Shown here in pieces: positions 1 through 64,000 of a DNA stretch of 64,000 nucleotides. The stretch is from a virus. Its lineage: Duplodnaviria > Heunggongvirae > Uroviricota > Caudoviricetes. Each line of letters begins with the position of its first letter. Within the stretch, counting starts at the first letter, position 1. Location: IMG/VR virus record IMGVR_UViG_3300035696_000002; one strand, 5' to 3'. A model generated the notes under the pieces. The model did not search any database. It saw nothing but the letters and a program-made list of their open reading frames with translations, and was not told the DNA's origin. The position numbers were made by a program, and so were the translations under genes.

Positions 1-533
1 GTAGGCCGCGTGAGTTGTAAAGCACTGATCCAACCAAAGAACGCCTGTTTTGTCTTCGCACCTACGCCATTCACGTCCATGATGGGCTCGCCCACCTGTG
101 AGGGATCGACGCCGAGAGGCACCATCTGGAAAGCGTCCTTGGTCTTGGCGTACAGGAGGCTGCAATCGCAGCGAACGTGTCCCTGAGCGAGCACAAGTGC
201 CGGATAAAAGGTCTGCGGCCCCGGATTGTCTCGCGACAGGTAGACGGCGAGACGGCCCGCCACGCAATGCCCGGCAGAAGCGAAGTAGTAGCCCTCGTCA
301 TCCTTGCCAATCGCGGTCGCAGTGCAGGTCATCTTCAAGGTGCCTTCATAATCCTGATCGTACATCAGAACCGTGGCTGGGTAGACTGTGTCATTGAGAA
401 AAGCGATCTGGTCGATCACTTTTTTGGGGGCTGGTTGGTAGACGTGGCGGTGTCGCTTATAGGAAACCACGCCTGCGACGAAAAGCAGGGCCACAACGAG
501 GGCAATGAGCCCGATCTTCTTGTGTTTGGACAT
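1..533 (-). CDS. Membrane-anchored/secreted trypsin-like serine protease (3'-truncated by window edge)
   Basis: Not in the ORF track; translated by hand from ATG at 533 as MSKHKKIGLIALVVALLFVAGVV (signal/TM)...CTATAIG...ASAGHCV (catalytic His motif)...CDCSLL (Asp). Open to the window start. Confidence 0.75.
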   Translation of the reverse strand, partial: MSKHKKIGLIALVVALLFVAGVVSYKRHRHVYQPAPKKVIDQIAFLNDTVYPATVLMYDQDYEGTLKMTCTATAIGKDDEGYYFASAGHCVAGRLAVYLSRDNPGPQTFYPALVLAQGHVRCDCSLLYAKTKDAFQMVPLGVDPSQVGEPIMDVNGVGAKTKQAFFGWISALQLTRP

Positions 534-595
534 GCCGCACCCCTCCCATGAAATGAACGCGGCAATCGTCTATACTTTGGGAGGGGTAGTCTGGT

Positions 596-1171
596 TTATT
601 CGAGGCCTTGAGCCTTCATCCACTTCTTGGTGCCCCGGCAATCGCCACAGACGGGCTTTCCGCAGGCGTCCTTGCGGGTACGCGGGCTGTAGTCGCCGTA
701 GAACTTACGGACGTTCCGGGCGAGGTTGACGAGCCCCTGATCGAAGGTTGAGCCGCCAGTGTCGAGCCGCCAGTCGTGGCAGGGCTGGAGGTAGCTACGC
801 ATGTGGTCTTCCTTGGCTTCAAATTCCTCTTGAGCGTAGCCGTACATCTCCGGCCCGAACTCTAACCAGCACTCAATGTGCTTGTTTTTGGAACGGTCAT
901 CGTCTACGCGACCGTGTCCGCCCGGCTTGTTGGTCTTGGTGTAGAAAATATCGAGGTTGCTCTCGATGGCACGACGATACAGGTGCCGATAAAACTTCCA
1001 CCAGTTGCCGCCAGCGTCCTGCTCAACCCAGTAGCCAGCCGCTTTCAATTCGAGAGCTTCCTTCTCGGTCTCGATTGCCAAGCGTTCCGGGATCATCAAC
1101 TTTGGATGATCGTGAATGAACCAGTAGGCGTCGTAAGCATTCTTGATTGTGTGATAGCGTTTCTTTTTCAT
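596..1171 (-). CDS. Hypothetical phage protein
   Basis: 191-aa ORF tiled in a tight minus-strand operon (ATGA overlap with upstream gene). Confidence 0.65.
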   Translation of the reverse strand: MKKKRYHTIKNAYDAYWFIHDHPKLMIPERLAIETEKEALELKAAGYWVEQDAGGNWWKFYRHLYRRAIESNLDIFYTKTNKPGGHGRVDDDRSKNKHIECWLEFGPEMYGYAQEEFEAKEDHMRSYLQPCHDWRLDTGGSTFDQGLVNLARNVRKFYGDYSPRTRKDACGKPVCGDCRGTKKWMKAQGLE

Positions 1172-1536
1172 CGTCTTCCCTTGTTGGCGATCACCCAGTC
1201 AAGATACTGAATGCACCGTGTATACTCTGCTTGTTTTTCCGCGTACCGGGCTCGCGTGATGCGAGCGAGGCGTAGCGACTCCGCCCGTGCTTCCTTCTTC
1301 GTCTTGCAGAGGAAGCCGTTGCATGTGTGGATCGAACCCGGCACATCTTCTGGGTCGTTGGGGTCGGGCTCCGGGTGCTCTGCGGCGAACTTCGGGCTGT
1401 AGGCCGTGTAGCCGTCGCCCTCGTCGCATTCCCCGGTGATCGTGATGACCTCGTAGTCGCCCCAATCCCCGAAAATCCAGTATACCTTATCGCCCGGCTT
1501 CAGGGTCATCAGTTGTCTTTGGTGCCACTGCGTCAT
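1168..1536 (-). CDS. Hypothetical protein (SH3/KOW-like start LKPGDKVYW)
   Basis: 122-aa ORF with overlapping start/stop packing. Confidence 0.6.
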   Translation of the reverse strand: MTQWHQRQLMTLKPGDKVYWIFGDWGDYEVITITGECDEGDGYTAYSPKFAAEHPEPDPNDPEDVPGSIHTCNGFLCKTKKEARAESLRLARITRARYAEKQAEYTRCIQYLDWVIANKGRR

Positions 1537-1789
1537 TTTCAGTCTCCAAAAATTCTTTCAACACCGTATCGAGAGCACTCGGGTGCTTTCCCCACGGGTC
1601 GGCGATGCAGAGCCAGAACCGGAGACCCATGAAGTAAGCTTCAAAGCCCCAGTCCTGACACACGTTGTCGTACTCAAGGCCGACGAAGATAAAGTAGAAC
1701 TCCGCCCAGCCGTATTCCTTGCGATGGAAAACCTCATGCCATTGGCTGGCCGAGAATCCCGCAGTCCAGTAGTTGCCGTATCCAAGCAT
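1487..1789 (-). CDS. Hypothetical protein
   Basis: 100-aa aromatic-rich ORF, TAATG-coupled to the upstream ORF. Confidence 0.55.
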   Translation of the reverse strand: MLGYGNYWTAGFSASQWHEVFHRKEYGWAEFYFIFVGLEYDNVCQDWGFEAYFMGLRFWLCIADPWGKHPSALDTVLKEFLETENDAVAPKTTDDPEAGR

Positions 1790-1962
1790 TATTTTGGCCC
1801 TTTCTTCTTTTTGATTCCGCTCACTTTGCCCTTCGCATTGCGAGAGCCGTGGCAGGAGTTGCGGTAAACCTTCTTGCGACGTGCTTCCTTAGGACGCATG
1901 GAGCAGAAGATGCAGTCGGGACGATGCCCGTGGCGATTTGCGTGTGCGTTTCCTCCGGCCAT
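1789..1962 (-). CDS. Small basic Cys/His protein (57 aa)
   Basis: Hand-translated MAGGNAHANRHGHRPDCIFCSMRPKEARRKKVYRNSCHGSRNAKGKVSGIKKKKGPK; fills the gap exactly, with a TAATG overlap. Confidence 0.6.
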   Translation of the reverse strand: MAGGNAHANRHGHRPDCIFCSMRPKEARRKKVYRNSCHGSRNAKGKVSGIKKKKGPK

Positions 1963-1965
1963 GGC

Positions 1966-2607
1966 TTAGTCCCACAGCGAGTGGAAATGCTCCGCGAAAA
2001 GTGCGATGCCTTCCTTGAAAATTGCCTCGTCGCGAAGTTCGAGCTTGCGGCTCTCCTCGAAACGGGCGTCCCTGATTGCCTTCCACGCATCACGGCTGAC
2101 GCCAGCCGGGCGGTAGAGGGGATAACGACCGAGTTCTGCCTCGTACAGGCCGTCCGCCATGCGACGGCTGGCCTCGAACCCGGCGATCATCTTGTCCATG
2201 ATGGCGTCCCAGCGAGCTTCGGCGATTTTGTAGGTCTCGTCGCTGTGGGTGTAGCCATCGTTGTTCTCTGTGGGCAGGCCTTCGAACACGGACATGGGAA
2301 TGCCGTGTTTTGTGTCCTTCAGGTGCTTGAGAGCAGCAGGTAGCCAGCCTTCGAGGTAGCCATCGAGGCTCCAGCAGTCACGATCAGCCCAGCCACGACG
2401 GCCACGCTGAATGAATGCCCTGATGTTGTAGTAGGAGTCGCTGGGGAAGTCCCAAACGCCCTTGACGAAGCGGCGGATGGCCCAGTAGACGCGGGTGTGC
2501 CACGGATCGACCTCTTCAATGAGAGAATCCGGGTCAAATGGACGAAGAGCGGGGTATTCCTCGCGGGGCTTGACGCCACGCAAGTAGTTGATAAGACGAA
2601 CGAACAT
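1966..2607 (-). CDS. Conserved hypothetical phage protein
   Basis: 213 aa with strong AAGGAGG RBS; RGW.DRDCWSLD...G.P...LFAEHFHSLWD pattern typical of phage hypotheticals. Confidence 0.75.
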   Translation of the reverse strand: MFVRLINYLRGVKPREEYPALRPFDPDSLIEEVDPWHTRVYWAIRRFVKGVWDFPSDSYYNIRAFIQRGRRGWADRDCWSLDGYLEGWLPAALKHLKDTKHGIPMSVFEGLPTENNDGYTHSDETYKIAEARWDAIMDKMIAGFEASRRMADGLYEAELGRYPLYRPAGVSRDAWKAIRDARFEESRKLELRDEAIFKEGIALFAEHFHSLWD

Positions 2608-2757
2608 GCGAATGTGCCTCCTTAGGGGTCACTAACGAAACTTTCGCATATACGCTCCTTGATGGAAATTTTGAAGTAACCCGATAAGCCCTCGGGTCTG
2701 GGCAACGCCCGGAATTTCACCGGGCAGCACATCATCTTTCAATAATACCACAGAAAG

Positions 2758-2955
2758 TCAGATTTTGGAATTTCCCCAGTCGAGAAGTTGCATCATATCG
2801 TTGAAATCGCAGCGGTCGCACTTCACCGGGGAAGCGGTTTTCCCTTCGTCATTGATCCAACAAGTCAGACCGAGAATCTGATTGCACTTCGGACACCATG
2901 TGACTGCCGTCAGCTTTGCAACCTTGGCGTGCCGCCACTTGTAGGTGGTTTTCAT
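2758..2955 (-). CDS. Zn-ribbon protein
   Basis: 65 aa with CPKC and CDRC pairs. Confidence 0.55.
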   Translation of the reverse strand: MKTTYKWRHAKVAKLTAVTWCPKCNQILGLTCWINDEGKTASPVKCDRCDFNDMMQLLDWGNSKI

Positions 2956-2957
2956 GT

Positions 2958-3839
2958 CTACCCCCGCTTTTCACCCCCAGATTTTAACCCCTCGTCGAGC
3001 AACTTCCGCATTCTCTTCGCATCGCCGAATGCCGAATAGTACCTGCCAGCCAGTTTGGTGTTGGTGCCAGCCTTTTCCTGATTCGCCCACACACGATTCT
3101 TCCATTCCACCCACGCGGCGGACTGAGTTGTGCTGAGCATCGGGTGCCACAGGTGTAGAACCCGGAACGGGGCCGTCTTGTGGCGTCCGTACAGCGTGTC
3201 CATCGCCTGCACAGCGGAATGATCCTCGCCGCCCCAGCCACGGAACCGCTCATCCCAGCCGCCCACAGCCTCAAATGCCTCACGCGGCATGATCTGAACC
3301 ATTGCACCGTACCAATGCCCGTGCTGCGAGCCCTGCGTGTTCTGAATGTCACCAGCTTCGAGCTTAGCGAACTGGTGGGGCTTCTTCGGATCGGACTCAA
3401 GCACACGAGTCGCCGCTTTTTCAGTCAGCCGATAGAATTCGCGATAAGGAACGAACCACAACTTACGCTGTTTCTTTTTCGCCTCTCTGATTTTGTCGGC
3501 ACAATGGAGCAGAGCCTCAGGAGGAACGTAGCCGTCAGCGTCCACGACCACAAAAACGTCTCCCTTGGCCTTGGATGCAGCGTCGTTCACCGCCGCCGAC
3601 TTTGAAAACGGGATCGAAGGGTCATTCATCGCAACACGATCTTCTCCCATGATGATTTCGGCACCCGGAAGTTGAGCGGCCCAGTACTTTTTGAGCCAAG
3701 CCCAGTTCTTGGCCCGCTGATTGGTCTCGTCCGGGCAGAGAAACGGAACCAGAATGCTGATTCCGTGACCACGGCGGCGATTGAACAGTGCTTTCAACAC
3801 GAGGGCTACTCCTATTAGGATGAGAACAGTCGTAATCAT
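2958..3839 (-). CDS. Glycosyltransferase (GT-A fold, GT2 / GT7-C-like) with N-terminal membrane anchor
   Basis: ISILVPF, FSKSAAVN, VVVDAD (DxD) and VGGWDERFRGWGGED motifs. Confidence 0.9.
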   Translation of the reverse strand: MITTVLILIGVALVLKALFNRRRGHGISILVPFLCPDETNQRAKNWAWLKKYWAAQLPGAEIIMGEDRVAMNDPSIPFSKSAAVNDAASKAKGDVFVVVDADGYVPPEALLHCADKIREAKKKQRKLWFVPYREFYRLTEKAATRVLESDPKKPHQFAKLEAGDIQNTQGSQHGHWYGAMVQIMPREAFEAVGGWDERFRGWGGEDHSAVQAMDTLYGRHKTAPFRVLHLWHPMLSTTQSAAWVEWKNRVWANQEKAGTNTKLAGRYYSAFGDAKRMRKLLDEGLKSGGEKRG

Positions 3840-4616
3840 TTACTTCAACGCTCCTGCTAGAGCTTTGTAAGCATCGTAGATGGACGATTGAACATCTTCG
3901 ACGCGGGCACGATGGGGCTCAGTCATCTTGTCGGTCACAAATGGAATGCGGAGCGAAGCATGGTAATCCCGGAACTTAAAATCTCCGCCCTCTTTCGCCA
4001 TGGCCGGGCAAATTTCAACCCGGCGAGGGATTCCGCCAAACGAATCCGCAGCGATCATCCCGTGTAACGAAGATGTAACAATCCGGCGACACGATCCGAT
4101 CTCGCGGAGAACTGTAAGTGGGTCGTCCTTGGGGTTGATGACCTTGATAGTCGTACCCTTCGGCATGATCCGCTTGAACCGGGGCACCAGAACGTTATCC
4201 TGCCAGTGAGGGACGACGCCTAAGTCCCAGACCTTCTCCTGTGGCCCGACTAACTCCGCCGCTAACAGGCCGGGATCACCCAGAGCCGGGTTGCCGGGCA
4301 TACTGCGAGCGGAAAGTGGCCCCCGTACCGCAAGGATCGTCGCCATCCTCATGTTGTGGAGGCGTGAGGTCTCGAATAATTTACCTGATCCCAGAACGTA
4401 CCCGTCCCACAGCGGGGGTAGATGTTCCAAAATCGAACCAATGGATGCAACCGAGGCGTGAGACACTGTCGCCCACTCGACTTCGATGTCAGCGAAGTGT
4501 TCAAGTAGGAGCGGAGCCAACGCATCGCCGAAATTAGGGACTTCCTTCCACCAGTATGCGTTGACCGGACGAGCCCTGAAAAGATTTTTGAAGAAATTCA
4601 CTGCTTGGAGTCTCAC
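3840..4616 (-). CDS. Polysaccharide pyruvyl transferase (ExoV-like)
   Basis: PNFGDAL, IGSIL, GSG, AVRGPLS, GDPGLL, GVVPHW and TSSLHGMIAADSFG motifs. Confidence 0.9.
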   Translation of the reverse strand: MRLQAVNFFKNLFRARPVNAYWWKEVPNFGDALAPLLLEHFADIEVEWATVSHASVASIGSILEHLPPLWDGYVLGSGKLFETSRLHNMRMATILAVRGPLSARSMPGNPALGDPGLLAAELVGPQEKVWDLGVVPHWQDNVLVPRFKRIMPKGTTIKVINPKDDPLTVLREIGSCRRIVTSSLHGMIAADSFGGIPRRVEICPAMAKEGGDFKFRDYHASLRIPFVTDKMTEPHRARVEDVQSSIYDAYKALAGALK

Positions 4617-4684
4617 TTGCCTCTAACCAAGAGAGGCATAAGCGAGAAAAAATTTCGGGACTGGCGAAAGTTTATTTTGCCAAT

Positions 4685-4710
4685 AAAAATGCGGCCCCCG
4701 TGGGGGCCGC
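4685..4710 (-). terminator. Intrinsic terminator
   Basis: gcggccccc/gggggccgc inverted repeat followed by a T-run on the minus strand. Confidence 0.6.
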
Positions 4711-4732
4711 TCCCGCTACCGCGTGCAAAATT

Positions 4733-5323
4733 TTAGTGTGAGTCGCCCTTGAAGAACGCTTCAAACTTGGTCTTTTCTGAGCAATAATCGTTGTGGGCTG
4801 GCAGGAAAACTGATCGGTCAAAGCTGCCGGGCAGTGCCGCCATAAATGCGTGATGATAGCTGCCGTCGTTTGTCGTCCACTCAGCCATACCCAAGAGACG
4901 GAACTTATCCCCTGTTTGCCCGTTAGAGAAAAGGGTCAACCTTTCCCACTGCGGTTGGTCAGGGGAAAATGTCAGGGCGACCACATCGGACTTGTCCTTT
5001 ATGACTGCGGCGTAGTAGTTGTCGCCGATGACGCCGATCTTGGCCATATCCGTGTGGATGAAGTCGATGATCTCGACGCGGGGGCGGTGCTTCCCCGTGG
5101 GAGAGGCGGCGATTTCCAAGCCCATCGCGGCAGGCATCGTGCCCTGACAAAACAGGGCCGTGTACTTGCCCAGCAACGGCTTGATAGCGGTGTCGATGTC
5201 GGTGCCACTCAGTTCAACGACGCCATCCTTGAGGTCAAGCGGGTCGATGGCTGGGGCTGGCTTCACGTTCTGAGCGAACGCTGACGCAGCGAAAAGAACT
5301 ACAGCGAGGAATGCAAGTTTCAT
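4733..5323 (-). CDS. Secreted hypothetical protein
   Basis: Classical signal peptide MKLAFLAVVLFAASAFA|Q. Confidence 0.7.
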   Translation of the reverse strand: MKLAFLAVVLFAASAFAQNVKPAPAIDPLDLKDGVVELSGTDIDTAIKPLLGKYTALFCQGTMPAAMGLEIAASPTGKHRPRVEIIDFIHTDMAKIGVIGDNYYAAVIKDKSDVVALTFSPDQPQWERLTLFSNGQTGDKFRLLGMAEWTTNDGSYHHAFMAALPGSFDRSVFLPAHNDYCSEKTKFEAFFKGDSH

Positions 5324-5829
5324 TGGGCCTCCGCCTGAGCAGTCTGGGTTTCTTCAACTGGCACCACGACCGGGGTCGTGTGAGTGTGCCGCAAATCTTT
5401 GGGTAGGTTGCAGCCGGGCTCTGTACAGGCCGGAGCCTCGTCTGGAACTTCCTCAGTGGCCACGAACGGGGCCGGATCGGATGCAGGCACGGCTTCGTAG
5501 CTGAAAATGTATTCGGTCGCGTCTTCGGGCTTCGTGACGCCTTCAGGCATGTCCCACTTGATGTTGATGCGGAGGGATTCAAACGCCTTCATCTCCTCGA
5601 CGGAAACGAGAGCCGAGTTGTTGGCCCGCTTCAAAAGAATAGCGGCCAGCACGGAAAGGCGGCTGTTTGCCAAGTGCAGCTTGCGGGCCTCGGTGATGAC
5701 TTGGCCGAGGATCGAGTTGGGGTCGGTGCGGAGGGTTTCATTTTCCTGCTCAAGCTGCTGGCAGTACTTCTGGAGCGGCTTGAGGTACATCTTTGTGATG
5801 GCCTTATTCCTTCGGCTGTTGCGTCCCAT
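5320..5829 (-). CDS. Hypothetical coiled-coil protein
   Basis: 169-aa ORF in the operon. Confidence 0.65.
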   Translation of the reverse strand: MGRNSRRNKAITKMYLKPLQKYCQQLEQENETLRTDPNSILGQVITEARKLHLANSRLSVLAAILLKRANNSALVSVEEMKAFESLRINIKWDMPEGVTKPEDATEYIFSYEAVPASDPAPFVATEEVPDEAPACTEPGCNLPKDLRHTHTTPVVVPVEETQTAQAEAQ

Positions 5830-5965
5830 CGGAGTTCCCTTTCAATTTGCATTCGCCGCAGCCATTCTTGATGACTTCGACTGGTTTTGGATTATTGGGT
5901 GTGTGAATGCAGCGGCAATCCGCTATGATAGCACCACACGAACACTTGTAGGTGGTATGGGCCAC
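5804..5965 (-). CDS. Small Cys-rich zinc-finger protein (53 aa)
   Basis: Hand-translated from a GTG right after the upstream stop: MAHTTYKCSCGAIIADCRCIHTPNNPKPVEVIKNGCGECK... Confidence 0.65.
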   Translation of the reverse strand: MAHTTYKCSCGAIIADCRCIHTPNNPKPVEVIKNGCGECKLKGNSDGTQQPKE

Positions 5966-6343
5966 TTACTCTGCCTTTTCGACCGGGATCACTGCCGCCG
6001 TTGGAGCCGTGGGCTCCGCTGGGGCTGAGGTCGCTTCCTTCTTCGCCTTCTTTTTCTTGGCGTTCGGATTCTTGGTCATCACTCGCGATTGCGGATGAAC
6101 GATGTACTCCGGTTCCTTCTCTTCCTCATCCGACTCGGGGTTGTGCTTCACCACTTGCTCGCCCGTGGGCAGAGTTTCCGTGATGAGGGTCGGGGGGCCG
6201 ATCTTGTTGTCGAAGAGAGGGTCGATGTACTGCTCGATTCCCATACTGTTCGTGAACGTAATGTTGGAAACCTTCCGATACTTCTCACCGTCTTTCGTTG
6301 TGAAGTATTCGCCGACCTTAACCTCGCCAAAATTTGTGAACAT
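5966..6343 (-). CDS. Hypothetical protein
   Basis: 125 aa with AGGAG RBS. Confidence 0.7.
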   Translation of the reverse strand: MFTNFGEVKVGEYFTTKDGEKYRKVSNITFTNSMGIEQYIDPLFDNKIGPPTLITETLPTGEQVVKHNPESDEEEKEPEYIVHPQSRVMTKNPNAKKKKAKKEATSAPAEPTAPTAAVIPVEKAE

Positions 6344-6369
6344 AATGTTCTCCTGCGTATCAATACTGC

Positions 6370-8106
6370 CTAACTCGAAACTTTCTCAGTACCCGTGGAA
6401 TTTTCTTCTGGTAGAGCGATGCCGTGATCCTGAAGAAACTTCGCCGCCAGTTTCTTGATGTAGTCTTCTTCAATCTGGAGTTTCGTGACCAAATCCTGAT
6501 TCGGATCACGCAGGCCTTCGATCTGTTGCTTCTTGACGCCAAGAATATCCGACATGATCGGGTCAGAACCATGATCCGAGAGCAAGTAATAGGAAGTCAC
6601 GGGTTCATCCTGCCCATCCCGGTGGAGACGCCCCTCATCCTGCTCGTGCACGCCGGGACTCCAGTCAAGTTCACCGAAAACGCAGACGTGACAGACGTTT
6701 TGCAGATCGTTGATCCCGGCCCCTGCCCGCAAACTCATCATCATGATCTTCGACTCGCCCTTGACGAATGCCTGCTTGGCCGCTTCCTTCTGTACCGCAG
6801 TCTCAGACCCGGTAAACATGACGGGTTTCAGGTCTCTGATGTCCCGACCGTTGCCCCTGAAGTGTTCGTTCCAAATATCGTAGACCTCGCGGTGCCAGCC
6901 AAAGAGAAGCACCGGGGTATCGTTGTCTTCGACGAGGAATCGCACGAACTGAGCCACGAATGGGGCCTTGGCGATGCCCGTAGCCTGTCGCATCTTCATG
7001 TCGAACTCGCCAGCGGCCTGCATCTTCTGGCCTTTCCACTCCTGCCCCTGTTTCAGGATCAGTTTGGCAAGCTCGATAGCCTGCCCCTGCATCCTTTGCA
7101 GAACTTCTGGGTCGGCGTCGATCTTATGCGGCACGCGGATGATGCCGGGCAGTTCCCGCTTGACTTCCATGCGAGTGCGGCGGAGCATAAGGCCTTCACG
7201 CCGGGCATAAACGCCGAATGCAGCCGGGTCTTTGATGATCGGCTTCGGGCCGTCCTTGTAGGTTACCCATTCACGACGGAATTCTTCCCAATCGCCGAGG
7301 GCGTCCGGCGTAATGACGTTCAGTACATTGAAAATCTCGCCGCCGTAGTTGTAGATCGGCGTCGCGGAGAGTCCCAGTCGGAATGGAACGTTGTCAGCGA
7401 TGTGTTTCGCGGCCAAATACTTTCCAGTGCTGTCATGTCGAAGCTGTTGGCACTCGTCGAACACCACGGACTTGACGATTGGAGCCAAAGTCTCGGCCCA
7501 GCCGCCTATTTTCGAGTAATTCGTGATGATGACATCGGGCAAGTTGCCTTTCTTGTCCGTGAAATCGTAGGGATGGCCTTTCTTCAGGATGTGGCACTTC
7601 AGATCGGTGAACTTTTCCACCTCATCACGCCACTGCCACGGGAGATGGGTGAGCGTAACGACCAGTGCGGGCGTCGTGCGGGGGTCTGTGAAGCCCGCGA
7701 TGGCCACGCAGGTCTTGCCCAGACCAACATCATCGGCAAGAAGGAGCCCGCCAGCCGTGAGCCACATGTTTGTCGCCAGCGATTGATACTCGCGTGGCGG
7801 CAATTTCATCTGAAACTCACCTTTGTGTTCGCCGGAGAGTAGCTTTTCGATGAGGGCCTGTCGTTCCCGGTGCTTGTCGGCCTGTTCCTTCAACATCCAG
7901 CCCGGATAAATCTCCATGGGGTAGCGAGTGAGGAAGGCTTCGAGATCGCGGCAGTTTTCCGGCGTTGCTCCGATGGAATGGGTGCCGTATTGGTAGGTAT
8001 CGACGCGAGGGAACCACCGTTTTAGACGGATCGCGACTTGGGGCTCGCAGACAATGTCCCAGCAGCGGTTGATTTTATTGTAGGTGACGGAGCCGTAGGA
8101 TTCCAC
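6370..8106 (-). CDS. SNF2-family (SF2) helicase/ATPase
   Basis: LLADDVGLGKT, VFDECQ, LSATP, GAGIN and WSPGVHEQDEGRLHRDGQ motifs. Confidence 0.92.
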   Translation of the reverse strand: MESYGSVTYNKINRCWDIVCEPQVAIRLKRWFPRVDTYQYGTHSIGATPENCRDLEAFLTRYPMEIYPGWMLKEQADKHRERQALIEKLLSGEHKGEFQMKLPPREYQSLATNMWLTAGGLLLADDVGLGKTCVAIAGFTDPRTTPALVVTLTHLPWQWRDEVEKFTDLKCHILKKGHPYDFTDKKGNLPDVIITNYSKIGGWAETLAPIVKSVVFDECQQLRHDSTGKYLAAKHIADNVPFRLGLSATPIYNYGGEIFNVLNVITPDALGDWEEFRREWVTYKDGPKPIIKDPAAFGVYARREGLMLRRTRMEVKRELPGIIRVPHKIDADPEVLQRMQGQAIELAKLILKQGQEWKGQKMQAAGEFDMKMRQATGIAKAPFVAQFVRFLVEDNDTPVLLFGWHREVYDIWNEHFRGNGRDIRDLKPVMFTGSETAVQKEAAKQAFVKGESKIMMMSLRAGAGINDLQNVCHVCVFGELDWSPGVHEQDEGRLHRDGQDEPVTSYYLLSDHGSDPIMSDILGVKKQQIEGLRDPNQDLVTKLQIEEDYIKKLAAKFLQDHGIALPEENSTGTEKVSS

Positions 8107-8118
8107 CTACGTCTAATA

Positions 8119-8379
8119 CTAGAATTTCAGGGAAGCTGGACGATCAATCGGAAAACCGAGACGCTGGAGGAGGGCAACGAAGGTGTCAATGATGAAATGG
8201 GCCGCGATAGCGATGATGAACAGGAGGACGAACGCATAGGCGTCACAACAAACTGCCTTCCACCAACTCCCGGTCATCGCAAATACGATGCCTCCGGCCA
8301 AAGAAGTGAAAGGAAGGAAAACGTAGGACAGGTACCGCATCGGAATGACATCGGATGTCCAGAATTCCCGGAACGTCAT
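8119..8379 (-). CDS. Small membrane protein
   Basis: Probable start MTFREF; two hydrophobic helices; extended -10 TGCTATACT just upstream. Confidence 0.55.
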   Translation of the reverse strand: MTFREFWTSDVIPMRYLSYVFLPFTSLAGGIVFAMTGSWWKAVCCDAYAFVLLFIIAIAAHFIIDTFVALLQRLGFPIDRPASLKF

Positions 8380-8521
8380 AGATGCTTCAGTATAGCATAG
8401 ACGCCCCAGCCCGCCAAAAAGACCCACACGAAGCCAATCTGAGTGTGAGCCTGCCCGGTGCTGCGGTCGCCCCACATGAGGCCGTAGGGGCCGATCCAGA
8501 ACTGCCATTTGCGTTCATTGT

Positions 8522-8746
8522 TCATTTCTGCAAGAAACCCTTCACCTGCTCGCACGGCACCGTGGCGATGCTGGTAGAATTGTACCCTTCAACCAGACTG
8601 TTCACCGCCGCGAAGCAGATGTGAGTGCGTTCATCCTGAAAATAGGTGATGTTGTGTGACTGAACCGGATCGGCTGGCGTGTTGTTCTGACAAGCAACGA
8701 GGCCAAGTAGAGCGGCAATTACGAGCCCGCTGAGTACGTTTTTCAT
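8522..8746 (-). CDS. Lipoprotein
   Basis: MKNVLSGLVIAALLGLVAC lipobox; start re-called to 8746. Confidence 0.7.
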   Translation of the reverse strand: MKNVLSGLVIAALLGLVACQNNTPADPVQSHNITYFQDERTHICFAAVNSLVEGYNSTSIATVPCEQVKGFLQK

Positions 8747-8940
8747 GCGTTTGCTGCCTTCTTTTTCTTGGGGTCGGCCCAACGGCCAACATGCCAGAAA
8801 CCACACTCCCGGCACTTGTAGGCGTTGAGGCGTTTGTAGCTCTTGCCCCAGCGTTTGCGTTTTACAGTGTCTTTCCAAGCCTCACATGCGGCTCGGGCGG
8901 ATGTCTCATCGAGATGTTTGATCTTGCCTTCGCAGCCCAT
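8743..8940 (-). CDS. Small Zn-binding phage protein
   Basis: CEGK...AYKCRECGFWHVG motif. Confidence 0.7.
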   Translation of the reverse strand: MGCEGKIKHLDETSARAACEAWKDTVKRKRWGKSYKRLNAYKCRECGFWHVGRWADPKKKKAANA

Positions 8941-8968
8941 TGGACGATTCTGTGCGTAAATTGGACGA

Positions 8969-9340
8969 TTACAAGAAACTGTTCAGCAAATATACCACAT
9001 ACAGTGGCTTCCCGTTCATCTCGTCCGGCATATTTTTGTGCTTGGATCGCGTGGTCACGAGAATGAGATGGTTCACTTCGGGTAGTTTAGCATAACGCCA
9101 CAGTTGCCGGGTGACAGATGAGGTGGACGAGTCAACTTTCACCTCGATAGCAACATCGCCGACAAGAAAATCGAGGCGATCACCTCGCGTCAGTGGCACC
9201 TCGGCCTTGAATTCGAATTTGAGTTGCGTGAGAACCTGAGCAATACCGCGTTGCAAATCCTTTTCTTCGTTGAAATGGAATTTGCTCTCGTAAATTGCCT
9301 TGGCAATCGTCTCGGCTTTAGATAGCGTCGGGGTCGTCAT
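8969..9340 (-). CDS. PD-(D/E)xK restriction-endonuclease-like protein
   Basis: E...RLDFLVGDVAIEVK...QLWRY; start re-called to MTTPT. Confidence 0.75.
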   Translation of the reverse strand: MTTPTLSKAETIAKAIYESKFHFNEEKDLQRGIAQVLTQLKFEFKAEVPLTRGDRLDFLVGDVAIEVKVDSSTSSVTRQLWRYAKLPEVNHLILVTTRSKHKNMPDEMNGKPLYVVYLLNSFL

Positions 9341-9557
9341 CGCGTAAATAATTTTCCTCAGGCACGCGAGAGTTGATAATGGAGTTGATGAGACGCACGG
9401 TCGCGGCGTGAACTTCGGGAGAAGGTCTCCATGGTTGCGGCTCAGGCTCGTCCTCGCAGCCGCACGGGATGTCAATTCCGGCACCCCACGGCTCTACGCC
9501 GCCAGAGTCAACAACTCCGGTGCCGTTGCACCAACCGCACTTTACGGGTTCTCCCAT
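9318..9557 (-). CDS. Small CxxCxGxG protein
   Basis: CGWCNGTG...CGC; GTATTA motif just upstream. Confidence 0.55.
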   Translation of the reverse strand: MGEPVKCGWCNGTGVVDSGGVEPWGAGIDIPCGCEDEPEPQPWRPSPEVHAATVRLINSIINSRVPEENYLRDDDPDAI

Positions 9558-9886
9558 AACACCTTAATACCCGACAAAAAGGTCATATCGTAACTGGTGG
9601 GGACTGTTTTTGTAGTGCAAGCATCGCACTGGCACGCAAAACTGACTGGGTGCGTGGCGTTGGTGTAGAAAAGTGGCTCATCATCCGGCAGATGAGCGTC
9701 GAATGGGTTGAACATGGCCTTCTCCTGTTCAAACTTGAGGGCATCAAGTTTTTCACGAGCAACCTCCGGGTCAGGCCCGTACCCCTTACAGTAAAAGTCG
9801 TCCCAACGATTTCGGTGGAGGTCAGCGAAACGCGGCAGTTGCTTATCTGACTGTAGCTTTCTCCAACGCTCCACCGAATCGTCCAT
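9542..9886 (-). CDS. Hypothetical protein
   Basis: 114-aa ORF tiling the operon. Confidence 0.5.
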   Translation of the reverse strand: MDDSVERWRKLQSDKQLPRFADLHRNRWDDFYCKGYGPDPEVAREKLDALKFEQEKAMFNPFDAHLPDDEPLFYTNATHPVSFACQCDACTTKTVPTSYDMTFLSGIKVLWENP

Positions 9887-9903
9887 ACAAAGGGGACGGC
9901 TAG

Positions 9904-10599
9904 TTATTTGGTTACCAGTTCGAGCAGAGGGTCTTCGACCCCATCCTCGGCAGCGGATTCGGCGGCGGTACCGAGAAGGTCGCCAAATACCCCCTCATCG
10001 TCGGTTGCCCCCGTGGTCAGGTCTACAACCATCTCCGGCGAGGAGTTGGTCATGTTGACGGTCGTCCACTGCGGGGCCGTGCCCGTGCTGCTCAGCGTGA
10101 CCCCTGTGGCACCATCGCTGCTGCCGCAGTTGGCCGTGGCCAAGTTGAACGTGCTGATGTTGCCCGAATTACTGACTCCCACGGCGTTGGAGAAGCACCC
10201 GCCTTGGAAGTTGCCATTGGACGTGATGGTTTGCGTCGTGGGCACCTGATACGTGCCGTTCGAGCCCGTCGTGTTCAGGGTGATGGTCGAACCGCCGTAG
10301 GGATACCACTGCTGATTCGGATACCAGACCCAGTTGGGGTAGGTGTAGACGTAGCGGATGTTCTGCGGGGGCTCTGTGCCCTCAATTAGGGCCTTCAGGG
10401 AGCGATCCAGCATGTCGAGCCGGGCTACCTCTGCCAAAAGCTCTGAATGGTTCTTCTGTGCCGCTGCGAGACGTTTTTCCGCCGCGACCAGAGCCTTTTT
10501 CTTGCCCGCAAGCTCTTTTGAAGCGTGCAGGGCGAGCTTTGTGTACTTCGTTACCTTCTTTTTCTTCGTTTTTGGGACTTGCTTTGTCGATTTTGCCAT
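9904..10599 (-). CDS. Hypothetical protein (basic coiled-coil N-terminus, low-complexity C-terminus)
   Basis: 231 aa with GAGG RBS. Confidence 0.65.
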   Translation of the reverse strand: MAKSTKQVPKTKKKKVTKYTKLALHASKELAGKKKALVAAEKRLAAAQKNHSELLAEVARLDMLDRSLKALIEGTEPPQNIRYVYTYPNWVWYPNQQWYPYGGSTITLNTTGSNGTYQVPTTQTITSNGNFQGGCFSNAVGVSNSGNISTFNLATANCGSSDGATGVTLSSTGTAPQWTTVNMTNSSPEMVVDLTTGATDDEGVFGDLLGTAAESAAEDGVEDPLLELVTK

Positions 10600-10702
10600 G
10601 TGGCACCTCTAAAAATGCACTTTCGTAGTTCAAAAACGTCAAATCAGCGAACTGACTTGCGATTCTGAATACTTAATACTGCAAAAATGCAAATCCCAAA
10701 AC

Positions 10703-10729
10703 AAAAAGCCCCGACTTTCATCGGGGCTT
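10703..10729 (-). terminator. Intrinsic terminator
   Basis: aagccccga/tcggggctt stem plus T-run downstream of the 10752 gene. Confidence 0.75.
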
Positions 10730-10751
10730 AGTGATTTTTCAGGTTTTACCG

Positions 10752-12416
10752 TTATGACTGTCCGATTACCTGATAGTTCCATGTTGCGGATGCGGCAGGC
10801 GGTGTGGTGACATTGACCGTGAAGCCTGTCCAAGCACCAGCGGAGCCCTGATAGGTGACCCAGACGCCGCCGAGGGCGGTAGGATCGGCACCCACAGCCG
10901 TCAAAGCGACTGTCGGTGCGTTGGTGCCCGTGTAAGCGAAGTTGAAGCCCACTGCCGCCGTGGAAGCCGGGTTGGTCATTGTGACCGTTCCCGCCATATC
11001 CGCGTTGGTAGCACCACCAGCCAGCCCGGCGACGAGGTGTCCATGCGATGAAACTGAGATCGCAGCGGTACTGTTGACGTACCACTGTTGGAGATCGCCA
11101 GTTCCAATGCCTGTAATCTTGAGACCAACCGCCGCAGTGCCCGGAGCGACAGTGACAGCCCCGCCGCTAAGGGCGATTGTGCCGCCGCCTGAGGTTTGAA
11201 TCTGAACACCGCCGCCAGTTGCAGTGACACCGATGTAGTTGCTGCCCGTGTTATCCCACAGAACAACGCCGTCTGTCGCCAGTGATGCGTTGACGAGAAC
11301 ACCCTTGCCGCTAACAGAACCGCTGAGATATGAGCCGCCTGAACCGCCTGTGATAGTCACACCGCCAGCACCATTGCAGGTGACGCCGATGCCGCCCGTA
11401 CCGTCTTCGACGATAGTGAGACCCTGAGACGAGGAGTCCAAAACGGTGAAACCAGAACCGAGTGAGTTGATACCCGGAGCTTGCACGTTCGCACCTTCAA
11501 CCGTGATACCTGCGGAGAACGTCGGGTTGCCTGCCAGAGTTGCATACAGGGCGAGGTTCGGTGTGCCCGTGACCTGCGAGTAGGCAATACTCAGGGCTGA
11601 CTGGCTGATCCACGTAGTCGCGGTGCCCGTTGAACTGAGCAACTGACCAGACGTGCCGAGGGAGCCTGTGTGATCCTTGAAACCGCCGACAAGATTCAGA
11701 TTACCGTTGTAGTCGATCCAAACGGTCTTCGTGCTGGAGGGCGTTGCACCGCTTGCTGTGGTGAAGTCCGCGATGTCCGGGCTTCCAGCGTTGCCGCCAG
11801 TGACCGCAAGGGCGGGAAGACCGCCAATCGAAACGCTGCTGCTGATGCTGATGCCGTTGACATTCAACAGGCCGCTCGTTTTCATGCTGGCAACGATTGT
11901 GCCTTCGTTTGAGCTATACCAGTCTTGGGCCGAAATCGCGATGCCGCCCGATGCACTGACCGTGAGGGCCGTTGTCGAAACCGGGCTGCCGTTGGCAACG
12001 TTGCCGATAACCACGGCACCTGTGCCGCTGACGCTGCTGTTTGTCGCACCAGCGAATGCACCGCTGTTGTTCCACTGGATCGTGCCAGCCGCACCACTCG
12101 GGTTGCCGCCGCTAACGCTGCCCGGAACCCACGCGGAGCCGTTCCATTCGATGACTTGGCCGTTCGTTGCACCTGACTGCTGAAGTGCTGTCAGAGGGAT
12201 GTTGGTGAGAGAAGTCGGGTTGGCGAAGCCGAGGACAACCTGATCGCCGTTAATTCCGGCGACGCTGAGAAGCTGACCTGTGCCAATCGGGGCCGAGTTC
12301 GGCAAATAGATGACAAGACCGCCGCCGATGGACTGCGAGGCGAGTGTGGCTCCGCCTGCAATCGAACCTGTAAGCTGAAGTGTGCCGTTGATAACTGCGT
12401 TCTGTTGGGTTGCCAT
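10752..12416 (-). CDS. Tail/head fibre-like protein
   Basis: G/S/T-rich beta-structured 554 aa with ATNGQVIEWNGSAWVP and IQWNNSGAFAG fibre-shaft motifs. Confidence 0.7.
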   Translation of the reverse strand: MATQQNAVINGTLQLTGSIAGGATLASQSIGGGLVIYLPNSAPIGTGQLLSVAGINGDQVVLGFANPTSLTNIPLTALQQSGATNGQVIEWNGSAWVPGSVSGGNPSGAAGTIQWNNSGAFAGATNSSVSGTGAVVIGNVANGSPVSTTALTVSASGGIAISAQDWYSSNEGTIVASMKTSGLLNVNGISISSSVSIGGLPALAVTGGNAGSPDIADFTTASGATPSSTKTVWIDYNGNLNLVGGFKDHTGSLGTSGQLLSSTGTATTWISQSALSIAYSQVTGTPNLALYATLAGNPTFSAGITVEGANVQAPGINSLGSGFTVLDSSSQGLTIVEDGTGGIGVTCNGAGGVTITGGSGGSYLSGSVSGKGVLVNASLATDGVVLWDNTGSNYIGVTATGGGVQIQTSGGGTIALSGGAVTVAPGTAAVGLKITGIGTGDLQQWYVNSTAAISVSSHGHLVAGLAGGATNADMAGTVTMTNPASTAAVGFNFAYTGTNAPTVALTAVGADPTALGGVWVTYQGSAGAWTGFTVNVTTPPAASATWNYQVIGQS

Positions 12417-12419
12417 GGG

Positions 12420-12950
12420 TTACATACTCCTGACGTAGACACTCACAAGGTTTGAGCTTGCGGTGAAGAATACTTGCCCGGTCGTCTGTGTGAAGACCGA
12501 GTTTGCCAGCACAAGAAATTCGACATCCGGGCTGGTTTCGGTTGGGTTCGGGATGGTGTAGCCGACCACATCCGCCTTACGGCCCGTGCAGGCATCCGGT
12601 GCCGAGAACAGGGTCAGCGTCGAGTTCACATACGCCGTCCAGTAGGTCGGGTTGCCTGTTGGAATCTGGTTCAAGTTCGGCGTCGTCGCCGTGGCGACAT
12701 AGGCGGTGCCAGTGTAGTTGACCACTGTACCCTGCGTATACGAGATCGCCGAGTTCCATGCCGGGGCCGAAGCCGGATCGGATGCGTAGAAGGTCACGAG
12801 GTCACGGCCACTGGCAACGAAGTAGTTGCCGTTGAGCGGATCGCAGACGGTAAACAGCGGGTTGAGAATCGTCGAGCTTCCAACTGGGGCGGGAACGCCT
12901 GTCGGCTGAAGTGTGATCGGTGGAACGTTCGGTACGAGTGTCTGTGCCAT
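12420..12950 (-). CDS. Virion protein with CBM5/12-like carbohydrate-binding module
   Basis: AWNSAISYTQGTVVNYTGTAYVA...P...PTYW. Confidence 0.7.
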   Translation of the reverse strand: MAQTLVPNVPPITLQPTGVPAPVGSSTILNPLFTVCDPLNGNYFVASGRDLVTFYASDPASAPAWNSAISYTQGTVVNYTGTAYVATATTPNLNQIPTGNPTYWTAYVNSTLTLFSAPDACTGRKADVVGYTIPNPTETSPDVEFLVLANSVFTQTTGQVFFTASSNLVSVYVRSM

Positions 12951-12963
12951 GGTGATTTATTCC

Positions 12964-13194
12964 TTATTTCGCTGCTGTGTTTGCGACGTGGTGCCCGATG
13001 TGCAGAACCTTATGCACGAAGTCACCCCAGAAAATGTGTAGGAGGAATTGATGCACCGCTGCCGCCGCCCTTGGTGCCATGAACTCAAAGACCCCCCAGC
13101 CTGTACTGATCGCGGCGAAATGGATTTTCACCAGATTTCGCCTTACCCACGACTGAGCCTTTACGGCATCGGTCGCAACGTCTTTGGTGTCCAT
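12964..13194 (-). CDS. Small hydrophobic protein
   Basis: 76-aa ORF with amphipathic/hydrophobic segments. Confidence 0.5.
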   Translation of the reverse strand: MDTKDVATDAVKAQSWVRRNLVKIHFAAISTGWGVFEFMAPRAAAAVHQFLLHIFWGDFVHKVLHIGHHVANTAAK

Positions 13195-13201
13195 CGACGA
13201 C

Positions 13202-13342
13202 TTAGACCTTGCTCTTCGCCCAGCTTAGAAAGCTGTCGAGTTTAGCGGCCAAAGTAGGGTAATTCGTGCTGAATTTGACGCCGCCGACGAAAATGGCGAA
13301 TGCAACGGCAGCCTCAATAGCAATCTTGATAAGTCCAAACAT
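13202..13342 (-). CDS. Small membrane protein (46 aa)
   Basis: Hand-translated MFGLIKIAIEAAVAFAIFVGGVKFSTNYPTLAAKLDSFLSWAKSKV; GGGGGA RBS. Confidence 0.6.
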   Translation of the reverse strand: MFGLIKIAIEAAVAFAIFVGGVKFSTNYPTLAAKLDSFLSWAKSKV

Positions 13343-13392
13343 GGAAGTGTCCCCCTACTACAGAGAGCGGAAAGATCGAATTTTTCGGGGGC

Positions 13393-13441
13393 AAAAAAGA
13401 AGACTGGCTTTAGGCCCGATTCGAACGGACGCTAAAGCCAG
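13393..13441 (-). terminator. Intrinsic terminator with T-loop-like apex
   Basis: ctggctttag/ctaaagccag 10-bp stem followed by TCTTCTTTTTT on the minus strand. Confidence 0.6.
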
Positions 13442-13473
13442 CCCAAGGAGGTAATGACAACAGAGACACCAGT

Positions 13474-14376
13474 TTACAGGGTAGGAGGGGTGGTGTCAAG
13501 CTCAGTTTCAGGCTCCCGCTTCTTGTACGGTCGCCGGGGCTTGGACGCATGCCGCCAGTCGATAAAGCAGTCCCCAAGCTGCCGTAAACGGTTGCGATAC
13601 CTGACAAATTCCTCATCCGGCACATCCACGCCAAGCTCATCCCGGAGGTAGGCTGCGGCCTCGTTTTGGGTGCCCGTTTTCCCGATGGCTTCAATCACCG
13701 GAATCATGGTCGGGTCTTCCTCTTCAACGAAACGGATGAACTCCAACACAAAAAGGCGGTCATCCTGATGCTTCTCGCCCTGCCGCCTGATCTCCGACAG
13801 ATACTCGGAATTGTGGTGAATGAATTCGTCGGAGCCCAGAAGGTTATCGGTGGGGTCGCCGATCAGCGGGGCCGACTGCCCGAGAGAAACATTCCCATAG
13901 CGACACACCGGGTTCTTGACTCGCTTCCCCTGCACTGTGTTAAATTTGTTCGCGAGGCAGAAGTTGACGTAGGCTCGGAAGCGACGCTCGCTCGCACCGT
14001 ACTGCTGATACGGATTGAACGTCTCGATCACATCCTGACACCCGTTGGGGCGGAAATTTGCTCCGGCCTTGCGGTGCTTGGATGTGGCTGGGAGGTATTT
14101 CAGGTGGATGATGAGGTCTTGCGTCCAGTCTTCGACATCTTCGTCGATGGTGAACTTGTGCAGCCGCTTCTTCACCCAGTAAGGAATGTAGTTCGGGAAT
14201 CGCTCGTAGAATTCGTTAAAGTCCTTCGGCACTACGAAGCCGTCTTCGCCTACGAAATGGCCGTCGTCGCTGATTGTGATAGGGTCACCCAAGTAGTCCT
14301 CGGGTGGAACAATGTCTTTTTGTACGGGTAACTCAGGAATTTCAGGCACAACACTACCACGAACGTCGCTGCTCAT
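13474..14376 (-). CDS. Divergent sigma-factor-like protein
   Basis: DVEDWTQDLIIHL and FRAYVNFCLANKFNT resemble sigma region 2; TQNEAAAYL...YRNRLRQL resembles the region-4 HTH. Confidence 0.55.
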   Translation of the reverse strand: MSSDVRGSVVPEIPELPVQKDIVPPEDYLGDPITISDDGHFVGEDGFVVPKDFNEFYERFPNYIPYWVKKRLHKFTIDEDVEDWTQDLIIHLKYLPATSKHRKAGANFRPNGCQDVIETFNPYQQYGASERRFRAYVNFCLANKFNTVQGKRVKNPVCRYGNVSLGQSAPLIGDPTDNLLGSDEFIHHNSEYLSEIRRQGEKHQDDRLFVLEFIRFVEEEDPTMIPVIEAIGKTGTQNEAAAYLRDELGVDVPDEEFVRYRNRLRQLGDCFIDWRHASKPRRPYKKREPETELDTTPPTL

Positions 14377-14391
14377 TCAGGCTCCGACCGA

Positions 14392-14607
14392 TTAGAGGGT
14401 TTTGATACCGATGATCCGCTCAAGCTCTTCGATATCGTATCTCAGGCCACGAGCGAATACGCACTTTTCGCGATCCCCACATTTGCAAACCGAGGGGTGC
14501 TGATCGTACAGTTCCCTCATCATGCGAAGAGCACGTACTTTGTCCGGCATGGCGAGAACCTGCTGGTGCATGCTCTTTTGCCTTTCGGACAGATTGGTTG
14601 ATGCCAT
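14392..14607 (-). CDS. Hypothetical protein
   Basis: 71 aa with HxxxCxC...C. Confidence 0.5.
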   Translation of the reverse strand: MASTNLSERQKSMHQQVLAMPDKVRALRMMRELYDQHPSVCKCGDREKCVFARGLRYDIEELERIIGIKTL

Positions 14608-14687
14608 TGACAGTACGGCGAATGCCGCCTCCAGACAACTAGCCTACCACAGATGTAGGTTAGATGCAACAGGGGCGGATAAAGATG

Positions 14688-14999
14688 TTAGATTTTGCCG
14701 TCTTCGGCTTTGGCCTTGATGTAGCCAAGGAACTCCGTGAGTTCGTTTTTCATGGCTGTGGTGTCCGCCGCCATTTGAGGCAGGCAAGCGGTGTTGGCTT
14801 GAATGGTTTGAAGATGATTTTCTGCCTGCGTCCCTTGGATAGTATGAATCTTCTCCAAAGTGGCGAACGCCTTAACGACCTTGTCCCACGCAGTTTTCAC
14901 GAGGTATACCCCGAGAGAGCCAAGTCCGCTGGCAGCGATGCCCAATAGCCACTGCAACCATGCGGGTAGTCCGTTCCAGATTGAAAGCAAGGAGCCCAT
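14688..14999 (-). CDS. Holin-like membrane protein (single TM plus coiled coil)
   Basis: WLQWLLGIAASGLGSLGVYLV followed by a helical charged tail. Confidence 0.45.
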   Translation of the reverse strand: MGSLLSIWNGLPAWLQWLLGIAASGLGSLGVYLVKTAWDKVVKAFATLEKIHTIQGTQAENHLQTIQANTACLPQMAADTTAMKNELTEFLGYIKAKAEDGKI

Positions 15000-15117
15000 T
15001 CCGTGTCCCTTTTCAGTAGAGTCGATTTAATGACAAATCTTTTTCAACATGTTACTGTGAAACCCGGCGATAGTCTCTTCTACTAATCAATTGTGTAGTG
15101 GAAAAATGTGGGAAAAT

Positions 15118-17166
15118 CTACCTTCCCCTTCTTCCCCCTCTTTTGTGCCAAGGGGAAACTGGGGCGGTGCCGGATGAATATCCTCCAGTATTTTGGGCTT
15201 TTTTGACCTTCTCCATAATTCGAAGCTGACGCAGGGACACAGAGTCCAAACTTTCTGGGACAGCACCAGTGACTTTGTGCTGCTGTTCGTTCAGCATGAG
15301 GCTTCGCCCGGTCGGATCGAGCAGCATACGCGGGTTGGTGAGCATCCACTCCTGAGCGAGATACGCCACAAGCTGCACCGCGTCCACCATGTCATCGTGC
15401 GATCCCTTTTCAGGCGGGGCCTGCACACGAATCTGGTACTTGCCGACAACATCGGCTTCAACGAGTTTGATTTCCTCGATGAACTTCGGCACGTAAGGGA
15501 ACGAACAGTTTTTGTTCTTGATGAAACCACGCAGAGCATACGCCGCTTTCGAGTTGATCGCCGTGGTCAAGTTGACCAATTCCACGTTGTGCACCATGTG
15601 CATCCCGAGGAGGTAGATAAGCTGCTGACCGCCGTGTTGGTCAGTTGCACCCATGAAGCATGGGAACACTTTATTCATTTCGTCGAACCAAGAGAGAATG
15701 TCGTCGAGCGGGAGGGCCTTGTAGTTTTTGTACTTTTCCATTCCCAGATCGTTTTTCACACCGACCCACTGGCCTACTTCGCCTGTCATCATGCGATCAA
15801 TGTAGTCGTAGATGAGGTGAACACCGTGAATGCCCCGGTATTCGAGGTGACCAATCGCCAAAGCAGTCGCGTCAGAAGCCTGACCAGTCATCGGGTTGAC
15901 TCCACCAAGATCAAGTCCCCAGAAATACATGCGGCCAATTGATGTCGGATGGAACGTGCAGGCGTTCATCCGGGCGGTACCAGAAACAACATCGCCGTTA
16001 GCATCCCACTGGCAATCGACGCACTCCTTGACATCCCGCTCAGCAACGTAGGTTTCAGAAGACTCAAGGAACTTGCCGCCGAATTCAGCTTTCCACGTGA
16101 TCGGGCTCTTTGTTTCTTCCGAACGCAGGTACGCGGGCAGGAGAGTTGGATTCATTTCTGCTGAGGAGCAGTTCAACGTGAAAATATTGGTCGGCCCATT
16201 TGGCCCTTCCGTCATGGCCAGCTTGTGCAACTCGAACATCTTACCAACACGCTTCTGCGGGGAGGAGATCGACAGGATCATCGAATCCTGAAGTTCAAAC
16301 GGTTCGCCGTTCGGCTGAAACTGATCGGGAACTACGTGATGGAAGGTACCAGTCGCGGGCGTCGCAGCCGCGTACATGTCGTCTGACGTTGATCCGGTCT
16401 CGGAACGGAAGTGAGCGAATTCGTCAAGAGCCAAGAAAATGGACGAAGGCCCACGGACTGCGTTCGTTGTGCAAGGCAGCGACCAAACCATGATGGTCGG
16501 CGTCACTTCCTGCTTCAAACGGTCAGCCTCGCAAACGAAGGTCAAGCTCTTTGCGTTGTTGTCCTTCAAGTACGGCCCGAAAAACTTGGCGTGGTTCACA
16601 TCTTCGCGAAGCTTCTTGAACAGACGGTCAGCACCACGGTCGTCTTGAGCGAGGAAGGTGAAGTCGAGGATCGAGCCCGGCATCAAGCCGAAGTATTCCT
16701 GCGGCGAGCGGATGTTCAACAGGAGATAAAGTTTGTAGGCGGCGATGGCGGCGACGAGTTCTGATTTACCACCACGGCGTCCGGCGAAAATGCAACCTTC
16801 ACGGAAGCCCCACTCAGGAATGTCTCGCCAGTCTTTAACGTTGCAGCGGCCTTCTTCATGGCAGATACGGAGGTATTCTTCCTCGGTGACGGTGCGAATC
16901 TTTTTCTCGCGGTACTCGTCCCACATCACCACTTCGCCCCAGCCCGGAATCTTTTCAGACCAGTCAGGGACATAATCAAAGGGAACGCCGAACATGCACT
17001 TCGCGATGACACGCTGAACCGGATAGAGAGTCACACGGAGGCCTTGCGGCCCCTCGATGAAATCTATGGCATTCAGGAGGTTGGTCTGATCTTCGATGCC
17101 CTTCAGAATCGTTTGTGCGAACTTCGATTCCTGAAGGTTCTTATTGAACTTCGCGGAACGTGGCAA
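15118..17166 (-). CDS. terL: Terminase large subunit
   Basis: Walker A AGRRGGKS, Walker B LALDEFAH, ISSP coupling motif, nuclease WGLDLG...HDDMVDA. Confidence 0.93.
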   Translation of the reverse strand: MPRSAKFNKNLQESKFAQTILKGIEDQTNLLNAIDFIEGPQGLRVTLYPVQRVIAKCMFGVPFDYVPDWSEKIPGWGEVVMWDEYREKKIRTVTEEEYLRICHEEGRCNVKDWRDIPEWGFREGCIFAGRRGGKSELVAAIAAYKLYLLLNIRSPQEYFGLMPGSILDFTFLAQDDRGADRLFKKLREDVNHAKFFGPYLKDNNAKSLTFVCEADRLKQEVTPTIMVWSLPCTTNAVRGPSSIFLALDEFAHFRSETGSTSDDMYAAATPATGTFHHVVPDQFQPNGEPFELQDSMILSISSPQKRVGKMFELHKLAMTEGPNGPTNIFTLNCSSAEMNPTLLPAYLRSEETKSPITWKAEFGGKFLESSETYVAERDVKECVDCQWDANGDVVSGTARMNACTFHPTSIGRMYFWGLDLGGVNPMTGQASDATALAIGHLEYRGIHGVHLIYDYIDRMMTGEVGQWVGVKNDLGMEKYKNYKALPLDDILSWFDEMNKVFPCFMGATDQHGGQQLIYLLGMHMVHNVELVNLTTAINSKAAYALRGFIKNKNCSFPYVPKFIEEIKLVEADVVGKYQIRVQAPPEKGSHDDMVDAVQLVAYLAQEWMLTNPRMLLDPTGRSLMLNEQQHKVTGAVPESLDSVSLRQLRIMEKVKKAQNTGGYSSGTAPVSPWHKRGGRRGR

Positions 17167-17218
17167 TGTAAACCCCTTCTACAATAAAGGGTTACGTATT
17201 GGCGGGATTGAGATTAGG

Positions 17219-17517
17219 TGGGGCCGTTCGCGTAGATTACACGGCCCCTTTCTCGGCTCGCTGTAGCGGATTGCACGCGAACCCAGATATGAAATAAAAC
17301 CGGGGCCGCCCCGTGAGATTGAACGGCCCCTAAAACGGGAGCACCACATGGGCGTCCCGAACTTTTCGTGGATGTCACAAACACGGGTGGGATTCCGTTT
17401 TCCCCAGTATGCGTTTTCAGTCTGTAACTGGGACGCTACAGACCTCGTACTTCAACGTAGTAACCGGGACGCTTAGCACACCCACAGCCGCCCTCACGAG
17501 TCGGCTCATCCACGAAA
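17219..17517 (-). ncRNA. Candidate structured non-coding RNA
   Basis: ORF-free ~350-nt gap with an 11-bp enclosing helix (17364-17374/17507-17517), nested hairpins and pseudoknot-compatible words. Confidence 0.5.
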
Positions 17518-17524
17518 CTTAAGC

Positions 17525-17740
17525 TTACAACCCTTGGTTCTGAGTGTCAAGATCAACTATGCCGTCAAACACCAGTTCCCCATTTTCACCACGGTGGTAC
17601 TGAGCGACGACAGTCTTATCCGGCCCTGTAGCCAGATCGAGACCCCAGAAAAATTCCTTGCCAGATTCCCAGCCTGTTTGAATCTCAGGCCACTTCTTTG
17701 CAAGCGTTTCAACTTCGGTTAGCGGAATTTTCGTTGCCAT
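17525..17740 (-). CDS. Small protein resembling the first strands of a terminase nuclease domain
   Basis: FFWGLDLATGPDKTVV; GGAAGG RBS before MATKIP. Confidence 0.55.
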   Translation of the reverse strand: MATKIPLTEVETLAKKWPEIQTGWESGKEFFWGLDLATGPDKTVVAQYHRGENGELVFDGIVDLDTQNQGL

Positions 17741-17770
17741 ACTACCTTCCAATTACGCCCTGTGTGTCCA

Positions 17771-18073
17771 TTACCATCTCCCATTGCCCACGTTCTTTAA
17801 TACTGCCTGAGCGTGCAGTTGTGCATTTGCGTACTCTTCATCCCAGTTTGTTTGTACGGTTCTCTGTGCAGTTGCGTCAACTCGACGAAGGCCGAGACCG
17901 CCCGTGCGAACAGGCTTCAGCCGTACACGACTCTCCGGGTTCTCCGGGAGATCGCCCAACTCTTCGAGGTACATATCCATGGGGTCGGACGGATCGGGTT
18001 CGGACAGGAGTGTCCATTCCCCGCGTGAGGATGCCAGAACAGCACCGAGACGGCTGAGCTTAACCAAAGGCAT
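17771..18073 (-). CDS. Hypothetical protein
   Basis: 100 aa starting 2 nt after the upstream stop. Confidence 0.5.
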   Translation of the reverse strand: MPLVKLSRLGAVLASSRGEWTLLSEPDPSDPMDMYLEELGDLPENPESRVRLKPVRTGGLGLRRVDATAQRTVQTNWDEEYANAQLHAQAVLKNVGNGRW

Positions 18074-18075
18074 GG

Positions 18076-20109
18076 TTATTCTCTTGTGCCAGCGACAAAC
18101 TTGTATTTCGCAATCATCGAGTCAGTATCAATCGACTCCATGCGGACGAAAACTTCGTACACGAATCCGCCGTTCGGGCCGTCGTGCCATACTGCGGCCT
18201 GTGCCCAAGCGTCGTTGATTGCGTCCTGAATCTCACTGTCGGTGAGTTTGTCCATCAGGTATTTCACGCGGCTTGCGGTGTTGACCGTAGCGAACGCTGC
18301 GAGACCTTCCGGCTTCTCAACGTCGGCAAGTTGCACTTCGCCCATGCCCGGAACTTTGTCCAGCAGCGGGCGGGTGGTGACTTTGAAAGCCGCGATCATG
18401 GTCGCCGCGATTTCGCCGGAGACCTTCTTCAGGAAGAACGAGAACTGCTTGGCCTCATCGGCTGAAGCTGTCTTCACTGAGGCAACCATCAGGGCTTCGC
18501 CGGGGACGCCAGCGTACTGATCGTAGAACTCTTCCAAGAACATCGGCCCACGAATGTCGTTTTCCTTGCGGAGCGGAGCACCGTCAAGAACCTGAGGCTG
18601 AGCATCACGTCCGATGCCAACAGCACCGGGCGAAGTTGAAACAGAGCCGCCAGCCGGGGCAGCAGTCGAGTAGAATCCTGCGGCAATCGGCATGAGGTTT
18701 TCGTTTTCCACCTTCGACAGTGTACCGGGCTCCAGAGCCTCGTCCAGAGCACTCATGAGTTCTTCGGCATCGCCGACGATCTCAGGTGTGAGCATCGGGG
18801 CGTTCGTGGCGTTCGGGTAGTCCACGATCTCGTGCTGAATTTCGGGGTAGAACTCGCGGAGGACTTGGCCGGGGAAGAAGAAATTAAAGCCAGCTTCCTT
18901 CTCAACCGTCTTGTCGTCCTTGGCTACGCCCTGCATGTCGCAAGCGTCTTTCATAACCTCTCCTGATTGTGATCCCATAGATTCAAACCTCTCCTTGGGT
19001 GAGCCCACTACTGTCAAATTTGCAGCGAGCACCTTACCCGGCAACTCTTCACCGTGCCAGTCGATAGACACGAGCTTGGATGAACCAGCAGCATCGGCCC
19101 TTCCAAACTCTTCCACCCCTGTTACAGTTCCCTTGGCGGTCGCCATTGGCCCGGCGTACTGACTGATGGAACGCAGGAAATGCACGGCGTAGCGGACAGT
19201 GTCGCCCACGTTGATCGGCTGATCGTGCTTGCCAGCGGTTCTTACGGGCTTGGGGTCTTTCCACCAAGTCCATGTCTCATGCCCGCAGTCATTGCAGAAA
19301 AGCTTGTCGTACTGGCCGTCGTTAATGTCCTTGGTGTTCATGCCGTTGCATTTCGGGCACTGTCCCTTGGAGGCCTTTTCCAGACCAATCTGATAACGGA
19401 GGTCACCCGCCATCCCGAACGGTGAACGGTTGTGCAACTCAACTTGTGGCTCGGGCTTCCCGGTGACCTTGTCCTTCAAGCCCATCGCCCAGTCCTTCAC
19501 TTTTCCACCGAACTTGACGGACGCTTCCTTGACAAACGCCTTGGCAGCCTTCTCTGACGAGAACTCTGCGGCGTAACGTTCCCCATTGAGGGTGAAGCTG
19601 ACGCTGTGCTTTTCCATATTCGGTGGTGTGCTCAAGTCTGTTCCCCCAAAGAATCCGCCGCCATGGCCGGATGTAATTTTGCTGTCATCTTCGCCGCCAA
19701 TCGGAGGTGTGTTCTCCGAAGCGATGTTGATGATGATCTGCTTGCCCGGCTTGGCATCAATCGTTGTCGATCCTGCGGGGCCTTTATCCGCAACCCACTC
19801 CGCCGCTCCATCGCCGACAGCATCAATCTCCTGCTGTTTCTGGTCGATGGTTTTTCCGATCTCCATCTCAGCCTGAGTTTCAATCGCATCGCGGACAGCA
19901 GAAACGTTCTGACGCTCGGGTGGACGAAGCTCTCCGCCAACAGTCGGCGATCCGCCGTTCATATCGACAGAGTTCTCGACCAGTTCATCGTTGCTCGGCC
20001 CAGCTTCAGGCCCAGCCACGACGGCTGATTCCAACTTCTCGGCAAGATCGTTGTCGCTGTGGATGATGTCAGCACTGCGTTTAACAGTGCGTGCTATCTT
20101 AGTTGCCAT
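18076..20109 (-). CDS. Putative internal head polyprotein
   Basis: Modular 677 aa with KIA/KEA/RTA/KTA junctions, Zn ribbon and SH3-like module. Confidence 0.65.
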   Translation of the reverse strand: MATKIARTVKRSADIIHSDNDLAEKLESAVVAGPEAGPSNDELVENSVDMNGGSPTVGGELRPPERQNVSAVRDAIETQAEMEIGKTIDQKQQEIDAVGDGAAEWVADKGPAGSTTIDAKPGKQIIINIASENTPPIGGEDDSKITSGHGGGFFGGTDLSTPPNMEKHSVSFTLNGERYAAEFSSEKAAKAFVKEASVKFGGKVKDWAMGLKDKVTGKPEPQVELHNRSPFGMAGDLRYQIGLEKASKGQCPKCNGMNTKDINDGQYDKLFCNDCGHETWTWWKDPKPVRTAGKHDQPINVGDTVRYAVHFLRSISQYAGPMATAKGTVTGVEEFGRADAAGSSKLVSIDWHGEELPGKVLAANLTVVGSPKERFESMGSQSGEVMKDACDMQGVAKDDKTVEKEAGFNFFFPGQVLREFYPEIQHEIVDYPNATNAPMLTPEIVGDAEELMSALDEALEPGTLSKVENENLMPIAAGFYSTAAPAGGSVSTSPGAVGIGRDAQPQVLDGAPLRKENDIRGPMFLEEFYDQYAGVPGEALMVASVKTASADEAKQFSFFLKKVSGEIAATMIAAFKVTTRPLLDKVPGMGEVQLADVEKPEGLAAFATVNTASRVKYLMDKLTDSEIQDAINDAWAQAAVWHDGPNGGFVYEVFVRMESIDTDSMIAKYKFVAGTRE

Positions 20110-20117
20110 GATGCTCC

Positions 20118-23100
20118 TTACGGTTTCTGGCTGCCCACATCGGGCAACGGCTCTTCGGTTACGAGGTCTCCAAGGTAGCCTGCACCAAGATCAATCGGAG
20201 TTTCCTCACTGACATCGTCTCCCGCTGCGGCCTGTTTTTCATCGCTTGCGACTGCGAGCAGTTCCGGCACGGCCTCGGCCATTTCGCCGATAGCTGCCGG
20301 GCTGATCCCGCCCCCGCCGCTCTGATTCTGCTCTTGACCCTCGGGCTCAGGATGAGTGCTCATACCGTGCCCAGTGTCAACTACCGTGTCGGCGGTCTTC
20401 TTGCTGCTGCTCTTTCCCGAGTAATCCGGGACAACAGCGGGCTGCGGCGTGACTTCTGCCGGGCCAGAAGGTTTCTGACCGAACATTTCTTTCACCTTCG
20501 CGACGCCCTGTTCGAAGCTGCCATCCGCGTTGTAGCCCCAACCGCTGTAGCGTTCTTTCTTGCCGTTGAAGTTGATGACGCATAGTGCCGTACCAACGCT
20601 TTCACCGTTCGACATGTTACCCCAGTGGTAGCCCATGTCCCACGTGTTTGCCCCGTCACTGCCCTTCAACATGCCGCCACGGACGTACTCTGCGTTTACG
20701 CCAGCCGCCGTCAACTCACGCTGAATTTTCTTCAAGCTGTTGTAGGTGTAGCGAGCCTTTTCCTGCGGAGTTGCACCACGGCCTGCTTCGAAACGGATAC
20801 CAGCGAAGCGAGCGAAGTGTTCCGGGTTGACCGTTTTCTCGGCCTCCGGCTCATCCGCCATTTCGGACTTGTTGTAGTCGAGTTCCGACTTGGCTTCCGC
20901 CATGTCGCCGCTGATGTCAGCAGCAACCTTCGGGAACTGCATACCAGCCGCGTTACCGCGACGAGTGTAGAACGCCCGGATCGGGGCCAATGCACGGAGG
21001 AAATCCTTTTCCGTGATCTCAGCCTGAGGAGCATTCGTGTAGCGGTTACGCTGATTCTCTTCGCCGCGACGCAGGAGTTCCATCATCTGCTTCGCTGCCC
21101 GAGAAGGCGGCTGCCAGTAAGCCCAGCCATCGCTATGGCTGTTGACTTCGTCCATGAAATCCTTCATGAAGCGGGCTGCTTTACCGAGAACCGGGTCGTT
21201 GGCGAACCGCTGAACCGCTTCTTCGATGTCATACTGATTCATCCATGCAGTTTTCATGGAGCCAGTCACGTCGAACTTCGGCGTTTCACCTTGGGTGTCG
21301 CTGATGTCGGCCTTAGCCTTGTTCTCAATCGCACCCTCGCCGCCCTTTTCGTTGGCCGGGTTGTCTGCGGTATCGGCCTGTTTTTCTTGCTCAGGTGCTC
21401 CCGCTTCCGGCATCCAGTTGTCAAGGGCGTCGTACCAGTTCTTATCGACATCCTTGAAGCCACGAGCCTTCGCAATCGCCCTGAGGGCTGCTTCAATCTC
21501 AGGCTTCGTGTAGGGGTTGCCCGTGCGGTTTCCGCCCGTGACCCACTTCAACAGGTCGTACAGGACGCGATCAGGAATCTCCATCGCAACCTTGGACGCA
21601 GTGTTCTTGATTTCCGGCCCGCTCGTGTCTTTCACGTCAGTCCGGTTCTTGACTTCGATTGCACCGGAACCACCCGCCTCGTTGGCCGGGTTGTCTGCGG
21701 TGTCGGCCTTCTTCGAAGAGCCCGTCACGTCGTACTTCACAGTCGTGCCGTGCGTGTTCTTGATGTCGGCATCGGTCTTGTTGACGATGGCACCTTCGCC
21801 GCCCTTTTCGTTGGCAGGATTGTCGGCAGTGTCGGCCTGTTTTGTCGAGGCGTCGATGTCGAACTCTTCTTCACGAGGAGCAATCGGGCTCTCGCGATCT
21901 ACCCAGTAGGTGCCGCAGTTGCCGCACTGCCACTCACCCAGACCGGACGAGGAGCTAACGTGGTAAATGCGTTCATCCTTCGGCAGATCAAGACCGATAG
22001 GCTCTGAGCAGTTCTCGCAGTAGTTGACGTTATCCCACGAGTAGGCACAGACTGCACCGCAACGACCGCATTCAACGGCGTCGCCGCTGTCAAGGAGTTG
22101 TTCCTTGACCTGCTGTATGTCTACTTCATACCCCTCTGGATCAAGACCGAGGTCTGCAAGTTTGCCGAGACCCATTCCGATGCCAGCCATGTCGTCGGAA
22201 CCTGATTTGTTGCGGTTCCGAATAGCGGCGAAGTCGATACGCTGACCCGTGCCTTCGCACTGTGGGCAGTTGTCACGCTGGACACCCGGCTTGCAGGTGC
22301 AGGGTTGACCCGTCTTAGGCTGATATTCGGCCTTCTTGGACTCTTCGCTCTTGGACTTACCGCGATTCTTCGCCCACTCAGACTTTGGCCCGCTGTCTTC
22401 CTTGGCTTCAGGCGTCGAATCTTCCTGTGATTCTGCTTCGGAGTCAGACATCGACTTCGTGTCCTCAGGTTCGTCGCTCTTCATCTCTTCCGAGACGTGA
22501 GCTTCGCCATCCGTCGAGGAATTCTGACCGCCGTCGTTGCCGACCGGAATCAGCGGGGCAGGCCCGATGTCTTCCGTGATCGAATCCCAGATTTCATCGA
22601 GATCGACCGCTACGTCAGCTTCCTTGCGGAGGGTTGCGAGCTTGGCTTCTTTTTCCTGAGCAGCCTTTTTCGCCTTGGGCGACATTCCAACATACGGATC
22701 GTCGATTTCTGTTCCGATGATGTCGGCGATGTACGATGCCTGATGGGCAGCCGCAGACTTCAGCGTAGGCGTTGTGCCCCACTTGTCAGCGTCAATCTCA
22801 CCAGCATCCTTGCGGAAGAACTGGATCGCGAGCTTTACGGCACGCAACTTGTCAGTTGCCGACTTCGAGAGCGGCTGTTCGCCGTACCCGCCCGCCGCAA
22901 CTTCCCTTGCGTGGTCTTCGAGTGCCTGATCGGCCTGTTTGTCGCTGCCGAGAGTGGCACAGAAGGCCTTGATCCCATCCGGGTGCTCACGTTCGACGTA
23001 ACCACCGTTGCGGAATCTGTCCATTTCGAGCTTGGAGAGGTTGCCCTTTGCGTTGGTGCCCGGACGAATGTCCATTGTCGGCAACATACCCTTCGTTCTC

Positions 23101-24755
23101 TTCGCAACTTTGCGTTCCTCTTCGCCGCGACGAGCCACACCAGTTTCGTCAATCGCGATACCGATTGGGGCCTCGCCCTTGCGGACTTCGACCTTCTCTT
23201 CAACCGCCTTGACCATGCCTTCTTGTGCTTCTGCGGCACCAGTGCCCGGCCCGACGTTCGTGACCGGAGTTTCATGGGCAGCCGGGACGACGGAATCAGG
23301 AGTGGAACCGTGCTTGTGCGATTCCATGTTCTTCAAGCCTTCTTCAGCTTCACCCTTGGAGTGGAAACTTTCCAGAATCTTGTCGGTGTTGTGCTGCTTA
23401 ATGACCCACGGAGCGGATTCACCCTTTGAATTGGTGTGGCCCGGAACATGGGAGACATAGGCGACCTTGGCAGAGCTTTGGTGCGTCTTCAATCTGCTCT
23501 GTGTGACAGGGGCGTCGGCACCAACTGTCAGCGTGCCTTCGTTGTCGTAGTTGACGGGCTGGTCTTTGTACGCTTTGCCGACCTGATCGTAGAACACGTA
23601 GGTGTCCGTGTCGGGCTTGTATTCCATTTCCAGACCCATGGACTGTGCGATCTCGGCCATGTTCAGGTCAAGACGCTGCTCAAACGCATCCATGTACCCA
23701 CGCGGGTTCTTCTTTTTCATGTCCGCGTGAATCGCGTTCAGCTTGTCAATGATCGTTTGCAGGACATCCGCACCGCCCGCCATACCAATGCGGGTTTCGA
23801 TGGAGGCTGCTTCCTTGGATTCGCCCTTTTCTTCCTTTTTCTCGGAGCCGAAAGGCGGAGCTTGCTTCCCACCGAACGGTTCCTTGGCGGCTGCGGCACG
23901 CGGCACGCTTTCGCTTGTCGGCGGCTTGAAGCCCTTCTCGCCAACTTCGCCCGGCGTTACGCTGTTCGGCAGCAAAGACTGACGGAGAGCCTGATCGAGG
24001 GAGTCGAATACGTCCATCTCCTGCGGTTCAAGGACTTCCTGCGTCACTGCATCAGCAGTTTTGGCGGTCAGGAAGATTTTCTTCTTTGCAGTCGCGGCCT
24101 GCTTGAGCAATTCAGGGAACTGCTTCAGCGGATTTTCCGCGAGGAACGGGAAATTCATTTTCGGGGTGATGTCGGTCACGTCCAACTTGGTCGTGTCAAC
24201 AACCGTCATCAAGGCCTCAAAAGCCGAAGACAGGCGAGGATCGAAGTACGCCGCGAACACGATGTGGCGAAGCAGGTTCGTCAGCTTCGTGATATCATCC
24301 GTGTACTTGAAGTACTGGTACTCACGCTTGTTCATCCAGTTCGGTGCGAACAGGACGATGGATTCATACTTGCCATCGACGCTCTTGAAGAGCTTGTCCT
24401 TGATGGTCTGCAAATCGCCCTTGCTGTACTCGTCGAACTCGGTCTCGCCGATCTTGTGTTCGATCATGTCGGACATTTCTTCGCCGCCGAACTCACGCAT
24501 GAGGACGCCGTAGAGCAGGGAAGTCGGGAAGGTGTCGAGATTATCAGCAACCTTGGCAGGAACAATGAAGATGCGACCGATGGAGATGTTCTGGCGGAAT
24601 CCGCGATAGAAAACTTCGACAGACTGAGTATCGCCAGACGAACGGGCTTCCTTTTCGCCTGCCCTTACGGCTTCGGTGACTTTGGCCAACAGGTCTTCGC
24701 TGACAGCGAAGCTCTGGAATGATTTCAATGCGAGACTGTTTCCACTTGGAGCCAT
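20118..24755 (-). CDS. Putative internal head polyprotein (1545 aa)
   Basis: Folded N-terminal domain followed by many short modules separated by K-x-A motifs. Confidence 0.7.
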   Translation of the reverse strand: MAPSGNSLALKSFQSFAVSEDLLAKVTEAVRAGEKEARSSGDTQSVEVFYRGFRQNISIGRIFIVPAKVADNLDTFPTSLLYGVLMREFGGEEMSDMIEHKIGETEFDEYSKGDLQTIKDKLFKSVDGKYESIVLFAPNWMNKREYQYFKYTDDITKLTNLLRHIVFAAYFDPRLSSAFEALMTVVDTTKLDVTDITPKMNFPFLAENPLKQFPELLKQAATAKKKIFLTAKTADAVTQEVLEPQEMDVFDSLDQALRQSLLPNSVTPGEVGEKGFKPPTSESVPRAAAAKEPFGGKQAPPFGSEKKEEKGESKEAASIETRIGMAGGADVLQTIIDKLNAIHADMKKKNPRGYMDAFEQRLDLNMAEIAQSMGLEMEYKPDTDTYVFYDQVGKAYKDQPVNYDNEGTLTVGADAPVTQSRLKTHQSSAKVAYVSHVPGHTNSKGESAPWVIKQHNTDKILESFHSKGEAEEGLKNMESHKHGSTPDSVVPAAHETPVTNVGPGTGAAEAQEGMVKAVEEKVEVRKGEAPIGIAIDETGVARRGEEERKVAKRTKGMLPTMDIRPGTNAKGNLSKLEMDRFRNGGYVEREHPDGIKAFCATLGSDKQADQALEDHAREVAAGGYGEQPLSKSATDKLRAVKLAIQFFRKDAGEIDADKWGTTPTLKSAAAHQASYIADIIGTEIDDPYVGMSPKAKKAAQEKEAKLATLRKEADVAVDLDEIWDSITEDIGPAPLIPVGNDGGQNSSTDGEAHVSEEMKSDEPEDTKSMSDSEAESQEDSTPEAKEDSGPKSEWAKNRGKSKSEESKKAEYQPKTGQPCTCKPGVQRDNCPQCEGTGQRIDFAAIRNRNKSGSDDMAGIGMGLGKLADLGLDPEGYEVDIQQVKEQLLDSGDAVECGRCGAVCAYSWDNVNYCENCSEPIGLDLPKDERIYHVSSSSGLGEWQCGNCGTYWVDRESPIAPREEEFDIDASTKQADTADNPANEKGGEGAIVNKTDADIKNTHGTTVKYDVTGSSKKADTADNPANEAGGSGAIEVKNRTDVKDTSGPEIKNTASKVAMEIPDRVLYDLLKWVTGGNRTGNPYTKPEIEAALRAIAKARGFKDVDKNWYDALDNWMPEAGAPEQEKQADTADNPANEKGGEGAIENKAKADISDTQGETPKFDVTGSMKTAWMNQYDIEEAVQRFANDPVLGKAARFMKDFMDEVNSHSDGWAYWQPPSRAAKQMMELLRRGEENQRNRYTNAPQAEITEKDFLRALAPIRAFYTRRGNAAGMQFPKVAADISGDMAEAKSELDYNKSEMADEPEAEKTVNPEHFARFAGIRFEAGRGATPQEKARYTYNSLKKIQRELTAAGVNAEYVRGGMLKGSDGANTWDMGYHWGNMSNGESVGTALCVINFNGKKERYSGWGYNADGSFEQGVAKVKEMFGQKPSGPAEVTPQPAVVPDYSGKSSSKKTADTVVDTGHGMSTHPEPEGQEQNQSGGGGISPAAIGEMAEAVPELLAVASDEKQAAAGDDVSEETPIDLGAGYLGDLVTEEPLPDVGSQKP
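21260..21845 (-). repeat. Three intragenic copies of K-x-A-DTADNPANE(K/A)GG(E/S)GAI
   Basis: gttggc(c/a)gg(g/a)ttgtc(t/g)gc(g/a)gt(a/g)tcggcct near 21351, 21681 and 21810. Confidence 0.85.
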
Positions 24756-24764
24756 GGTTTCCTC

Positions 24765-25283
24765 TTATTCCTTGCCGTAGTAGCTAGAATCAATTTTCTG
24801 AACTTCACGGCGAATCTCAGGATCGACTGCCGCCATTTCATCCTTGTAGTGCATCAGGATGTTCTTGGCCTGTCCGTCCTCAACGCCTGCCTTCTTCATC
24901 GCGATCTTGAACTTGGAGACCCACATGTCCGAGACGTATTGGAACTTTGGCCCGTCGAGATTGATGTAATCTCGCTTAGCCATCTGGTCGGACTCCATAA
25001 GCTCTTTGCCAAGCTCACGAAGTGCCCTGACCTGCGATTCCAATGCCTTAGTCGTGCCGAACTGGGTGACATCAATGTTGTCGCCCTGCCGGATCATCAT
25101 CTCCGTCGCCACTGCAATTTCGTAAGCGATCATACGTTTCAAGTCGCCGAGTGAAATGCTCGGGTCTTTGATCGCCTGACGGATGACGACAATGCTGCTG
25201 CCCTTCTCGCGGTCGCTTAATTCGCGGTCGCCGAGGCCGACGTAGCCTTCCGATGATGTGACAATCTCGAACTTATCGGCCAT
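24765..25283 (-). CDS. Helical hypothetical protein (weak terminase small subunit candidate)
   Basis: 172 aa, all-helical/coiled coil, upstream of terL in the same operon; function not established. Confidence 0.4.
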   Translation of the reverse strand: MADKFEIVTSSEGYVGLGDRELSDREKGSSIVVIRQAIKDPSISLGDLKRMIAYEIAVATEMMIRQGDNIDVTQFGTTKALESQVRALRELGKELMESDQMAKRDYINLDGPKFQYVSDMWVSKFKIAMKKAGVEDGQAKNILMHYKDEMAAVDPEIRREVQKIDSSYYGKE

Positions 25284-25285
25284 GA

Positions 25286-27145
25286 TTACTCCACGTCCAA
25301 TTTGTACGTGCCGTCCATCTCAACTTCCGCACGTTCCGGGCCGTCCATCGGGATATCCTGCTGCACCGCTGGCCCCATCAGATCGTACTCACCGAGGATG
25401 GCACGCCCGTCTTCCGGGGCACCAGCCGCAGTCTTGTGATTGGACGATGCCTTGTCCATTCCGGGATAGCTCAACAAAGTTCCGCCCGTCAGGCCGCAAT
25501 GCATGCCGCTGCGATATGTGCACGATCCGCACTTTTCCGCACCGATGATCGGATTGTGTACGCCCAACTTGTTCTTGAGGTACGTGCAATCAATCTGGCT
25601 CAGAGCAACCTTGATTGGCTTGTCTTTCAACGAAGCGACGAACTTGCGGCATGCTGCACCCGCCTGCTCGGCCCCGACCTTGTTGGCGGCGGCTTCGTAA
25701 ATTGCTTTCATGCCGTAGCCCTTGTTGTGCAACCGCTCAACATCAGCGGCGGCAAACTTGTACACGGCCTTCTTCGGCTGTTCCTTACGTACCGTTTCAA
25801 TGGTGCGTTCCTGAGATGCCGCCTGTTTTTCCTGCGGCAGAATGCTCATCGGACGCTCAAACGGCTTTGTCGTTACTTCCCGAACCTTGCCGAAATGGCT
25901 CTCACAGCTTGCACACTTGGCACTGCTCTGGAAAGCAGCGTTGCGGATGCCCTTCTTGGCGAGGAATTCGAGGTCGCTTTTTGCGACCACAATCCGGCCC
26001 GCGTCATCCTTGCGGAGTGAAGCGACAAAGTTCTTGATCGCTTTGCTCACATCCACATCGTTGAACTTCTCGCTCGCCCATTTGTAAATGCGGTCGAGGC
26101 TGGCTCCGGCTGCGTGCAGCTTCATCACGTGACTGGAGTCGAAAACAACTTTCGATGTTGCACGCTTCACACGCTCGGCCTGCTTGATGTCATACCCTTC
26201 AGTACGGGCAATCGCTGAACTGGTCTTCGGCGGCAGGACTTGCATGTCGGTGCGATTTGCGATCTGCACCAGTGCCGCACGCTTGTTCTTGTTCGGCACG
26301 CCCGGCGTCAAGAGGTTCACGATATGTGAAAGCTCGGCTGTGTTCGCTACAACTGGAAGGTGGTACAAATTACACGACTTGCCTGATGCGTCCTTCTTGA
26401 AGTAAGAGCAGTCGGTGCACGCTGAAATCTGTTTTACCGACTTGGCCTGCGGCGTAATGCCTGCCTGCTTCCATTGGTTATGCTGGCGGACACAATCATT
26501 GCTGCTGACGCTGCTGTTTTTGCCGCGAGGAGCGTCCTTCGGCATGTAAGTATTCGGCTCCAGATATGCCAAGCCCATGAGCCCGGCGTTACGCTGGAGG
26601 TAGTCCGTTGACATCTGGTGATTGAACACCTCAAGATCAGCGGCCATCTTTTCGATGATCTGTGCAACCTTCGCCGGAGATGTGCCCTGATTCAGCAAGT
26701 CCCTCACGTACTTCAGAGCTTGCCCATCAGTGATGCCCGTCGAGACGCTGTTCTCTTTGAAGTTTGGATCGGCCTTCTCAAGATTCATCGTCACTTCGTC
26801 CATCAACGACTCGTTGTCGCCGTAGGAATTCTTGTAATCCTCAGGCCGGGTTGTCGCAGTGCGACGCCAGTCTGAGGGGACTGAACTCACGTGTGGGGCA
26901 GCCTTTTCTTTTTCGTACAGGCGTTCACGAAGAACTGAACTGGTTCTCGGGCCGATAATAGGCGTGTGGTGAGAGGCCGACTCAGCGATTTCATCCATGA
27001 AATCCTTGTCCACGTACTGGTGCGTGCGGTTAAGCTGCTCCTCACCGGAGTCCTTGGCCTCGGCGAGATCGAGGTCTTTCCAATCGGGCTCGCGTTCATC
27101 CAAGAGTGCGTCGATAATGCTTGAGTAGGGTTTCTTCTCTGCCAT
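25286..27145 (-). CDS. Cys-rich putative head protein with internal repeats
   Basis: Repeated CxxC...C clusters and duplicated V..LH..G.....IY..A..K...A...FVASL helices; K/R-x-A junctions. Confidence 0.65.
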   Translation of the reverse strand: MAEKKPYSSIIDALLDEREPDWKDLDLAEAKDSGEEQLNRTHQYVDKDFMDEIAESASHHTPIIGPRTSSVLRERLYEKEKAAPHVSSVPSDWRRTATTRPEDYKNSYGDNESLMDEVTMNLEKADPNFKENSVSTGITDGQALKYVRDLLNQGTSPAKVAQIIEKMAADLEVFNHQMSTDYLQRNAGLMGLAYLEPNTYMPKDAPRGKNSSVSSNDCVRQHNQWKQAGITPQAKSVKQISACTDCSYFKKDASGKSCNLYHLPVVANTAELSHIVNLLTPGVPNKNKRAALVQIANRTDMQVLPPKTSSAIARTEGYDIKQAERVKRATSKVVFDSSHVMKLHAAGASLDRIYKWASEKFNDVDVSKAIKNFVASLRKDDAGRIVVAKSDLEFLAKKGIRNAAFQSSAKCASCESHFGKVREVTTKPFERPMSILPQEKQAASQERTIETVRKEQPKKAVYKFAAADVERLHNKGYGMKAIYEAAANKVGAEQAGAACRKFVASLKDKPIKVALSQIDCTYLKNKLGVHNPIIGAEKCGSCTYRSGMHCGLTGGTLLSYPGMDKASSNHKTAAGAPEDGRAILGEYDLMGPAVQQDIPMDGPERAEVEMDGTYKLDVE

Positions 27146-27155
27146 GGCTGTTTCC

Positions 27156-27473
27156 TTAGAAAGTTAGGTCGTCCAAGATCGAACCGAGAAATTCCATCGG
27201 CTCATCCTTGGGTGCTGCCGGGATCGCTTCCCCGTTGTCAACTTCGTCCACTACGAGTCGGACAATTTTGGTGCCCTGAACCTGCCAGAAATCCTTCGTC
27301 GAAGGACATTCATACACATTCCCGGCGACCCGACGCATCATGAATTCGTCGATCTGGCTCTGAATACTGAGGGGGATCGGAGTCGCAGAAGCAAAGTGAT
27401 TTCGGGAAAAAACGGCCTCATTGGCCCGCTGGGAGCCTAAACCGAAAGCTGGTGTGGGACGAGTCTTACGCAT
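27156..27473 (-). CDS. Hypothetical protein
   Basis: 105 aa with GAGG RBS and upstream ACTATG motif. Confidence 0.6.
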   Translation of the reverse strand: MRKTRPTPAFGLGSQRANEAVFSRNHFASATPIPLSIQSQIDEFMMRRVAGNVYECPSTKDFWQVQGTKIVRLVVDEVDNGEAIPAAPKDEPMEFLGSILDDLTF

Positions 27474-27575
27474 ATAGACCTCTCATCTAGGGGAAGCATA
27501 GTTACAAAGTTCCAAGAAAAACCCGAAAACCGTTTGAATAAAAACCGCTTTTCGCCCCTATTACAGAGGAACCCC

Positions 27576-28451
27576 ATGCAGACAATTAACAACACAATTT
27601 TTAGCTCAACAGCACCCGCCGATGGAGCATGGCGAAATATCTCGAATTTTGTGGCAATGTCGGTGCAAATCAGCACCACCTCAGCCGGGGCACCTTCGGC
27701 TTTCGACGCTGGGAACGTATGGATTGAGCTTTCCAACGACCCGAACGTCCTACTGGACGGTGCAACTATCGCCGCCCCCTCCGCCCCGACACTCAGCCAG
27801 TTCACACCCAATTATTCAGCCGGATACGGCAATGCGTCGCCGACCGTGGCCACGACCTACTCGGTACAAGTCACTTACGTGACCGCGTTTCCGAAGGGCA
27901 CCGTGCCCCTCGGCACTACTCAACCGGGCGTCCTGATTCCACCGCCTGAGACGACAGCCTCCGGCACGACTGCCCTGCTCGTGACCGCAGGCAATCAGCT
28001 TATCGTCGCCTCTCCGGCAGCCGATCCGCTCGGCGTCGCAACCGGGTACAACGTCTACATCAGCGTTGGCGGCGGGCCGTACATCTTGCAAAACTCTTTG
28101 TTCAACAGTATGGTCGGCCCCGGCAACCTGAAGGTCAACGGCCCGATTCCGCTGGGCGAACCGTTCTACCTGTTTGCCTACACCAACTCCGGCGTGCAGC
28201 CGCCTGCTACGAACACAACGGGCAGCCCGAACGTCGGCGTCAATGCAACCGGAAATATTTCGACTGGCGGCTTCAACAGCGACGAGTCGGTGCTATACTT
28301 TGACAATCCGACTGCCGCAGGAGCTTGGACAGCATCAAGCACCATGGCAATCTGGTCGCCATCTTGTCTGTACTTCAACTATCTCCGCGTCAGAAAATCG
28401 ACAGCGGGTACGAAGCTGACACAGGCGTATTTGTTCGGCCAGAACGGTTAA
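27576..28451 (+). CDS. Putative virion surface protein (beta-rich)
   Basis: T/G/P/S-rich; APSAPTLS...TYSVQVTYVT...ET...ATGYNVY module; start re-called after GAGGA RBS. Confidence 0.65.
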   Translation: MQTINNTIFSSTAPADGAWRNISNFVAMSVQISTTSAGAPSAFDAGNVWIELSNDPNVLLDGATIAAPSAPTLSQFTPNYSAGYGNASPTVATTYSVQVTYVTAFPKGTVPLGTTQPGVLIPPPETTASGTTALLVTAGNQLIVASPAADPLGVATGYNVYISVGGGPYILQNSLFNSMVGPGNLKVNGPIPLGEPFYLFAYTNSGVQPPATNTTGSPNVGVNATGNISTGGFNSDESVLYFDNPTAAGAWTASSTMAIWSPSCLYFNYLRVRKSTAGTKLTQAYLFGQNG

Positions 28452-28470
28452 CGAGATACCCGTCAGACCA

Positions 28471-28698
28471 TCAAAAGACCGGATTACTTTCCGGCCAGTG
28501 TGCGATTGGCACATGCAGAACTCCATGGTTCAGTTCTGTACCATCGCGGGGCCGCTCGGCAGGGCGGGTGTGAGTCGCGGCCCAACCTATTTCGTGGAGG
28601 TGCCCCATGGACGAAGAATTAAAGCGGTTGCTTGGCACCAGTTTGGTTATCGTCCTTGGAGCTTGTATCAGCACCGGGATTCTTCTCTCCGCCATCAT
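28471..28698 (-). CDS. Hypothetical small protein
   Basis: 75-aa ORF overlapping the EndoVII-like tail and filling the gap. Confidence 0.35.
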   Translation of the reverse strand: MMAERRIPVLIQAPRTITKLVPSNRFNSSSMGHLHEIGWAATHTRPAERPRDGTELNHGVLHVPIAHWPESNPVF

Positions 28699-29140
28699 CT
28701 GGGTTGTTGCTCGTTACCTTGGCGAACTTATTCAACTGCTCGGCAGCATTCAATAAAAACTCTGGATTTTCCTTGAAGTTGTCCAATCCCTTGTCGCAAC
28801 TCGTGCAAAGGAGTTTCTTCACTTGCCCGAAGACGTGAAGGTGCGTGCCGCGATTGTAGAGGGCTAGGGCGGCTCCGCAGATCGCACACTGTTTGTTCTG
28901 GGAACGCCAAAGCTCCAAGTAGTCGTTCGGTTTCATGTTGTACTTGGCCGCGAGCAAGGCGTCGTAGGCCTGCACCTTTCCCCAGAACGTGCCGCCGTAG
29001 GAATTATGGCAGGTCTTGCAGTAATCCTGCTTGCCACTCGCGGTGCGTTTGTTCTCCCCGAAGGCGTCCAAGGGCAGCCATTTTTCGCACTTATTACACC
29101 ACTTCTCTTTGTCGTTGAACAGTCGTTTGCGTCCCCGCAT
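28619..29140 (-). CDS. Endonuclease VII-like protein, probably degenerate
   Basis: N-terminal KWCNKC...CKTC; CAICG...H.H..G.V..LLCTSCDKGL; GGAGG RBS. Confidence 0.8.
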   Translation of the reverse strand: MRGRKRLFNDKEKWCNKCEKWLPLDAFGENKRTASGKQDYCKTCHNSYGGTFWGKVQAYDALLAAKYNMKPNDYLELWRSQNKQCAICGAALALYNRGTHLHVFGQVKKLLCTSCDKGLDNFKENPEFLLNAAEQLNKFAKVTSNNPDDGGEKNPGADTSSKDDNQTGAKQPL

Positions 29141-29230
29141 AATCCCTCCTTCAAAACCCCTAATTAAGCATTTGAAATTAGCTGAATTTCTGACCGTAGG
29201 TAGAGGACATTTCCTCGAAGGACAAACATC

Positions 29231-30358
29231 ATGGGAGCACCTGTACTACAAACAACCAATTATGGTTTCCCGGCTCAGTACGCATCGAAGGTCGAGAACC
29301 TTTGGCCGAATCAACAGGGCGACAACGCATACGTCACAGCCTCGGCTGGTGACTGCCTCATCGCCGTCGCAATCGGTCTCAAGAGCTACGATCCGTTCGA
29401 TCTGTTTCACGGCTCCAGCCCGGTAACCCCGGCTGGCTGGGCGGCGGGTCTGAACGATTTCAATGCACAGCCCACCATCACGGACGGCTCCAGCGAGTCA
29501 TCCACGATCAGCAACATCGCTGAAACCGCTGGCAACGTCGTGACCTTGACGGTCTCGGCTGGTCAGTGGCAAGCTGGCGACCGCGTCAACCTCAGTGGTT
29601 TGACGACTGGCACGTGGCTCAACGGACAGAACCTCAGCTTGATCGCTGGCACATCCAGCACGTCACTGGTCTTCAATGACCCGACAATGCACGGTCTTCA
29701 GGCTTCGCACGCTGAGACAGGCACCGCAACGGAACTCGGCGGCAACGTTTGGACGCTCGGTTCCAGCATCAAGATCGCGGACTCAGACTACACGGTCTCG
29801 TCCGTTCCTCCGACTGCTCCGAACCCCTATCCTTCCAGCAAGTGGAGCCTTGACGGCTACTACCCCAGCATCTACATCTGGGTCGCTGAGAACGTACAGG
29901 GCGGCACCTACAAGGTCAACCTGAACTCCATGTACCAGCCGGGCATCACTGCCCCGCAGGACTGGTCGGGTGGTTCAGTGCCGATCTTCGACGGCGGCGT
30001 CAACTTCGGCGTGACCCGGTTCACGGGCATGACGGCGGTTGCGGCAGACGGTTCGACCACGGGCATTTCGTCCGCGAACCCGGCTGTCGGCTCTCCGGCA
30101 ATCGTCACCACGGGCACGGGCGACCTCGTTTTCGTCGTCGGTCTCCAGAAGAGTGCCAACGGCCTCGGCCTTGGTACAGACGCGACCTTGACGGCTCCGG
30201 GCTACAGCCGCGTGTTCAACGGCAAGCTGGTCGGTTCGGAAGCTCACTACCTCGTGCAGTGGGGCATCCAGACGGCGGCAGGCTCTTACACGCCGCAGTT
30301 TGCTAACCCGCTCGGCTACGAGACGGTACTTGCAGCAATCGCCCTGTCGCACTCATAA
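29231..30358 (+). CDS. Putative virion surface protein
   Basis: 375 aa beta-rich; contains one copy of the repeat domain found in the 39479 gene. Confidence 0.7.
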   Translation: MGAPVLQTTNYGFPAQYASKVENLWPNQQGDNAYVTASAGDCLIAVAIGLKSYDPFDLFHGSSPVTPAGWAAGLNDFNAQPTITDGSSESSTISNIAETAGNVVTLTVSAGQWQAGDRVNLSGLTTGTWLNGQNLSLIAGTSSTSLVFNDPTMHGLQASHAETGTATELGGNVWTLGSSIKIADSDYTVSSVPPTAPNPYPSSKWSLDGYYPSIYIWVAENVQGGTYKVNLNSMYQPGITAPQDWSGGSVPIFDGGVNFGVTRFTGMTAVAADGSTTGISSANPAVGSPAIVTTGTGDLVFVVGLQKSANGLGLGTDATLTAPGYSRVFNGKLVGSEAHYLVQWGIQTAAGSYTPQFANPLGYETVLAAIALSHS

Positions 30359-30380
30359 CCTGAGTAGGGCACAACGCGAA

Positions 30381-30413
30381 GCGGGCTCCCAAACCGGGAG
30401 CCCGTTTTTATTT
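30381..30413 (+). terminator. Intrinsic terminator
   Basis: gcgggctccc/gggagcccgt followed by TTTTATTT. Confidence 0.85.
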
Positions 30414-30509
30414 GTCGCGAATCCGCTGAAATCCTGAAAAATCCGGTATTAGATATTGCGAACAATGGGTCAATAAGTCAAAATTTCCCATTTTTACTGG
30501 CAAAAATTC

Positions 30510-31247
30510 ATGAGCGAGAACACCCCGTACTTTGATTCCATCACATCCGCCCGTGCCATGCTCCTCAACGAAGAGGATCAGCTTGAAGGCACGACAACCA
30601 TCTCACTCGAAACTTGCAGCGACCTCGCCGAGGAGGATATCCTTACCTACGTGCAGGAAAATTTCGCAGAATTTCTGCGGATGCTCCGCTTCCTGAAAAA
30701 AGAGGATCAGGAGCTTTTGCTCTCGTACTACCTCTTGTCCAAAACCCAAAACACTCTCGCGATCATCCACAAGAGCACACAGACTGTATGCTCATTCCGC
30801 ATTCGCATGGCGGTGAAAGTGCTGGGAACGTTCATCATGATGGGTGAGCCCACGGCAGAAAAGATGCACGGAATTCTCGCCAAGGCCGGAGTTGAGGAAG
30901 GATTGGAGAAGGTTCAGCTTTCAAAAGTCGTAGAGTTGTACGCGAAGACCAGATCATTCCAGCGGATCGCAGAAATCTACGGCCTGCATCGCCCGGATAT
31001 TCGCCGTGCCATGAGCCGGGCATCCAAGCAGCTTATGGAGTCGAAAGACGCCCACGAGCACGCCATCGGAGCCTACATCCACTCCCTGATTGACAAGGCC
31101 AACCCCAGCGGCACCGGATATAGTAAGCGGAAAGTGTCGAAGCTGGGCCACATCTACCGCGTTGACCCGCCACTGCTCGGCGAATTCCGCATCAAGGTCG
31201 ATAACCCAGACTTCGACCACATGTTCGTCAGCCGGGCAAATCGCTAA
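30510..31247 (+). CDS. Sigma region-4-like / double-HTH transcription regulator
   Basis: LRFLKKEDQELLLSYYLLSKTQNTLAIIHKSTQTVCSFRIRMA and RSFQRIAEIYGLHRPDIRRAMSRA. Confidence 0.65.
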   Translation: MSENTPYFDSITSARAMLLNEEDQLEGTTTISLETCSDLAEEDILTYVQENFAEFLRMLRFLKKEDQELLLSYYLLSKTQNTLAIIHKSTQTVCSFRIRMAVKVLGTFIMMGEPTAEKMHGILAKAGVEEGLEKVQLSKVVELYAKTRSFQRIAEIYGLHRPDIRRAMSRASKQLMESKDAHEHAIGAYIHSLIDKANPSGTGYSKRKVSKLGHIYRVDPPLLGEFRIKVDNPDFDHMFVSRANR

Positions 31248-31250
31248 AAC

Positions 31251-31275
31251 AAAAAGGGGACGCTTAGCGTCCCCT
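31251..31275 (-). terminator. Intrinsic terminator between convergent genes
   Basis: aggggacgc/gcgtcccct stem with T-run on the minus strand. Confidence 0.75.
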
Positions 31276-31302
31276 CAGTTCTTCGTACACGTGGTACGTG
31301 AA

Positions 31303-32490
31303 TTACATTGCACCCGGAGGTGTCTGCTGCGGCTGCCGTTTCTTCCTCGGCCCGCCAGTGCCCATCACGTAGTTGACGAAAGTCTCTTCGTCAAACCGTG
31401 GGTTGTCTTGCAGTAGGGGCTGGCTGATGCGACGAGCAAAGGCTTCACGTGCTTCGGGAGCCATCGGAGTTTCCTTGATGGCGTCGGCGATCATGATGTA
31501 GTCCTTGCGGGACATGGCCTTCTTGATGATCGAGGTCAAAACTGCCCCGATTTTCGAAGACATCTTGTTGACTTCAGATTCACCCTGTGCCTGCGGAATG
31601 TCCTTCACGAAAGAAGGAGCGGGTTCGCCGTCCATCACACCACTCTGCTTGTTCACTTCGGATGAACCCTGCGATTGCGGGATGTCAGCGACGAAATCAC
31701 CAGCGGGCTTCTTCACTTCGCTGATGCTGTATTCCTGCTTGGTGGGTTCCTGCTCGGCTCCACGCTTGTTGCCACGCTTGTTGCCCTCGGCTTCGCCCTG
31801 TGCCTGCGGAATGTCCAGCTTGCCCGGCGTGCGGGGCTGGCCGGAATGGTCGCGATCATCGACGTAGGCGTCAGAGCCGGAACCTTCCTTGGCTTCCTCT
31901 TCATCGCCCTTTTCAAAGCTCGGAGTTTCAGGAGCAGCCTCTTCGACAACTTCCTCTTCCTTAGCTTCAAAACTCGGGCCTTCCTCTTCGGCTACTTCCT
32001 CGCCCTTCTCTTCACCCATTTCAAGCTCGTGCTTGCCTTCATCGGTGAATGCCTGTTCGGTCGGAGTCGCACCCAGATCAATACCGAGTGCTTCGGCGGC
32101 GATTTCCATGGCGGCTGCCTGTTCGTCGAGAGCCTTGTAGGCTTCCTGAAGGGCTGTTTCCAGCATATCAGGCTGCTCTTCGGCGAGCTTCTTCAGGCCA
32201 ACGCCGTAGTTCTTGGCAGCGGCAATACGGACGGCTGAGGACGCACCCTTGGGGGCACGAACGAGGTCACAGTGATCCATCAGATTCTCGAAGCCATAAG
32301 CCATCTTGTTCGCCGTCACGGCGATAGAACGGAACAGCTTTTCCAGCTTCTCCGGGGCCTTCTGGGCGGTCTGCTGCATCTTGGCATACTTGGAGACCTT
32401 CTCGGTCTTCCGTGCCTGCCTACGGGCCGCGATGCGGGCTCGAAGGGCTTCTTGCGGGGTTTTCGTCGTTTTTGCTGCCATTTTCCTCAC
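31303..32490 (-). CDS. Putative head scaffold-like/internal polyprotein
   Basis: Helical N-terminus, acidic linker, DIPQxQG repeats and C-terminal KKA|MSRKDY...DNPRFD module. Confidence 0.65.
   Translation of the reverse strand: MRKMAAKTTKTPQEALRARIAARRQARKTEKVSKYAKMQQTAQKAPEKLEKLFRSIAVTANKMAYGFENLMDHCDLVRAPKGASSAVRIAAAKNYGVGLKKLAEEQPDMLETALQEAYKALDEQAAAMEIAAEALGIDLGATPTEQAFTDEGKHELEMGEEKGEEVAEEEGPSFEAKEEEVVEEAAPETPSFEKGDEEEAKEGSGSDAYVDDRDHSGQPRTPGKLDIPQAQGEAEGNKRGNKRGAEQEPTKQEYSISEVKKPAGDFVADIPQSQGSSEVNKQSGVMDGEPAPSFVKDIPQAQGESEVNKMSSKIGAVLTSIIKKAMSRKDYIMIADAIKETPMAPEAREAFARRISQPLLQDNPRFDEETFVNYVMGTGGPRKKRQPQQTPPGAM
31561..31815 (-). repeat. Three intragenic DIPQ(A/S)QGxxExNK repeats
   Basis: DIPQAQGEAEGNK, DIPQSQGSSEVNK and DIPQAQGESEVNK. 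Confidence 0.8.
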
Positions 32491-32511
32491 CTCAACTAAA
32501 GGATTTGATAG

Positions 32512-35500
32512 TTACTCGGTTTGTGGGGCGTCAACTTGGGACGACCCCTGATTCGGAAGGTGAGGCGGGGTAGTGAAAACCCCAAAATAAATCTCATCTT
32601 CATGGTACTGCTGGTGGTACTTATCGTACTGAGCTTCGGCTTCTTCCCGTGTATCGAACACGTTGAACCAAACCTCAACGCCCTCATCCATCAACACGAA
32701 CCACTTACCGCTTACATTCGTCGGTTTGTGGTGTGTGATCTCGGCCCCAGTCTTAGACGGCACCGGAGTCGATTCAACCGCACTGCCGATCATAGCTTCC
32801 ATCTCATCAGGAGGAATCGGCGTGCCGCCAGTATCTTCGATCCACAGATTGACCATGCCCAACAGGCCACGGCAAACAGCGTTCATGTCTTCCATGTCCA
32901 CGCCCGGCTCCGGGAAGGCACCAAAAACCGCCTTACCCTTCGCTGAACTGAACTTGAAATATGGCCCAAGGCCCTCAGCTTCGTTTTGGCTGTTCATTCC
33001 CTCGACGAGGTAGTTGATCGCAAGACGCAATTCCTGCTTGGCCCCCTCCGCTGCTCCGGGGAGTACCGTGTCGAGAATCGTATAGGCGTTGAGCAACTGA
33101 CCGAGGACTTCACTCTGGGCAGTCTTCTGCGAAGACGTGTGCCCCTGATCGCTCAGGAACCCATCGGTCTGCTCTTCCTCACTGATGTCAGGAAGTTTTT
33201 GATCCGGGTGATATCCGTAGAAATCCATCCATTCACGGATGTGGGGCTCTTCCCCACGGCCATCACGAATAGCCTCATCAACCATGTCCTGCATGTAGAC
33301 GTTGCCGTCCGTGGTCAGAGGATTTTCAAGGAACACACCGCACTTATCACAGTGCTGCGGGCCGTCTGCGGCACCGCCGCCGTTCGGGTATGGGCCTTTC
33401 GGGTAATCGTCCGAGTCGAACGTGTGCTCATCAGCCGGATTCGCCGGAGGCTGCAACTGCTTCATGGTCTCACGGGCACATTCGTCGCAGACGAGGGCTG
33501 CCTGATAGATGTATGCCTGCTTGCTCGCGACCTTCGCGACTTCTAGTCCGCCCAAACTTGCCATATAGAACCTCTGATTCGGTAACTCCGGTGGGATGTG
33601 CTTCCTCTCTGGCTGCTTCGGAGGCTCGCCAGCCCCGGAGCCACTTTCCGGGTCTTGCTGATTCAGCAAAATGGAAGTCATCGGCCCCTGTTGCTGCTGT
33701 TGCTGGGCATTTTCTTGCGGAACCGCAGCACCGCCAGCGGGGGCACCGACACCAGATTGGGCGGCTTCCTTCGAGGCTGTTGACGACAACTGATTGTTCT
33801 CCACCTGACTGAAATCCTGACTGTACGGATTCACCGGGTCTTGTGCCTGCGTGTCCGACACCTCGCGATCACTTACTTCGTTGCTCGGATTCCGAGGTGC
33901 AACGTAAGGAGCATTCGGCGAATGTGGGCCGGGCTCGGTCAGATCACTGCCTACACGCACACGTCCAGTCGTATCCGAGTGCATTTCGCGACCCGTATCA
34001 CCCGGCATAGTCTGCGGACGAATGGCGTTGTAGAAATCGTGGCCGAGGTCGCCCTCTTTCAACATGCCGCCCTCAACTTCCTTCCTGTACGCATCCCATT
34101 TCTGATCTTCAGGAACGCCCGGCAGATGTTCTCCGCCGTCCTTGCACGGACGCAGGTTGCACGTTACGCATTCAAGGCAACGCGGGCAGTACAGATGCGT
34201 GCGGTTGGCAATCTCCCAGTCCTCTTCTGCATGCTGAGGCTCTTCAGAGACATCGTCCAAGCCTTCCCAATAGCCTTCGGGCCGCTGCAACTTCAGCCGT
34301 TCAGCTTTTTCTTCAGGACTCTCGTCCGCTTTCTTGGGATAAAGCTTCTCCAACGTCTCGTCGAAATTCTTACTGTAGACCGGGCATTCCATCTTGTGGT
34401 GCCCCGTAACAGAACCGCAGCACGGCAATGCCGGGCCAAGGGAAGTAGCCCGCTTGTCCGAGGTCATTTTAACCTGCCGTTGTGGGTTGTCATCCTGATC
34501 TTGCTGTACCTGTTGCTGACCTTGAGGCGTATTGACTTGCTGCGGGCCTTGCTGATCGACTTGCGGAGCTTGCTGATCGGCGGGGACTGCATCAACTTCG
34601 TCAGTGATGGTCATCTGGTTTTGGGTTGGCGTTTGAGATACCGTTTCGCCCTTACCGGAGAGCAGATTCATCGCTGAAATTCCAGTTGTGACCGCAACGG
34701 AGAGCACAAGCTGCTGGGCAGCGAGTTTCCAGAACGCTCTGAAGCGGTCTGTGCCCTGTTGCTGGGCGTAGCTATCCAATGTCGCAAGGGAAGTAACGCC
34801 CTTCTTCTCCAAAATGGATTCAGCTTTCTGAACGAGCGAGGAGCCGTCGCCAAAATATTCCTGCCACTTATTGCCCAGCCACTTGCCAAGCATCAACACA
34901 ACCCACGACCCAAGGAGGGTTGCAAGCTGCGGATCGAATGCGGCTTTCTTCGGGTGCCGTGATTCAAGCTTCTTGCGTACCGCTTCGCGATCTTCTGATT
35001 CCTCACGCACACCATTGACGTATGCGTAGTACACGGTCTTACCGTCACGCATGAGTTCGCCAATTTCTTCTCGGCGATCATCTGCATACGCCTGCTTGTC
35101 CATGGCGAATAGGTGGTTAATCGAGGCAGCGTGCTGGCCTTTCCACAACGGGAAAGCATGTTGCGGACGCTTCAAACGCCCGTCATTCGTGAAATTGAAT
35201 GCGTAGTTACGAATCCACTCGTCGTCCACGATCATCGGAATGACTGGGTGATTGTGCCCTTCCGCTGCGGCGTCAGCCACGAACGGATTGTTGATGTCAC
35301 AATTCGGGCATTCTTTCCATGTCTCAGCCCGGTGCGGGTTGTCCTTTGTCCACCGACGCGGGAAAGCATCCAATACCTGCTCACGCATCTCTGGTGTGAG
35401 TTCATCACCACGAATAAGGCGAGCGGTCTTCGTACTGCCATTCTTCACGCCTGAGTCCATATCCTGATACGCAGAGAGGTAGGCGTCAAGTGAGGCTGTA

Positions 35501-37788
35501 GAACGGCTCAGATCGTTGCTTCTTGCTTTACCATCAATCAGCGGTGCCCAGAACTCATTCATACCGTGAGTCACGATGATGATCTGAACATCGTTGTACG
35601 GATTTCTCCAAACTTCATCACCACTCGGAGTCGGCTGAGCAGGGTGATACCCATTTTCACCAAGAACCAAACGCCACTCATCAGCGAGAGGCTTGGATGC
35701 CGCCTCTTTTTCCGGCAGATCGGCGAGCATAAGCTCTTCGTGGGTCTTCAAGTTGAAGATCGCAATCTGGTCGTGTTCTTTACCGAGAGCGATGGCGGTG
35801 TCGCGGTCGGCAATTGTCTGAACCACATCGAAGTATGTCTGCCCGGAGTTGGCCCACGTACCGATGCTGCTGGTGGGATCATTCATGGCCGTCTGCACAC
35901 CCTGCGACTCAACGTACTGCTTGACCTGTGCCGGAGCGATCTGTGCCCCATTCTCAATTACCTGAAGGTCTTTGCGAATGCTGACAGACCACATGTCGGT
36001 ACCGTCAAGGTTTCCCATCTTCGGATGGAACGTGGAGCCGCCGTGCTGGTTGTGATACTGGGCAATCTGGGAGTAAAAATCATCCGCCGTCGCAGCGACT
36101 TTCTCCGAAGACAGAATGCGGATGTCCTTGGCAGGCAGATTCGCTTGCGTTGCTTCCAGACACGACTGGCAGTAACGGGTTTTGGTACCGAAAATCTCCA
36201 ACAGGTGGGCGGCAGGATTCATGCAACCACCAGCCTTGTGGCCCAGCGGGCACTTCTCCCACTCACAGGAGCACTGGCCAAGGTTCTGCGGGACACGGTT
36301 TCGATTGAACCACTCGCCGGGCTGCCAATCACGTGTAGCGGGATTCGGATCAGGATCAGCGGCAGTCTTTTCGTCTTCAGTGTGGATCACCATCACGGGC
36401 TCCCACTTCTGATAGTCCTCTTCGTCCTGATTCAAGGCAACATTGCTGCCCTGATTGTGTTCACGGAATTTCTCTGCGTCTTCAGGGGAGAAGAATGCTT
36501 CCTTCGAAGCTCCGTGTTGCTCACGATAAATCTGATCTTCAGTCTTGCGAACGAGGCCCAACTGTTCGGGAGATTTCGGCTTACCACGCTGTGGCATTTT
36601 CGAAATGAGATCGCCCGCTGGTGTGGCTTCTTTTTCAGCAGCAGACAGCGTAATCGGGGCAACCGTTTCCTTGTTAGCCTCGGCAACATCTCCGTCGATA
36701 CCCTCAGCCAAGTGCAGCGAAGACGCACGGGCAGGCACACCCTTCGGCTTGGTCTCGGTCATGTTGCGGACAAGATTGATGAACACGTTGGAATCTTCGT
36801 AGTAGTCGCCGCGTTCACGGACGAACGATGAGATCAGCCCGGCCAAATCGCCGAGATAAGCCTTCAAACTGCCGAGGCTCAGCCCCGTCTCTTTTTCCCA
36901 CTGGGGCAGCATCTCATTCCGCTTGGGCTTAGTACCATGGCTCATGACACTTTCCCAGATCATATCAAACAGGAAGAGATACTGCCCTGCGGTGGTGTAG
37001 GCCTGCTCGTTCTGGCCGTACTTCTTGACTAACCACTTGCCAAAATCTTCTTTGAACTTTTCAACATCGAGATCAGCTTCAACATCCCCAGCCCGGCTCG
37101 GTGTCGCGTACTGCTCGGTCTCAAGAATATTGGTTTCTTCACCTTCGTCAGTGCCCTCATCCTGCATGGACACTTCCTGCTCGGGCTGCATCTTGTTGAT
37201 GTACTCTTGGAAGTCGCCGCGATCACGCATCCAGATGAACGTCTGCCACAGGAAGTGGCTCACCTGACGGGCGAGCGGTTCCTTCTGGACTTTATCGGGG
37301 AATTTCTTGATAGCATTCTGGAAGTTCGCGAGGACGTTGCGGTCTTCGAGGGCCTTGAGAACGCCGAAGTGGATGGCTTCATCCTTCAAATCATCGTCGC
37401 CCTTGAGATGACGACCGATGGTCGAGGCCAGCCAGCTAGACCAATTCATCTTGTCGTCAACAGGGAGCCCGGCCTTTTGGATGTAGCTCTTGACGTAGCG
37501 GTCGAAGTCCTTGTTGTAAGCGACATGGAACCGCATCCACGCCCCGAAGTGGGCCATGGTGACGTTGATTGGGTGGAAGTCGGCGGGAGTCGGAATAGAC
37601 TCCCCCTGTAGATTGGCCAGCTTTACTTTGACCCCAGTGGGGCCGCTGACCATAGATGCGACCCGGTATTTCGTCCCGTCGAGGACGGTGACGATACGCC
37701 CCGGAACGATCAGGTGGGAGAATTTCCTAAAATCCGCCGCCTTGGGCTCAGCGAGTGCGTCGCCCAAAATGTTCGCGGCGTGCTTCAT
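32512..37788 (-). CDS. Putative internal head polyprotein (1758 aa)
   Basis: Sigma-like N-terminal part, then more than ten unrelated modules bounded by K-x-A. Confidence 0.7.
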   Translation of the reverse strand: MKHAANILGDALAEPKAADFRKFSHLIVPGRIVTVLDGTKYRVASMVSGPTGVKVKLANLQGESIPTPADFHPINVTMAHFGAWMRFHVAYNKDFDRYVKSYIQKAGLPVDDKMNWSSWLASTIGRHLKGDDDLKDEAIHFGVLKALEDRNVLANFQNAIKKFPDKVQKEPLARQVSHFLWQTFIWMRDRGDFQEYINKMQPEQEVSMQDEGTDEGEETNILETEQYATPSRAGDVEADLDVEKFKEDFGKWLVKKYGQNEQAYTTAGQYLFLFDMIWESVMSHGTKPKRNEMLPQWEKETGLSLGSLKAYLGDLAGLISSFVRERGDYYEDSNVFINLVRNMTETKPKGVPARASSLHLAEGIDGDVAEANKETVAPITLSAAEKEATPAGDLISKMPQRGKPKSPEQLGLVRKTEDQIYREQHGASKEAFFSPEDAEKFREHNQGSNVALNQDEEDYQKWEPVMVIHTEDEKTAADPDPNPATRDWQPGEWFNRNRVPQNLGQCSCEWEKCPLGHKAGGCMNPAAHLLEIFGTKTRYCQSCLEATQANLPAKDIRILSSEKVAATADDFYSQIAQYHNQHGGSTFHPKMGNLDGTDMWSVSIRKDLQVIENGAQIAPAQVKQYVESQGVQTAMNDPTSSIGTWANSGQTYFDVVQTIADRDTAIALGKEHDQIAIFNLKTHEELMLADLPEKEAASKPLADEWRLVLGENGYHPAQPTPSGDEVWRNPYNDVQIIIVTHGMNEFWAPLIDGKARSNDLSRSTASLDAYLSAYQDMDSGVKNGSTKTARLIRGDELTPEMREQVLDAFPRRWTKDNPHRAETWKECPNCDINNPFVADAAAEGHNHPVIPMIVDDEWIRNYAFNFTNDGRLKRPQHAFPLWKGQHAASINHLFAMDKQAYADDRREEIGELMRDGKTVYYAYVNGVREESEDREAVRKKLESRHPKKAAFDPQLATLLGSWVVLMLGKWLGNKWQEYFGDGSSLVQKAESILEKKGVTSLATLDSYAQQQGTDRFRAFWKLAAQQLVLSVAVTTGISAMNLLSGKGETVSQTPTQNQMTITDEVDAVPADQQAPQVDQQGPQQVNTPQGQQQVQQDQDDNPQRQVKMTSDKRATSLGPALPCCGSVTGHHKMECPVYSKNFDETLEKLYPKKADESPEEKAERLKLQRPEGYWEGLDDVSEEPQHAEEDWEIANRTHLYCPRCLECVTCNLRPCKDGGEHLPGVPEDQKWDAYRKEVEGGMLKEGDLGHDFYNAIRPQTMPGDTGREMHSDTTGRVRVGSDLTEPGPHSPNAPYVAPRNPSNEVSDREVSDTQAQDPVNPYSQDFSQVENNQLSSTASKEAAQSGVGAPAGGAAVPQENAQQQQQQGPMTSILLNQQDPESGSGAGEPPKQPERKHIPPELPNQRFYMASLGGLEVAKVASKQAYIYQAALVCDECARETMKQLQPPANPADEHTFDSDDYPKGPYPNGGGAADGPQHCDKCGVFLENPLTTDGNVYMQDMVDEAIRDGRGEEPHIREWMDFYGYHPDQKLPDISEEEQTDGFLSDQGHTSSQKTAQSEVLGQLLNAYTILDTVLPGAAEGAKQELRLAINYLVEGMNSQNEAEGLGPYFKFSSAKGKAVFGAFPEPGVDMEDMNAVCRGLLGMVNLWIEDTGGTPIPPDEMEAMIGSAVESTPVPSKTGAEITHHKPTNVSGKWFVLMDEGVEVWFNVFDTREEAEAQYDKYHQQYHEDEIYFGVFTTPPHLPNQGSSQVDAPQTE

Positions 37789-37797
37789 CGGTCTCCC

Positions 37798-38037
37798 TTA
37801 GTCGGTGATCGGGTCGTTCGGGTTTCCGCCAGACTTTTCGTCTTCGGCCAGAGCGGACTTCAGGGTCTCAAGATACTTGTCGTGATCTTCGAAAGCCTGC
37901 GGATCGTGGGAAATGCCGCCCACTTCTTCCTTGCCGTCCTTGCCTTCAGCAGCAACCTTGCCGCCGAGACGGGAAATTTCACCCGCGTACAGCGAGTTCA
38001 TTGCGTCGTTGTCAACTTGTGCGATCTTCTTAGCCAT
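37798..38037 (-). CDS. Small acidic putative head protein
   Basis: 79 aa with AGGAG RBS; starts MAKKIA; contains KVA and KSA. Confidence 0.6.
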   Translation of the reverse strand: MAKKIAQVDNDAMNSLYAGEISRLGGKVAAEGKDGKEEVGGISHDPQAFEDHDKYLETLKSALAEDEKSGGNPNDPITD

Positions 38038-38119
38038 GGTACGTTTCTCCTGATGGATGCCGGAGAAAGGGCATCCTAGAAATGGGTCGGATAGTCTGGG
38101 TTTTCTTTAGCTTGCCGTG

Positions 38120-38845
38120 TTACGTCACCGTGATCGTGACCGCCGAAGACGGAGCGAGCAGCACTTGCCCCGGCCCGTAGGTCGTTAAGGTCAGGGTAAT
38201 CGTGGCTGAAAACCCGTTGCCCACCACGTAAACCCCTGAGCCTGTTGTAGATATGAACCCCGTGTCAAAACCAGAAATGCTGCCGGGCGGAGGCGGCGAT
38301 TGGTAATCCACGTGATTGTTTCCTTGAATGCGAACGAAGGCCACGTTGAGGGTGTCCCAGAGGAGGATCACCGACGCAAACGGGGCCACAGTGAGCGGTA
38401 CAGCCGTCAGAGAGGCCTGTGGCGGCAGGCTGGCGTCGCCGGACGAGGTGTAGCTCGCTATCAGGGCGAAGCCCGGCAAGATTCCGCCGCTGGCGGGCAC
38501 CGTGAGAACCTGTTGAGTGAAACCGGGCGGGTAGTTCTGACTGGTCGCGAAGTTGGCATCTCCGCTATAGATCGCAACCATGGTATGAATCCCCGCCGTC
38601 AAGGAGGAGATTTGGAGTTGAGCCTGCCCGGTGAACCCGGTCAGCCCCACGAGAGGAACCGTGCCGATCAGAACCCCGGTGCCGCCGTCGCTCGGCGGGA
38701 CGCCGTCCCAGAACTCGACCGTGCCAGTCGGCCCGCCCGGAAACGAAGACACCCCGGTAACTGTCGCCGTGAAAACGACATTGTCCTCGAAATTCGAGGG
38801 GGCTTCGCTGCTGGTGAACATCAACGATGTGACGATAAGAGGCAT
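38120..38845 (-). CDS. Ig-like (Big_3-type) domain protein
   Basis: VVFTATVT...PTGTVEFWDG...LIGTVPL...SLTAGIHTMVAIYSGDANF. Confidence 0.8.
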   Translation of the reverse strand: MPLIVTSLMFTSSEAPSNFEDNVVFTATVTGVSSFPGGPTGTVEFWDGVPPSDGGTGVLIGTVPLVGLTGFTGQAQLQISSLTAGIHTMVAIYSGDANFATSQNYPPGFTQQVLTVPASGGILPGFALIASYTSSGDASLPPQASLTAVPLTVAPFASVILLWDTLNVAFVRIQGNNHVDYQSPPPPGSISGFDTGFISTTGSGVYVVGNGFSATITLTLTTYGPGQVLLAPSSAVTITVT

Positions 38846-38863
38846 TGTCTGTTAATACCGCCT

Positions 38864-39469
38864 TTAGCTCACGCTTGGAACTCTGACCACATAAAATCCG
38901 GTGCCAGACGATCCGTTTGAAACCAGAATTTTCTGACAATGCACGGTCAGCCTGTCGGTATCCTGCGGGTGCATAGCGATGCGGGGCCGCGTCACAAAAT
39001 GTGTCGGGTCGGTCGCATTTGTGTAAATCGTCTCGCTCGCACGAATCGAAGTGAATCCCGGATCATTGGCGACATACAGAGTATGAATCTGCCCGTTATC
39101 CACGACCATCGTGTAGACAGGCGGGCTACTCTGGGCCACGTAAAAAACATCAAACGTGAGGGCAGCCGTGATCCCAGTCGGAACAGCAGTCAAAGTCCCC
39201 GCCCCGAAATGGAAGTAGGGGATGTAGAAAACTTCCCCGCTCGTGTTTGCGTAGTACAGATTGATTTTGTCTGTGGCTGAGATTGCCGAGGCCCAAATTA
39301 CGTCCTGAGCAATCGCATACGCTACCAGCCCGTTGAAGTTTCGCACACGAAGCTCGCTGGTATCCGAAACGTAGAAGAAAAGCTCCTGCGAAAACAGAAC
39401 GCCGTGAGCTTTGGACTTGAACTCCGAAGACGGATCAATCGTGAAATATGTGTCGATTGGTATGCTCAC
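38864..39469 (-). CDS. Putative virion structural protein
   Basis: 201 aa, beta-rich, within the structural operon. Confidence 0.55.
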   Translation of the reverse strand: MSIPIDTYFTIDPSSEFKSKAHGVLFSQELFFYVSDTSELRVRNFNGLVAYAIAQDVIWASAISATDKINLYYANTSGEVFYIPYFHFGAGTLTAVPTGITAALTFDVFYVAQSSPPVYTMVVDNGQIHTLYVANDPGFTSIRASETIYTNATDPTHFVTRPRIAMHPQDTDRLTVHCQKILVSNGSSGTGFYVVRVPSVS

Positions 39470-39478
39470 GGGGCCTCC

Positions 39479-42400
39479 TTAGACTCGGCGACCCCAGTGA
39501 TACTCGATGCTGAGGTTTGTACCGCTCTGTGTGCTCAATGCACCACTCGGCCCGGCCCCTTGGAACAACAGGAAGCCGTAGAACGGGTGGGCCTTGAAGA
39601 AGCTCACGCCACTCGCGGGAGCGGGCACAGGTTCCATGCTCCACCAGCCCAACACAGCCCAATACTGGTTCGTGTTGAATGTCTGAGTGAACGGAGAGAC
39701 CGGGCCTGTCGGATACGACGGGGAGAATGCCATAGTCGAGCCGCCGTCGAGCGACAATGACATGGCGTCCACGGACATACCGATGCACTGCGGATCGAAC
39801 GAGCCTGCCGCTGGCGTAGCGACGGGTGCGGTGCTGCTTCCGAGACGAGCATTGTTGATGGTGGTCTGGGAACCGTAATCAAACAGATACACCGGGCCGA
39901 AAGCTGCGGTTGAAAACACAGTGCCGCCGCCTGCGTTGAAAGGCGTGGTGCTGTAGTTGTACCCCTGCTGCACAGTAATGCGGAGGTTCGTGATGCCCAC
40001 CTGACGGGCGAACGTGTAAGCGTAGCCCATGTGTGCACGCCAGAGCGGAGTGATTTGTGTGTAAGAGATGCCGCCGTTGGTGCTCACCTCGAACTTGTAG
40101 CCACGCGACATATTCGCGTTTATGAGGTAGTATGGTGCATCCGAAGACTGACCGCCAACCTGAGAACCGAAGTTCATGAAGCACAGGTCAGAGAAGTTAA
40201 ATGTTGACTGACGTGAGCCGCTGTAGAATTGGAGCATACCCAGAGACGGGGTGTTACCGCCGCTGGCTTGCGTAATGCTCAACTGAATCCAGCGGAAGCT
40301 GCCCGGCGTGCTCGCCGTGAAGGCAACGCCGCGTTTGAAGGCGGAGAATCCCGTTTGCGAGTCGATGGTTGTGAACGGCCCGGACGCACTGGTGTTCGAA
40401 CCTTGCAGCACCCACGTTACAGGTGCCCCGGACACAGTGTTGGACGAGTCGTAGAACAGACGGAAGCTGTATCCGCTGATGAGCGTAGCGGCACCCAGAT
40501 CAATCGTGAGCGAGCCAGTGTTGCCCGCGTTCGACTTCCAGAACCGCTGAGCACTGCCTGCGAATGCCTGCCAGTTTGGGAATCCTGCCTGATCGCCGCT
40601 CGATGTGATGTTCGGGCTGGACGCGGTGTACGGTGTGTACACGTTCGTTGTCGGATCGAAGTTGTTTGCCGTGATGACCATCTGCAACGCAGTTGCATCA
40701 TACGGGTAGTTACCAGTGTCCAGCTTCGGCCACGTGACCTGTGTGTTCCACCCGGTAAGAGGCGTTGTCAACGGTGCAGTCTGTGGCGTCGGGTTGATCG
40801 AAGTTGGAGCCGTAAATGCCACGTTGGACTGATCGGTATCCACGAAGTAGAGCCCAACTGCATTTTGCTCTGCCACAGTGCGGGCGTCAGTCTGGAGGAA
40901 CGTCTGTCCAGCAAACATTGACCACGCGAAACGTGACTTACGGGCGAACTTCGTGTTGCCCCAGCACAGATTGAATGTGAAGAATTCGCTGTTGCCGATG
41001 CTGATGTCGTTTGCCGTTCCAGTGTCGGCAGCCGGGCCGTAACCGCCGTTGTAGTACGCAACGGTCGCGGTGAACTGATTAGTTGAAGCCGAGGCCAGAG
41101 TAACCGTCAACCCATTCAAGAAGGTCGCCGTCGTGAGACCGGACAGGGTGACCTTGTCTCCGGGGTTGAAGTTGTTCGTCGTGGTCAACACGGTAAGGGT
41201 GTTGCCAGAGATCGAAACGTTCGTGATCGTCGCCTTGCTACCCTGACTCGTCCAAGTATCACTGCTATTCGGGCCGAACTGTACCTGCAACCCGTAAGGC
41301 AGCGGGACGTTTGTGTTTGCGGACGGGATGGAGATCGGGTTGTTGAAAGCATCGGCGAAATTGTCCGCCATCTTCCACATGACCTCTGCGGTACCGCTGT
41401 TCGCTGTAGGCCCGTAGTTCGGGTAAGTGAGCTTCGCTGCGAACTGTGCACCGCTCAGACCAGCCGAAAGGACGGTCACGGTCATGCCATTCAGGAACGT
41501 GGCATTCGAGACGCCAGAGAATGTCACATGATCGCCCGCACTGAATGTGTTGGTCGCCTGTACGGTGAGGACGTTCCCAGCAATCTGGATGCTGGTGATC
41601 GACGCGGAGTTACCCACCCATTTGTGGTAGGTCGGCAACCATGCAAAACTCTGAGCACACAGACCGTACAGCGAGTTCCCATTTGGCAGATTTTGCGGTG
41701 GGCTCGTGAGGCCGCTGGTGATGCGGATAAAGTGCATGTAGTTGTCCAGCGTCATAACTGGATACGTCCAGTTCTGAGCGGCGTCGTTGCCGATGAAGCG
41801 GCTGCCGAGATCGCCTTCAGTCCAGCAATCCTTACCAAACGAATTGATGGTGACTCCTGCCATGCTGTTGAGATGCATCAACTGAAGTGTGTTCGGGGCT
41901 CCCCACGTGTACCCCGGTGCCGCCTGATAAAGCGGGGAGTCGCCGAACAGCGTGTACGTTTTGTGGACGTAGAACATGGTACGATCAGCGTTTGTCGCAA
42001 AGTCTTTTGCATGCGTGATCGACACTGGCTCATACGCCGGGTTCGAACTGTTGGTAACGAACGTGTCGCTGCCAGTCCAACCGCTGCCGCCGCCGTAGCT
42101 CCAGAGCGTGGAGGCCGGAACTGGTGTCAAGTTGGCATTGGACGTACCAAGGGTCGTTCCGCTGATGTCCAGAACCCACAAGTTGCCAGCCGTCCAGTTG
42201 CCTTGGATGAGCAGCTTGTTCGTTGCCACATCATGCATGAAAGCGTTGGGCATGTAGAACCAGAAATCCTTGAGGTTGTTGAAGCCCGTCTGTCCAGTGT
42301 TGGTGCCGTACTGGATACCCTGCGTCAAAGTGCCGCTCTGGCTAACTGGGCCATAGGTCGAGTTGTACGAAGGAATCGTCGCCGTGATCTGTGATGTTGA

Positions 42401-44806
42401 AGAGGTCAGGACGGTGATGAGTTGACCGTCGAGTTCTGTGTGACCGCCAAGCTGCGTGTTCATGTTAATCATCAACACAGCACCAACCGGGAACTGAGTC
42501 GTCAATGTCGGCGAGAAAGTAATCGTCAGGTTGCTACCAGCCGACTGAATCGTGCTGATGTACGCAGTGTTCGGTGAAGCATCCGGCGTCGTGACGGCGT
42601 CGATTTGAGCGGAGTTCCATGTCGGCCCGGTCGGATCAAGCAAGCCAACCTGCCAACGGATGTTCGGCAGTACGGTCGCTGTCGGCGTCCCGGAGGGGGT
42701 CAGGATATTCGTGACATTCGGGTTCGTGTAGCTGACTTCTTCAACGCAAACAGCCAGACGGCCATCGCGAAGCACAATCAGTTCGTGCAAAGAACGCCCA
42801 TTGTGGCGTGCCTGATTCGGCATGAAGCTCATGGTGCCGAGAGTCTGCCAAGTCTGCGTCCCGATGTTGTAGGAGATGACACCCACACGCGGAGCCACAG
42901 CACCCGTTACCGTCGTAAGACGCGGATCAGGCGACACTGTGCCATAAATGGCATAGAGCGTGGAGCCATCGGCACTCAGTTTCATCGCACCGTAGCACTC
43001 CCAAGTGTGAGCCGGAGTGGGGGCGTTGAAACCGACCAGTGAGATCGCACCGTTAAGCTGGGTGAAATCGTAAATCGCAAGGATGCCATCTTCCGAAAGG
43101 AAGTAAATCTGGTAACCGCCGCATTCACCAGTATCCGGCGTAGAAGCGTAATCCGCATGAGTGAACGAAGCCGTGAATTGCAGCGGTGTGGCTGTCTGCA
43201 CAGTCAAGGTCTGACCGTTCAGGAATGTGGCACTGGTCAAATTCTGGATGTAGATGTTCTGACCATTCTGGTAGTTGTTGTTGGCTGTGATAGTCACGAC
43301 GTTGCTGGTCAGCGAAACGTTCGTGATAATTCCCTGATTGACGCCGGAGACCGCCACGCCAGCGATACGTGGGCGAACAGAGGCAGACCAAGTGTCTGCA
43401 AGATCGAAGAACACCAGCGGCAACATGGAAGACTTGTTCGACCAGATTGAGCATTTCGTATCCGATACGAGACCGTAGTACTCTTCGTTGATCGTGAACG
43501 TAGCTGCCTGACGGATGCGGATGTCAGGATTGAGGCTGGCCACGGCACCGCTCGTAGACTCCGGCGACGATGAGTAGTTTGAAGCCGTCCAGTTCGCCTC
43601 GAATTGCAGGCCAGACAACCCGGTGGACAGGACAGTCAACACCTGTCCGTTGTACTCCGAGTGGTTCTGGAACCCGTTCATGATGACCTGATCCCCGGCT
43701 GCCAGTGTGTTCACGCACACGAATGTCGCGACGTTGCTGGTGACACTCGTCGCAGTAACCGTGAAGTCCTGACCACGCTGCCAGAGGTATTGGGTCTGCA
43801 CATTGACGGGCAGAACTGGTTCTTCTGTGATCCCGTCCTCTTCGTAGCGATACGGGAAGGCATTCCAACCGTTGTCGAACACCTTGGCGAGGTGCATCGT
43901 CAAACCACGACTGTTGAGCTTGCGGACACCAGTGACTTGGAAATACTCCTGTGAGTTGCTGGTGGGAGAACTTGCAGACGCTCCCTTCAATGGATCGGTT
44001 GTGTACGGCCCACCCGAGGCCGGGTTGCCGTTCATGTACGAAGTGGCGACATCATTGCCGCTGTCGATCATGGAGTTGTTGTCGTTGAATCCGGCAGCAC
44101 GCAATGATGGACGCTCTTCAAAGAAGAATTTGGTGTTGCCCGAACCAAGAGTCGAAGAGCCGACCGGGAAATTCGCACAGTACAGGTGGTGATAGACAGG
44201 CGGCATGTACGGCGTGCGGGTGAAGGCTGACGCAGAATTCGTTGCTGTCAAGCTGGCATCAGACAGCGGGTTGCTGGAATCGCGGAACTGCCGGGCAAGA
44301 CCGGAATCCGGGAAAGTCTGATTGACCAACTCAGGCCATGTGTATCCTGTGCCGTGTCCGTACAGCGGTTCATAATCCACAGCGAGGGTGTTGATGTCGA
44401 AAACGTAATCGAACTGCTCACAGCCGCCGACAAAGCTGCCGTAGTAGCCATCACGAGCCACAACCGGGTTCGTCACAGGCGGGATCGTATTGTCAGTGAA
44501 CCACACGCCACGAAGGAAGTATCCACCGTTCGGACGCCACGGGAGCGGGTTGCTCGGCCCAGTGCTCTGGTTGTACCCGTTATCCTGACCATAGGAGCCA
44601 ATGAACGTGTTATTCGAGGACTGGGTGAGGGCGGCATTCTGCCACATACCAAAGATGCGGGTGTAGCGGGCAAGCTGGCCGTTCAGGTTGTCGGGCTGCA
44701 ACGGGTATTCCGACACGTAAGCTCCGGCCTTACGAGTAGCGTCAGAGCCCGAGTTGAACATCATCTTGCCGTTGATGGTGCCGATTTGAAATACGTTAAC
44801 AGCCAT
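39479..44806 (-). CDS. Large adhesin/fibre-like virion protein with five beta repeats and an F5/8-type C (discoidin)-like domain
   Basis: IT.V.I..NVLTV...N.F..G..V...G...ATFLNG...TV repeats; LTIDLG...APVTWVLQGSN...FRWIQLSIT. Confidence 0.75.
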   Translation of the reverse strand: MAVNVFQIGTINGKMMFNSGSDATRKAGAYVSEYPLQPDNLNGQLARYTRIFGMWQNAALTQSSNNTFIGSYGQDNGYNQSTGPSNPLPWRPNGGYFLRGVWFTDNTIPPVTNPVVARDGYYGSFVGGCEQFDYVFDINTLAVDYEPLYGHGTGYTWPELVNQTFPDSGLARQFRDSSNPLSDASLTATNSASAFTRTPYMPPVYHHLYCANFPVGSSTLGSGNTKFFFEERPSLRAAGFNDNNSMIDSGNDVATSYMNGNPASGGPYTTDPLKGASASSPTSNSQEYFQVTGVRKLNSRGLTMHLAKVFDNGWNAFPYRYEEDGITEEPVLPVNVQTQYLWQRGQDFTVTATSVTSNVATFVCVNTLAAGDQVIMNGFQNHSEYNGQVLTVLSTGLSGLQFEANWTASNYSSSPESTSGAVASLNPDIRIRQAATFTINEEYYGLVSDTKCSIWSNKSSMLPLVFFDLADTWSASVRPRIAGVAVSGVNQGIITNVSLTSNVVTITANNNYQNGQNIYIQNLTSATFLNGQTLTVQTATPLQFTASFTHADYASTPDTGECGGYQIYFLSEDGILAIYDFTQLNGAISLVGFNAPTPAHTWECYGAMKLSADGSTLYAIYGTVSPDPRLTTVTGAVAPRVGVISYNIGTQTWQTLGTMSFMPNQARHNGRSLHELIVLRDGRLAVCVEEVSYTNPNVTNILTPSGTPTATVLPNIRWQVGLLDPTGPTWNSAQIDAVTTPDASPNTAYISTIQSAGSNLTITFSPTLTTQFPVGAVLMINMNTQLGGHTELDGQLITVLTSSTSQITATIPSYNSTYGPVSQSGTLTQGIQYGTNTGQTGFNNLKDFWFYMPNAFMHDVATNKLLIQGNWTAGNLWVLDISGTTLGTSNANLTPVPASTLWSYGGGSGWTGSDTFVTNSSNPAYEPVSITHAKDFATNADRTMFYVHKTYTLFGDSPLYQAAPGYTWGAPNTLQLMHLNSMAGVTINSFGKDCWTEGDLGSRFIGNDAAQNWTYPVMTLDNYMHFIRITSGLTSPPQNLPNGNSLYGLCAQSFAWLPTYHKWVGNSASITSIQIAGNVLTVQATNTFSAGDHVTFSGVSNATFLNGMTVTVLSAGLSGAQFAAKLTYPNYGPTANSGTAEVMWKMADNFADAFNNPISIPSANTNVPLPYGLQVQFGPNSSDTWTSQGSKATITNVSISGNTLTVLTTTNNFNPGDKVTLSGLTTATFLNGLTVTLASASTNQFTATVAYYNGGYGPAADTGTANDISIGNSEFFTFNLCWGNTKFARKSRFAWSMFAGQTFLQTDARTVAEQNAVGLYFVDTDQSNVAFTAPTSINPTPQTAPLTTPLTGWNTQVTWPKLDTGNYPYDATALQMVITANNFDPTTNVYTPYTASSPNITSSGDQAGFPNWQAFAGSAQRFWKSNAGNTGSLTIDLGAATLISGYSFRLFYDSSNTVSGAPVTWVLQGSNTSASGPFTTIDSQTGFSAFKRGVAFTASTPGSFRWIQLSITQASGGNTPSLGMLQFYSGSRQSTFNFSDLCFMNFGSQVGGQSSDAPYYLINANMSRGYKFEVSTNGGISYTQITPLWRAHMGYAYTFARQVGITNLRITVQQGYNYSTTPFNAGGGTVFSTAAFGPVYLFDYGSQTTINNARLGSSTAPVATPAAGSFDPQCIGMSVDAMSLSLDGGSTMAFSPSYPTGPVSPFTQTFNTNQYWAVLGWWSMEPVPAPASGVSFFKAHPFYGFLLFQGAGPSGALSTQSGTNLSIEYHWGRRV

Positions 44807-45483
44807 TAGCTTGCCCCCACAATGGACAGGAAGTAGGAAACCTGAAGAATGTCCGGGGTTCCTGCTCCACCATTACGTCCGTGAATGAAAACTGATGTCG
44901 GCAGAACAACAAGTGTCTGCGGAACAAAGATTGTTGGTTGCATGTTCGTGGTCGATCCAGCACCGTACTGCTGGTCAACAATGTCGTTCTCCCATGCAGT
45001 AAGTCCGAGAGCCTTCAACTGCAAACCAAGTCCGGGCAGCCCGCCGCTGGTGCCCCACTGGTAGAACAAACGCCAACGTCCGGCAATACCTGTCGGGTAC
45101 GAAAGCACCGTCGTGTTATCCGGGGCCAAAAATGTCGTCGATGTAGCCAGCTTCCAGTTCGGCTCTGCGGAGGTATCCACGGAATTGTTCACAGAGGTGC
45201 AGTAAGGTGCCCACGGATTCTGTCGGTCAAAAACGCTGCCCTGTGCGGCCCACATTCCGCTAGTCCAGTTTGTCAGCCCGATTGGATCATCGGGCAGAAG
45301 GAAGCAGTATGGTGTGCTTCCGGTGGAAGGCGGGATATAACCGTGCTCATAAATGCGTCCACCAACTTCACCACCAACAACGAAGTCATCCGAAATGGCG
45401 TTCGGGTCTTTCCACTCGTAGACGACTTTTCCGGTTTCCCCGGAGATCACCTTCAATTCGACTTCGTTTTCAAACTTGTACAT
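44806..45483 (-). CDS. Putative virion structural protein
   Basis: 225 aa, TAATG-coupled to the adhesin gene. Confidence 0.55.
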   Translation of the reverse strand: MYKFENEVELKVISGETGKVVYEWKDPNAISDDFVVGGEVGGRIYEHGYIPPSTGSTPYCFLLPDDPIGLTNWTSGMWAAQGSVFDRQNPWAPYCTSVNNSVDTSAEPNWKLATSTTFLAPDNTTVLSYPTGIAGRWRLFYQWGTSGGLPGLGLQLKALGLTAWENDIVDQQYGAGSTTNMQPTIFVPQTLVVLPTSVFIHGRNGGAGTPDILQVSYFLSIVGAS

Positions 45484-45491
45484 GCGTCTCC

Positions 45492-46745
45492 TTACTCCAA
45501 CTGGGCCGTCGCAGACATGCTGCCATAATAGTTACTCGGCCCGGCACCGAACGGAATGTTGATCGGGACTTCTGATACGGCTTCCGCAATAAATTCCTGC
45601 CGCGACTCGACCGTACCGTAAGCCATTGTGCCGATAGGGTGATCGCCGAATCGTCCTATAGTAGAGACGGGAAAACCGATTGTGTCAGATGGCGATTCAA
45701 CCACGAATTCCTGCCGGGGATCGAGGTTGACAAAGGCCATGTCACTCTCAAACTTAAGTGTAAGTGGTTCATTTACTTGGAACTGATAGCTCGGGTGCTC
45801 CACGGTCGAATCCACCGTGACCACGTAGAAGCCGGGGATGCCCTCGGCATGCAAGACCGGGTTGAACGGGGCACTGGGGCTGTACAGGTCGCCCCACGTC
45901 GCCGTGTACTGATACCGGAACGGTGAGGTCGCCAAAGCACTGTCCGTGTACGAGAACGTTGTCGGCACCCAATCCTGAAGCAGAATCCATGGCAGCGTCC
46001 CAATCGCCCGGCGATACAGCCGGAAATAAGCCGTGTAGTTGGGATTCAGAAGGAACGGCACCCAGCTTGGGTCTAACGAGATGGTGACCGAGTACGTGTT
46101 CGTCGTTGCGTCGATGAACAACAGGCCGCGATCAATCAGCGGCGGGTTGAAGTAGTCGTTCACCGATCCATCTGTGTTGCCGCCCTTCAGGTTGAGCGTG
46201 ATGGCATCTGCCATGAACGAGAACTGGGTCGTAAATGACGCCACATGGCCACGATCAACCCAAACGATCTGAGTGTTGCCTGTGCCATCCGTCGTCGTAC
46301 CGCCGCTATCATTCCACGTCGGCATAATCGAGCCGGAGACGCCGCCGTTACCGCCCGGTGCTCCTGTGCCGCCAGCCTGCTGGAGGTGATGAGCCGGATC
46401 AACGATCTGCGATCCTGTCGGATAAAATGTGGTTGGCTGCCACTGATTGCTCGTGTTCGGCCCACCCGAGGATGCGTTGCCAATCGGGTTGACAACGGTC
46501 GGAGGCCACGTGCTGATGTCAACGATGCGGCACGTGAGGTGCGACAGGAAATCAAACGTCAGAATGAACTGGTTCGGCGGATTGTACTGTTGAATGGACG
46601 GACGAGAGCCCGGCCCGACGAAGTACCACACGCCATCGTCAGTCTCCGAAGGAATACCCGGAGTGTGATCGTCGATGGCTTGCGACAATCGAGTGATGTA
46701 AATCTGCCCGTTGATTTCTTTTGACGCACAAAGGTACTGTGACAT
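45492..46745 (-). CDS. Putative virion structural protein
   Basis: 417 aa with WQPTTFY..G..I.D...SGS..PTW....GTTTDG module. Confidence 0.6.
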   Translation of the reverse strand: MSQYLCASKEINGQIYITRLSQAIDDHTPGIPSETDDGVWYFVGPGSRPSIQQYNPPNQFILTFDFLSHLTCRIVDISTWPPTVVNPIGNASSGGPNTSNQWQPTTFYPTGSQIVDPAHHLQQAGGTGAPGGNGGVSGSIMPTWNDSGGTTTDGTGNTQIVWVDRGHVASFTTQFSFMADAITLNLKGGNTDGSVNDYFNPPLIDRGLLFIDATTNTYSVTISLDPSWVPFLLNPNYTAYFRLYRRAIGTLPWILLQDWVPTTFSYTDSALATSPFRYQYTATWGDLYSPSAPFNPVLHAEGIPGFYVVTVDSTVEHPSYQFQVNEPLTLKFESDMAFVNLDPRQEFVVESPSDTIGFPVSTIGRFGDHPIGTMAYGTVESRQEFIAEAVSEVPINIPFGAGPSNYYGSMSATAQLE

Positions 46746-46748
46746 AGT

Positions 46749-47090
46749 TTATCCTGCGTCCATGTCCGGCTCGGTACCAACCTGAATACCGAAGATCGGC
46801 GGGTTCGCGTTGAACTGGAAGGGCGGATCAGGCATGTGATGCGTGACCTGAATCAAACCCTGCAAATCAAATTGAGTAGTCATGAAGACGAGGTACCGAT
46901 TGTTATTCGCATCGAATGACCACGTCTGCACGATCAGTCTTGCCCCGTTGCAGTAGAACTGCAAATCCCTGCTCGGATCAAAATTTCCAAGAGGCCCGTC
47001 CTGCGTGAATGGGCCTTGCAGCGATCCAAGTTGAATCTGGATGCGGTTCGGGTACGGCCCGTTCGTGATAGCTGTGATCGGCAGCGGCAT
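46749..47090 (-). CDS. Hypothetical structural protein
   Basis: 113 aa, tightly tiled in the operon. Confidence 0.55.
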   Translation of the reverse strand: MPLPITAITNGPYPNRIQIQLGSLQGPFTQDGPLGNFDPSRDLQFYCNGARLIVQTWSFDANNNRYLVFMTTQFDLQGLIQVTHHMPDPPFQFNANPPIFGIQVGTEPDMDAG

Positions 47091-48032
47091 TTATTCCTCT
47101 TCCCTCGGCTTATACGGCAGGCCTGTGTGCAAGTGCGGTTCACCCTTCTCATGAGCCTCTTCGATTTTCGCTTGTTCGTCGTTCGTAAGCTCCTCAATCG
47201 CCTCTTCCTCACGCGGCTTACGCGGGGCTGGCCGGGCCGGAGCCGGGGCTGGAGCGGGCTTTGCTTCCGGCGTCACGATAGACGGCGGCTCAGCATTGCG
47301 GCCAACGACAGCGGGCTCGGGTTCTCCATGTTCGCCCTGTTCAAGCTCCTGCTGATGGACTAACTTTTCTTCCTCTTTCTTCCGCAAAGCGTCCAACAGT
47401 TTTTCCTGAACCTTTTGATCCTTGACTTTACGAATCTTCTCGATTTCCTGTTTCTTCCGCAAACGTTCCTGATCCTTCAACAGCCGCTCTGGCGTCTTGT
47501 CCTTCTCGTCCTTCTTTCTCGCCATTTCCCGTTCGCGAAGAATCTTCACGATGTTGTGCTGCACCGAGGGGAGGATTCGCTCGAACACCGCATGAATGTG
47601 TTTGCAAATCACGAAATTCCCACGGAGATCAAGACGCTCAGTTGGAGCCCGCAGTTCGGGCCGGGGCGTGTCAAGCAAGCCGTCACGCTGATGCAGGTTC
47701 CACTGGGCTCCCCAGTACAGGAACGCCGGACACGAGCAGCTAACCTGCACGTCAAGGTCTTTCGCCTGCTTCGTCTCATCCAGCTTCGCGAGATCGAATT
47801 TCACACGCACATCGTGCCCAGCAGGATCGGAATCTTCCTTGTGGCACTTGACGTTGTAGTGGAGGAAAAGCTCTTTGGGACTTGAATCCTGAAGAGTCGG
47901 GGTGCAGCCGGGGCGGTATTTCTTCGAGAAGGCGTTAGTCTGCCTCACCAAGTCCGGCAGCGAAATCGCGGTCTTAGTGGATGGAAAATCCGCCAAGTAC
48001 AGTGGAATTGTAATGAAGACACGCTCGCCCAT
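47091..48032 (-). CDS. SWIM-like zinc-finger protein
   Basis: VQVSCSCPAF.YW...ICKHI; charged coiled-coil tail. Confidence 0.75.
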   Translation of the reverse strand: MGERVFITIPLYLADFPSTKTAISLPDLVRQTNAFSKKYRPGCTPTLQDSSPKELFLHYNVKCHKEDSDPAGHDVRVKFDLAKLDETKQAKDLDVQVSCSCPAFLYWGAQWNLHQRDGLLDTPRPELRAPTERLDLRGNFVICKHIHAVFERILPSVQHNIVKILREREMARKKDEKDKTPERLLKDQERLRKKQEIEKIRKVKDQKVQEKLLDALRKKEEEKLVHQQELEQGEHGEPEPAVVGRNAEPPSIVTPEAKPAPAPAPARPAPRKPREEEAIEELTNDEQAKIEEAHEKGEPHLHTGLPYKPREEE

Positions 48033-48066
48033 GGACGCAAAAAGCCCTCACTGTAGATTTGGGTAG

Positions 48067-48402
48067 TCAGTAGCCTAGCGGGGAGTCGTTGCCTTCACCG
48101 TAAAACACTATGCGAATGGCACTTAGATCGCCGAGGACGTACCCGAGAGACATCAGGTTACGGATCACCCGGACTTTGACGAACTTTCGGAACTCGGACA
48201 CCGTCATATTGTCTTTGAGGTTGTTGCAGTACAGGCAGGCCGGAAGGAGGTTGTCGGCGAAGTTCAGCCCGCCCCGGCTCCGGGGCTTGGCGTGATCGAC
48301 TGTCATGGCCTCAGGATCGGGCACGAAGCCACAATACCAGCAGCGGCCTCCGCATTTCTTTGCAGCGGCCCACCAAGTTGTTTTCCGGGGCGATCTCGGC
48401 AC
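48067..48402 (-). CDS. HNH endonuclease
   Basis: CWYCG...TVDHAKPRSRGG...NLLPACLYCNNLK. Confidence 0.9.
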   Translation of the reverse strand: MPRSPRKTTWWAAAKKCGGRCWYCGFVPDPEAMTVDHAKPRSRGGLNFADNLLPACLYCNNLKDNMTVSEFRKFVKVRVIRNLMSLGYVLGDLSAIRIVFYGEGNDSPLGY

Positions 48403-48845
48403 TAGACAGTTTCATCTTCGATGGCGAGGGCCTTGCGTAGTTGCTCCGGCATTTCGTCCACCGACACTTCCTTAGGTTGAGCCTTACCACGCTTGACGGC
48501 TGGGGTGTACTCCTCAGCGGTGTACCCAGATTTCTTGGGCTCTTCCTTCTTGGGAGCAGGCTTAGGAGCTATTTTAACAGGTTCCGGGGCTTTGACCACT
48601 TCTTTCACAGGCTCGACCTTGGCCGGGGCCGGAGGAGCATCATGAAGCTCCGCGATGAAGTCGTTCATCAGCATTGCTTTGATGCCTAGTACTGTTTGTG
48701 ACAGAGTCTTGACAATTGCACCGCCCCGGTACACAGTCAAGCTGTTGTGGTTTTGGGTGTCGTGTTTCAAAATGTCCCCGACCTTCACGAAGAAGTTGAA
48801 GTCGGCAAAGTTGACGGGGCGTTTTACGACGTATGACTTTTGCAC
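48402..48845 (-). CDS. Hypothetical protein
   Basis: 147 aa with GGAGG RBS. Confidence 0.65.
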   Translation of the reverse strand: MQKSYVVKRPVNFADFNFFVKVGDILKHDTQNHNSLTVYRGGAIVKTLSQTVLGIKAMLMNDFIAELHDAPPAPAKVEPVKEVVKAPEPVKIAPKPAPKKEEPKKSGYTAEEYTPAVKRGKAQPKEVSVDEMPEQLRKALAIEDETV

Positions 48846-48914
48846 AGGCAGAGTCCTCCAGTAATCTAATACCGCAAAATGACGCTACCTATGGGTTTGA
48901 AAACGGTGGGATTG

Positions 48915-48947
48915 AAAAAAGAAAAGGGCCATACCGAAGTATGGCCC
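48915..48947 (-). terminator. Intrinsic terminator after the major capsid gene
   Basis: gggccatac-TTCG-gtatggccc followed by TTTTCTTTTTT on the minus strand. Confidence 0.9.
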
Positions 48948-48976
48948 AGATTTGTTGTCCGACGACAACGAGAAGG

Positions 48977-49936
48977 TTAGTTCTCGCCGTAGTTGGCGGC
49001 AGCGTTGAAGCGACCGTTGACCGTGAGACGCTGAACACCTGACGGGTTGAAGATCAGGAAGCCCAGAATTTCGAAGATGCTGAAACCGATCTGACGGAGG
49101 TCAGGACGGTCGGCAGACATGACGGTGAGCGGCACACGTTCCGGGATAACACCGAGGAATTCGGCGTCCGCCAGAATGTAGATCGAGCCGTAGCCGACCT
49201 TACGAGACTGGAGGAGCGTCGCACCCCACAAGTACCCCATCACGCCCGTTTTCAACAGCTTACGCTGGGTTTCGCGGTCGATGTTCTGCTGAGTCCACTT
49301 CAGCAAATCCGTGTAATCACGGGGATTGAAGAAGACGAACGCGACAGACAAGTCGTGACGCTGAACCTGCCCAAAGCCATCGGCCATCGAGTTGATGTCG
49401 ATAGGAGCATTGATCGGAATGTCCGGGTTGTAGACCGGATCGTTGGAGGCGTGCGTTGCAGCCGAGGATGCAACCGCGTCGAACAGGGAGAAGACGTATC
49501 CGTCCTCAGCCGCACCGACTTCGGCTTTCGCCAAATTCAGTGAACGAGCAACGAGGTCGAAACGACGTTCCTTGATCTGCGTGATCGGAATCATCGGGTT
49601 GGACACGATTTCGAAAGTCGGAACCGTGACACGCTTTGGTTTGGTGACGCGGACGATGTCGCCGCCTTCTTCACCCACGACGAAGGCTTCCACGAAGGAC
49701 GAGCCGGGGGTCGAGCCCACGGTCATTGCCGACGTGTCAAATTCCTTATCGTAGATGGGCAGGGCACCATCAGGTAGGGTTTCGACCATCAATGCCTTGC
49801 GGGCAATCGACATATAGTCGCGGCGACGACGGAGCGAAGGCCCCAACGAAGCGGCGAGCTTCTGACGACCACCAGCGGTCTTGAGCAACTGCCCAAGCAT
49901 CGCGGTCTGCTGTTGTGTACGTGAAAGGTTTGCCAT
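48977..49936 (-). CDS. Major capsid protein (HK97 fold)
   Basis: GRQKLAASL...RRDYMSIARKALMVETLPDGALPIYDKE...VPTFEIVSNP...RRFDLVAR...AAED; lies after protease and scaffold; start re-called to MANLS (AGGAG RBS). Confidence 0.88.
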   Translation of the reverse strand: MANLSRTQQQTAMLGQLLKTAGGRQKLAASLGPSLRRRRDYMSIARKALMVETLPDGALPIYDKEFDTSAMTVGSTPGSSFVEAFVVGEEGGDIVRVTKPKRVTVPTFEIVSNPMIPITQIKERRFDLVARSLNLAKAEVGAAEDGYVFSLFDAVASSAATHASNDPVYNPDIPINAPIDINSMADGFGQVQRHDLSVAFVFFNPRDYTDLLKWTQQNIDRETQRKLLKTGVMGYLWGATLLQSRKVGYGSIYILADAEFLGVIPERVPLTVMSADRPDLRQIGFSIFEILGFLIFNPSGVQRLTVNGRFNAAANYGEN

Positions 49937-49965
49937 GGTAATGGTTTCTCCTGTTTCCTGTTTCC

Positions 49966-50529
49966 TTAGATCAAGCTCGCCACACCAAGCCAAGGCTCGG
50001 TGACGGACGGCACGTGGGTGCAGATGCCAATCGCAGTGGTCGAAGCCGTGTGCGTGGAGTCTGTGTAAAGCCCAACGTTGGTGTGTGCGTTGCCTCCGCA
50101 GTAGACGTACTGTCCTACCTTGAAAGCACCTGCGGCATCATAGCCCTGAAAGTCCACGTTGCCTTGGAACATGGCACGAACCGTGGGAGCCTTGCGGGAG
50201 CCAGAAGGCCCAATGGAGCCGGAGAATTCGCCGGGGCCATTGAGAAGAACTGCGAACGGAATGTTGCCTTCGTTTGCACCGTACTTCACCGCACTTGTGT
50301 CGCAAGGGACGATGTTGCCGATGGTGCCGAAAGCGGGTTCGTTGGCCGACTGGAACGCAAACGGAGCAGTCAGAGTTGCGGCACTGTCGATGAGACCGAC
50401 AATGACACCACCAAGATAGCCCGCCGACGTAAGAGTCTGCTGGTCGGTACCCGGATCACCCGTTAGGAAAACAGCAGGCGTTGCGTTAACGCTGTCGTTT
50501 TGCCCGTAATATGTCAGCTTCAAAGACAT
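49966..50529 (-). CDS. Capsid decoration/cement-like protein
   Basis: Directly upstream of MCP; GSRKAPTV...FKVGQYVY...G.YT...IGICT..P motif; start MSLKL with GGAGG RBS. Confidence 0.65.
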   Translation of the reverse strand: MSLKLTYYGQNDSVNATPAVFLTGDPGTDQQTLTSAGYLGGVIVGLIDSAATLTAPFAFQSANEPAFGTIGNIVPCDTSAVKYGANEGNIPFAVLLNGPGEFSGSIGPSGSRKAPTVRAMFQGNVDFQGYDAAGAFKVGQYVYCGGNAHTNVGLYTDSTHTASTTAIGICTHVPSVTEPWLGVASLI

Positions 50530-50685
50530 AGTTATTCCTCCAGTGGAATGGTGTTCGGTTTTGTTAAAGTTTGAAACGATTTGCACTAATCCCAATCCAG
50601 CCTTTTTGGGGGGCGAGGACTATAGGAAAAGCACGTTCATAAGTGCACTGCGTAGCGAAGAAACTTTTTCACTGACATTTTGCCC

Positions 50686-50716
50686 AAAACTAAACCCCCG
50701 ACCGAAGCCGGGGGTT
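50686..50716 (-). terminator. Probable terminator after the scaffold gene
   Basis: aacccccg/cgggggtt stem with a TTCG-containing loop and TTTAGTTTT tail. Confidence 0.6.
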
Positions 50717-50746
50717 GTGATCCAGAAGATGTAGCCTTCCGGGTGA

Positions 50747-53002
50747 TTAGAACTCGTCGCGACCGAACAGGGCCGTGGCAATGTCAACAGGCTTTGCATC
50801 CGGGGCAGCGGGCTTGAGCCGCTTGATAACCGGGGAAGCTGTCTTGGCAACTGCGGCCTTCGGCTTCGCAGCCGGGGCCTTAGCAGCAGACTTCGGGGCC
50901 TGCAATTCGTTGGTTGCGTCCTGCTTGGTACGAACCGCACCCTGCTCTTCAGGAGTGATCTCTTTCAGAGCCTCATCGAAGAGGTCGTCCTTGTGATCGC
51001 TCTCGTTGTCGCGAGTGTCGTTCTTGGCTTCGTCAGACTCGAAGTGCTTTGCAGCTTCGCTGAAGGACTCAACAACGTCCATACCAGCGACCTGCTCGGC
51101 AGTCTTGATCTCAGAAGCAATCAGGCTGGCAAGAGGATCGGCGTCAGCACCTTGCAGGGAGAAGAAATCTTCCATGCTGGCCATCTGAGTGCCTTCCAGT
51201 GAGGCCTCCATCTGCTCGGCAGATGTCGGGCCAAAGTAGCTGTCCATACCACTGGACTCGCCCTCATTGGCAAGAGCGGACTTCTTCTCTTCCATGTTGC
51301 CGCTGTCGAACACGCTGGCGAGGTTAAGCTCACCGGACATGTCCTCTTCTTCAGCGGGCATCTCTTCGTCCATGACGATCTCAGCTTCGCCTTCGGCCTC
51401 AGGCAGTGCAGGCTGTTCGGCGTTTTCGGTGAGAAGTGCCTGTTCGATGGCAGAGATTGCGTCCTTGATTTCCGCAGCCTCTTCCATGACGATTTCCGTC
51501 TTTTCGTCGGTAATCATCTCGGCAGTTGCGTCGGCGGACGGCGGAGCCATCTCGTCGTGCATCGGAACTTCCTCGGCAGGCGGTGCATCCATCGGGGCTT
51601 CGGCAGCCGGAGCTTCGGCAGGAGGTGCATCCATCATCGGCTCTTCAGCCGTCTTCACAGAGGCGTGCTTCGAGCACTTCTTGTCGCCCTTGCATTCCTT
51701 GCACTCAGCAGCGGCCTTCTTTTCGGCAGCACACTTGTCGCAACCTTCGCAGTTGGCACCGTGAGCACACTTGGCAGCGGCAGACTTCTTGCACTCGTCG
51801 CAGCCCTTGCAGTCCTTATCGTGAGCGGTCTTCGGCTTGGCAGATGCTTCCTTGCCAGCCTTGTCGCCTTCGGACTTGTTGACGGTGTCCATCGGGCGGT
51901 GCTCAGCTTCAGTCTGTGACTGAGGAGAACCCGCATCCATTGGCTTCGGCTCGGAAGCAGGCCCGCCGCCGTGACCACGACCATCGTTGTAGGTCTCGGT
52001 CTGCGGCCCAGCGTCCTTGCGGTCGTCGGCAGTCTTCGCGGCAGTGGCGTTCTTCGCCTCGCCCTTGAGTTCTTTCTCAACGGCAGCACGTTCGGACTTG
52101 AGGATGGATGGATTTTCGAGTAGGTCGTTCAGTTCAACCTTGTGGACTTCCTTGAACTGTTCCGCGATCTTGGTGTAGTGGGCATTCTTTGCGGTCTGAC
52201 GGAGGGCGGCGTTGAGAACCTTTGTCTGGTTCAAAAGCAGATTGGCAGCAAAACTCTTCTGCACGTTTGCCGGGGCATCGGGCAGCATTGTTTTCGCAAT
52301 AGTCCATGCCGAGGCCACGCGAACTTGTGCTTCTTTCTTGATCGCCTCACGCTTCGTTTTGATTTCGGCGAGCTTCTTTTGAACGTCAGTTGCCATAGTG
52401 GAGCCTTCCTTTTTTGTCTCAGAAGAGGCAGAAATGCCCTTCTTATCAGGGGATTGGTAGCTGTTTTTCTTGCTTGCTGAGGATTGAGAAGCCATCGGGG
52501 GCTCCAAAGGAGCGGGTTCGGCGACTTCAGGGGCCGCTTCAGCGGCGGGTGGTGCAGGAACTTCTTCGACTGGGGCGGCTTCAGGAGCCGGGGCCGGAGC
52601 AGCCGGGGCAGCCAACTCAGGTGCCGGAGGTGCAGCCGGGGCAGGAGGTGCTAAGGGTGCCGGGGGAATCCCCATACCGCCCTCGGGCTCGCCGCCTGCG
52701 ATGCCTGCGATCTCGGGGTCGATATCAGACAACAGCCGCTTGATCTCTTCAGACCACTGGCCGTTCTTCAGCTTCTCCCACTCGGAGATAAGCTGAATGC
52801 CCTCACGCATTTTGCGGATTTCTTCTTCAAGCTGTTCACGCTTGTCCGCCAGCATGTCAAATTCTGGGGATGTGCCCATGCCCAAACCACCGCCCATCGG
52901 CGGCTCTGCCATCTCGGGCATACCCATAAGCTGATCGTCGATCATGTCGAGTTCAGCCTGCTTACGATCCAACGCTGCTTGTACCTTTTTCAAGTTTGCC
53001 AT
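50747..53002 (-). CDS. Capsid scaffolding protein
   Basis: Acidic, Ala/Pro-rich coiled-coil protein between protease and MCP; many K-x-A sites. Confidence 0.7.
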   Translation of the reverse strand: MANLKKVQAALDRKQAELDMIDDQLMGMPEMAEPPMGGGLGMGTSPEFDMLADKREQLEEEIRKMREGIQLISEWEKLKNGQWSEEIKRLLSDIDPEIAGIAGGEPEGGMGIPPAPLAPPAPAAPPAPELAAPAAPAPAPEAAPVEEVPAPPAAEAAPEVAEPAPLEPPMASQSSASKKNSYQSPDKKGISASSETKKEGSTMATDVQKKLAEIKTKREAIKKEAQVRVASAWTIAKTMLPDAPANVQKSFAANLLLNQTKVLNAALRQTAKNAHYTKIAEQFKEVHKVELNDLLENPSILKSERAAVEKELKGEAKNATAAKTADDRKDAGPQTETYNDGRGHGGGPASEPKPMDAGSPQSQTEAEHRPMDTVNKSEGDKAGKEASAKPKTAHDKDCKGCDECKKSAAAKCAHGANCEGCDKCAAEKKAAAECKECKGDKKCSKHASVKTAEEPMMDAPPAEAPAAEAPMDAPPAEEVPMHDEMAPPSADATAEMITDEKTEIVMEEAAEIKDAISAIEQALLTENAEQPALPEAEGEAEIVMDEEMPAEEEDMSGELNLASVFDSGNMEEKKSALANEGESSGMDSYFGPTSAEQMEASLEGTQMASMEDFFSLQGADADPLASLIASEIKTAEQVAGMDVVESFSEAAKHFESDEAKNDTRDNESDHKDDLFDEALKEITPEEQGAVRTKQDATNELQAPKSAAKAPAAKPKAAVAKTASPVIKRLKPAAPDAKPVDIATALFGRDEF

Positions 53003-53919
53003 TATCGCCTCAGGTGCCCTTTTGGGTCTTCGTCCAGAAGAACGTCGCCTACTGTAAGGGCTTCAAAGTCAGTCTTTTCCGAGGCCGCTTTGGCGAAGGA
53101 CGCAGTATTAGTGGCTTCCTCCAAGGCTGCCTTCCGGGTGTACGGGGATTTCGGCCCCATCCACTCATCCGCCACGATGTTCCGTTTGGCGGCTCCGGGG
53201 AAGGCCGGGGTTGCTACCCAGCTTGCTTCCACGAACTTAACCCCACCGTTTTCCATGGTTTTGTGGCCGCAAAGTTCAGCGACCCGGCGTGCGACGCCGT
53301 CATCGTCCGCAAGGAACATGCCCTTCTGGAACGACAGGTGGTTGCAATAAGTGTTCTGATCGGTGACGTGGGCTCCGCAATAAGAGCAGATGACGAGGTC
53401 AGTCACGCAGCCCATGGACAGGTAGCGGACTTTGCCTTCGCGGATATCGTTCACCAGCTTCTCGTGCGTCATGTCGGTCGCCACGAGGATGTCGCAGAAG
53501 TAAACCCAGATTTGCTCTTCGGGAACGATCTGGACTTTACGAAGGACGGCATCGAGGATGTGCCCCTTCGCGTACTTGGAATTCTGGAAGTGTTCGACGA
53601 AGTTGAAAGCCCCGACGAAACTGCGGTGCGACAGCTTCAACACCTCGTTCGTCCATGCGTCATCGTTGTTGTTTACGAGGTGACTGCATTCCGGCTTGAT
53701 GTGATAGTCAAACGGGTCTGCCTCGGTCATGACCGAGGACATGATCGTGCAGTGCGACAAAATATACTTCGAGGAGTCCGCAGCGAACTTCGAGAACGAC
53801 GCGGTCTTGTGCCCGAACGTGCGGGTGCCGTACATCTTGTCCCAATCGGGAACAGAGAGAGTGGGCTCCTTCAATTCGGCGTTCGCGTATTTCTTGAAAG
53901 CTGGTTCTTTTTCGGACAT
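53002..53919 (-). CDS. Prohead (capsid maturation) protease with Zn-finger insert
   Basis: NNNDDAW, FVEH (His), LSMGC (Ser), CSYC...CNH, FVEASWVATPA; start re-called to MSEKE. Confidence 0.82.
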   Translation of the reverse strand: MSEKEPAFKKYANAELKEPTLSVPDWDKMYGTRTFGHKTASFSKFAADSSKYILSHCTIMSSVMTEADPFDYHIKPECSHLVNNNDDAWTNEVLKLSHRSFVGAFNFVEHFQNSKYAKGHILDAVLRKVQIVPEEQIWVYFCDILVATDMTHEKLVNDIREGKVRYLSMGCVTDLVICSYCGAHVTDQNTYCNHLSFQKGMFLADDDGVARRVAELCGHKTMENGGVKFVEASWVATPAFPGAAKRNIVADEWMGPKSPYTRKAALEEATNTASFAKAASEKTDFEALTVGDVLLDEDPKGHLRR

Positions 53920-53942
53920 TTTTGTCCCTCTACTTAATAGGC

Positions 53943-56900
53943 TTAAAGTGTATAAAAAACGCCACAATCAAGGCATTCTGCCAGTATCGGCCCTAGATCG
54001 TTGGACTTAGCTTTGTCGCTATCGGCTGCAATGGCCTTTGCACTCTTACACATCGGGCACTTCGGAGCGTCTGCCGCTTCCTTGGAGCCAAAGTGCTGCT
54101 GCCCCTCAAACCAGTCGTTCGTGTACTCTTCGCCGACTTCTTTCCAAAGCTGATTCATGTCGTAGCCGTTCTCTCTGGCAACCTGAATCATCTCGCCGTC
54201 TTGCATGAAAGCTTCACGAGCCTGCCGCTTAACATCGCTCACCTGATCCAAGAAATGTTCGTCCTGCATGTCGAGGTAGAGGTCGTCTTCCCCGCTGGCC
54301 ATCACATCGAGCGTGTGACCGTTCTCATCCGGCTTCGGGGCGGGTTTGGGGAACTCAAAGTTCGTGACCTTGATGATGACATCGCCCAGATTCAGGTAAC
54401 CGACGCGGTCGATTTCGTTAATCTGGTGCTGTGTGATCGGCCCCCAGTTCTCATTGATGATCGGAATCGCTTTGCCTTTGTCGCCGACATACCAGCGACC
54501 AATCTCAGTCTTGCCATCCGGCTCAAAAGCGTACAGCTTCCAGTTACCACGACGTTTCGGAAGTATCTCTCCCTCCAATGCAGCCGCATTGACTGTCTTC
54601 TTGGGGCCGGAATCCTGAGGGATATCGTCGTACACACCTTCCATGATTTCTTTCTTCAGCGATTCATCGAGGTGACCACGTGAGTCATCGCGAGGTGGTT
54701 TGTAGCTGGGAGAATGCAACGGATCAATCTTCGCTTCCTTCTGAGACGATTGCACGCCAGTCACCGGGCCGTTGCCCTCCATCAGATCGTTCGCAGCAGC
54801 ATCAGCCTCAGGATCATCCGACGCCCCACCCGGATTTGCGGTGCCGCCAATCGGCGTACCCATGCCATAACTCTTCTCGACGATGTCGGCAAGCTTTACG
54901 GATTGACCAGCAACCACAGCCTTAATCAGATCGGAAGTCACTGGAGTGACGCCGACAATCTGCTCAGGCTTGATGGCTCCGACAGCCTTCAACCATTTTC
55001 CTTGAGCCCCGGCCTGACCCATCGGATCGGCAGTATCCTGCACCCATTTTTCTTTGCCGGGAGTGAATGAGACGACAGAAATCTTGCCCGTCCCCATGGA
55101 CTTGTTGAAATCCCAATCCATTTTTCCGGCCCAGCGGACAGCATCAATCGGGTTGTTGAATGCGAAAATTTCGCCTTCACCGTAACGCTCATCGCTCTCG
55201 CCCTTCACCCAGTTGGAGGGCTGGAGCGGGAGAATGCCTTTCGCCTGAATGGCGGGCACTTTTTCTGTCTGAGTTACGTGGTAGAGTTTTTTAGCGGCGG
55301 ATTTCGCGAACGGATCGCTGCCGTCGCAATTCGAGCACGTCTCCACGAAGGATGAGACTTTCGGTGCGGAGCAACGGCACGTTTGCACGTTACCGCATTT
55401 GCGGCAAGTAGTTTTTTGATGATGGCACGATGCAGTCTTGTCTTGACCAAGAGCCTCTTTCAGTTTCTCGTGGAATTCACGGACGGCAGCCTGCTTATCG
55501 ACTCCTGTTGGCCGCACAAATGTGCAGCAATCATCGTTGTCAACTTCGATTGTCCCATCCGGCAGTTTACGATCTGCCAGTTCAGGATCGGCCATCACTG
55601 TTGGATGCTTGCACGAGTCAACCATTTCACCAGCCGCATTCTTGGAGTGGGGTGTGCGGTGAATGCAATCCATACACGAGAACGGCCCGCCGCCTGCGAA
55701 GCCGGACATCTTAGTACCCAGCACAGTCAGTTCCGCTCCCTTTTCTGCAACCTTAGCCGAGGCTTCCTTGGGGTCGTTGATTCCGGGCACAATTCCATGA
55801 TCCCAATTCTTGCCGCAATCGTTGCACTTGGCGGTCTCGAAATCGGAGGGCATCAAACCATAATCTGTCGAACCACAATGCGGGCACTTCGGTTTCCCCG
55901 CAGCTTGCTTCCCTGTGAGTCGTTCCAACTCTTCCCGTGCCTCACACGTTTCGCAATCGCAATCTTCTCTGCCAGTGCCTTCGCAGTCGCCCTGTGCGAG
56001 CCCTTCGAGTTGCACGCGATACATTCTGTCGAGCATATCCGGGCTTAACTGCGGTGCATTCATCGCTTGCTTCTCTGCCCCCTGCCTCACGGAATTCAGC
56101 CATGCGGTGCCGTCTTCCGTAGTCATGCCATGGTCGATTTTCTTACCGGGATAAGCTTCTTTCAATTTTTCGTAGAGCTTGGTCGCGATTCCTTTGCGAC
56201 GGAAATTTGGTCTCACGGACAAATACTTGATGCTGATTTCATCCCCGACAACGGAAAAGTTAAGCTTACCCACGCACGGAGCTTCCGGCGAAGCCTCCCC
56301 GTAAGTCGCGTATACAGCACCAAAATTTTCACCCCTGTAGCTGTCGTGGATATCGTCCCAGTAACGGAGCCCGGCGACGATGTCATCGACACTTTTCTCG
56401 GTCTCCAATGCGGCGGTTTTGCTGCGGGAGGAGAGTTGCTGCGACAGAGTATTCAGCGGGCCAGAGTCATCGACCGCTCCGTTGGTCTGGTGCTGCCACG
56501 TCTGAGCTTTTGGATTGACGACAACCCGCTGATCTTTTCCCAAGGCCCACATCAGGGTGCCATCGGAAACACGGCCAACGAATTTGTATCCGTGCTTGTT
56601 CAGCACATCATGCAGGTTTTCATCGGGATCGCTTTCCTTGAAGAAGGTTGCGTCCTGAACCCCCTCAGGGGATTTGGGCAGGTTGGGATCGTTTACGACT
56701 TTGACAGGCATAGCGTCCACCGAGGCTGTGACGGTAGGTGCAGCATCGGCGGGTTCAGCATATTCTCCGTACTCGTCGCCGCACCAACTCTCATACTTCT
56801 CATCGCTGAGTTCCGGGTGATACCAGCCATACTCATGGCCCCGGTAGTTGTCGTAGCCCCACGGATCGCGGATTTTCTTGATCTGGCGACCGCAATGTTT

Positions 56901-57116
56901 GCACGTGGCGGTGTCAGCCGGGGCGGAAGCTCTGATGTCTTTGGGCGGGATAATCACGGGTGGAATGCGATTCGACTCCGGCTCCGTACCCTTCTCACCC
57001 CACGGCTTCCGGTAGTTCGGCGGCTCCGCGTGATGCTGGTGGGTCGCGTAGTCTGGATCGTTGAACATCTCCAGCAGTGCGTCCATGCCCTTTTTCTTGA
57101 AAAGTGGGGAGTTCAT
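53943..57116 (-). CDS. Putative internal head polyprotein with GNAT, ART-like and Zn-finger modules
   Basis: VRPNFRRKGIATKLY (GNAT), LYHVT....PAI...GI.P (ART-like), several CxxC modules and K-x-A junctions. Confidence 0.75.
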   Translation of the reverse strand: MNSPLFKKKGMDALLEMFNDPDYATHQHHAEPPNYRKPWGEKGTEPESNRIPPVIIPPKDIRASAPADTATCKHCGRQIKKIRDPWGYDNYRGHEYGWYHPELSDEKYESWCGDEYGEYAEPADAAPTVTASVDAMPVKVVNDPNLPKSPEGVQDATFFKESDPDENLHDVLNKHGYKFVGRVSDGTLMWALGKDQRVVVNPKAQTWQHQTNGAVDDSGPLNTLSQQLSSRSKTAALETEKSVDDIVAGLRYWDDIHDSYRGENFGAVYATYGEASPEAPCVGKLNFSVVGDEISIKYLSVRPNFRRKGIATKLYEKLKEAYPGKKIDHGMTTEDGTAWLNSVRQGAEKQAMNAPQLSPDMLDRMYRVQLEGLAQGDCEGTGREDCDCETCEAREELERLTGKQAAGKPKCPHCGSTDYGLMPSDFETAKCNDCGKNWDHGIVPGINDPKEASAKVAEKGAELTVLGTKMSGFAGGGPFSCMDCIHRTPHSKNAAGEMVDSCKHPTVMADPELADRKLPDGTIEVDNDDCCTFVRPTGVDKQAAVREFHEKLKEALGQDKTASCHHQKTTCRKCGNVQTCRCSAPKVSSFVETCSNCDGSDPFAKSAAKKLYHVTQTEKVPAIQAKGILPLQPSNWVKGESDERYGEGEIFAFNNPIDAVRWAGKMDWDFNKSMGTGKISVVSFTPGKEKWVQDTADPMGQAGAQGKWLKAVGAIKPEQIVGVTPVTSDLIKAVVAGQSVKLADIVEKSYGMGTPIGGTANPGGASDDPEADAAANDLMEGNGPVTGVQSSQKEAKIDPLHSPSYKPPRDDSRGHLDESLKKEIMEGVYDDIPQDSGPKKTVNAAALEGEILPKRRGNWKLYAFEPDGKTEIGRWYVGDKGKAIPIINENWGPITQHQINEIDRVGYLNLGDVIIKVTNFEFPKPAPKPDENGHTLDVMASGEDDLYLDMQDEHFLDQVSDVKRQAREAFMQDGEMIQVARENGYDMNQLWKEVGEEYTNDWFEGQQHFGSKEAADAPKCPMCKSAKAIAADSDKAKSNDLGPILAECLDCGVFYTL

Positions 57117-57212
57117 TCTATTAAGGATTCGAAAAGCACAGAAACTCCGGCACTTTTAGCCCGGCCTGCAAGACCTTGAAAGAGGGCCATTTACAGGAGC
57201 TAAATCGACCTC

Positions 57213-57241
57213 TTGACAGCCCCCGTCAGATCGGCTAAAAT
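57213..57241 (+). promoter_or_regulatory. Sigma70-type promoter
   Basis: TTGACA-17 bp-TAAAAT upstream of an AAGGAGG RBS. Confidence 0.85.
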
Positions 57242-57285
57242 GAGGTTAGTTGAGGACGAGTAGGAAAATTCAAAGGAGGCCGTAT

Positions 57286-58026
57286 ATGTCAGCTTCACTC
57301 TCTGCACATGGCGATACCAACGTAGTCACCCGCGAACAGCTTGCCGCCCTGCCTGCCGTAATCTCCACCGAAACCTTCAAACCCGTTGCCCACATCGACC
57401 TGATTACCTCCATCGAAAAGGAACTGAAACGCCGCGAGATTCAGATCGTGCGTGAGCAGTTTTCGATTGGCAAGGAAGGTCACAAGATGTTCGGCGTCAT
57501 GGACTTGTCCTTGGAAGGCATCGAGGGTGCACGAGCCAGCCTTGGCCTCCGCACCGCAAACGACAAGACGATGTCGCTCCAGATGGTCGCTGGCATGAAC
57601 GTTTTCGTCTGCGACAACATGGTGTTCCGTGGCGACCTGATCGCCCTCAAGCGGAAACACACTTCCGGCCTGAATCTCCGCGATGAACTCCGCCGTGCAC
57701 TCGACAAGTACGAGCAGCACTTCTTCACCCTCAAGGCCGAAGTCGAGCACTTGAAGGGAAAGGAACTGACCGATGTCGAAGCGAAGGCGATGATCCACAA
57801 CGTGTTCATGTCGAAGGATTCGTTGCCCATCCGCCTGTACCGCGAAGTTTCCCGCGAGTACTTCGCGACCGAACAGCGTCACGAAGAGTTCGCCCCGCGT
57901 ACCGCGTGGTCTCTGCACAACGCCTTCACGGAAGTCGCGAAGCAGATGCCCCTGAGCACTCGCATGGATGCGATCCAGACCATCGGTCGCTACTTCGGGC
58001 TGGTTAGCTCGAAGCAGACCAACTAA
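57286..58026 (+). CDS. DUF932-family protein
   Basis: TFKPVAH, LGLRTANDK, AG..VFVCDNM, KHT and TAWSLHNAFTE motifs; start re-called to ATG 57286. Confidence 0.85.
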   Translation: MSASLSAHGDTNVVTREQLAALPAVISTETFKPVAHIDLITSIEKELKRREIQIVREQFSIGKEGHKMFGVMDLSLEGIEGARASLGLRTANDKTMSLQMVAGMNVFVCDNMVFRGDLIALKRKHTSGLNLRDELRRALDKYEQHFFTLKAEVEHLKGKELTDVEAKAMIHNVFMSKDSLPIRLYREVSREYFATEQRHEEFAPRTAWSLHNAFTEVAKQMPLSTRMDAIQTIGRYFGLVSSKQTN

Positions 58027-58044
58027 GGTCTGGCCAGAAATACT

Positions 58045-58074
58045 AAGGGCTCCCTTCCGGGAGCCCTTTTTGTT
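58045..58074 (+). terminator. Intrinsic terminator (possibly bidirectional)
   Basis: aagggctccc/gggagccctt followed by TTTGTT. Confidence 0.85.
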
Positions 58075-58097
58075 GGTTGGTAATCGTACTGCTAGGA

Positions 58098-58784
58098 TTA
58101 GATCGTGTAGAGCAGCGAAGGCCCAGTTACATCGCCCGGCCCAAGACCGCTGTCCAAGAACTCGCCGTAGACCGATCCCGATACGTCGAAAATGTCGGTG
58201 ACCGTCACGCCGCAATCTTCTGTGACCGCTGCCGTCTCAACCGCGTAGGTCGTCGAGTATGAGTCCATCCAGCAGCCTTCGTACACCGTCGCGACAGCGA
58301 CGAGAGGAGGCCCCTGCACGTTCCCGTTACCGAGGTTGTTCAAGCCGCCTTCGTTGGAGATGTCGGCCAACGTAGCGTCGCCCACGTTCGGGGCGTCAGT
58401 GGCAAGCTGCGAGAAGACGATTTCCGTCTTGATGTCGAACGGCCAGCGGTGATGCTTCAAAGAACGAACGGCACCGCTGATGCCCGCCTTGTAGCCGAGA
58501 ACCTGCATCAGGTTCGACAGGTACAGGCAGGTACGAGTGATCGCCAGCGTCGTCGGAGCAGTCACGGACGGAACCAGTTCTGCAACTTGGTCGCCGTAGC
58601 CGAGGCCGCGAACCGGGTCAACTGTCTTCGACTCGTTGATACCGAAAGATGAGGTAACGCCCAGCTTTACGAACCGACCCACATCAACCGCGTCCGTGAA
58701 AATCTTGAAACGACTAGAGATAACGGACTCAGTCTGCGGGGAGGCCCCTTGCCGGAATACGTAACCGCCAGAAATACTTGGCAT
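58098..58784 (-). CDS. Tail tube protein
   Basis: VRGLGYG...ELVP...RSLKHHRWPFDI...TVYEGCWMDSYS; downstream of the sheath. Confidence 0.75.
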   Translation of the reverse strand: MPSISGGYVFRQGASPQTESVISSRFKIFTDAVDVGRFVKLGVTSSFGINESKTVDPVRGLGYGDQVAELVPSVTAPTTLAITRTCLYLSNLMQVLGYKAGISGAVRSLKHHRWPFDIKTEIVFSQLATDAPNVGDATLADISNEGGLNNLGNGNVQGPPLVAVATVYEGCWMDSYSTTYAVETAAVTEDCGVTVTDIFDVSGSVYGEFLDSGLGPGDVTGPSLLYTI

Positions 58785-58964
58785 ATTGTTTCTCCCTGCC
58801 CGATAAAAACGGGCTCTAACTTACCCTGCGTAAATTGCCAACGTAAAATCGCTGGCGAAAACTTCGGGGAACGTCTAACCTTCGTTCCATTTCATCGCAC
58901 GTAACTAACGGCCCTAAGGCAGTGAAACTCCAAGCACGATGACCCGGCTTTTCGTCCCCCGAAC

Positions 58965-60344
58965 TTATTCTGCGGCTGCTGCTACTGACAGGCCGAGGAA
59001 GGAACTCTTCTTACCCTTGACCTTGGCTGCCGCTTCTTCCGATTCTTCTTGGCTCTGCTGCTTCGCGAAGACCTTCACGGCTTCATCGAACATGTCGCCA
59101 GCCTTGTAGATGCCTTCGACGGCCTCACGCACCGGGCGGGAGTCGTTGACTTCCGTCAGGGCCTTGGCTTCGAGGTACATCCCCTTGAGTTGACCACCAA
59201 ACTTCTCGGCTTCCTTAGCAGCCTTGGCAGCAGACATCGCAGCCAGCTTGATTGGAAGCTCTGTGTCCTTGGTCAGCGGGCTGAGCGAGGCCGGAGCCAA
59301 ATCAACCGCTGCGTGGGCCTGTGTGACTTCCTTGATCGCACTGCCCTCGGTCACGTCGCCAGTTGACTGATCCCACGTGAAACCACCACCGCCGCCAGCG
59401 ATCTTCTTCACCTGTGAGATGAAAGTCTCAGCAGCAGCCTTGATGGCAGCCGAGGACTTCTCGTTGTGAATCTTCCACGCTGTGGCATAAGCTTTGTCCG
59501 GCTCGCCCGGATATTCGCTCTTCAACTTGTGCATCGTCTCTTCGCTGATGCCCGGAGGCGTCACAGCAACCTTGGAGGAGGCTGCCATCGGCATCGGTGC
59601 CGCTGCGGCAGGCTGTTCCTTCGGCTGAACTGGACGGCTCTTCAGAATTTCAGTGACTTCGATCAGTGCGTCCTGAAGCTGCTTGTTCGATTCGAAACCT
59701 TCCACCTTGGGAAGTTCTTCGACGATCTTGAGGATCAATTCGGTAGGCAGGGCTTGCAGAGTACCCTTCGATCCAGCCACAGGGCCGGGAGCCGGGGCAG
59801 GGGCGGGAGCGGGTGCGGGAGCCGCAGCAGCCGGGGCCGCAGGAGCGACCTCAGGAGCAGCTTCCTTCTCTTTCTTCTTGGCAGCGACACGAGGAACGGT
59901 GACCTGTTCCGGGGTCTTGGGCTTGCCGCTTTCGTCGCGATCAGTCGTAAACCAATCGGAGCCAGCCGCCTCTTTTTCGTCGGAAGCCATCGCAGGCTGC
60001 CCCACCGGGGCTGGCTGCTGAGTGACCTTTCCGGCCTGTTGTTCCCTACGCCACTTTGCAATCATATTGACCTCATTTTTGATCTGGTTTGCCACTTCCG
60101 GCATCTTCTTGTCGTCCAGATAATCGTACAGCGTTGCCGCACCTTCACCCTGCATCTGCTCGGGCTGTGTGTGCAAAACATCGGACAGGTGCTTCACGAT
60201 TTGTGAAAGCTGTGCCGCCCGTGGGTCGCCATCTGCTTCCCATTGACGAGACAGAGATTCACCAAACTGAACCGCCTGTTCCAGCGTCTCCGGGGAGACG
60301 GCAACATCTGCATTCTTTCGCTGTGCAATCAACTTCGATGCCAT
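58965..60344 (-). CDS. Putative internal head polyprotein
   Basis: KNA/KEA/KVA/KIA/KLA junctions; PPG...KAYATAWK module; Pro/Ala linkers. Confidence 0.65.
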   Translation of the reverse strand: MASKLIAQRKNADVAVSPETLEQAVQFGESLSRQWEADGDPRAAQLSQIVKHLSDVLHTQPEQMQGEGAATLYDYLDDKKMPEVANQIKNEVNMIAKWRREQQAGKVTQQPAPVGQPAMASDEKEAAGSDWFTTDRDESGKPKTPEQVTVPRVAAKKKEKEAAPEVAPAAPAAAAPAPAPAPAPAPGPVAGSKGTLQALPTELILKIVEELPKVEGFESNKQLQDALIEVTEILKSRPVQPKEQPAAAAPMPMAASSKVAVTPPGISEETMHKLKSEYPGEPDKAYATAWKIHNEKSSAAIKAAAETFISQVKKIAGGGGGFTWDQSTGDVTEGSAIKEVTQAHAAVDLAPASLSPLTKDTELPIKLAAMSAAKAAKEAEKFGGQLKGMYLEAKALTEVNDSRPVREAVEGIYKAGDMFDEAVKVFAKQQSQEESEEAAAKVKGKKSSFLGLSVAAAAE

Positions 60345-60353
60345 AGTATCCTC

Positions 60354-60788
60354 TTAAACTGTGATATCCGGGATCACAGGCATCAGCATCATGCTACGCA
60401 ACTGCAACATCGCTTGACGGATCGACTGTTGCATCAGCGTGACCCATGCTGTAGCAGCCTCGCTCGGATTCTGTGTCACACAATCCAGCGGCCCTTGTAC
60501 CGGGGCTGGCTGGTTGGGGTTCTGAGGCCCCGGCAAAGCCAACATAAACTGTGCCGTATAGGACGACAAAGTCGTCGTAATTCCGGCCATAATCTGCGTT
60601 GACGGAAACTGGAACGTAAACGCCGGGTTGTTCGGGTCTGTGAACGAGCCTGCGATGTTAATCTCAGGATCGCCAAAGGCCGCGATCAACGCCTTGTCAT
60701 TCGCGTCAGTCGGTGCACCGACGAAGGTGCATTGCAACTGAATCTGAATGACGCCATTCGCCTGTGTCACGTTCGCGTGTACTTTCAT
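60354..60788 (-). CDS. Hypothetical virion protein
   Basis: 144 aa immediately after the sheath. Confidence 0.6.
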   Translation of the reverse strand: MKVHANVTQANGVIQIQLQCTFVGAPTDANDKALIAAFGDPEINIAGSFTDPNNPAFTFQFPSTQIMAGITTTLSSYTAQFMLALPGPQNPNQPAPVQGPLDCVTQNPSEAATAWVTLMQQSIRQAMLQLRSMMLMPVIPDITV

Positions 60789-60837
60789 TCCTAGCTCCGT
60801 TTAAGTAGCCAAAGGGCGGCTCATGCCGCCCTCAGGG

Positions 60838-63800
60838 TTACAAAGTTGTCGTGACCGTGAAGACCACGCTCAGGTACAGCAAGCTGAAGATCGGCTTGTA
60901 CGTGACCGTGACATCCACAGTTGTCGGATCAGTCGGATCAGGAACGACTGCCAAGTTCTGGTAGCCAGAGATGATCTGGTTGTCCAACAGGGCTTGCAGT
61001 CGAGCGTTGCACACCAACGTGATGTCCGTGATGAGGCTGTCCACGATCTTGCGACCGATGAACTGTGCCAAGTCAGCACGGAAAGCCTGAGCGGTGAAGT
61101 CCGCGATTGTCGTGCAAGTCGGCTCACTCGTGATCGGGTTCGACGGGTCAGTGGACTTGTAGTGACGAACCAGCAACGAACCACTGTTGTTCTTCAGGCA
61201 GATCAAACCATCGGCTGCCATCTGATCCATCGTCGGGTCATCATAAGTGATGAGCAGGCGGCTGAATCCAACAAGGTTTTGATTGGTCAGAGTCGTTGCC
61301 ACGTCGTTGGCCGGGTTGAATTCCAGACCACACAGGGCAGCGGCCATGAACGGGCCGTCAACCGGGTACTCTACGGTGACACCAGTCTGGCTGTCGGTAA
61401 CTTCGACACCAGCCAGCGGCATACCGATAGCGAGCATACGGCTGTTGTGCAGTGCACGTGCATTCGCACGGGCGATTGCCGGAGTCGTGAACTGATCGTA
61501 GCCGACGAAACCGATTGCCTCACCCTTGTTGCGGATGGTCGCCTGAGTAATCAACTGATTGCTCAAGAACTGGTGGACGGTCGGGCTCGTGCTCAACGGG
61601 ATGATACCGTTGGCCTTGTTCGTGCTGCCCGGCAGAGCCACTGTGAGCGACTGGATGGCTGCGATGTAATCAGCATCCGAAGCCAAGTTGGAACCCGGCT
61701 GTTGCGGAACCTGAATTGCACCGAAGGTCTGGACGCCGTTCTGAACCATGAACTGGATACCCAGCGACAGACGGTTGATCGTGCTCGGAGCCCCGTAGGC
61801 TGCGTAAGCGTCGGTCGGATTGGTGTAGATGTGAATCGCCAAGTCCGAAGCCTGCTTCTCAGTCTGGAACGAGACATAGTAGAACTCGCCAACGCTCGGG
61901 TTGTTACCCGACTTGTTGAACGTGCTCACGATGACCGAGTCGCCAGTCGTCGAACCGAAGTTCGAGACCACCGAGAATTTCAGACCGCCGATGCAGACGA
62001 GCGTGTTGGCCTGCGAAGGAGCAACGCCCGGCGAACCGCAGTTGCGGATAGCCGCGTTTGCACCCGTTGCGTCAGCCTTCACGATGTACTGAAGGGTGTC
62101 GCCCGGAGCGAAGGCATAGTTGCCGCCTGCGGGTAATGACTGACCGCCGAAGGCCGGATTCGAAGCATCAGCCGGGTTGACAATCGTGACGCGGAATCCA
62201 GTCGCAACGTCGATGTAGGTCTGGTCGAGGTAGCCAACATTGCTGCCCTGCGAACCGGAACCCTTCGAGTTGGTCGAGGAAACCGTGTAGCTGTGAGTGA
62301 CCGGAACCGTGACCGCGTTGGTGCCGCCAGCGAGATTCGTTGCTGCGGTGACCTGCGGGTTGCCAGCCGTGAAAGTTGCCGTGATCTGACCACCATCCGG
62401 TGTTTCACCGGAGGGGAAGAATCCAGCGATCTGGGCGTTCGTGTTGAGCGAACCATTCCAGAAGGCATAGATCGTGATCTGATCGCCGTTGACAACGACC
62501 GGGATCGGGTTCTGTGTAGTCACGTCGATTGCAACCGAGACATGGTTGCCGCCAGTGCCCGGCGTTGACGCGGTGAACGTCAGTGTGCCGCTGGAACCGG
62601 GGACGGTGACCGTCGCCTGAGATGCAGGAACAAGAACGTTGTTGCCGTCGTGGTTGAAGGTCAGTGTGACCGTCTCATCGACTGCTGCACCAGCCTGAGC
62701 CTGTGCATCACCAGTCTGGAGCGGGTTACCAGCGGAGAAGACGAACGGGTAAACAACGCCCGTGATCGCGAAAGCCGCCGAGGCCGCAACCGTGTTGGTG
62801 CCGCCGATGACGAGCGGGGCCACGCGGCCAAGTTCGTCTGCGACGGTGAAGGTGCCTGCACCCGCATAACCGGGGCTGACAACCGTGACCGAGTACTGAT
62901 GGTCGGTCAGATTGTTGCCGTAGTAAGATGCCCACACGCCGTTGCCGGACGCGGGCGGGTTGTACAGGGTGACCTGCTGTGTGTTTCCGTTGAGACGGGC
63001 GACACGCACCGGGCCAGCGAGGAAAGCTTCCAGCGGATCGGAGCCGACGTAAACATTGATGAGGCTCGGGTCATCGGTTGTGACCGACAGACCGCTGCCA
63101 TCAACAGGCGTGTCTTCCAGAGCGAAGACCGTGTTCTTGCCGTTTACCGCACCCGTGACCGGGCGGAGGTAAAGGTGCTCATCCACCAGCGTGGCGAGAA
63201 CTTCTGCCGGGGTGAAGTTGGCGGATTCTCCGGCTGCGGAGACGCCAATCGCTTCGCTGACCGAAGCACCCCAGTTGATCGTTCCGTTGCCGTCTGCATC
63301 GACGCCAAGGACGTAATCAGTTCCCTGAATGTAGTCCTGACGGTTCGGGCCGAGACCGACCTGAGTGATCGAGGAGACGTGCGATGCCGGAAGCAGATCG
63401 AACGTGTTCTTCCACGTGTTGAAGTAGTATGAAATTGTGAGCGAGATCGCGTTCGCCGGGACAGGCTGAGCCAGAGTGACGAGACCATTCTGTCCATCGA
63501 CTGCGAGGACGCCGACCGGGCTGCCGTTCAGTTGAACGAGCACGTTTGCCGGGTTTGTGGTTGTGACGCCGCCGTTCGTACCATCAGTGATCGGGGCATG
63601 CTTGACTGCGAACACGGTGTTGCTGCTCGGGCCAGAACCGCCAGCCAGAGGAACTGCACCACCAGCAACCAGTGCGGTTGAAGCCACACCCGTGATACCG
63701 CTCACTGTCAGGTAACCCGCATCCAACGTCGGGATACCCGCGTTGATGAGGTTCACGAGGTCTTGCAGGGTACGTGTTGCCGGGCCGGGCTTCGTGATGT

Positions 63801-64000
63801 TGATCGTGATCGCGTCCGAACCTGCACCACTTACTGCCTGAGCATCAGGTGTCGCGACGCCTGTCACGAATTGAATCGTGACCAAGTTGCCGAGTTCGCC
63901 GGGGACTGTGGTGCTGACCGTGACGCTGTTTCCGACAGAAGGTGCGATGACCAGAGAAGCGTAGGACGGAACCTGCGGGAGCAGATTTTCAGGCACGTTG
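60838..64000 (-). CDS. Contractile tail sheath protein with large insertions (5'-truncated)
   Basis: C-terminal sheath hallmarks: G.FMAAALCG, TLTNQ.L.GF, MDQMAADG, FIGRK and VDVTVTYKPIFSLLY. Confidence 0.85.
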   Translation of the reverse strand, partial: NVPENLLPQVPSYASLVIAPSVGNSVTVSTTVPGELGNLVTIQFVTGVATPDAQAVSGAGSDAITINITKPGPATRTLQDLVNLINAGIPTLDAGYLTVSGITGVASTALVAGGAVPLAGGSGPSSNTVFAVKHAPITDGTNGGVTTTNPANVLVQLNGSPVGVLAVDGQNGLVTLAQPVPANAISLTISYYFNTWKNTFDLLPASHVSSITQVGLGPNRQDYIQGTDYVLGVDADGNGTINWGASVSEAIGVSAAGESANFTPAEVLATLVDEHLYLRPVTGAVNGKNTVFALEDTPVDGSGLSVTTDDPSLINVYVGSDPLEAFLAGPVRVARLNGNTQQVTLYNPPASGNGVWASYYGNNLTDHQYSVTVVSPGYAGAGTFTVADELGRVAPLVIGGTNTVAASAAFAITGVVYPFVFSAGNPLQTGDAQAQAGAAVDETVTLTFNHDGNNVLVPASQATVTVPGSSGTLTFTASTPGTGGNHVSVAIDVTTQNPIPVVVNGDQITIYAFWNGSLNTNAQIAGFFPSGETPDGGQITATFTAGNPQVTAATNLAGGTNAVTVPVTHSYTVSSTNSKGSGSQGSNVGYLDQTYIDVATGFRVTIVNPADASNPAFGGQSLPAGGNYAFAPGDTLQYIVKADATGANAAIRNCGSPGVAPSQANTLVCIGGLKFSVVSNFGSTTGDSVIVSTFNKSGNNPSVGEFYYVSFQTEKQASDLAIHIYTNPTDAYAAYGAPSTINRLSLGIQFMVQNGVQTFGAIQVPQQPGSNLASDADYIAAIQSLTVALPGSTNKANGIIPLSTSPTVHQFLSNQLITQATIRNKGEAIGFVGYDQFTTPAIARANARALHNSRMLAIGMPLAGVEVTDSQTGVTVEYPVDGPFMAAALCGLEFNPANDVATTLTNQNLVGFSRLLITYDDPTMDQMAADGLICLKNNSGSLLVRHYKSTDPSNPITSEPTCTTIADFTAQAFRADLAQFIGRKIVDSLITDITLVCNARLQALLDNQIISGYQNLAVVPDPTDPTTVDVTVTYKPIFSLLYLSVVFTVTTTL

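Follow-up and report, generated by a model that had tools for sequence, protein, structure and literature searches.

A K-x-A word at module boundaries of head-region proteins in a huge soil phage: a candidate cleavage motif of its prohead protease

Head-region proteins encoded in the 64,000-nucleotide stretch of DNA analysed here (the window) carry a recurrent three-residue word, K-x-A, which is specific, is maintained across the phage lineage and is positioned at module and fold boundaries. Independent in silico evidence supports a role for the word in head maturation, as a functional junction or a cleavage signal. K-x-A↓(A/S) is probably the cleavage motif of the predicted prohead protease (a rough probability of 0.65). 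The preferred form is K-(Q/T/E/V)-A followed by A, S or D, often with a Ser at P4-P7. No publication describing a K-x-A motif was found in a literature search.

The phage and its head genes

The window is part of the 463-kb genome of a soil phage with 536 ORFs, and has no match to known phages by megablast. The capsid protein and the protease group with those of phage G, Tunturi_5 and the cluster C mycobacteriophages, the phiKZ/SPN3US lineage being unrelated. The genes are arranged in the order cargo ORF, protease, 751-aa scaffold-like ORF, 209-aa ORF and capsid protein, an order that is kept in Tunturi_5 and in metagenomic relatives. Within the lineage the capsid genes are 85-95% identical. 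Eight ORFs near the head genes had been described in an earlier note as chains of unrelated segments joined at K-x-A, and these flagged ORFs are referred to below by their length in amino acids (Table 1).

Table 1. Features of the window discussed in the text; K-x-A counts are given as observed vs expected
Feature	Position	Strand	Remarks
677-aa ORF, sharing an ancestral gene with 20118-24755 (C-terminal portion)	18076..20109	-	one gene with 20118-24755 in several relatives
1545-aa cassette-array protein	20118..24755	-	N-terminal domain of ~290 aa conserved, then shuffled modules; K-x-A 29 vs 13.3, top of 536 ORFs
Module, residues 1171-1278 of 1545-aa ORF	20922..21245	-	phrog_22197 profile and small phage genes
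Three ~40-43-aa 'DTADNPAN...' spacer repeats	21246..21833 (21705-21833, 21585-21704, 21246-21374)	-	fragment listing of 1545-aa ORF
619-aa K-x-A-rich protein	25286..27145	-	internal duplicated module, CxxC clusters; K-x-A 16 vs 6.4
395-aa ORF, C-terminal piece of a gene single in Tunturi_5 (gp345)	31303..32490	-	BLAST
1758-aa cassette-array protein	32512..37788	-	K-x-A 19 vs 8.6
Module, residues 566-696 of 1758-aa ORF	35701..36093	-	phrog_17808
Major capsid protein	48977..49936	-	true start is the ATG at 49936; phrog_2522 E 9.4e-43
751-aa Ala/Lys-rich protein, scaffold candidate	50747..53002	-	between protease and capsid genes; K-x-A 24 vs 12.3
Prohead (head maturation) protease, predicted	53002..53919	-	phrog_18299 'head maturation protease' E 5.6e-16; K-x-A 6 vs 2.3
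1057-aa cassette-array protein	53943..57116	-	directly upstream of protease; K-x-A 17 vs 7.5
ADP-ribosyltransferase-fold module, residues 608-743 of 1057-aa ORF	54888..55295	-	homologues, AlphaFold, Foldseek
47-aa zinc-ribbon cassette, residues 406-452 of 1057-aa ORF	55761..55901	-	weak sub-cut-off Pfam zinc-ribbon matches
GNAT acetyltransferase module, residues 236-351 of 1057-aa ORF	56064..56411	-	Pfam Acetyltransf_1
459-aa Ala/Lys-rich ORF	58965..60344	-	flagged in the earlier note

Enrichment of K-x-A in the flagged ORFs

In the eight flagged ORFs and the protease taken together, 133 K-x-A words are observed where global and local shuffling gives 69-74 (z 7.4-8.6). In the local shuffles residues were permuted only inside blocks of 20 or 40 aa, and the enrichment persists with the 20-aa blocks (z 7.4). 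The reversed word A-x-K is flat in the same proteins (76 vs 72 expected), and the control words A-x-K, KA, AK, K..A and A..K are flat or far weaker (z -2.6 to 2.6). An unbiased word scan places K.A as the top gap-1 word; an x.E word is absent from its results, and the motif, with Ala at P1, is not of the x-x-Glu type. The remaining 42 ORFs of the window are not enriched (50 vs 42 expected). When all 536 ORFs of the genome are ranked, the top five are the 1545-, 619-, 1758-, 751- and 1057-aa ORFs (20118, 25286, 32512, 50747 and 53943), and among the 33 ORFs of at least 600 aa a ratio of about 2 is reached by these five only.

Lys and Ala are abundant in the flagged proteins, which would favour an artefact of composition or low complexity. 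Such an artefact is refuted by the unbiased scan, by the global and local shuffles with their flat or weaker control words, by the reversed word, by the genome ranking, by other large Lys-rich ORFs, which have ratios of 0.5-1.5, and by the protein classes of relatives (see below); its chance of being the explanation is close to nil. The enrichment expected in all flagged ORFs survives correction for composition in the five named above but not in the 677-aa (18076; 6 vs 5.2, z 0.3), 395-aa (31303; 7 vs 4.8, z 1.1) and 459-aa (58965; 9 vs 7.6, z 0.6) ORFs. The contrast drawn earlier between roughly 25 K-x-A in the 1545-aa ORF and 2-3 in the sheath or adhesin is right in its counts (29, against 2 in the sheath and 3 in the 1775-aa ORF) but is compositional, because the latter proteins contain 1.4-1.5% Lys and 1.6-2.2 K-x-A are expected there; the valid control is shuffling. 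All eight junctions that had been quoted as examples are present in the ORFs to which they were assigned.

Codon usage at the motif Lys and Ala is the same as background (p 0.34 and 0.88), which argues for selection on the protein and not the DNA; a DNA-level recombination signal as the source of the word was rejected on this ground. Chance alone would account for about half of the K-x-A words. Cutting at every K-x-A is therefore not supported, and in a fragment listing, cutting the 1545-aa ORF at all of them would yield fragments of 1-10 aa. Column conservation is modest: in the 619-aa ORF the motif Lys and Ala are no more conserved than other Lys and Ala, and in the 751-aa ORF only the motif Ala exceeds other Ala (p 0.017), the Lys does not.

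Cassette arrays and their boundaries

Orthologues of the 1545-aa ORF range from 1116 to 2249 aa and have in common only the N-terminus and relocated cassettes. Nineteen of its 29 internal homology-block starts fall on K-x-A, against two of 29 on A-x-K, and 45% of homology breakpoints lie on K-x-A against 16.5% under the null, a value reached in 0 of 5000 randomisations. Junctions lacking K-x-A are located around residues 485-492, 853-857 and 1315. Each of the spacer repeats is flanked on both sides by K-x-A, with a 70-aa module between repeats. In the module that follows KTA 1168-1170, position 1 of the phrog_22197 profile corresponds to residue 1172, immediately past the motif, and small genes of Arthrobacter and Microbacterium phages match from residue 1171-1172. 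In Tunturi_5 (gp350) and the relatives L111, L112, L114 and L115 a single gene contains both the N-terminus of the 1545-aa ORF and the C-terminal ~285 aa of the 677-aa ORF, the class of which is enriched 1.69x in relatives.

The position orthologous to the 1057-aa ORF is occupied by proteins that are 379-1952 aa long and have nothing but cassettes in common, and the breakpoints in this ORF again fall on K-x-A (37% vs 17%, P 0.014). Its GNAT module is delimited by KTA 233-235 and KQA 349-351, matches Acetyltransf_1 (E 1.8e-5, 25.4 bits vs a cut-off of 20.7) and is found within a different giant protein in Tunturi_5. The zinc-ribbon cassette occurs at other positions in the proteins of relatives with K-x-A at both ends (e.g. 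L095). The ADP-ribosyltransferase-fold module lies between KSA 605-607 and KLA 741-743. It has hundreds of homologues, some of them free-standing, of 119-180 aa (alignment A4), and its K-x-A flanks coincide with the termini of the free-standing proteins, which, like the profile ends, fall at P1'. AlphaFold gives pLDDT values of 86-96 only over residues 606-745, the edges of confidence coinciding with the two K-x-A sites of the cassette. Foldseek returns Tpt1/KptA (E 1e-4) for this module and then DarT and toxin ARTs; a PDB sequence search with it found nothing.

Relatives of the 1758-aa ORF share only the N-terminal 184-333 aa, and its Tunturi_5 counterpart, gp345, is annotated as a 'virion structural protein'. 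Positions 8-120 of the phrog_17808 profile (137 positions) match residues 570-679, and the match when extrapolated spans the interval between KVA 563-565 and KEA 694-696. The 619-aa ORF aligns with Tunturi_5 302827-304518; its relatives were gathered with a two-sequence alignment as the query, a single-sequence query yielding none, and the orthologue class contains 173 K-x-A vs 79.6 expected. Pfam and PHROG searches with individual cassettes and with the conserved N- and C-terminal domains gave almost nothing except the GNAT and weak zinc-ribbon matches, and by BLAST the giant ORFs showed no paralogy to one another in their N-terminal domains.

Agreement of the motif with homology and fold boundaries and turnover of modules among related phages had both been named beforehand as checks. 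The first is borne out by the block starts of the 1545-aa ORF and by the edges of the ADP-ribosyltransferase-fold cassette, and the second by the orthologues of the 1545-, 1758- and 1057-aa ORFs, which differ and are common only in the N-terminus and/or relocated cassettes. The description of the flagged ORFs as chains of unrelated segments does not apply to the 751-aa ORF, which can be aligned end to end in relatives.

It may be that K-x-A is a real cleavage signal that is used only in part, with propeptides removed and the scaffold degraded as in T4, phiKZ and SPN3US, the internal sites mostly uncut or partly cut, and the cargo remaining as large multidomain 'polyvalent' proteins. In SPN3US almost every mapped cleavage frees an N-terminal propeptide, and 42 of the head proteins are not cleaved (PMC10052503); the modest conservation of individual sites and the many expected by chance point the same way. 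Such partial use is nevertheless unlikely, as the excess of ~57 sites lies mostly within the cassette arrays, where free-standing homologues start and stop, and a site is present at both ends of the spacer repeats.

Capsid protein, scaffold candidate and protease

The capsid leader contains two sites, LLKTA/GG (49874-49882) and QKLA/AS, where the slash follows the motif Ala. It is conserved in all relatives, in Tunturi_5 (LLKSA/A) and in LR745208 (IKTA/A); the phage G capsid protein has no K-x-A. In 45 orthologues of the 751-aa ORF there are 728 K-x-A vs 404 expected, and the sites at residues 14, 323 and 450 are retained in 32-33 of 33 orthologues, the flanks at 450 being just 26% identical. 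This protein is better read as a scaffold that would be degraded like T4 gp22 than as cargo. The 209-aa ORF adjoining the capsid gene has zero K-x-A, and its position points to a decoration protein, not to a scaffold.

The coordinates given earlier for the protease are correct, its ATG being preceded by GAGGG. Among its tblastn matches are proteins annotated as prohead protease in Tunturi_5, Rhodococcus phage E3 and Erwinia phages; no Pfam family was matched. Conserved K-x-A sites are found at the N-terminus, ahead of the catalytic core and, as FAKxA/S, behind it, and one K-Y-A lies within the invariant core. Ser and His residues invariant in 25 protease sequences include S50/H51, H105, S109, H115 and S163 (alignment A2 numbering). 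With a poor AlphaFold model (pLDDT 58), VIA-align ranks T4 gp21 first of 48,161 chains with a middling score (Z 6.0, r.m.s.d. 3.4 Å for 122 aa) and the VZV protease (1vzv) third (Z 4.9). Foldseek on the protease model gave nothing significant (5jbl, E 0.6), and a PDB sequence search found nothing.

Homology blocks in the giant ORFs usually begin at the motif Lys, so that the word travels with the downstream module, and the spacer repeats represent sites copied by descent. Both would suit an uncut linker or docking signature, either a peptide that binds the scaffold or the capsid interior or a linker convention shuffled with the cassettes. Against this, the flanks are unrelated at most K-x-A sites, codon usage contains no DNA-level signal, the word is held at fixed positions amid the 26%-identical flanks, and it is present in the protease and the capsid leader at classical positions of self-processing and maturation. 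An uncut signature is on these grounds improbable.

Recurrence in relatives

The K-x-A pattern is also observed in Tunturi_5, LR745208, phage G, mycobacteriophage Alice gp90 and ~90 metagenomic relatives. The three highest scores among the 311 ORFs of Tunturi_5 belong to head-module genes, and when the head-region ORFs are scanned, K.A ranks first among the words both in phage G (35 vs 15.6) and in LR745208 (58 vs 28.7). Alice gp90, in which the protease is fused to an array, has 19 K-x-A vs 8.8. In non-redundant metagenomic relatives all head classes are enriched 1.4-3.0x, the protease class most of all (2.99x; 176 vs 58.8), and 256 unmatched ORFs (77,845 aa) give 1.04x.

These values also bear on whether K-x-A might be cut by a different enzyme, either another phage peptidase or a protease of the host. 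Pfam and PHROGs returned no peptidase or metallopeptidase domain for the flagged ORFs, although most modules have no family and one could be missed. Conserved motif sites flank the catalytic domain of the prohead protease and occur in the capsid leader, enrichment is highest in the protease class, and the enriched protein of Alice is the protease fusion itself; a different enzyme is very improbable.

Comparison with known systems

The T4 protease gp21 recognizes (L/I)-x-E↓, its substrates being gp23, the scaffold gp22, and IPI-III and Alt with their capsid-targeting leader. The system described here resembles it in a single head protease and a short motif common to capsid protein, scaffold, protease and packaged internal proteins: conserved K-x-A words occur in the capsid leader and around the core of the protease, as well as within the 751-aa ORF and the cassette arrays. 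The T4 scaffold is also cut at many sites, and gp21 is the top-ranked, if middling, structural match of the protease model. However, T4 internal proteins are small and single with one leader site, whereas arrays of a dozen cassettes are found here.

In the jumbo myoviruses phiKZ and SPN3US the protease (gp175 and gp245, respectively) likewise processes numerous head and ejection proteins, with a three-residue motif as its target, and several motifs can be present within one propeptide, as in gp53 (PMC10052503). Their motif, (S/A/G)-x-E or A-x-E, is different, cleavage is mostly removal of N-terminal propeptides, and cassettes are not shuffled at the motif. Herpesvirus assemblins (UL26/VP24) cut (V/L/I)-x-A↓S, i.e. 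after Ala, and share with the proposed K-x-A cut both P1 (Ala) and P1' (Ser or Ala); they also release themselves at sites flanking the catalytic domain and cut the scaffold. They differ by a hydrophobic P3 (V/L/I) in place of the Lys of the proposed motif, and they have no cargo arrays.

Polyvalent proteins (Iyer et al., 2017; PMC5512222) are giant phage late proteins with disparate domains, including GNAT and ADP-ribosyltransferase. For those of phages and conjugative elements packaging and injection were predicted and processing was proposed, through embedded zincin-like metallopeptidases or a C-terminal assemblin-like domain, with no junction motif described. The 1057-aa ORF similarly combines at least two disparate domains (GNAT, an ADP-ribosyltransferase fold and the weak sub-cut-off zinc-ribbon matches). 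It differs from them in that no embedded peptidase was found by Pfam or PHROGs, and we infer a head protease acting in trans, with K-x-A as the readable code.

Proposed processing and its implications

From the sequences we infer that K-x-A is cut in the head by the 53002-53919 protease and that the products enter the host. Within the procapsid the protease would trim itself on either side of its catalytic domain, the capsid protein would lose a leader of ~21 aa, and the 751-aa scaffold-like protein would be chopped into small pieces. Three or four giant cassette arrays (20118, 25286, 32512 and 53943) would be cut at module junctions, freeing domain-sized products, among them the GNAT acetyltransferase, the ADP-ribosyltransferase-fold domain, zinc ribbons and many unknown modules, with short spacers excised. 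The conserved N- and C-terminal domains of the arrays may serve in loading or anchoring, the variable middle being exchangeable cargo. It is possible, and proposed only tentatively, that phage G, Tunturi and Bixzunavirus share a cargo code in which cassettes preceded by K-x-A move among a few carrier genes, are freed in the capsid by the head protease as equivalents of their free-standing homologues, and are injected as dozens of effectors loaded from just three or four genes.

Short-motif head proteases and 'polyvalent' virion proteins are each familiar, but they are not known to have been linked by a readable junction code. Were K-x-A the cut site, one could list from sequence which proteins are packaged, and probably injected, across the whole lineage of huge soil phages, among whose cultivable members are phage G, Tunturi 5 and the cluster C mycobacteriophages. 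A functional context as capsid cargo would then be gained for hundreds of small orphan proteins of phages, and cassette exchange at protease sites would explain a fast change of the early-infection toolkit despite capsid genes of 85-95% identity. Should the cargo code hold as well, the injected proteome of uncultured huge phages would become predictable from sequence alone. The K-x-A reading is directly testable because cultivable members exist and virion mass-spectrometry data for phage G have reportedly been collected.

Two of the flagged ORFs without enrichment resemble Tunturi_5 proteins. By BLAST, residues 34-139 of the 395-aa ORF match residues 525-630 of gp345, and the C-terminus of the 459-aa ORF is similar to gp328, which is annotated as a 'DNA ejection protein'.

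Genome context

The genome is a single 463,033-bp contig (55% G+C), of which the window covers bases 143,749-207,748, and almost all window genes are encoded on the minus strand. Judged by capsid protein and protease, the nearest named relatives are Tunturiibacter phage Tunturi_5 (309 kb, infecting Acidobacteriota; capsid protein 69.5% and protease 56% against those of the window), the uncultured 485-kb phage LR745208 and Bacillus phage G (34% and 28%), with the cluster C mycobacteriophages farther off. Capsid-protein relatives were found on at least 159 IMG/VR stretches, the best 80 of which were retained (83-95% identity). The SNF2-family helicase, 57% identical to a Tunturi_5 gene, is separate from the K-x-A finding described below.

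Coordinates of the features discussed (window positions unless another frame is named)
Feature	Coordinates	Remark
SNF2-family helicase	6370-8106	Pfam SNF2-rel_dom, E 7e-17
Large terminase	15118-17166	
1545-aa ORF	20118-24755	
619-aa ORF	25286-27145	
Major capsid protein	48977-49993	true ATG at 49936
751-aa ORF	50747-53002	
Head maturation protease	53002-53919	
1057-aa ORF	53943-57116	
Tail sheath	60838-63996	
Basic-residue-poor ORFs	10752-12416, 38120-38845, 39479-44806, 45492-46745, 60838-63996	also many large ORFs outside the window
3341-aa ORF	genome 127168-137193	~6.5-16.6 kb before window start
Portal	genome 356715-359267	~149 kb past window end
Alice gp90	locus L116, 11872-16407	
719-aa ORF	locus L033, 3301-5460	

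Enrichment of the K-x-A word

An earlier note proposed that eight head-region ORFs (window starts 18076, 20118, 25286, 31303, 32512, 50747, 53943 and 58965) are chains of modules delimited by Lys-x-Ala tags and cut by the prohead protease. The junctions that it quoted are all found in the ORFs. Its contrast with the sheath and a 1775-aa ORF is uninformative, because these contain ~1.5% Lys and only ~2 K-x-A are expected in each. The proper control is residue shuffling, including shuffles confined to 20- or 40-aa blocks, and the excess persists under both global and block shuffling. Pooling the eight ORFs with the protease gives 133 K-x-A where 69-74 are expected (z 7.4-8.6). In the same pool the reversed word A-x-K occurs 76 times (72 expected), KA and AK are flat, and K..A is in slight excess only (88 versus 68-72, z 2.2-2.6). 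The form K-[TQEVSK]-A is found 77 times where 27 are expected, and the remaining 42 window ORFs contain 50 K-x-A against 42. An unbiased survey of every residue pair at gaps 0-3 puts K.A first among the gap-1 words; it is outscored only by C..C, the score of which stems from zinc-binding knuckles.

The enrichment belongs to five of the eight ORFs, namely 20118 (1545 aa), 25286 (619 aa), 32512 (1758 aa), 50747 (751 aa) and 53943 (1057 aa), but not to 18076, 31303 or 58965. The five are exactly the top K-x-A scores among the 536 genome ORFs of at least 80 aa. They alone reach ~2x expectation among the 33 ORFs of at least 600 aa, the other Lys-rich giants of that set having ratios of 0.5-1.5. Roughly half of the words are what chance alone would give, and cutting at every K-x-A would give absurdly small fragments.

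The same word recurs in other phages. The three highest-scoring of 311 ORFs in Tunturi_5 are gp332, directly after the protease, ORF 302827-304518 and gp328, annotated as a ‘DNA ejection protein’, followed by gp350 (‘DarB-like’). Head-region ORFs of phage G and LR745208 likewise have K.A as their leading gap-1 word (35 versus 15.6 and 58 versus 28.7, respectively). In mycobacteriophage Alice the protease forms the N-terminal part of gp90 (1511 aa), where 19 K-x-A are found against 8.8; cluster C mycobacteriophages offer a cultivable system for testing the code. When Alice gp81, gp89 and gp90 are pooled, R-x-A is raised as well (40 versus 25.6). Among non-redundant ORFs from ~90 metagenomic loci, observed/expected ratios are 2.99x for the protease, 2.17x for the 25286 class, 1.96x for 20118, 1.80x for 50747, 1.78x for the capsid protein and 1.73x for 53943, against 1.04x for 256 unmatched ORFs (77,845 aa). 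In one metagenomic relative the protease occupies the first 221 residues of a 719-aa ORF; this could reflect a fusion or else an artefact of assembly or frameshifting.

Module junctions and cassette exchange

The turnover of modules that had been anticipated is seen beside a conserved capsid protein. In relatives with capsid proteins 83-95% identical to that of the window, the protein encoded upstream of the protease varies in length between 379 and 1952 aa and has only isolated cassettes in common with the 1057-aa ORF. Orthologues of the 1545-aa ORF are 1116-2249 aa long; the N-terminal domain of ~290 aa is retained (60% identical), and the cassettes reappear reordered or in the adjoining gene. 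The array genes are conserved in their terminal domains and variable in the middle. Two arrays of the window are each divided between a pair of ORFs, 20118 plus 18076 and 32512 plus 31303, and a single gene stands at each of these places in Tunturi_5 and some relatives.

Profile ends, homology-block starts and AlphaFold2 fold edges agree with the placement of the motif. In the 1545-aa ORF 19 of 29 distinct internal block starts fall on K-x-A and two on A-x-K; over all breakpoints 45% lie at K-x-A against a null of 16.5%, a value as high in none of 5000 randomisations. The corresponding figures for the 1057-aa ORF are 37% and 17% (P 0.014). Certain junctions of the 1545-aa ORF are without the motif. 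The blocks mostly start at the motif Lys, and the tag therefore moves with the downstream cassette. Position 1 of phrog_22197 aligns to the residue just after KTA 1168-1170, phrog_17808 spans the interval from KVA 563-565 to KEA 694-696 of the 1758-aa ORF, and a GNAT domain occupies residues 236-351 of the 1057-aa ORF. Three ‘DTADNPAN’ repeats of 40-43 aa each have K-x-A at both ends.

The best-defined cassette lies in the 1057-aa ORF. An exhaustive search gave 908 relatives of this ORF, the majority matching residues ~606-743 only. In free-standing homologues of 119-180 aa, the protein start precedes the first conserved strand, ‘LYHVT’, by one to a few residues; cutting KSA↓AKKLYHVT would begin the module at this point (↓, proposed cut). 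In multi-module relatives KTA↓AS, KTA↓SQ, KIA↓SK or KTA↓GQ stands here, with KLA↓D at the C-terminal boundary. An AlphaFold2 model of residues 556-800 has a pLDDT of 86-96 for 606-745 only and below 60 on either side, so that both K-x-A sites lie exactly at the fold edges. No Pfam family was matched by residues 608-743, and a feature search gave a weak PARP lead only. The modelled fold is ADP-ribosyltransferase-like, with Tpt1/KptA as the best Foldseek match (E 1e-4), followed by DarT and toxin ADP-ribosyltransferases.

The 3341-aa ORF contains more K-x-A-preceded modules, and the system therefore reaches past the window. These include KTA↓KTVLYHGS, a second LYH-type, ADP-ribosyltransferase-like module, and IKSA↓TGNTGAFD, which two Tunturi_5 giants share. 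Many cassettes are candidate zinc ribbons of ~45 aa (Pfam matches weak and below cut-off); the flagged proteins contain 31 CxxC against 1.6 expected, the ORFs concerned being those of 1545, 619, 751 and 1057 aa, and Cys is densely clustered at residues ~400-450 of the 751-aa ORF.

Capsid protein, scaffold candidate and portal

The K-x-A word noted in the protease and at the capsid protein N-terminus is present and conserved in relatives. The capsid leader, MANLSRTQQQTAMLGQLLKTA↓GGRQKLA↓AS, is near-invariant across metagenomic relatives, with equivalents in Tunturi_5 (LLKSA↓A) and LR745208 (IKTA↓A); the phage G capsid protein has no K-x-A at the leader position.

Lying between the protease and capsid genes, the 751-aa ORF had been counted as cargo. 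It is alignable along its full length in 33 orthologues, and its sites at residues 14, 323 and 450 are retained in 32-33 of 33, with flanks at 450 just 26% identical. It is read instead as a putative scaffold, degraded like T4 gp22. The 209-aa ORF adjoining the capsid gene, in the position of the phage G decoration protein gp26, contains no K-x-A. The portal has KTA↓K and KTA↓GG within its first 84 residues. Its gene is remote from the head module, and at 850 aa it exceeds the portals of LR745208 and phage G (564-648 aa), the unmatched middle containing several K-x-A.

The protease

The protease is assigned to PHROG 18299 and matched no Pfam family. In an alignment of 25 sequences K-x-A is invariant at alignment residues 5-7, and a further K-x-A precedes the catalytic core in all despite indels; FAKxA↓S follows the core, with Met for Lys in five sequences, and one K-Y-A lies inside the core. 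The AlphaFold model is weak (pLDDT 58) and gave no significant Foldseek match. Exhaustive structural alignment of this model against 48,161 chains ranked T4 gp21 first (Z 6.0, r.m.s.d. 3.4 Å, 122 residues) and the varicella-zoster protease third (Z 4.9), a likeness that is suggestive but not conclusive. The enzyme also carries an invariant C-x2-C...C-x-H zinc-ribbon-like insertion (alignment positions C173, C176, C187 and H189); gp21-type proteases are not known to have one.

The window and Tunturi_5 agree in their extended motif preference. P3 is Lys and P1 Ala, P2 is Q or T in both (also E or V in the window, K in Tunturi_5), and P1' is A or S (additionally D in the window). At P4-P7 of the window sites, and at P4 and P7 of those in Tunturi_5, Ser is enriched ~2-fold. 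Herpesvirus assemblins cut (V/L/I)-x-A↓S, a rule that the P1 and P1' preferences match, whereas T4-type enzymes cut after Glu and P1 here is Ala. Codon usage at the motif Lys and Ala is as elsewhere (p 0.34 and 0.88), so that the constraint acts on the protein and a DNA recombination signal is ruled out. No clear excess of conservation over other Lys and Ala residues is seen at individual motif positions.

Proposed processing and comparison with known systems

In the proposed scheme the prohead protease would recognise K-x-A↓(A/S/D) and free itself of its flanking segments. Its further targets would be the capsid protein and, probably, the portal, which it would trim, and the scaffold, which it would break into fragments. 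The cassette arrays would be cut into domain-sized products, and spacers such as the ‘DTADNPAN’ repeats discarded. From gene context, the computed annotations of Tunturi_5 and analogy, we infer that the products may be loaded into the head and injected. No experimental data on the clade of this phage were found in the accessible literature.

The scheme follows the logic of T4 gp21, phiKZ gp175 and SPN3US gp245, although the motifs there end in Glu (for the latter two, PMC10052503). This logic is combined here with the architecture of polyvalent proteins, for which processing by embedded peptidases was proposed and a junction motif was not described (Iyer et al., 2017; PMC5512222). New are the Lys-x-Ala specificity in the phage G/Tunturi/cluster C lineage and the motif as a joint between exchangeable cassettes.

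Basic-residue-poor tail proteins

Tail, fibre and sheath-type proteins are nearly without basic residues (Lys 0-1.5%, Arg mostly 0-3%). Lys content is bimodal among ORFs of at least 200 aa, 45 of 224 being below 2%. This scarcity may be connected with life in acidic peat or with the avoidance of proteases.

Follow-up and report, generated by a model that had tools for sequence, protein, structure and literature searches.

The analysed window, 64,000 nucleotides in length, is a part of the 463-kb genome of a soil jumbo phage with 540 ORFs, related to Tunturiibacter phage Tunturi_5 (PP885688). Its head-gene block comprises giant ORFs carrying the tripeptide K-x-A (Lys-x-Ala), flanked by genes coding for terminase, capsid, protease, tail fibre, and tail sheath proteins; all the features described below lie on the minus strand. 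The head maturation (prohead) protease gene (positions 53002–53967; phrog_18299, E = 5.6e-16), adjoining those for the scaffold and the capsid, codes for a protein 56% identical to gp331 of Tunturi_5, with K-x-A close to both its ends; by sequence it matches neither Pfam families nor solved structures. The neighbouring gene (50747–53002) codes for a K-x-A-rich scaffold-like protein of 751 amino acids, the counterpart of gp332 of Tunturi_5, and has 24 K-x-A tripeptides versus 12.3 expected. The major capsid protein (48977–49936; phrog_2522, E = 9e-43) has K-T-A and K-L-A at residues 19–28, both kept in gp334 of Tunturi_5 and gp88 of mycobacteriophage ET08, and all three phages carry K-x-A at the capsid N-terminus as well as at the protease ends. 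A megablast search of positions 20000–32500 against phage records gave no match, and a tblastn comparison of the polyproteins with the complete 463-kb genome revealed no significant paralogue, the 53-aa ORF at 5804–5965, a candidate look-alike, included.

The first of the giant ORFs, P0001 (20118–24755), codes for a head-region polyprotein of 1545 amino acids, in which variable modules are enclosed by an N-terminal domain and a C-terminal tail that are both conserved, with 29 K-x-A tripeptides versus 13.3 expected. Its residues 3–287 share 42% identity with the beginning of gp350 of Tunturi_5, annotated in the record as a DarB-like antirestriction protein. The orthologues in related phages have both ends in common and different modules in between. 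In some of them Met directly precedes GVSGNS, in others a short leader terminating in K-x-A does, so a cut after Ala would yield an identical mature N-terminus. P0001 also contains three copies of a spacer repeat of ca. 43 residues, 71–80% identical in DNA across 85 nt. Copies 1 and 2 (residues 975–1057; 21585–21833) are each bounded by K-x-A, while copy 3 (residues 1128–1170; 21246–21374) begins directly behind K-Q-A and ends with K-T-A. A spacer of the copy-3 type also precedes the same module, described below as WMN, in orthologous polyproteins.

A sequence-only reading of this DNA had singled out four junctions at which a module appears to start right behind the motif, and proposed that intact genes with their original start codons were fused there. 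In the ORF translation all four sites are the first residue behind the motif exactly as claimed: K-K-A before MSRKDY at 31515, K-V-A before MEIPD at 21584, K-T-A before WMN at 21245, and K-Q-A before MNAPQ at 56063. The modules themselves fare differently.

The MEIPD module (residues 1058–1127 of P0001; 21375–21584) is the case in which a whole gene appears to have been captured with its start codon retained. A stand-alone protein of 61 amino acids, P0159, is 63% identical to it and starts at the same Met, with Met-Glu-Ile-Pro-Asp; its gene is located in an array of small phage genes and has a strong ribosome-binding site upstream, which is not retained in P0001. On this comparison the initiator Met of MEIPD survives as the first residue behind the motif. 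Neither the sister phage nor Tunturi_5 nor LR745208 contains the module, and a single stand-alone cluster of it is known.

The WMN module (residues 1171–1278 of P0001; 20922–21245) is a complete copy of a member of the PHROG 22197 (S-D-G-W) small-protein family; the sequence-only reading had noted its likeness to small stand-alone early-region phage proteins. Positions 1–102 of the phrog_22197 profile align to residues 1172–1275 (E = 8.2e-14), and 71 sequences of the family share S38, D39, G40, W41, and W44 without exception. Homologous clusters number 623 at E <= 1e-3; in the best 150 of these, 131 representatives are not longer than 300 amino acids, and 122 of the 131 start within -1 to +3 residues of Trp1171. 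The C-termini of the small homologues coincide with the next K-V-A. Folded alone, the module is predicted with a pLDDT of 96.8, and according to this model it is a complete fold. Foldseek against PDB found nothing at E <= 0.001, ESM Atlas returned unnamed clusters only as regards the function of the family, and a likeness to a helical bundle of the CheA P1 domain type was rejected, the best VIA-align Z of 7.3 lying inside the noise range for helical proteins. Stand-alone genes of the family occur in actinobacteriophages of 60–186 kb, in arrays of small genes without known function, and in Arthrobacter and Microbacterium phages they begin at the match. The stand-alone proteins open with M-(x)-[FWY]-M-N; in P0001 the motif has thus taken the place of the true initiator, and the Met within WMN is a conserved internal residue. 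Some other polyproteins keep the initiator (K-N-A followed by G-MWMN). Eleven other polyproteins of the clade have K-x-[AG] 0–2 residues ahead of [FWY]-M-N and then P-K-L-[AG] after the module.

The relationships within the WMN family also bear on the direction of gene movement. In a reversed scenario the small free genes would have arisen by release from polyproteins, and a Met behind the motif would have enabled this release instead of being a relic of capture. In favour of it, the WMN tree (a quick version) is unrooted with most forks unsupported, and for MEIPD a single stand-alone cluster is known. Nevertheless, stand-alone forms dominate the WMN family (131 of the best 150 representatives) and occur in the arrays of actinobacteriophage small genes; embedded copies fall in at least three places among the stand-alone forms; and the nearest relative of the copy in the window is a stand-alone protein, P0009 (66% identity), whereas other embedded copies reach at most 55%. 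Release is thus regarded as improbable, and capture is favoured by the numbers together with a weakly supported, unrooted tree.

The 395-aa ORF P0002 (31303–32490), of which residues 34–139 resemble the C-terminal part of gp345 of Tunturi_5, taken alone shows no K-x-A enrichment (7 versus 5 expected, p = 0.2). Relatives of its C-terminal add-on, the MSRKDY module (residues 326–395; 31306–31515), were recovered only inside 1112-aa proteins of the gp92 type from cluster C mycobacteriophages (in Gizmo gp92 the module is internal) and from the sister phage. In the mycobacteriophage gp92 the conserved Met is preceded by I-H-A, without Lys, and in the sister phage the module stands behind S-K-V-A with Leu (CTG) at the Met position, in a reading frame other than that of the upstream ORF. 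A 65-aa gene call, found by a word-indexed search and considered as a stand-alone relative, turned out to be this frame-shifted sister-phage copy; scans of IMG/VR and metagenomes for a stand-alone MSRKDY matched only the sister phage and two mycobacteriophages. A structure model of P0002 of low confidence (mean pLDDT 66) gives a weak hint in that the folded part begins right behind K-K-A.

The 1057-aa polyprotein P0003 (53943–57116), located immediately upstream of the protease gene and syntenic with gp328 of Tunturi_5 (a DNA ejection protein according to the record annotation), has 17 K-x-A tripeptides versus 7.5 expected. Between its K-T-A and K-Q-A lies a GNAT acetyltransferase module (residues 236–351; 56064–56411), matched by Pfam PF00583 with 25.4 bits (cut-off 20.7) as well as by phrog_30890 and phrog_3082. 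It is followed by the Cys-rich MNAPQ module (residues 352–405; 55902–56063), 83% identical to a module that stands behind S-K-Q-A in a polyprotein of the P0004 type encoded on a different phage contig, L030. No stand-alone relatives of MNAPQ were found, IMG/VR yielding only another polyprotein. A Zn-ribbon module (residues 406–452; 55761–55901) travels with MNAPQ and is ca. 80% identical to a module in the P0004 orthologues of the sister phage and L030. P0004 itself (32512–37788; 1758 amino acids) resembles at its N-terminus gp345 of Tunturi_5, annotated in the record as a virion structural protein. Its residues 1426–1557 (33118–33513), a module without Met, match a whole stand-alone protein, Erythrobacter phage XM05_117 (132 aa), with 46% identity, the motif standing in for the first three residues of XM05_117. 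Another module, residues 566–696 (35701–36093), is bounded by K-V-A and K-E-A; positions 8–120 of 137 of the phrog_17808 profile align to residues 570–679 of P0004, and the extrapolated profile ends are 3 and 0 residues off the K-x-A cuts. From synteny and the predicted annotations of the Tunturi_5 record we infer that the polyproteins are located in the virion.

At least four modules in two ORFs, namely MEIPD, WMN, the XM05_117-like, and the phrog_17808-like one, thus have whole stand-alone counterparts. The coincidence of homologue N-termini with K-x-A, proposed earlier as the check, is found for MEIPD and WMN; MSRKDY and MNAPQ match long fusions only, an outcome that the sequence-only reading had named as refuting, though their boundaries too are aligned with K-x-A, and the expected likeness of MSRKDY to small stand-alone proteins was not borne out by the searches. 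As far as can be judged from these comparisons, whole-gene capture behind K-x-A is real, while the original start codon, claimed for all the Met-led modules, is strictly retained in one: MEIPD bears the claim out fully, WMN as a whole gene deprived of its initiator, and MSRKDY and MNAPQ do not. In the latter two, Met is a conserved first residue of a module that moves from one polyprotein to another, and a start-codon origin for it is no more than putative. Nor is Met behind the motif a general signature: it follows 3 of 110 K-x-A sites, with 3.2 expected, and the residues favoured there are Ala, Asp, and Ser.

These data also bear on the view that the Met-start modules are nested genes translated from an internal ATG, with the long ORF being incidental or a second product. 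It could draw on the sister-phage MSRKDY, which is out of frame with the ORF preceding it and received a gene call of its own (65 aa), and on AAG(G) found 6–9 nt ahead of some ATGs. That purine run, however, is the Lys codon of the motif itself, and the aligned residue of the sister phage is Leu encoded by CTG. The embedded copy of MEIPD does not keep the strong ribosome-binding site that precedes its stand-alone gene, WMN begins with Trp, and Met occurs behind the motif at chance frequency, all of which makes nested genes very improbable.

In six head-region proteins 112 K-x-A tripeptides are observed versus 53 expected, i.e., a ca. twofold excess, with shuffle p <= 0.001 in five of the six. 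The control motifs A.K, R.A, K.G, K.S, and E.A remain in the same analysis at 0.7–1.0 of expectation (E.A at 0.94), and the top five of the 540 genome ORFs ranked by K-x-A enrichment are all inside the window. The motif also marks the module boundaries: six of eight homology-defined ends lie not more than 3 residues from a K-x-A cut, which was matched by none of 200,000 random placements. Module content varies among relatives, and modules shift between polyprotein genes. The sharing of one motif by the cargo, the capsid N-terminus, the scaffold, and the protease, conserved in Tunturi_5 and ET08, is what is found in head proteins processed by a prohead protease, and K-x-A is probably the site cut by this enzyme. 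The specificity known for T4 and phiKZ, with the cut C-terminal to Glu at (L/I/S/A/G)-x-E, is not what is seen here, K-x-A being enriched instead; since E.A is not enriched, the protease would function like those of the T4/phiKZ group while falling outside their specificity class. A literature search recovered no report of a K-x-A prohead-protease site, nor of virion proteomics for Tunturi_5, phage G, or cluster C phages.

Alternatively, the ORFs could code for multidomain "polyvalent" proteins that stay uncleaved, K-x-A being a linker or junction feature, such as a recombination footprint or a docking motif, and the modules acting joined. Some polyvalent proteins are indeed packaged or transferred unprocessed, e.g., N4 virion RNA polymerase, ArdC, and TraC1 (PMC5512222), and seven giant proteins of 2.3–6.7 thousand residues contain the WMN module with no K-x-A flanking it. 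The motif is, however, also present at the capsid N-terminus and at both protease ends, and at high density in the scaffold-like protein, i.e., in classic protease substrates, and at those places K-x-A is conserved in distant relatives with the same protease family. The reversed motif A.K shows no enrichment, and short leaders ending in K-x-A precede otherwise identical N-termini of P0001 orthologues. On balance, the uncleaved state is considered unlikely.

The reading preferred here, to which we assign a probability of roughly 60%, is that the giant ORFs code for cargo polyproteins of captured small genes, freed by the prohead protease at K-x-A and delivered to the host. The conserved N-terminal domain and C-terminal tail would bring the polyprotein into the prohead, and between these ends lies a changeable string of small self-contained modules, each bracketed by Lys-x-Ala. 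Within the prohead the protease encoded nearby would cut after Ala (P3 = Lys, P1 = Ala), freeing the modules as separate small proteins, which would then exit along with the DNA and be active in the host immediately. An early-gene function of other phages would in this way reach the host ready-made. It may be speculated, though quite tentatively, that K-x-A with the spacer forms a cassette serving as a general "address and cut here" adaptor, by means of which any small ORF inserted in frame between two cassettes could be loaded, cut free, and injected. Jumbo phages of this clade would then possess an integron-like platform of fast turnover, delivering in advance the proteins that other phages produce from early genes directed against the host or its defences, with the MEIPD start codon as the footprint of a fresh insertion.

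The internal proteins of T4 (IPI–III and Alt) carry a capsid-targeting sequence, are processed by the prohead protease gp21, and are then injected with the DNA. The phage described here would resemble T4 in loading small effectors in the prohead and trimming them at a short motif common to the capsid and the scaffold. In T4, however, each cargo has its own gene and a short leader with an (L/I)-x-Glu site, whereas here there are many cargos per ORF and the motif is Lys-x-Ala. Herpesvirus assemblin has its maturation and release sites at (V/L/I)-x-Ala, with the cut between Ala and Ser. It too is a capsid maturation protease whose specificity resides at P3 and in P1 = Ala, the candidate counterpart here being deduced from sequence; P3 is hydrophobic there and Lys here, and the likeness drawn here is one of the site.

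In phiKZ, 201phi2-1, and SPN3US, the proteases gp175 and gp245 cut head proteins at (S/A/G)-x-Glu, and in these jumbo myoviruses many head or ejection proteins, together with the protease, carry the motif, with extra sites in propeptides giving small pieces (PMC5694885). Here P1 would be Ala instead of Glu, and the protease belongs to PHROG 18299, without a Pfam family; the processed proteins of phiKZ-type phages are not described as chains of captured genes. Polyvalent proteins (Iyer et al. 2017, PMC5512222) are large mosaics that join 2–15 unrelated domains; their genes lie close to those for virion proteins, their delivery together with the DNA is assumed, and many of the domains, GNAT among them, are also known as solo genes. 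The polyproteins of the window likewise are mosaics that include modules known solo, as well as GNAT, and are encoded among late or virion genes. They combine at least two unrelated domains, each known on its own, in one polypeptide: four modules correspond to four different stand-alone proteins or families, and GNAT lies in a third ORF. In polyvalent proteins, though, processing is attributed to a metallopeptidase domain within the protein itself, or does not occur. When the four ORFs of the window were scanned with Pfam and PHROG, they matched, besides GNAT, only families without known function, with no zincin-like MPTase, MuF, or similar hallmark domain (GNAT was also the sole family recovered by Pfam from the polyproteins, single modules, protease, and scaffold), and the modules, mostly tiny proteins without known function, are bracketed by K-x-A and the spacer cassette.

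Were the cargo reading true, the same small families would reach the host in two ways, as early genes of ordinary phages and as capsid cargo of some jumbo phages. It would offer access to hundreds of small phage families with no function assigned, as their choice as cargo would argue for a role at the very onset of infection, either in taking over the host or in counter-defence. It would likewise point to Lys-x-Ala as the candidate protease specificity of a clade including phage G, cluster C mycobacteriophages, and Tunturi_5, some members of which are already cultured, and a natural design for loading foreign proteins into phage capsids. The captured modules suggest a route by which phages turn early genes into proteins shipped in the capsid.

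The window spans positions 143749-207748 of a single contig of 463,033 bp, which is of jumbo-phage-genome size and has a G+C content of 55%. Its minus strand carries a late-gene block comprising the genes for the large terminase (15118-17166), the major capsid protein (48977-49936), the head maturation protease (53002-53967), the tail sheath (60838-63999), and a fibre-like protein of 1775 aa. The closest cultured relative is the Tunturiibacter phage Tunturi_5 (309 kb, Acidobacteriota host), with identities of 72% for the capsid protein, 56% for the protease, and 44% for the sheath, and the protease, capsid or sheath also links the window to an uncultured 485-kb phage, Bacillus phage G, and cluster C mycobacteriophages, which are more distant. 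IMG/VR contains a sister phage (IMGVR_UViG_3300032770_000001; here L008), 455.7 kb long. The head block is broken by an island (27534-31247) with an endonuclease VII/HNH-type gene (28619-29140; phrog_2633, E = 1e-24) and, on the plus strand, two ORFs (375 and 245 aa) for neither of which a family match was found; the island may be a mobile insertion between polyprotein genes.

Lys-x-Ala (K-x-A), the candidate cut site of the prohead protease, occurs 112 times in six head-region proteins against 53 expected, with a shuffle p of at most 0.001 in five of them, and the five largest excesses among the 540 ORFs of the genome all lie inside the window. In the same six proteins the control motifs A.K, R.A, K.G, K.S, E.A, and others were not enriched; the signal is real. 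The motif also marks other typical protease substrates: it is found 19-28 residues from the N-terminus of the capsid protein, close to either end of the protease, N-terminally in several further head-block proteins, and densely in a 751-aa scaffold-like protein. Tunturi_5 keeps the sites of both the capsid protein and the protease, and the capsid site is kept even in mycobacteriophage ET08, despite a capsid identity of only 24%. A 619-aa ORF (25286-27145), lying within the stretch of modules considered here (20930-31515), has 16 motifs against 6.2 expected, the fourth highest enrichment in the genome; no family match was found for it, and it probably belongs to the processed head proteins as well. 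The protease domain of cluster C mycobacteriophages forms the N-terminus of a 1286-aa protein (ET08 gp86, L016 1959-5819), rich in [KR]-x-A in its C-terminal third, which looks like a protease-scaffold fusion.

The sequence-only reading regarded modules starting with Met right behind the motif as captured intact ORFs retaining their original start codons. Met directly after K-x-A is not enriched (3 of 110 sites, 3.2 expected), so that as a class it stands at chance level and homology is needed to judge each case. The claim holds for the MEIPD module (21584) of the 1545-aa protein (20118-24755), where an entire small gene together with its start codon stands behind K-V-A. A search restricted to proteins of comparable length yielded a single stand-alone cluster, of 61 aa and 63% identity, with the same first five residues and a C-terminus 11 residues short of the module's next K-Q-A. 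The 61-aa gene occurs on four soil-metagenome contigs within arrays of 45-170-aa genes; the previous gene ends 50 nt before it, and a long GGAG-type ribosome-binding site lies directly upstream. The module was not found in the sister phage, Tunturi_5 or the 485-kb phage.

In the WMN module (21245) of the same protein, whole-gene capture is borne out, while the original start codon has been lost. When the full 1545-aa protein was scanned, phrog_22197 matched residues 1172-1275 in an alignment beginning at profile position 1, and annotated stand-alone genes of Arthrobacter and Microbacterium phages found by tblastn start where the match starts, one of them having the module's length of 108 aa. 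An exhaustive search with a 221-residue query overhanging the module at both sides returned 623 clusters; among the best 150, 131 are of at most 300 aa, of which 122 start within -1 to +3 residues of Trp1171, and 34 of the 53 of at most 125 aa have their C-terminus no more than about 5 residues from the module end. Folded alone, the module is predicted as a five-helix bundle (mean pLDDT 96.8), and thus forms a complete folding unit. Stand-alone members start M-(x)-[FWY]-M-N; the window's copy lacks the initiator and keeps everything from the aromatic residue onward, and two other polyproteins still have the initiator, with G-MWMN following K-x-A. The window's copy is closest to a stand-alone gene of 112 aa (66% identity), which lies in a small-gene array next to a PAPS reductase and an SNF2-type helicase; no embedded copy exceeds 55% identity to the window's copy, and in a quick, weakly supported tree embedded copies fall at no fewer than three places among the stand-alone ones. 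In eleven other polyproteins of the clade, K-x-[AG] precedes the aromatic residue at a distance of 0-2 residues and P-K-L-[AG], remodelled from the stand-alone C-terminus, follows the module; the motif goes with the polyprotein context. Seven giant proteins (2351-6732 residues; P0034, P0040-P0042, P0049, P0074, and P0141) embed the module without K-x-A; the junction in front of it is another one, in many cases I-P-[RN]-G-[ST]-W, and these proteins form a second, separate polyprotein lineage that acquired the same small gene family.

Capture of whole genes is not confined to modules with Met. The 1758-aa protein (32512-37788), used as a query, matched a stand-alone Erythrobacter phage XM05 protein of 132 aa exactly from the first residue after K-Q-A, the motif standing in place of the first three residues of the stand-alone protein, and phrog_17808 (a 137-position profile) spans the module between K-V-A and K-E-A. 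When both ends of the MEIPD, WMN, XM05, and phrog_17808 stand-alone counterparts were tested, six of the eight lay no more than 3 residues from a K-x-A cut, which none of 200,000 random placements matched. These comparisons indicate that whole small genes were built into the polyproteins directly behind K-x-A.

The remaining two modules gave no sign of ever having been separate genes. The MSRKDY module (31515) of the 395-aa protein (31303-32490) was matched only in the sister phage and in the interior of the gp92-type proteins (1112 aa) that about 200 cluster C mycobacteriophages encode; wider scans for it gave nothing further. In gp92-type proteins its Met is conserved but preceded by I-H-A, and R-T-A sites followed by G flank the module on both sides. 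In the sister phage it is preceded by S-K-V-A and begins with Leu, in a frame other than that of the upstream 254-aa ORF, hence the 65-aa "protein" called there from the second Met. The upstream ORF, which is orthologous to the 395-aa ORF, terminates in GGGAG-T-CTT-TAG-C (L008 6754-6766), and the module is read on in the +1 frame from C-TTT-AGC. Bacterial prfB is expressed by a programmed +1 frameshift at a slippery CUU-U-stop site preceded by a Shine-Dalgarno-like element, and both features recur at the sister-phage junction. The split is present on eight contigs from several samples and may therefore reflect a regulated fusion and not an error. A second copy of the MNAPQ module (56063) of the 1057-aa protein (53943-57116) was found (83% identity), again after S-K-Q-A and with the same Zn-ribbon module behind it, but in a polyprotein of the 1758-aa type. 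Both are mobile modules whose edges match K-x-A. All four junctions lie exactly where the sequence-only reading had put them, and its retained start codon is partly supported: demonstrated for MEIPD, nearly so for WMN, and unsupported for MSRKDY and MNAPQ.

The polyproteins have a mosaic architecture of whole-gene modules with the motif at module edges, and the protease gene is adjacent. Orthologues of the 1545-aa protein share the N-terminal domain, the C-terminal tail, and the same two spacer types, while their modules differ; the three spacer copies of the window are 71-80% identical in DNA. Some orthologues begin with M before GVSGNS and others with a short leader ending in K-x-A, so that cleavage behind Ala would leave both with identical N-termini. 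Comparison with the sister phage showed that single modules also move from one gene to another: the Zn-ribbon (55761-55901) of the 1057-aa protein lies there within the 1682-aa orthologue of the 1758-aa protein (L008 1962-2117; about 80% identity), and residues 427-486 of the 1545-aa protein (23298-23477) in a separate 1058-aa frame (G001:C1:388473-388652; 73% identity). Tunturi_5 gp345 (667 aa; L018 6001-8004) joins the N-terminal domains of the 1758-aa and 395-aa proteins, whose genes are adjacent in the window, 21 nt apart, and therefore look like one unit that was split and filled with modules.

The polyproteins fit the definition of polyvalent proteins (PMC5512222) apart from the self-processing peptidase domain, which Pfam and PHROG scans of the four ORFs did not find. 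The prohead protease would instead cut after Ala of K-x-A (P3 = Lys, P1 = Ala), a specificity for which a literature search found no publication; the sites of T4 and phiKZ/SPN3US are x-Glu (PMC5694885), unlike the window's motif. In its proposed working the system would nevertheless resemble the T4 internal proteins and the phiKZ/SPN3US head proteins: the spacers would be cleared away, and the freed small proteins would leave with the DNA at ejection.

Follow-up and report, generated by a model that had tools for sequence, protein, structure and literature searches.

A Cys-rich module of a megaphage head polyprotein and a free-standing 53-aa gene as probable remote relatives in one small, putatively zinc-binding domain family

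The window analysed here, a stretch of 64,000 nucleotides, spans bases 143749-207748 of a megaphage record in IMG/VR that is 463 kb long. It carries on its minus strand a gene for a multi-module head polyprotein (53943..57116, 1057 aa), which contains a GNAT domain (Pfam Acetyltransf_1, PF00583, E = 1.8e-5) and several other Cys-rich modules. When the polyprotein was compared with Pfam, neither an ART domain nor any peptidase family, MPTase included, was found at E <= 1. Immediately downstream, also on the minus strand, lies the gene for a prohead (head maturation) protease (53002..53967; phrog_18299, E = 5.6e-16), which has 80 relatives with identities of 57-79%. The synteny of the two genes is kept in 80 related loci, where the gene in the polyprotein position ranges from ~550 to ~2000 aa, and because of this range in size the polyprotein is best regarded as a variable, modular protein.

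One of its Cys-rich modules has a core at 55320..55430 (minus strand), which in translation corresponds exactly to residues S563-G599 (SCHHQKTTCRKCGNVQTCRCSAPKVSSFVETCSNCDG) and has the layout HH-x4-C-x2-C-G-x4-CRC-x3-K-x7-C-x2-C. Around the module the translation of the 1057-aa ORF reads ...DKTA, followed by SCHHQKTTCRKCGNVQTCRCSAPKVSSFVETCSNCDGSDPFAKSA and then by A.... The tripeptide K-T-A (K560-A562; 55431..55439, minus strand), a presumed protease site or linker, stands directly before the module, and K-S-A (K605-A607; 55296..55304, minus strand), situated six residues past the core, closes it, so that the flanks reported in an initial annotation of this DNA were confirmed in the translation.

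The second site is a free-standing gene of 53 aa (5804..5965, minus strand), tightly packed against its neighbours and preceded by a ribosome-binding site: its GTG start follows immediately upon the stop codon of the upstream gene, and the sequence AAGG is located 8 nt upstream. The layout of its product is H-x4-C-x-C-G-x5-CRC-x7-K-x8-C-x2-C, followed by a C-terminal helix. The distance between the two sites is 50 kb. The initial annotation had pointed out that both share the pattern H...C-x1-2-CG...CRC...PK...CxxC, and both strings are indeed present at these positions; when the 463-kb genome was translated in all six frames, neither the full pattern nor its Cys-only form C-x1-2-C-x5-6-C-x-C-x9-18-C-x2-C occurred anywhere but at these 2 sites.

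Relatives of the free ORF were sought by an exhaustive phmmer search of 1.84 billion representatives with a cut-off of E <= 1e-3, which returned 25 matches, 23 of them real relatives (E = 8.8e-8 and weaker), the matches to a 1134-aa and a 403-aa protein being rejected as repeat or low-complexity artefacts. Most relatives are 39-109 aa long; 21 of the 23 representatives do not exceed 110 aa, and the remaining two (130 and 183 aa) carry the domain at their C-terminus. The free ORF is closest to solo proteins from other phages, with which it shares 50-68% identity. In the family alignment (A3) nine columns are invariant (H3, C8, C10, G11, C17, C19, G35, C36 and C39) and five nearly so (K7, I14, R18, K27 and V29); the free ORF has all nine at fixed spacing and matches the family HMM with E = 3e-17. 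Given its 23 relatives and these invariant columns, it is therefore considered a genuine conserved gene belonging to the solo subfamily. The residues picked out by the initial annotation (H, C-x-C-G, CRC, K and CxxC) coincide with invariant or near-invariant columns of this family and, G excepted, are invariant in the module family too. No match to the free ORF was obtained from a word-index search of 5.8 billion proteins or from an IMG/VR scan with the single protein, and tblastn against GenBank phages gave none for the free ORF or for a larger protein carrying the same type of domain (locus L108). Scans of IMG/VR with both alignments added 19 free-type loci and 22 module loci.

Orthologues of the module were found in four database polyproteins and in a 455-kb relative of the megaphage. 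Six module orthologues, 48-82% identical, share invariant HH, C, C, VQT, CRC, S, K, V, C, N and C, and with its relatives, which amount to 15 distinct sequences, the module is conserved across the polyproteins of the clade. It displays the subfamily pattern HH-x4-C-x1-2-C-x5-CRC-S-A-P-K-x6-7-C-x2-C and matches the subfamily HMM with E = 2.5e-18, and a word-index search of proteins of 31-100 aa found no match to it. By such standards neither of the two sequences belongs to the group of the other: the free ORF lacks the module pattern (0.6 bits), and the module has C-x2-C in place of C-x-C, is without G35 and differs from the free family in three spacings. Since the family HMM misses it, and its columns and spacings differ, the module is to be placed in a sister subfamily of the free family, the link between the two showing only in profile-to-profile comparison and with a broadened module HMM.

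Taken as a pair, the module and the free ORF cannot be told from chance. With the free ORF as query, BLASTP gave E = 5.4 for the module and nothing for the whole polyprotein, and phmmer run in either direction over 25,294 local ORFs gave no cross-match. The Smith-Waterman score of 30 was reached by 508 of 2000 composition-preserving shuffles, and with very cheap gaps 32 of 2000 shuffles reached the observed score, so that p ranges from 0.016 to 0.25 over three gap settings. Narrow profiles perform in much the same way. An HMM of six module sequences gave the free ORF 0.6 bits and rank 2160, the module profile ranked it 12th among 524 natural Cys-rich segments, and HMMs of the free family (24 and 37 sequences) never reported the polyprotein under HMMER. 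The check proposed in the initial annotation, in which an HMM of homologues of 5804-5965 is searched against the polyprotein, thus yields no match under HMMER, and the outcome that it had named as counting against the link, the lack of a significant profile match, is, read literally, the one obtained with that program.

Other evidence comes from comparing the two families as profiles, where the signal climbs steadily with added diversity. With hhalign, aligning the module profile with the free sequence by itself gave P = 0.051, 24 free against 6 module sequences gave P = 6e-4 (probability 28%), and 37 against 15 gave P = 2.8e-6 (probability 88%, score 26.7, 33 columns), P-values being least reliable for domains as short and Cys-rich as this one. 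Full column shuffles had a mean score of 9.7 and a maximum of 17.8, and none of 317 reached 26.7 (z = 7.6); with the Cys columns held fixed the mean was 11.7 and the maximum 20.7, and again 0 of 317 reached the observed score (z = 5.7). The reversed module profile scored 16.5, and the best of 17 natural decoy profiles, built from other Cys-rich module families of the same phages, scored 15.6 against the free profile. Among the 524 natural Cys-rich segments, the best non-self match of the free profile was the module orthologue of the 455-kb relative (L027; P = 7e-5, 40 columns), and when a broadened module HMM was run against ~27,600 ORFs, the first matches beyond its own members were the free-type sequences L125 (E = 0.0019) and L111 (E = 0.0072), with the free ORF itself not scoring usefully. 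Bridging sequences occur on both sides, as the module copies L090-L098 carry a C-K-C-G knuckle, C-x-C-G being the free-type form, while the free-type L125 carries C-K-E-C-G, which has the C-x2-C-G knuckle of the module type, and PK-VEVIG-C..C in L104-L107 resembles PKPVEVIKNGC..C of the free ORF. The initial annotation had set generic Cys spacing as the alternative to a true relationship; with a score above both the Cys-fixed shuffles and the 17 decoys, the profiles support a resemblance that would go beyond such spacing.

Predicted structures agree with the alignment in outline. The AF2 model of the module has three strands (pLDDT 70.5), and that of the free ORF (pLDDT 83.4) has equivalent strands at the aligned positions, as emerged from the comparison of models that had been recommended in the initial annotation. 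Both profiles select the same sub-threshold PDB chain, bL31 6ysi_W, and both models weakly match the C-terminal zinc site of PerR/Fur. Structure searches with VIA-align wide, Foldseek PDB and the Atlas yielded no match with Z > 3 or E < 0.5, and all scores in ESM Atlas feature searches were below 0.9; for the free model, the best PDB shape match was 5msl (Z = 2.9, rmsd 3.5 over 49 residues), and a DUF2197 cluster of the Atlas gave TM = 0.54. Neither the free family nor the module corresponds to any family in Pfam, PHROGs or NCBIfam, matches to PDB sequence profiles were sub-threshold only, and no sequence match to Fin/DUF2197 was found in PDB sequence profiles or in Pfam.

The best but weak matches of both profiles and models are to bL31, to the C-terminal Zn(Cys)4 site of Fur/PerR and to the B. 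subtilis anti-sigma-F factor Fin (DUF2197), the likeness lying in three short strands whose turns bear Cys pairs, to which the free form adds a helix. With Z = 2-3, TM = 0.5-0.57 over ~40 residues and sequence E = 0.1-0.8, these matches permit no safe functional inference. As regards zinc ribbons and treble clefs in general, the ligand pattern is present and the fold matches reach just Z = 2-3 and TM ~0.55. The domain also has an extra His and the CRC pair, which suggest a second metal site that is absent from the bL31, Fur/PerR and Fin folds. The modelled likeness to Fin/DUF2197 is weak and may serve as a lead only.

Our preferred reading, to which we assign a probability of roughly 0.7-0.75, is one of remote homology between the module and the free ORF, which would represent sister subfamilies of a single, hitherto unnamed and putatively zinc-binding family of domains ~40 residues long. 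Their shared core would be H-x4-C-x1-2-C-G-x4-5-CRC-x3-7-K-x6-8-C-x2-C with three short predicted strands. The alternative is that two unrelated small zinc-binding peptides arrived by convergence or chance at the same Cys framework and a few further residues (the G after the knuckle, the R between two Cys and one K) with no common ancestry. This would explain pairwise statistics at chance level, the failure of HMMER free-family profiles to find the module, a reversed profile that still scores 16.5, structure matches of both that are generically zinc-ribbon-like (Z = 2-3) and an alignment needing three or four one-residue indels in ~35 columns. We nevertheless consider it unlikely, since a score of 26.7 lies far above the Cys-fixed shuffles (z = 5.7, 0/317) and all 17 natural decoys, the signal grows steadily with diversity, the module HMM yields significant cross-family matches, both subfamilies contain intermediates and both recur in head proteins.

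When fused and free occurrences were tabulated, as the initial annotation had advised, both forms were found in each subfamily. In IMG/VR the free type is encoded by small ORFs of 46-137 aa at ~13 distinct loci and within large proteins at three. The locus L123 is a single 996-aa frame combining Peptidase_S78, ART-PolyVal and the free-type domain; L108 and L112 share an N-terminal domain of ~260 aa of no known type, followed by the putative zinc domain and then a coiled coil, and the L112 gene is directly upstream of a scaffold gene. Most copies of the module type lie inside large polyproteins, and the others comprise a translationally coupled 96-aa solo gene that follows a CCA-adding enzyme gene (L104), a fusion to an Acb1-like 2H phosphoesterase (L103; PF23474, E = 1.6e-7) and two copies in proteins of 286 and 496 aa.

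The module subfamily ("VQTCRCSAPK") consists mainly of cassettes that are bracketed by K-x-A and lie within the variable head polyproteins of the megaphage clade; it is also represented by a solo protein of 96 aa and in other phages by proteins of 286-496 aa. The free subfamily ("KCSCGxxIxQCRC") consists mainly of solo proteins of 40-110 aa in diverse phages, and its domain is embedded in head-assembly proteins as well. The presence of solo and embedded members in each subfamily fits one shared pool supplying both head-polyprotein modules and small genes.

As to how the embedded form might be used, the K-x-A tripeptide is enriched in the polyprotein (17 observed against 7.5 expected, 2.3-fold, z = 3.7). 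The enrichment extends to further proteins of the head region and to the protease, but not to the SNF2 helicase or the tail sheath protein. Most polyproteins of the clade have K-x-A or K-x-S ahead of the module and several orthologues have K/R-x-A 0-8 residues past it, and across the clade these K/R-x-A brackets are retained around the module while neighbouring modules are swapped. We infer that the domain is a small binding module stabilised by metal, which may be freed inside the capsid and travel into the host with the DNA. Its His and six Cys would serve to bind zinc. The prohead protease would excise the polyprotein copy at K-x-A inside the capsid, and the released peptide would enter the host with the DNA; the solo copy would be made after infection, and in either form the domain would be a small binder of a host or nucleic-acid target.

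It may instead be that the module, while homologous to the free ORF, is not cargo but serves an internal head protein as a spacer, either structural or in contact with DNA, and is left uncut or degraded in maturation, with K-x-A reflecting linker composition. The module does lack an enzymatic signature, Cys-rich and K/A-rich stretches are common in neighbouring head proteins of the clade, and the enrichment in K-x-A extends to the product of 50747-53002, encoded after the protease gene and outside the polyproteins. However, the enrichment is confined to head-region proteins and the protease and does not extend to the helicase or the sheath, K-x-A stands at the module boundaries, where the brackets are kept as neighbours change between orthologues, and solo versions in non-structural neighbourhoods argue for a function independent of the capsid. 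We hold the spacer explanation to be improbable.

With regard to the history of the two copies, a tree of 54 domains contains a long branch with support of 99/96 that parts the two subfamilies, with the free ORF on the side of the solo proteins and the module grouped with other module copies. Searches of ten related records of large phages did not yield the free ORF, and in the closest relative (455 kb) the slot between the orthologues of its 125-aa and 169-aa neighbours holds two unrelated small ORFs and no free ORF. A local match to the family profile, CLNCGVVISQCSCG, in a 171-aa protein of this relative was rejected as a member, as it is without the closing CxxC. From the deep split of the tree and the missing free ORF in relatives it follows that the two copies in the window are not donor and recipient; neither is recently derived from the other, and change in either direction, capture or release, may lie behind the relationship. 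They would have reached the genome separately, the module being old in the clade and the solo gene a sporadic accessory gene in a variable slot adjoining the SNF2 helicase gene.

That the free ORF is the recent source of the module or a copy excised from it in this genome, as might be supposed from their being the sole two matches to the Cys framework there, is highly improbable, because the two share ~30% identity with four indels, belong to different subfamilies across a long branch (99/96), and have different distributions, the closest kin of the free ORF being solo proteins of other phages (50-68%) and the module being kept across a clade in which ten related records and the syntenic slot lack the free ORF. 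The proposal of the initial annotation, in which polyprotein modules are captured copies of small stand-alone gene families, therefore stands in so far as a common domain pool with solo and embedded members in each subfamily is concerned, but the pair itself (~30% identity, 99/96 branch) represents no capture event. This corrects an over-reading of the two copies in the window as the record of such an event.

Two known systems are relevant for comparison. In phage T4, the internal proteins and Alt are packaged into the head, from where they are injected after the prohead protease gp21 has trimmed them. The concept of head packaging, protease processing and delivery together with DNA would be similar here, and the gene likewise lies beside that of a prohead protease. 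In contrast with T4, many modules are joined in one polypeptide, K-x-A takes the place of L/I-x-E as the presumed site, and the module is a putative zinc peptide of 40 residues and not an enzyme.

The second system is that of polyvalent proteins, injected multidomain proteins of phages and conjugative elements with ART, GNAT and 2H domains (Iyer et al. 2017, J Bacteriol 199:e00245-17, PMC5512222; see also PMC7824862), of which the 2H, kinase, primase and ParB domains also exist as solo proteins in phages (PMC5512222). The polyprotein resembles them as a large protein linked to head genes and stringing together unrelated domains. Several unrelated effector-type domains are present in it, namely GNAT and several distinct Cys-rich modules, and its gene is linked to virion or packaging genes, the head maturation protease gene following it directly; moreover, a relative of the free ORF shares its reading frame with Pfam ART-PolyVal. 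A built-in MPTase, which is frequent though not universal in polyvalent proteins, is lacking here, as is any other internal peptidase, and it is the adjacent prohead protease that presumably processes the polyprotein at K-x-A. The putative zinc domain differs further in matching no Pfam model, and a text search of Iyer et al. 2017 (PMC5512222) found no mention of zinc ribbons. As solo versions of polyvalent domains were already noted in that study, the principle of solo and fused forms is known; what is new is this putative zinc domain family and its K-x-A-bracketed placement beside a separate prohead protease gene.

A short, unannotated Cys-rich cassette is thus a real and evolutionarily mobile domain, found solo and embedded across unrelated phages, which extends the solo-and-fused theme of polyvalent proteins. 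It adds a small, putatively zinc-binding domain family, described by two subfamily alignments and a motif, that is covered by none of Pfam, PHROGs, NCBIfam and PDB sequences, and the segment S563-A607 constitutes a concrete, testable peptide for K-x-A processing by the prohead protease. A bolder and decidedly doubtful extension is that this "CRC" domain is an undescribed mobile zinc module of ~40 residues which reaches one target by two routes, as a capsid-packed, protease-cut peptide and as a solo early protein, the target being a host factor such as RNA polymerase, as for Fin; if this were true, its recurrent placement next to the enzyme domains ART, GNAT and Acb1-like 2H would mean that it helps to aim or anchor injected effectors.

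The modules that neighbour one and the same zinc cassette differ among the polyproteins of the clade (polyproteins P0003-P0006 and loci L086-L101), and the distance to the protease gene also varies among the polyprotein genes that carry it in this set; therefore, cassettes have been shuffled among head polyproteins. A variant cassette, H-C-x8-C-x2-CG-x5-CCC-x9-C-x2-C, was found in the polyproteins of three relatives, upstream of the protease gene (loci L004:4989-5066, L006:5119-5196 and L007:2140-2217), where the profile of the free-standing subfamily scored only 16.9; this variant may represent a further branch of the CRC domain, the third and a more divergent one.

In the 55.7-kb phage G013, a single open frame of 996 aa (L123:1-2688) encodes a polyvalent head protein headed by a prohead protease (Peptidase_S78). 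The same frame includes ART-PolyVal (PF18760, E = 1.9e-23) and a CRC zinc domain of the free type, and acidic residues dominate long parts of it. Zinc domains are also carried by two proteins of ~550-620 aa (L108:508-2379 and L112:691-2373 [L128:6669-8330]). Both begin with a shared, unannotated domain of ~260 aa (32% identity), continue with the zinc domain and end in a coiled coil. The L112 gene is followed directly by a scaffold gene (phrog_673) and a probable capsid gene, and its product may be a prohead protease from an unrecognised family.

K-x-A tripeptides are in 2- to 2.7-fold excess (z = 2.8-5.1) in six head-region ORFs of the window, all on the minus strand and including the protease itself (20118-24755, 25286-27145, 32512-37788, 50747-53002, 53002-53967 and 53943-57116). 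The SNF2 helicase, the sheath protein, the 1775-aa ORF at 39479-44806 and other ORFs showed no such excess, and this distribution is consistent with a clade-specific protease site.

The module-type domain also occurs at the N-terminus of a 288-aa protein (L103:1438-2301), where it is fused to an Acb1-like 2H phosphoesterase (PF23474, E = 1.6e-7; phrog_755); the protein ends in a tail rich in Cys and could be an anti-CBASS-type enzyme carrying a zinc adaptor.

Two conserved genes, of 125 and 169 aa, lie downstream of the SNF2 helicase and flank a small hypervariable site for accessory genes. This site is occupied by the Cys-rich ORF in the window phage (5804-5965) and, in the 455-kb relative, by a 54-aa and a 51-aa ORF that are unrelated to it (L082:6302-6623). 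In a 171-aa protein of that relative (L131:1213-1728, minus strand), the string CLNCGVVISQCSCG locally resembles the core of the free family but lacks its closing CxxC.
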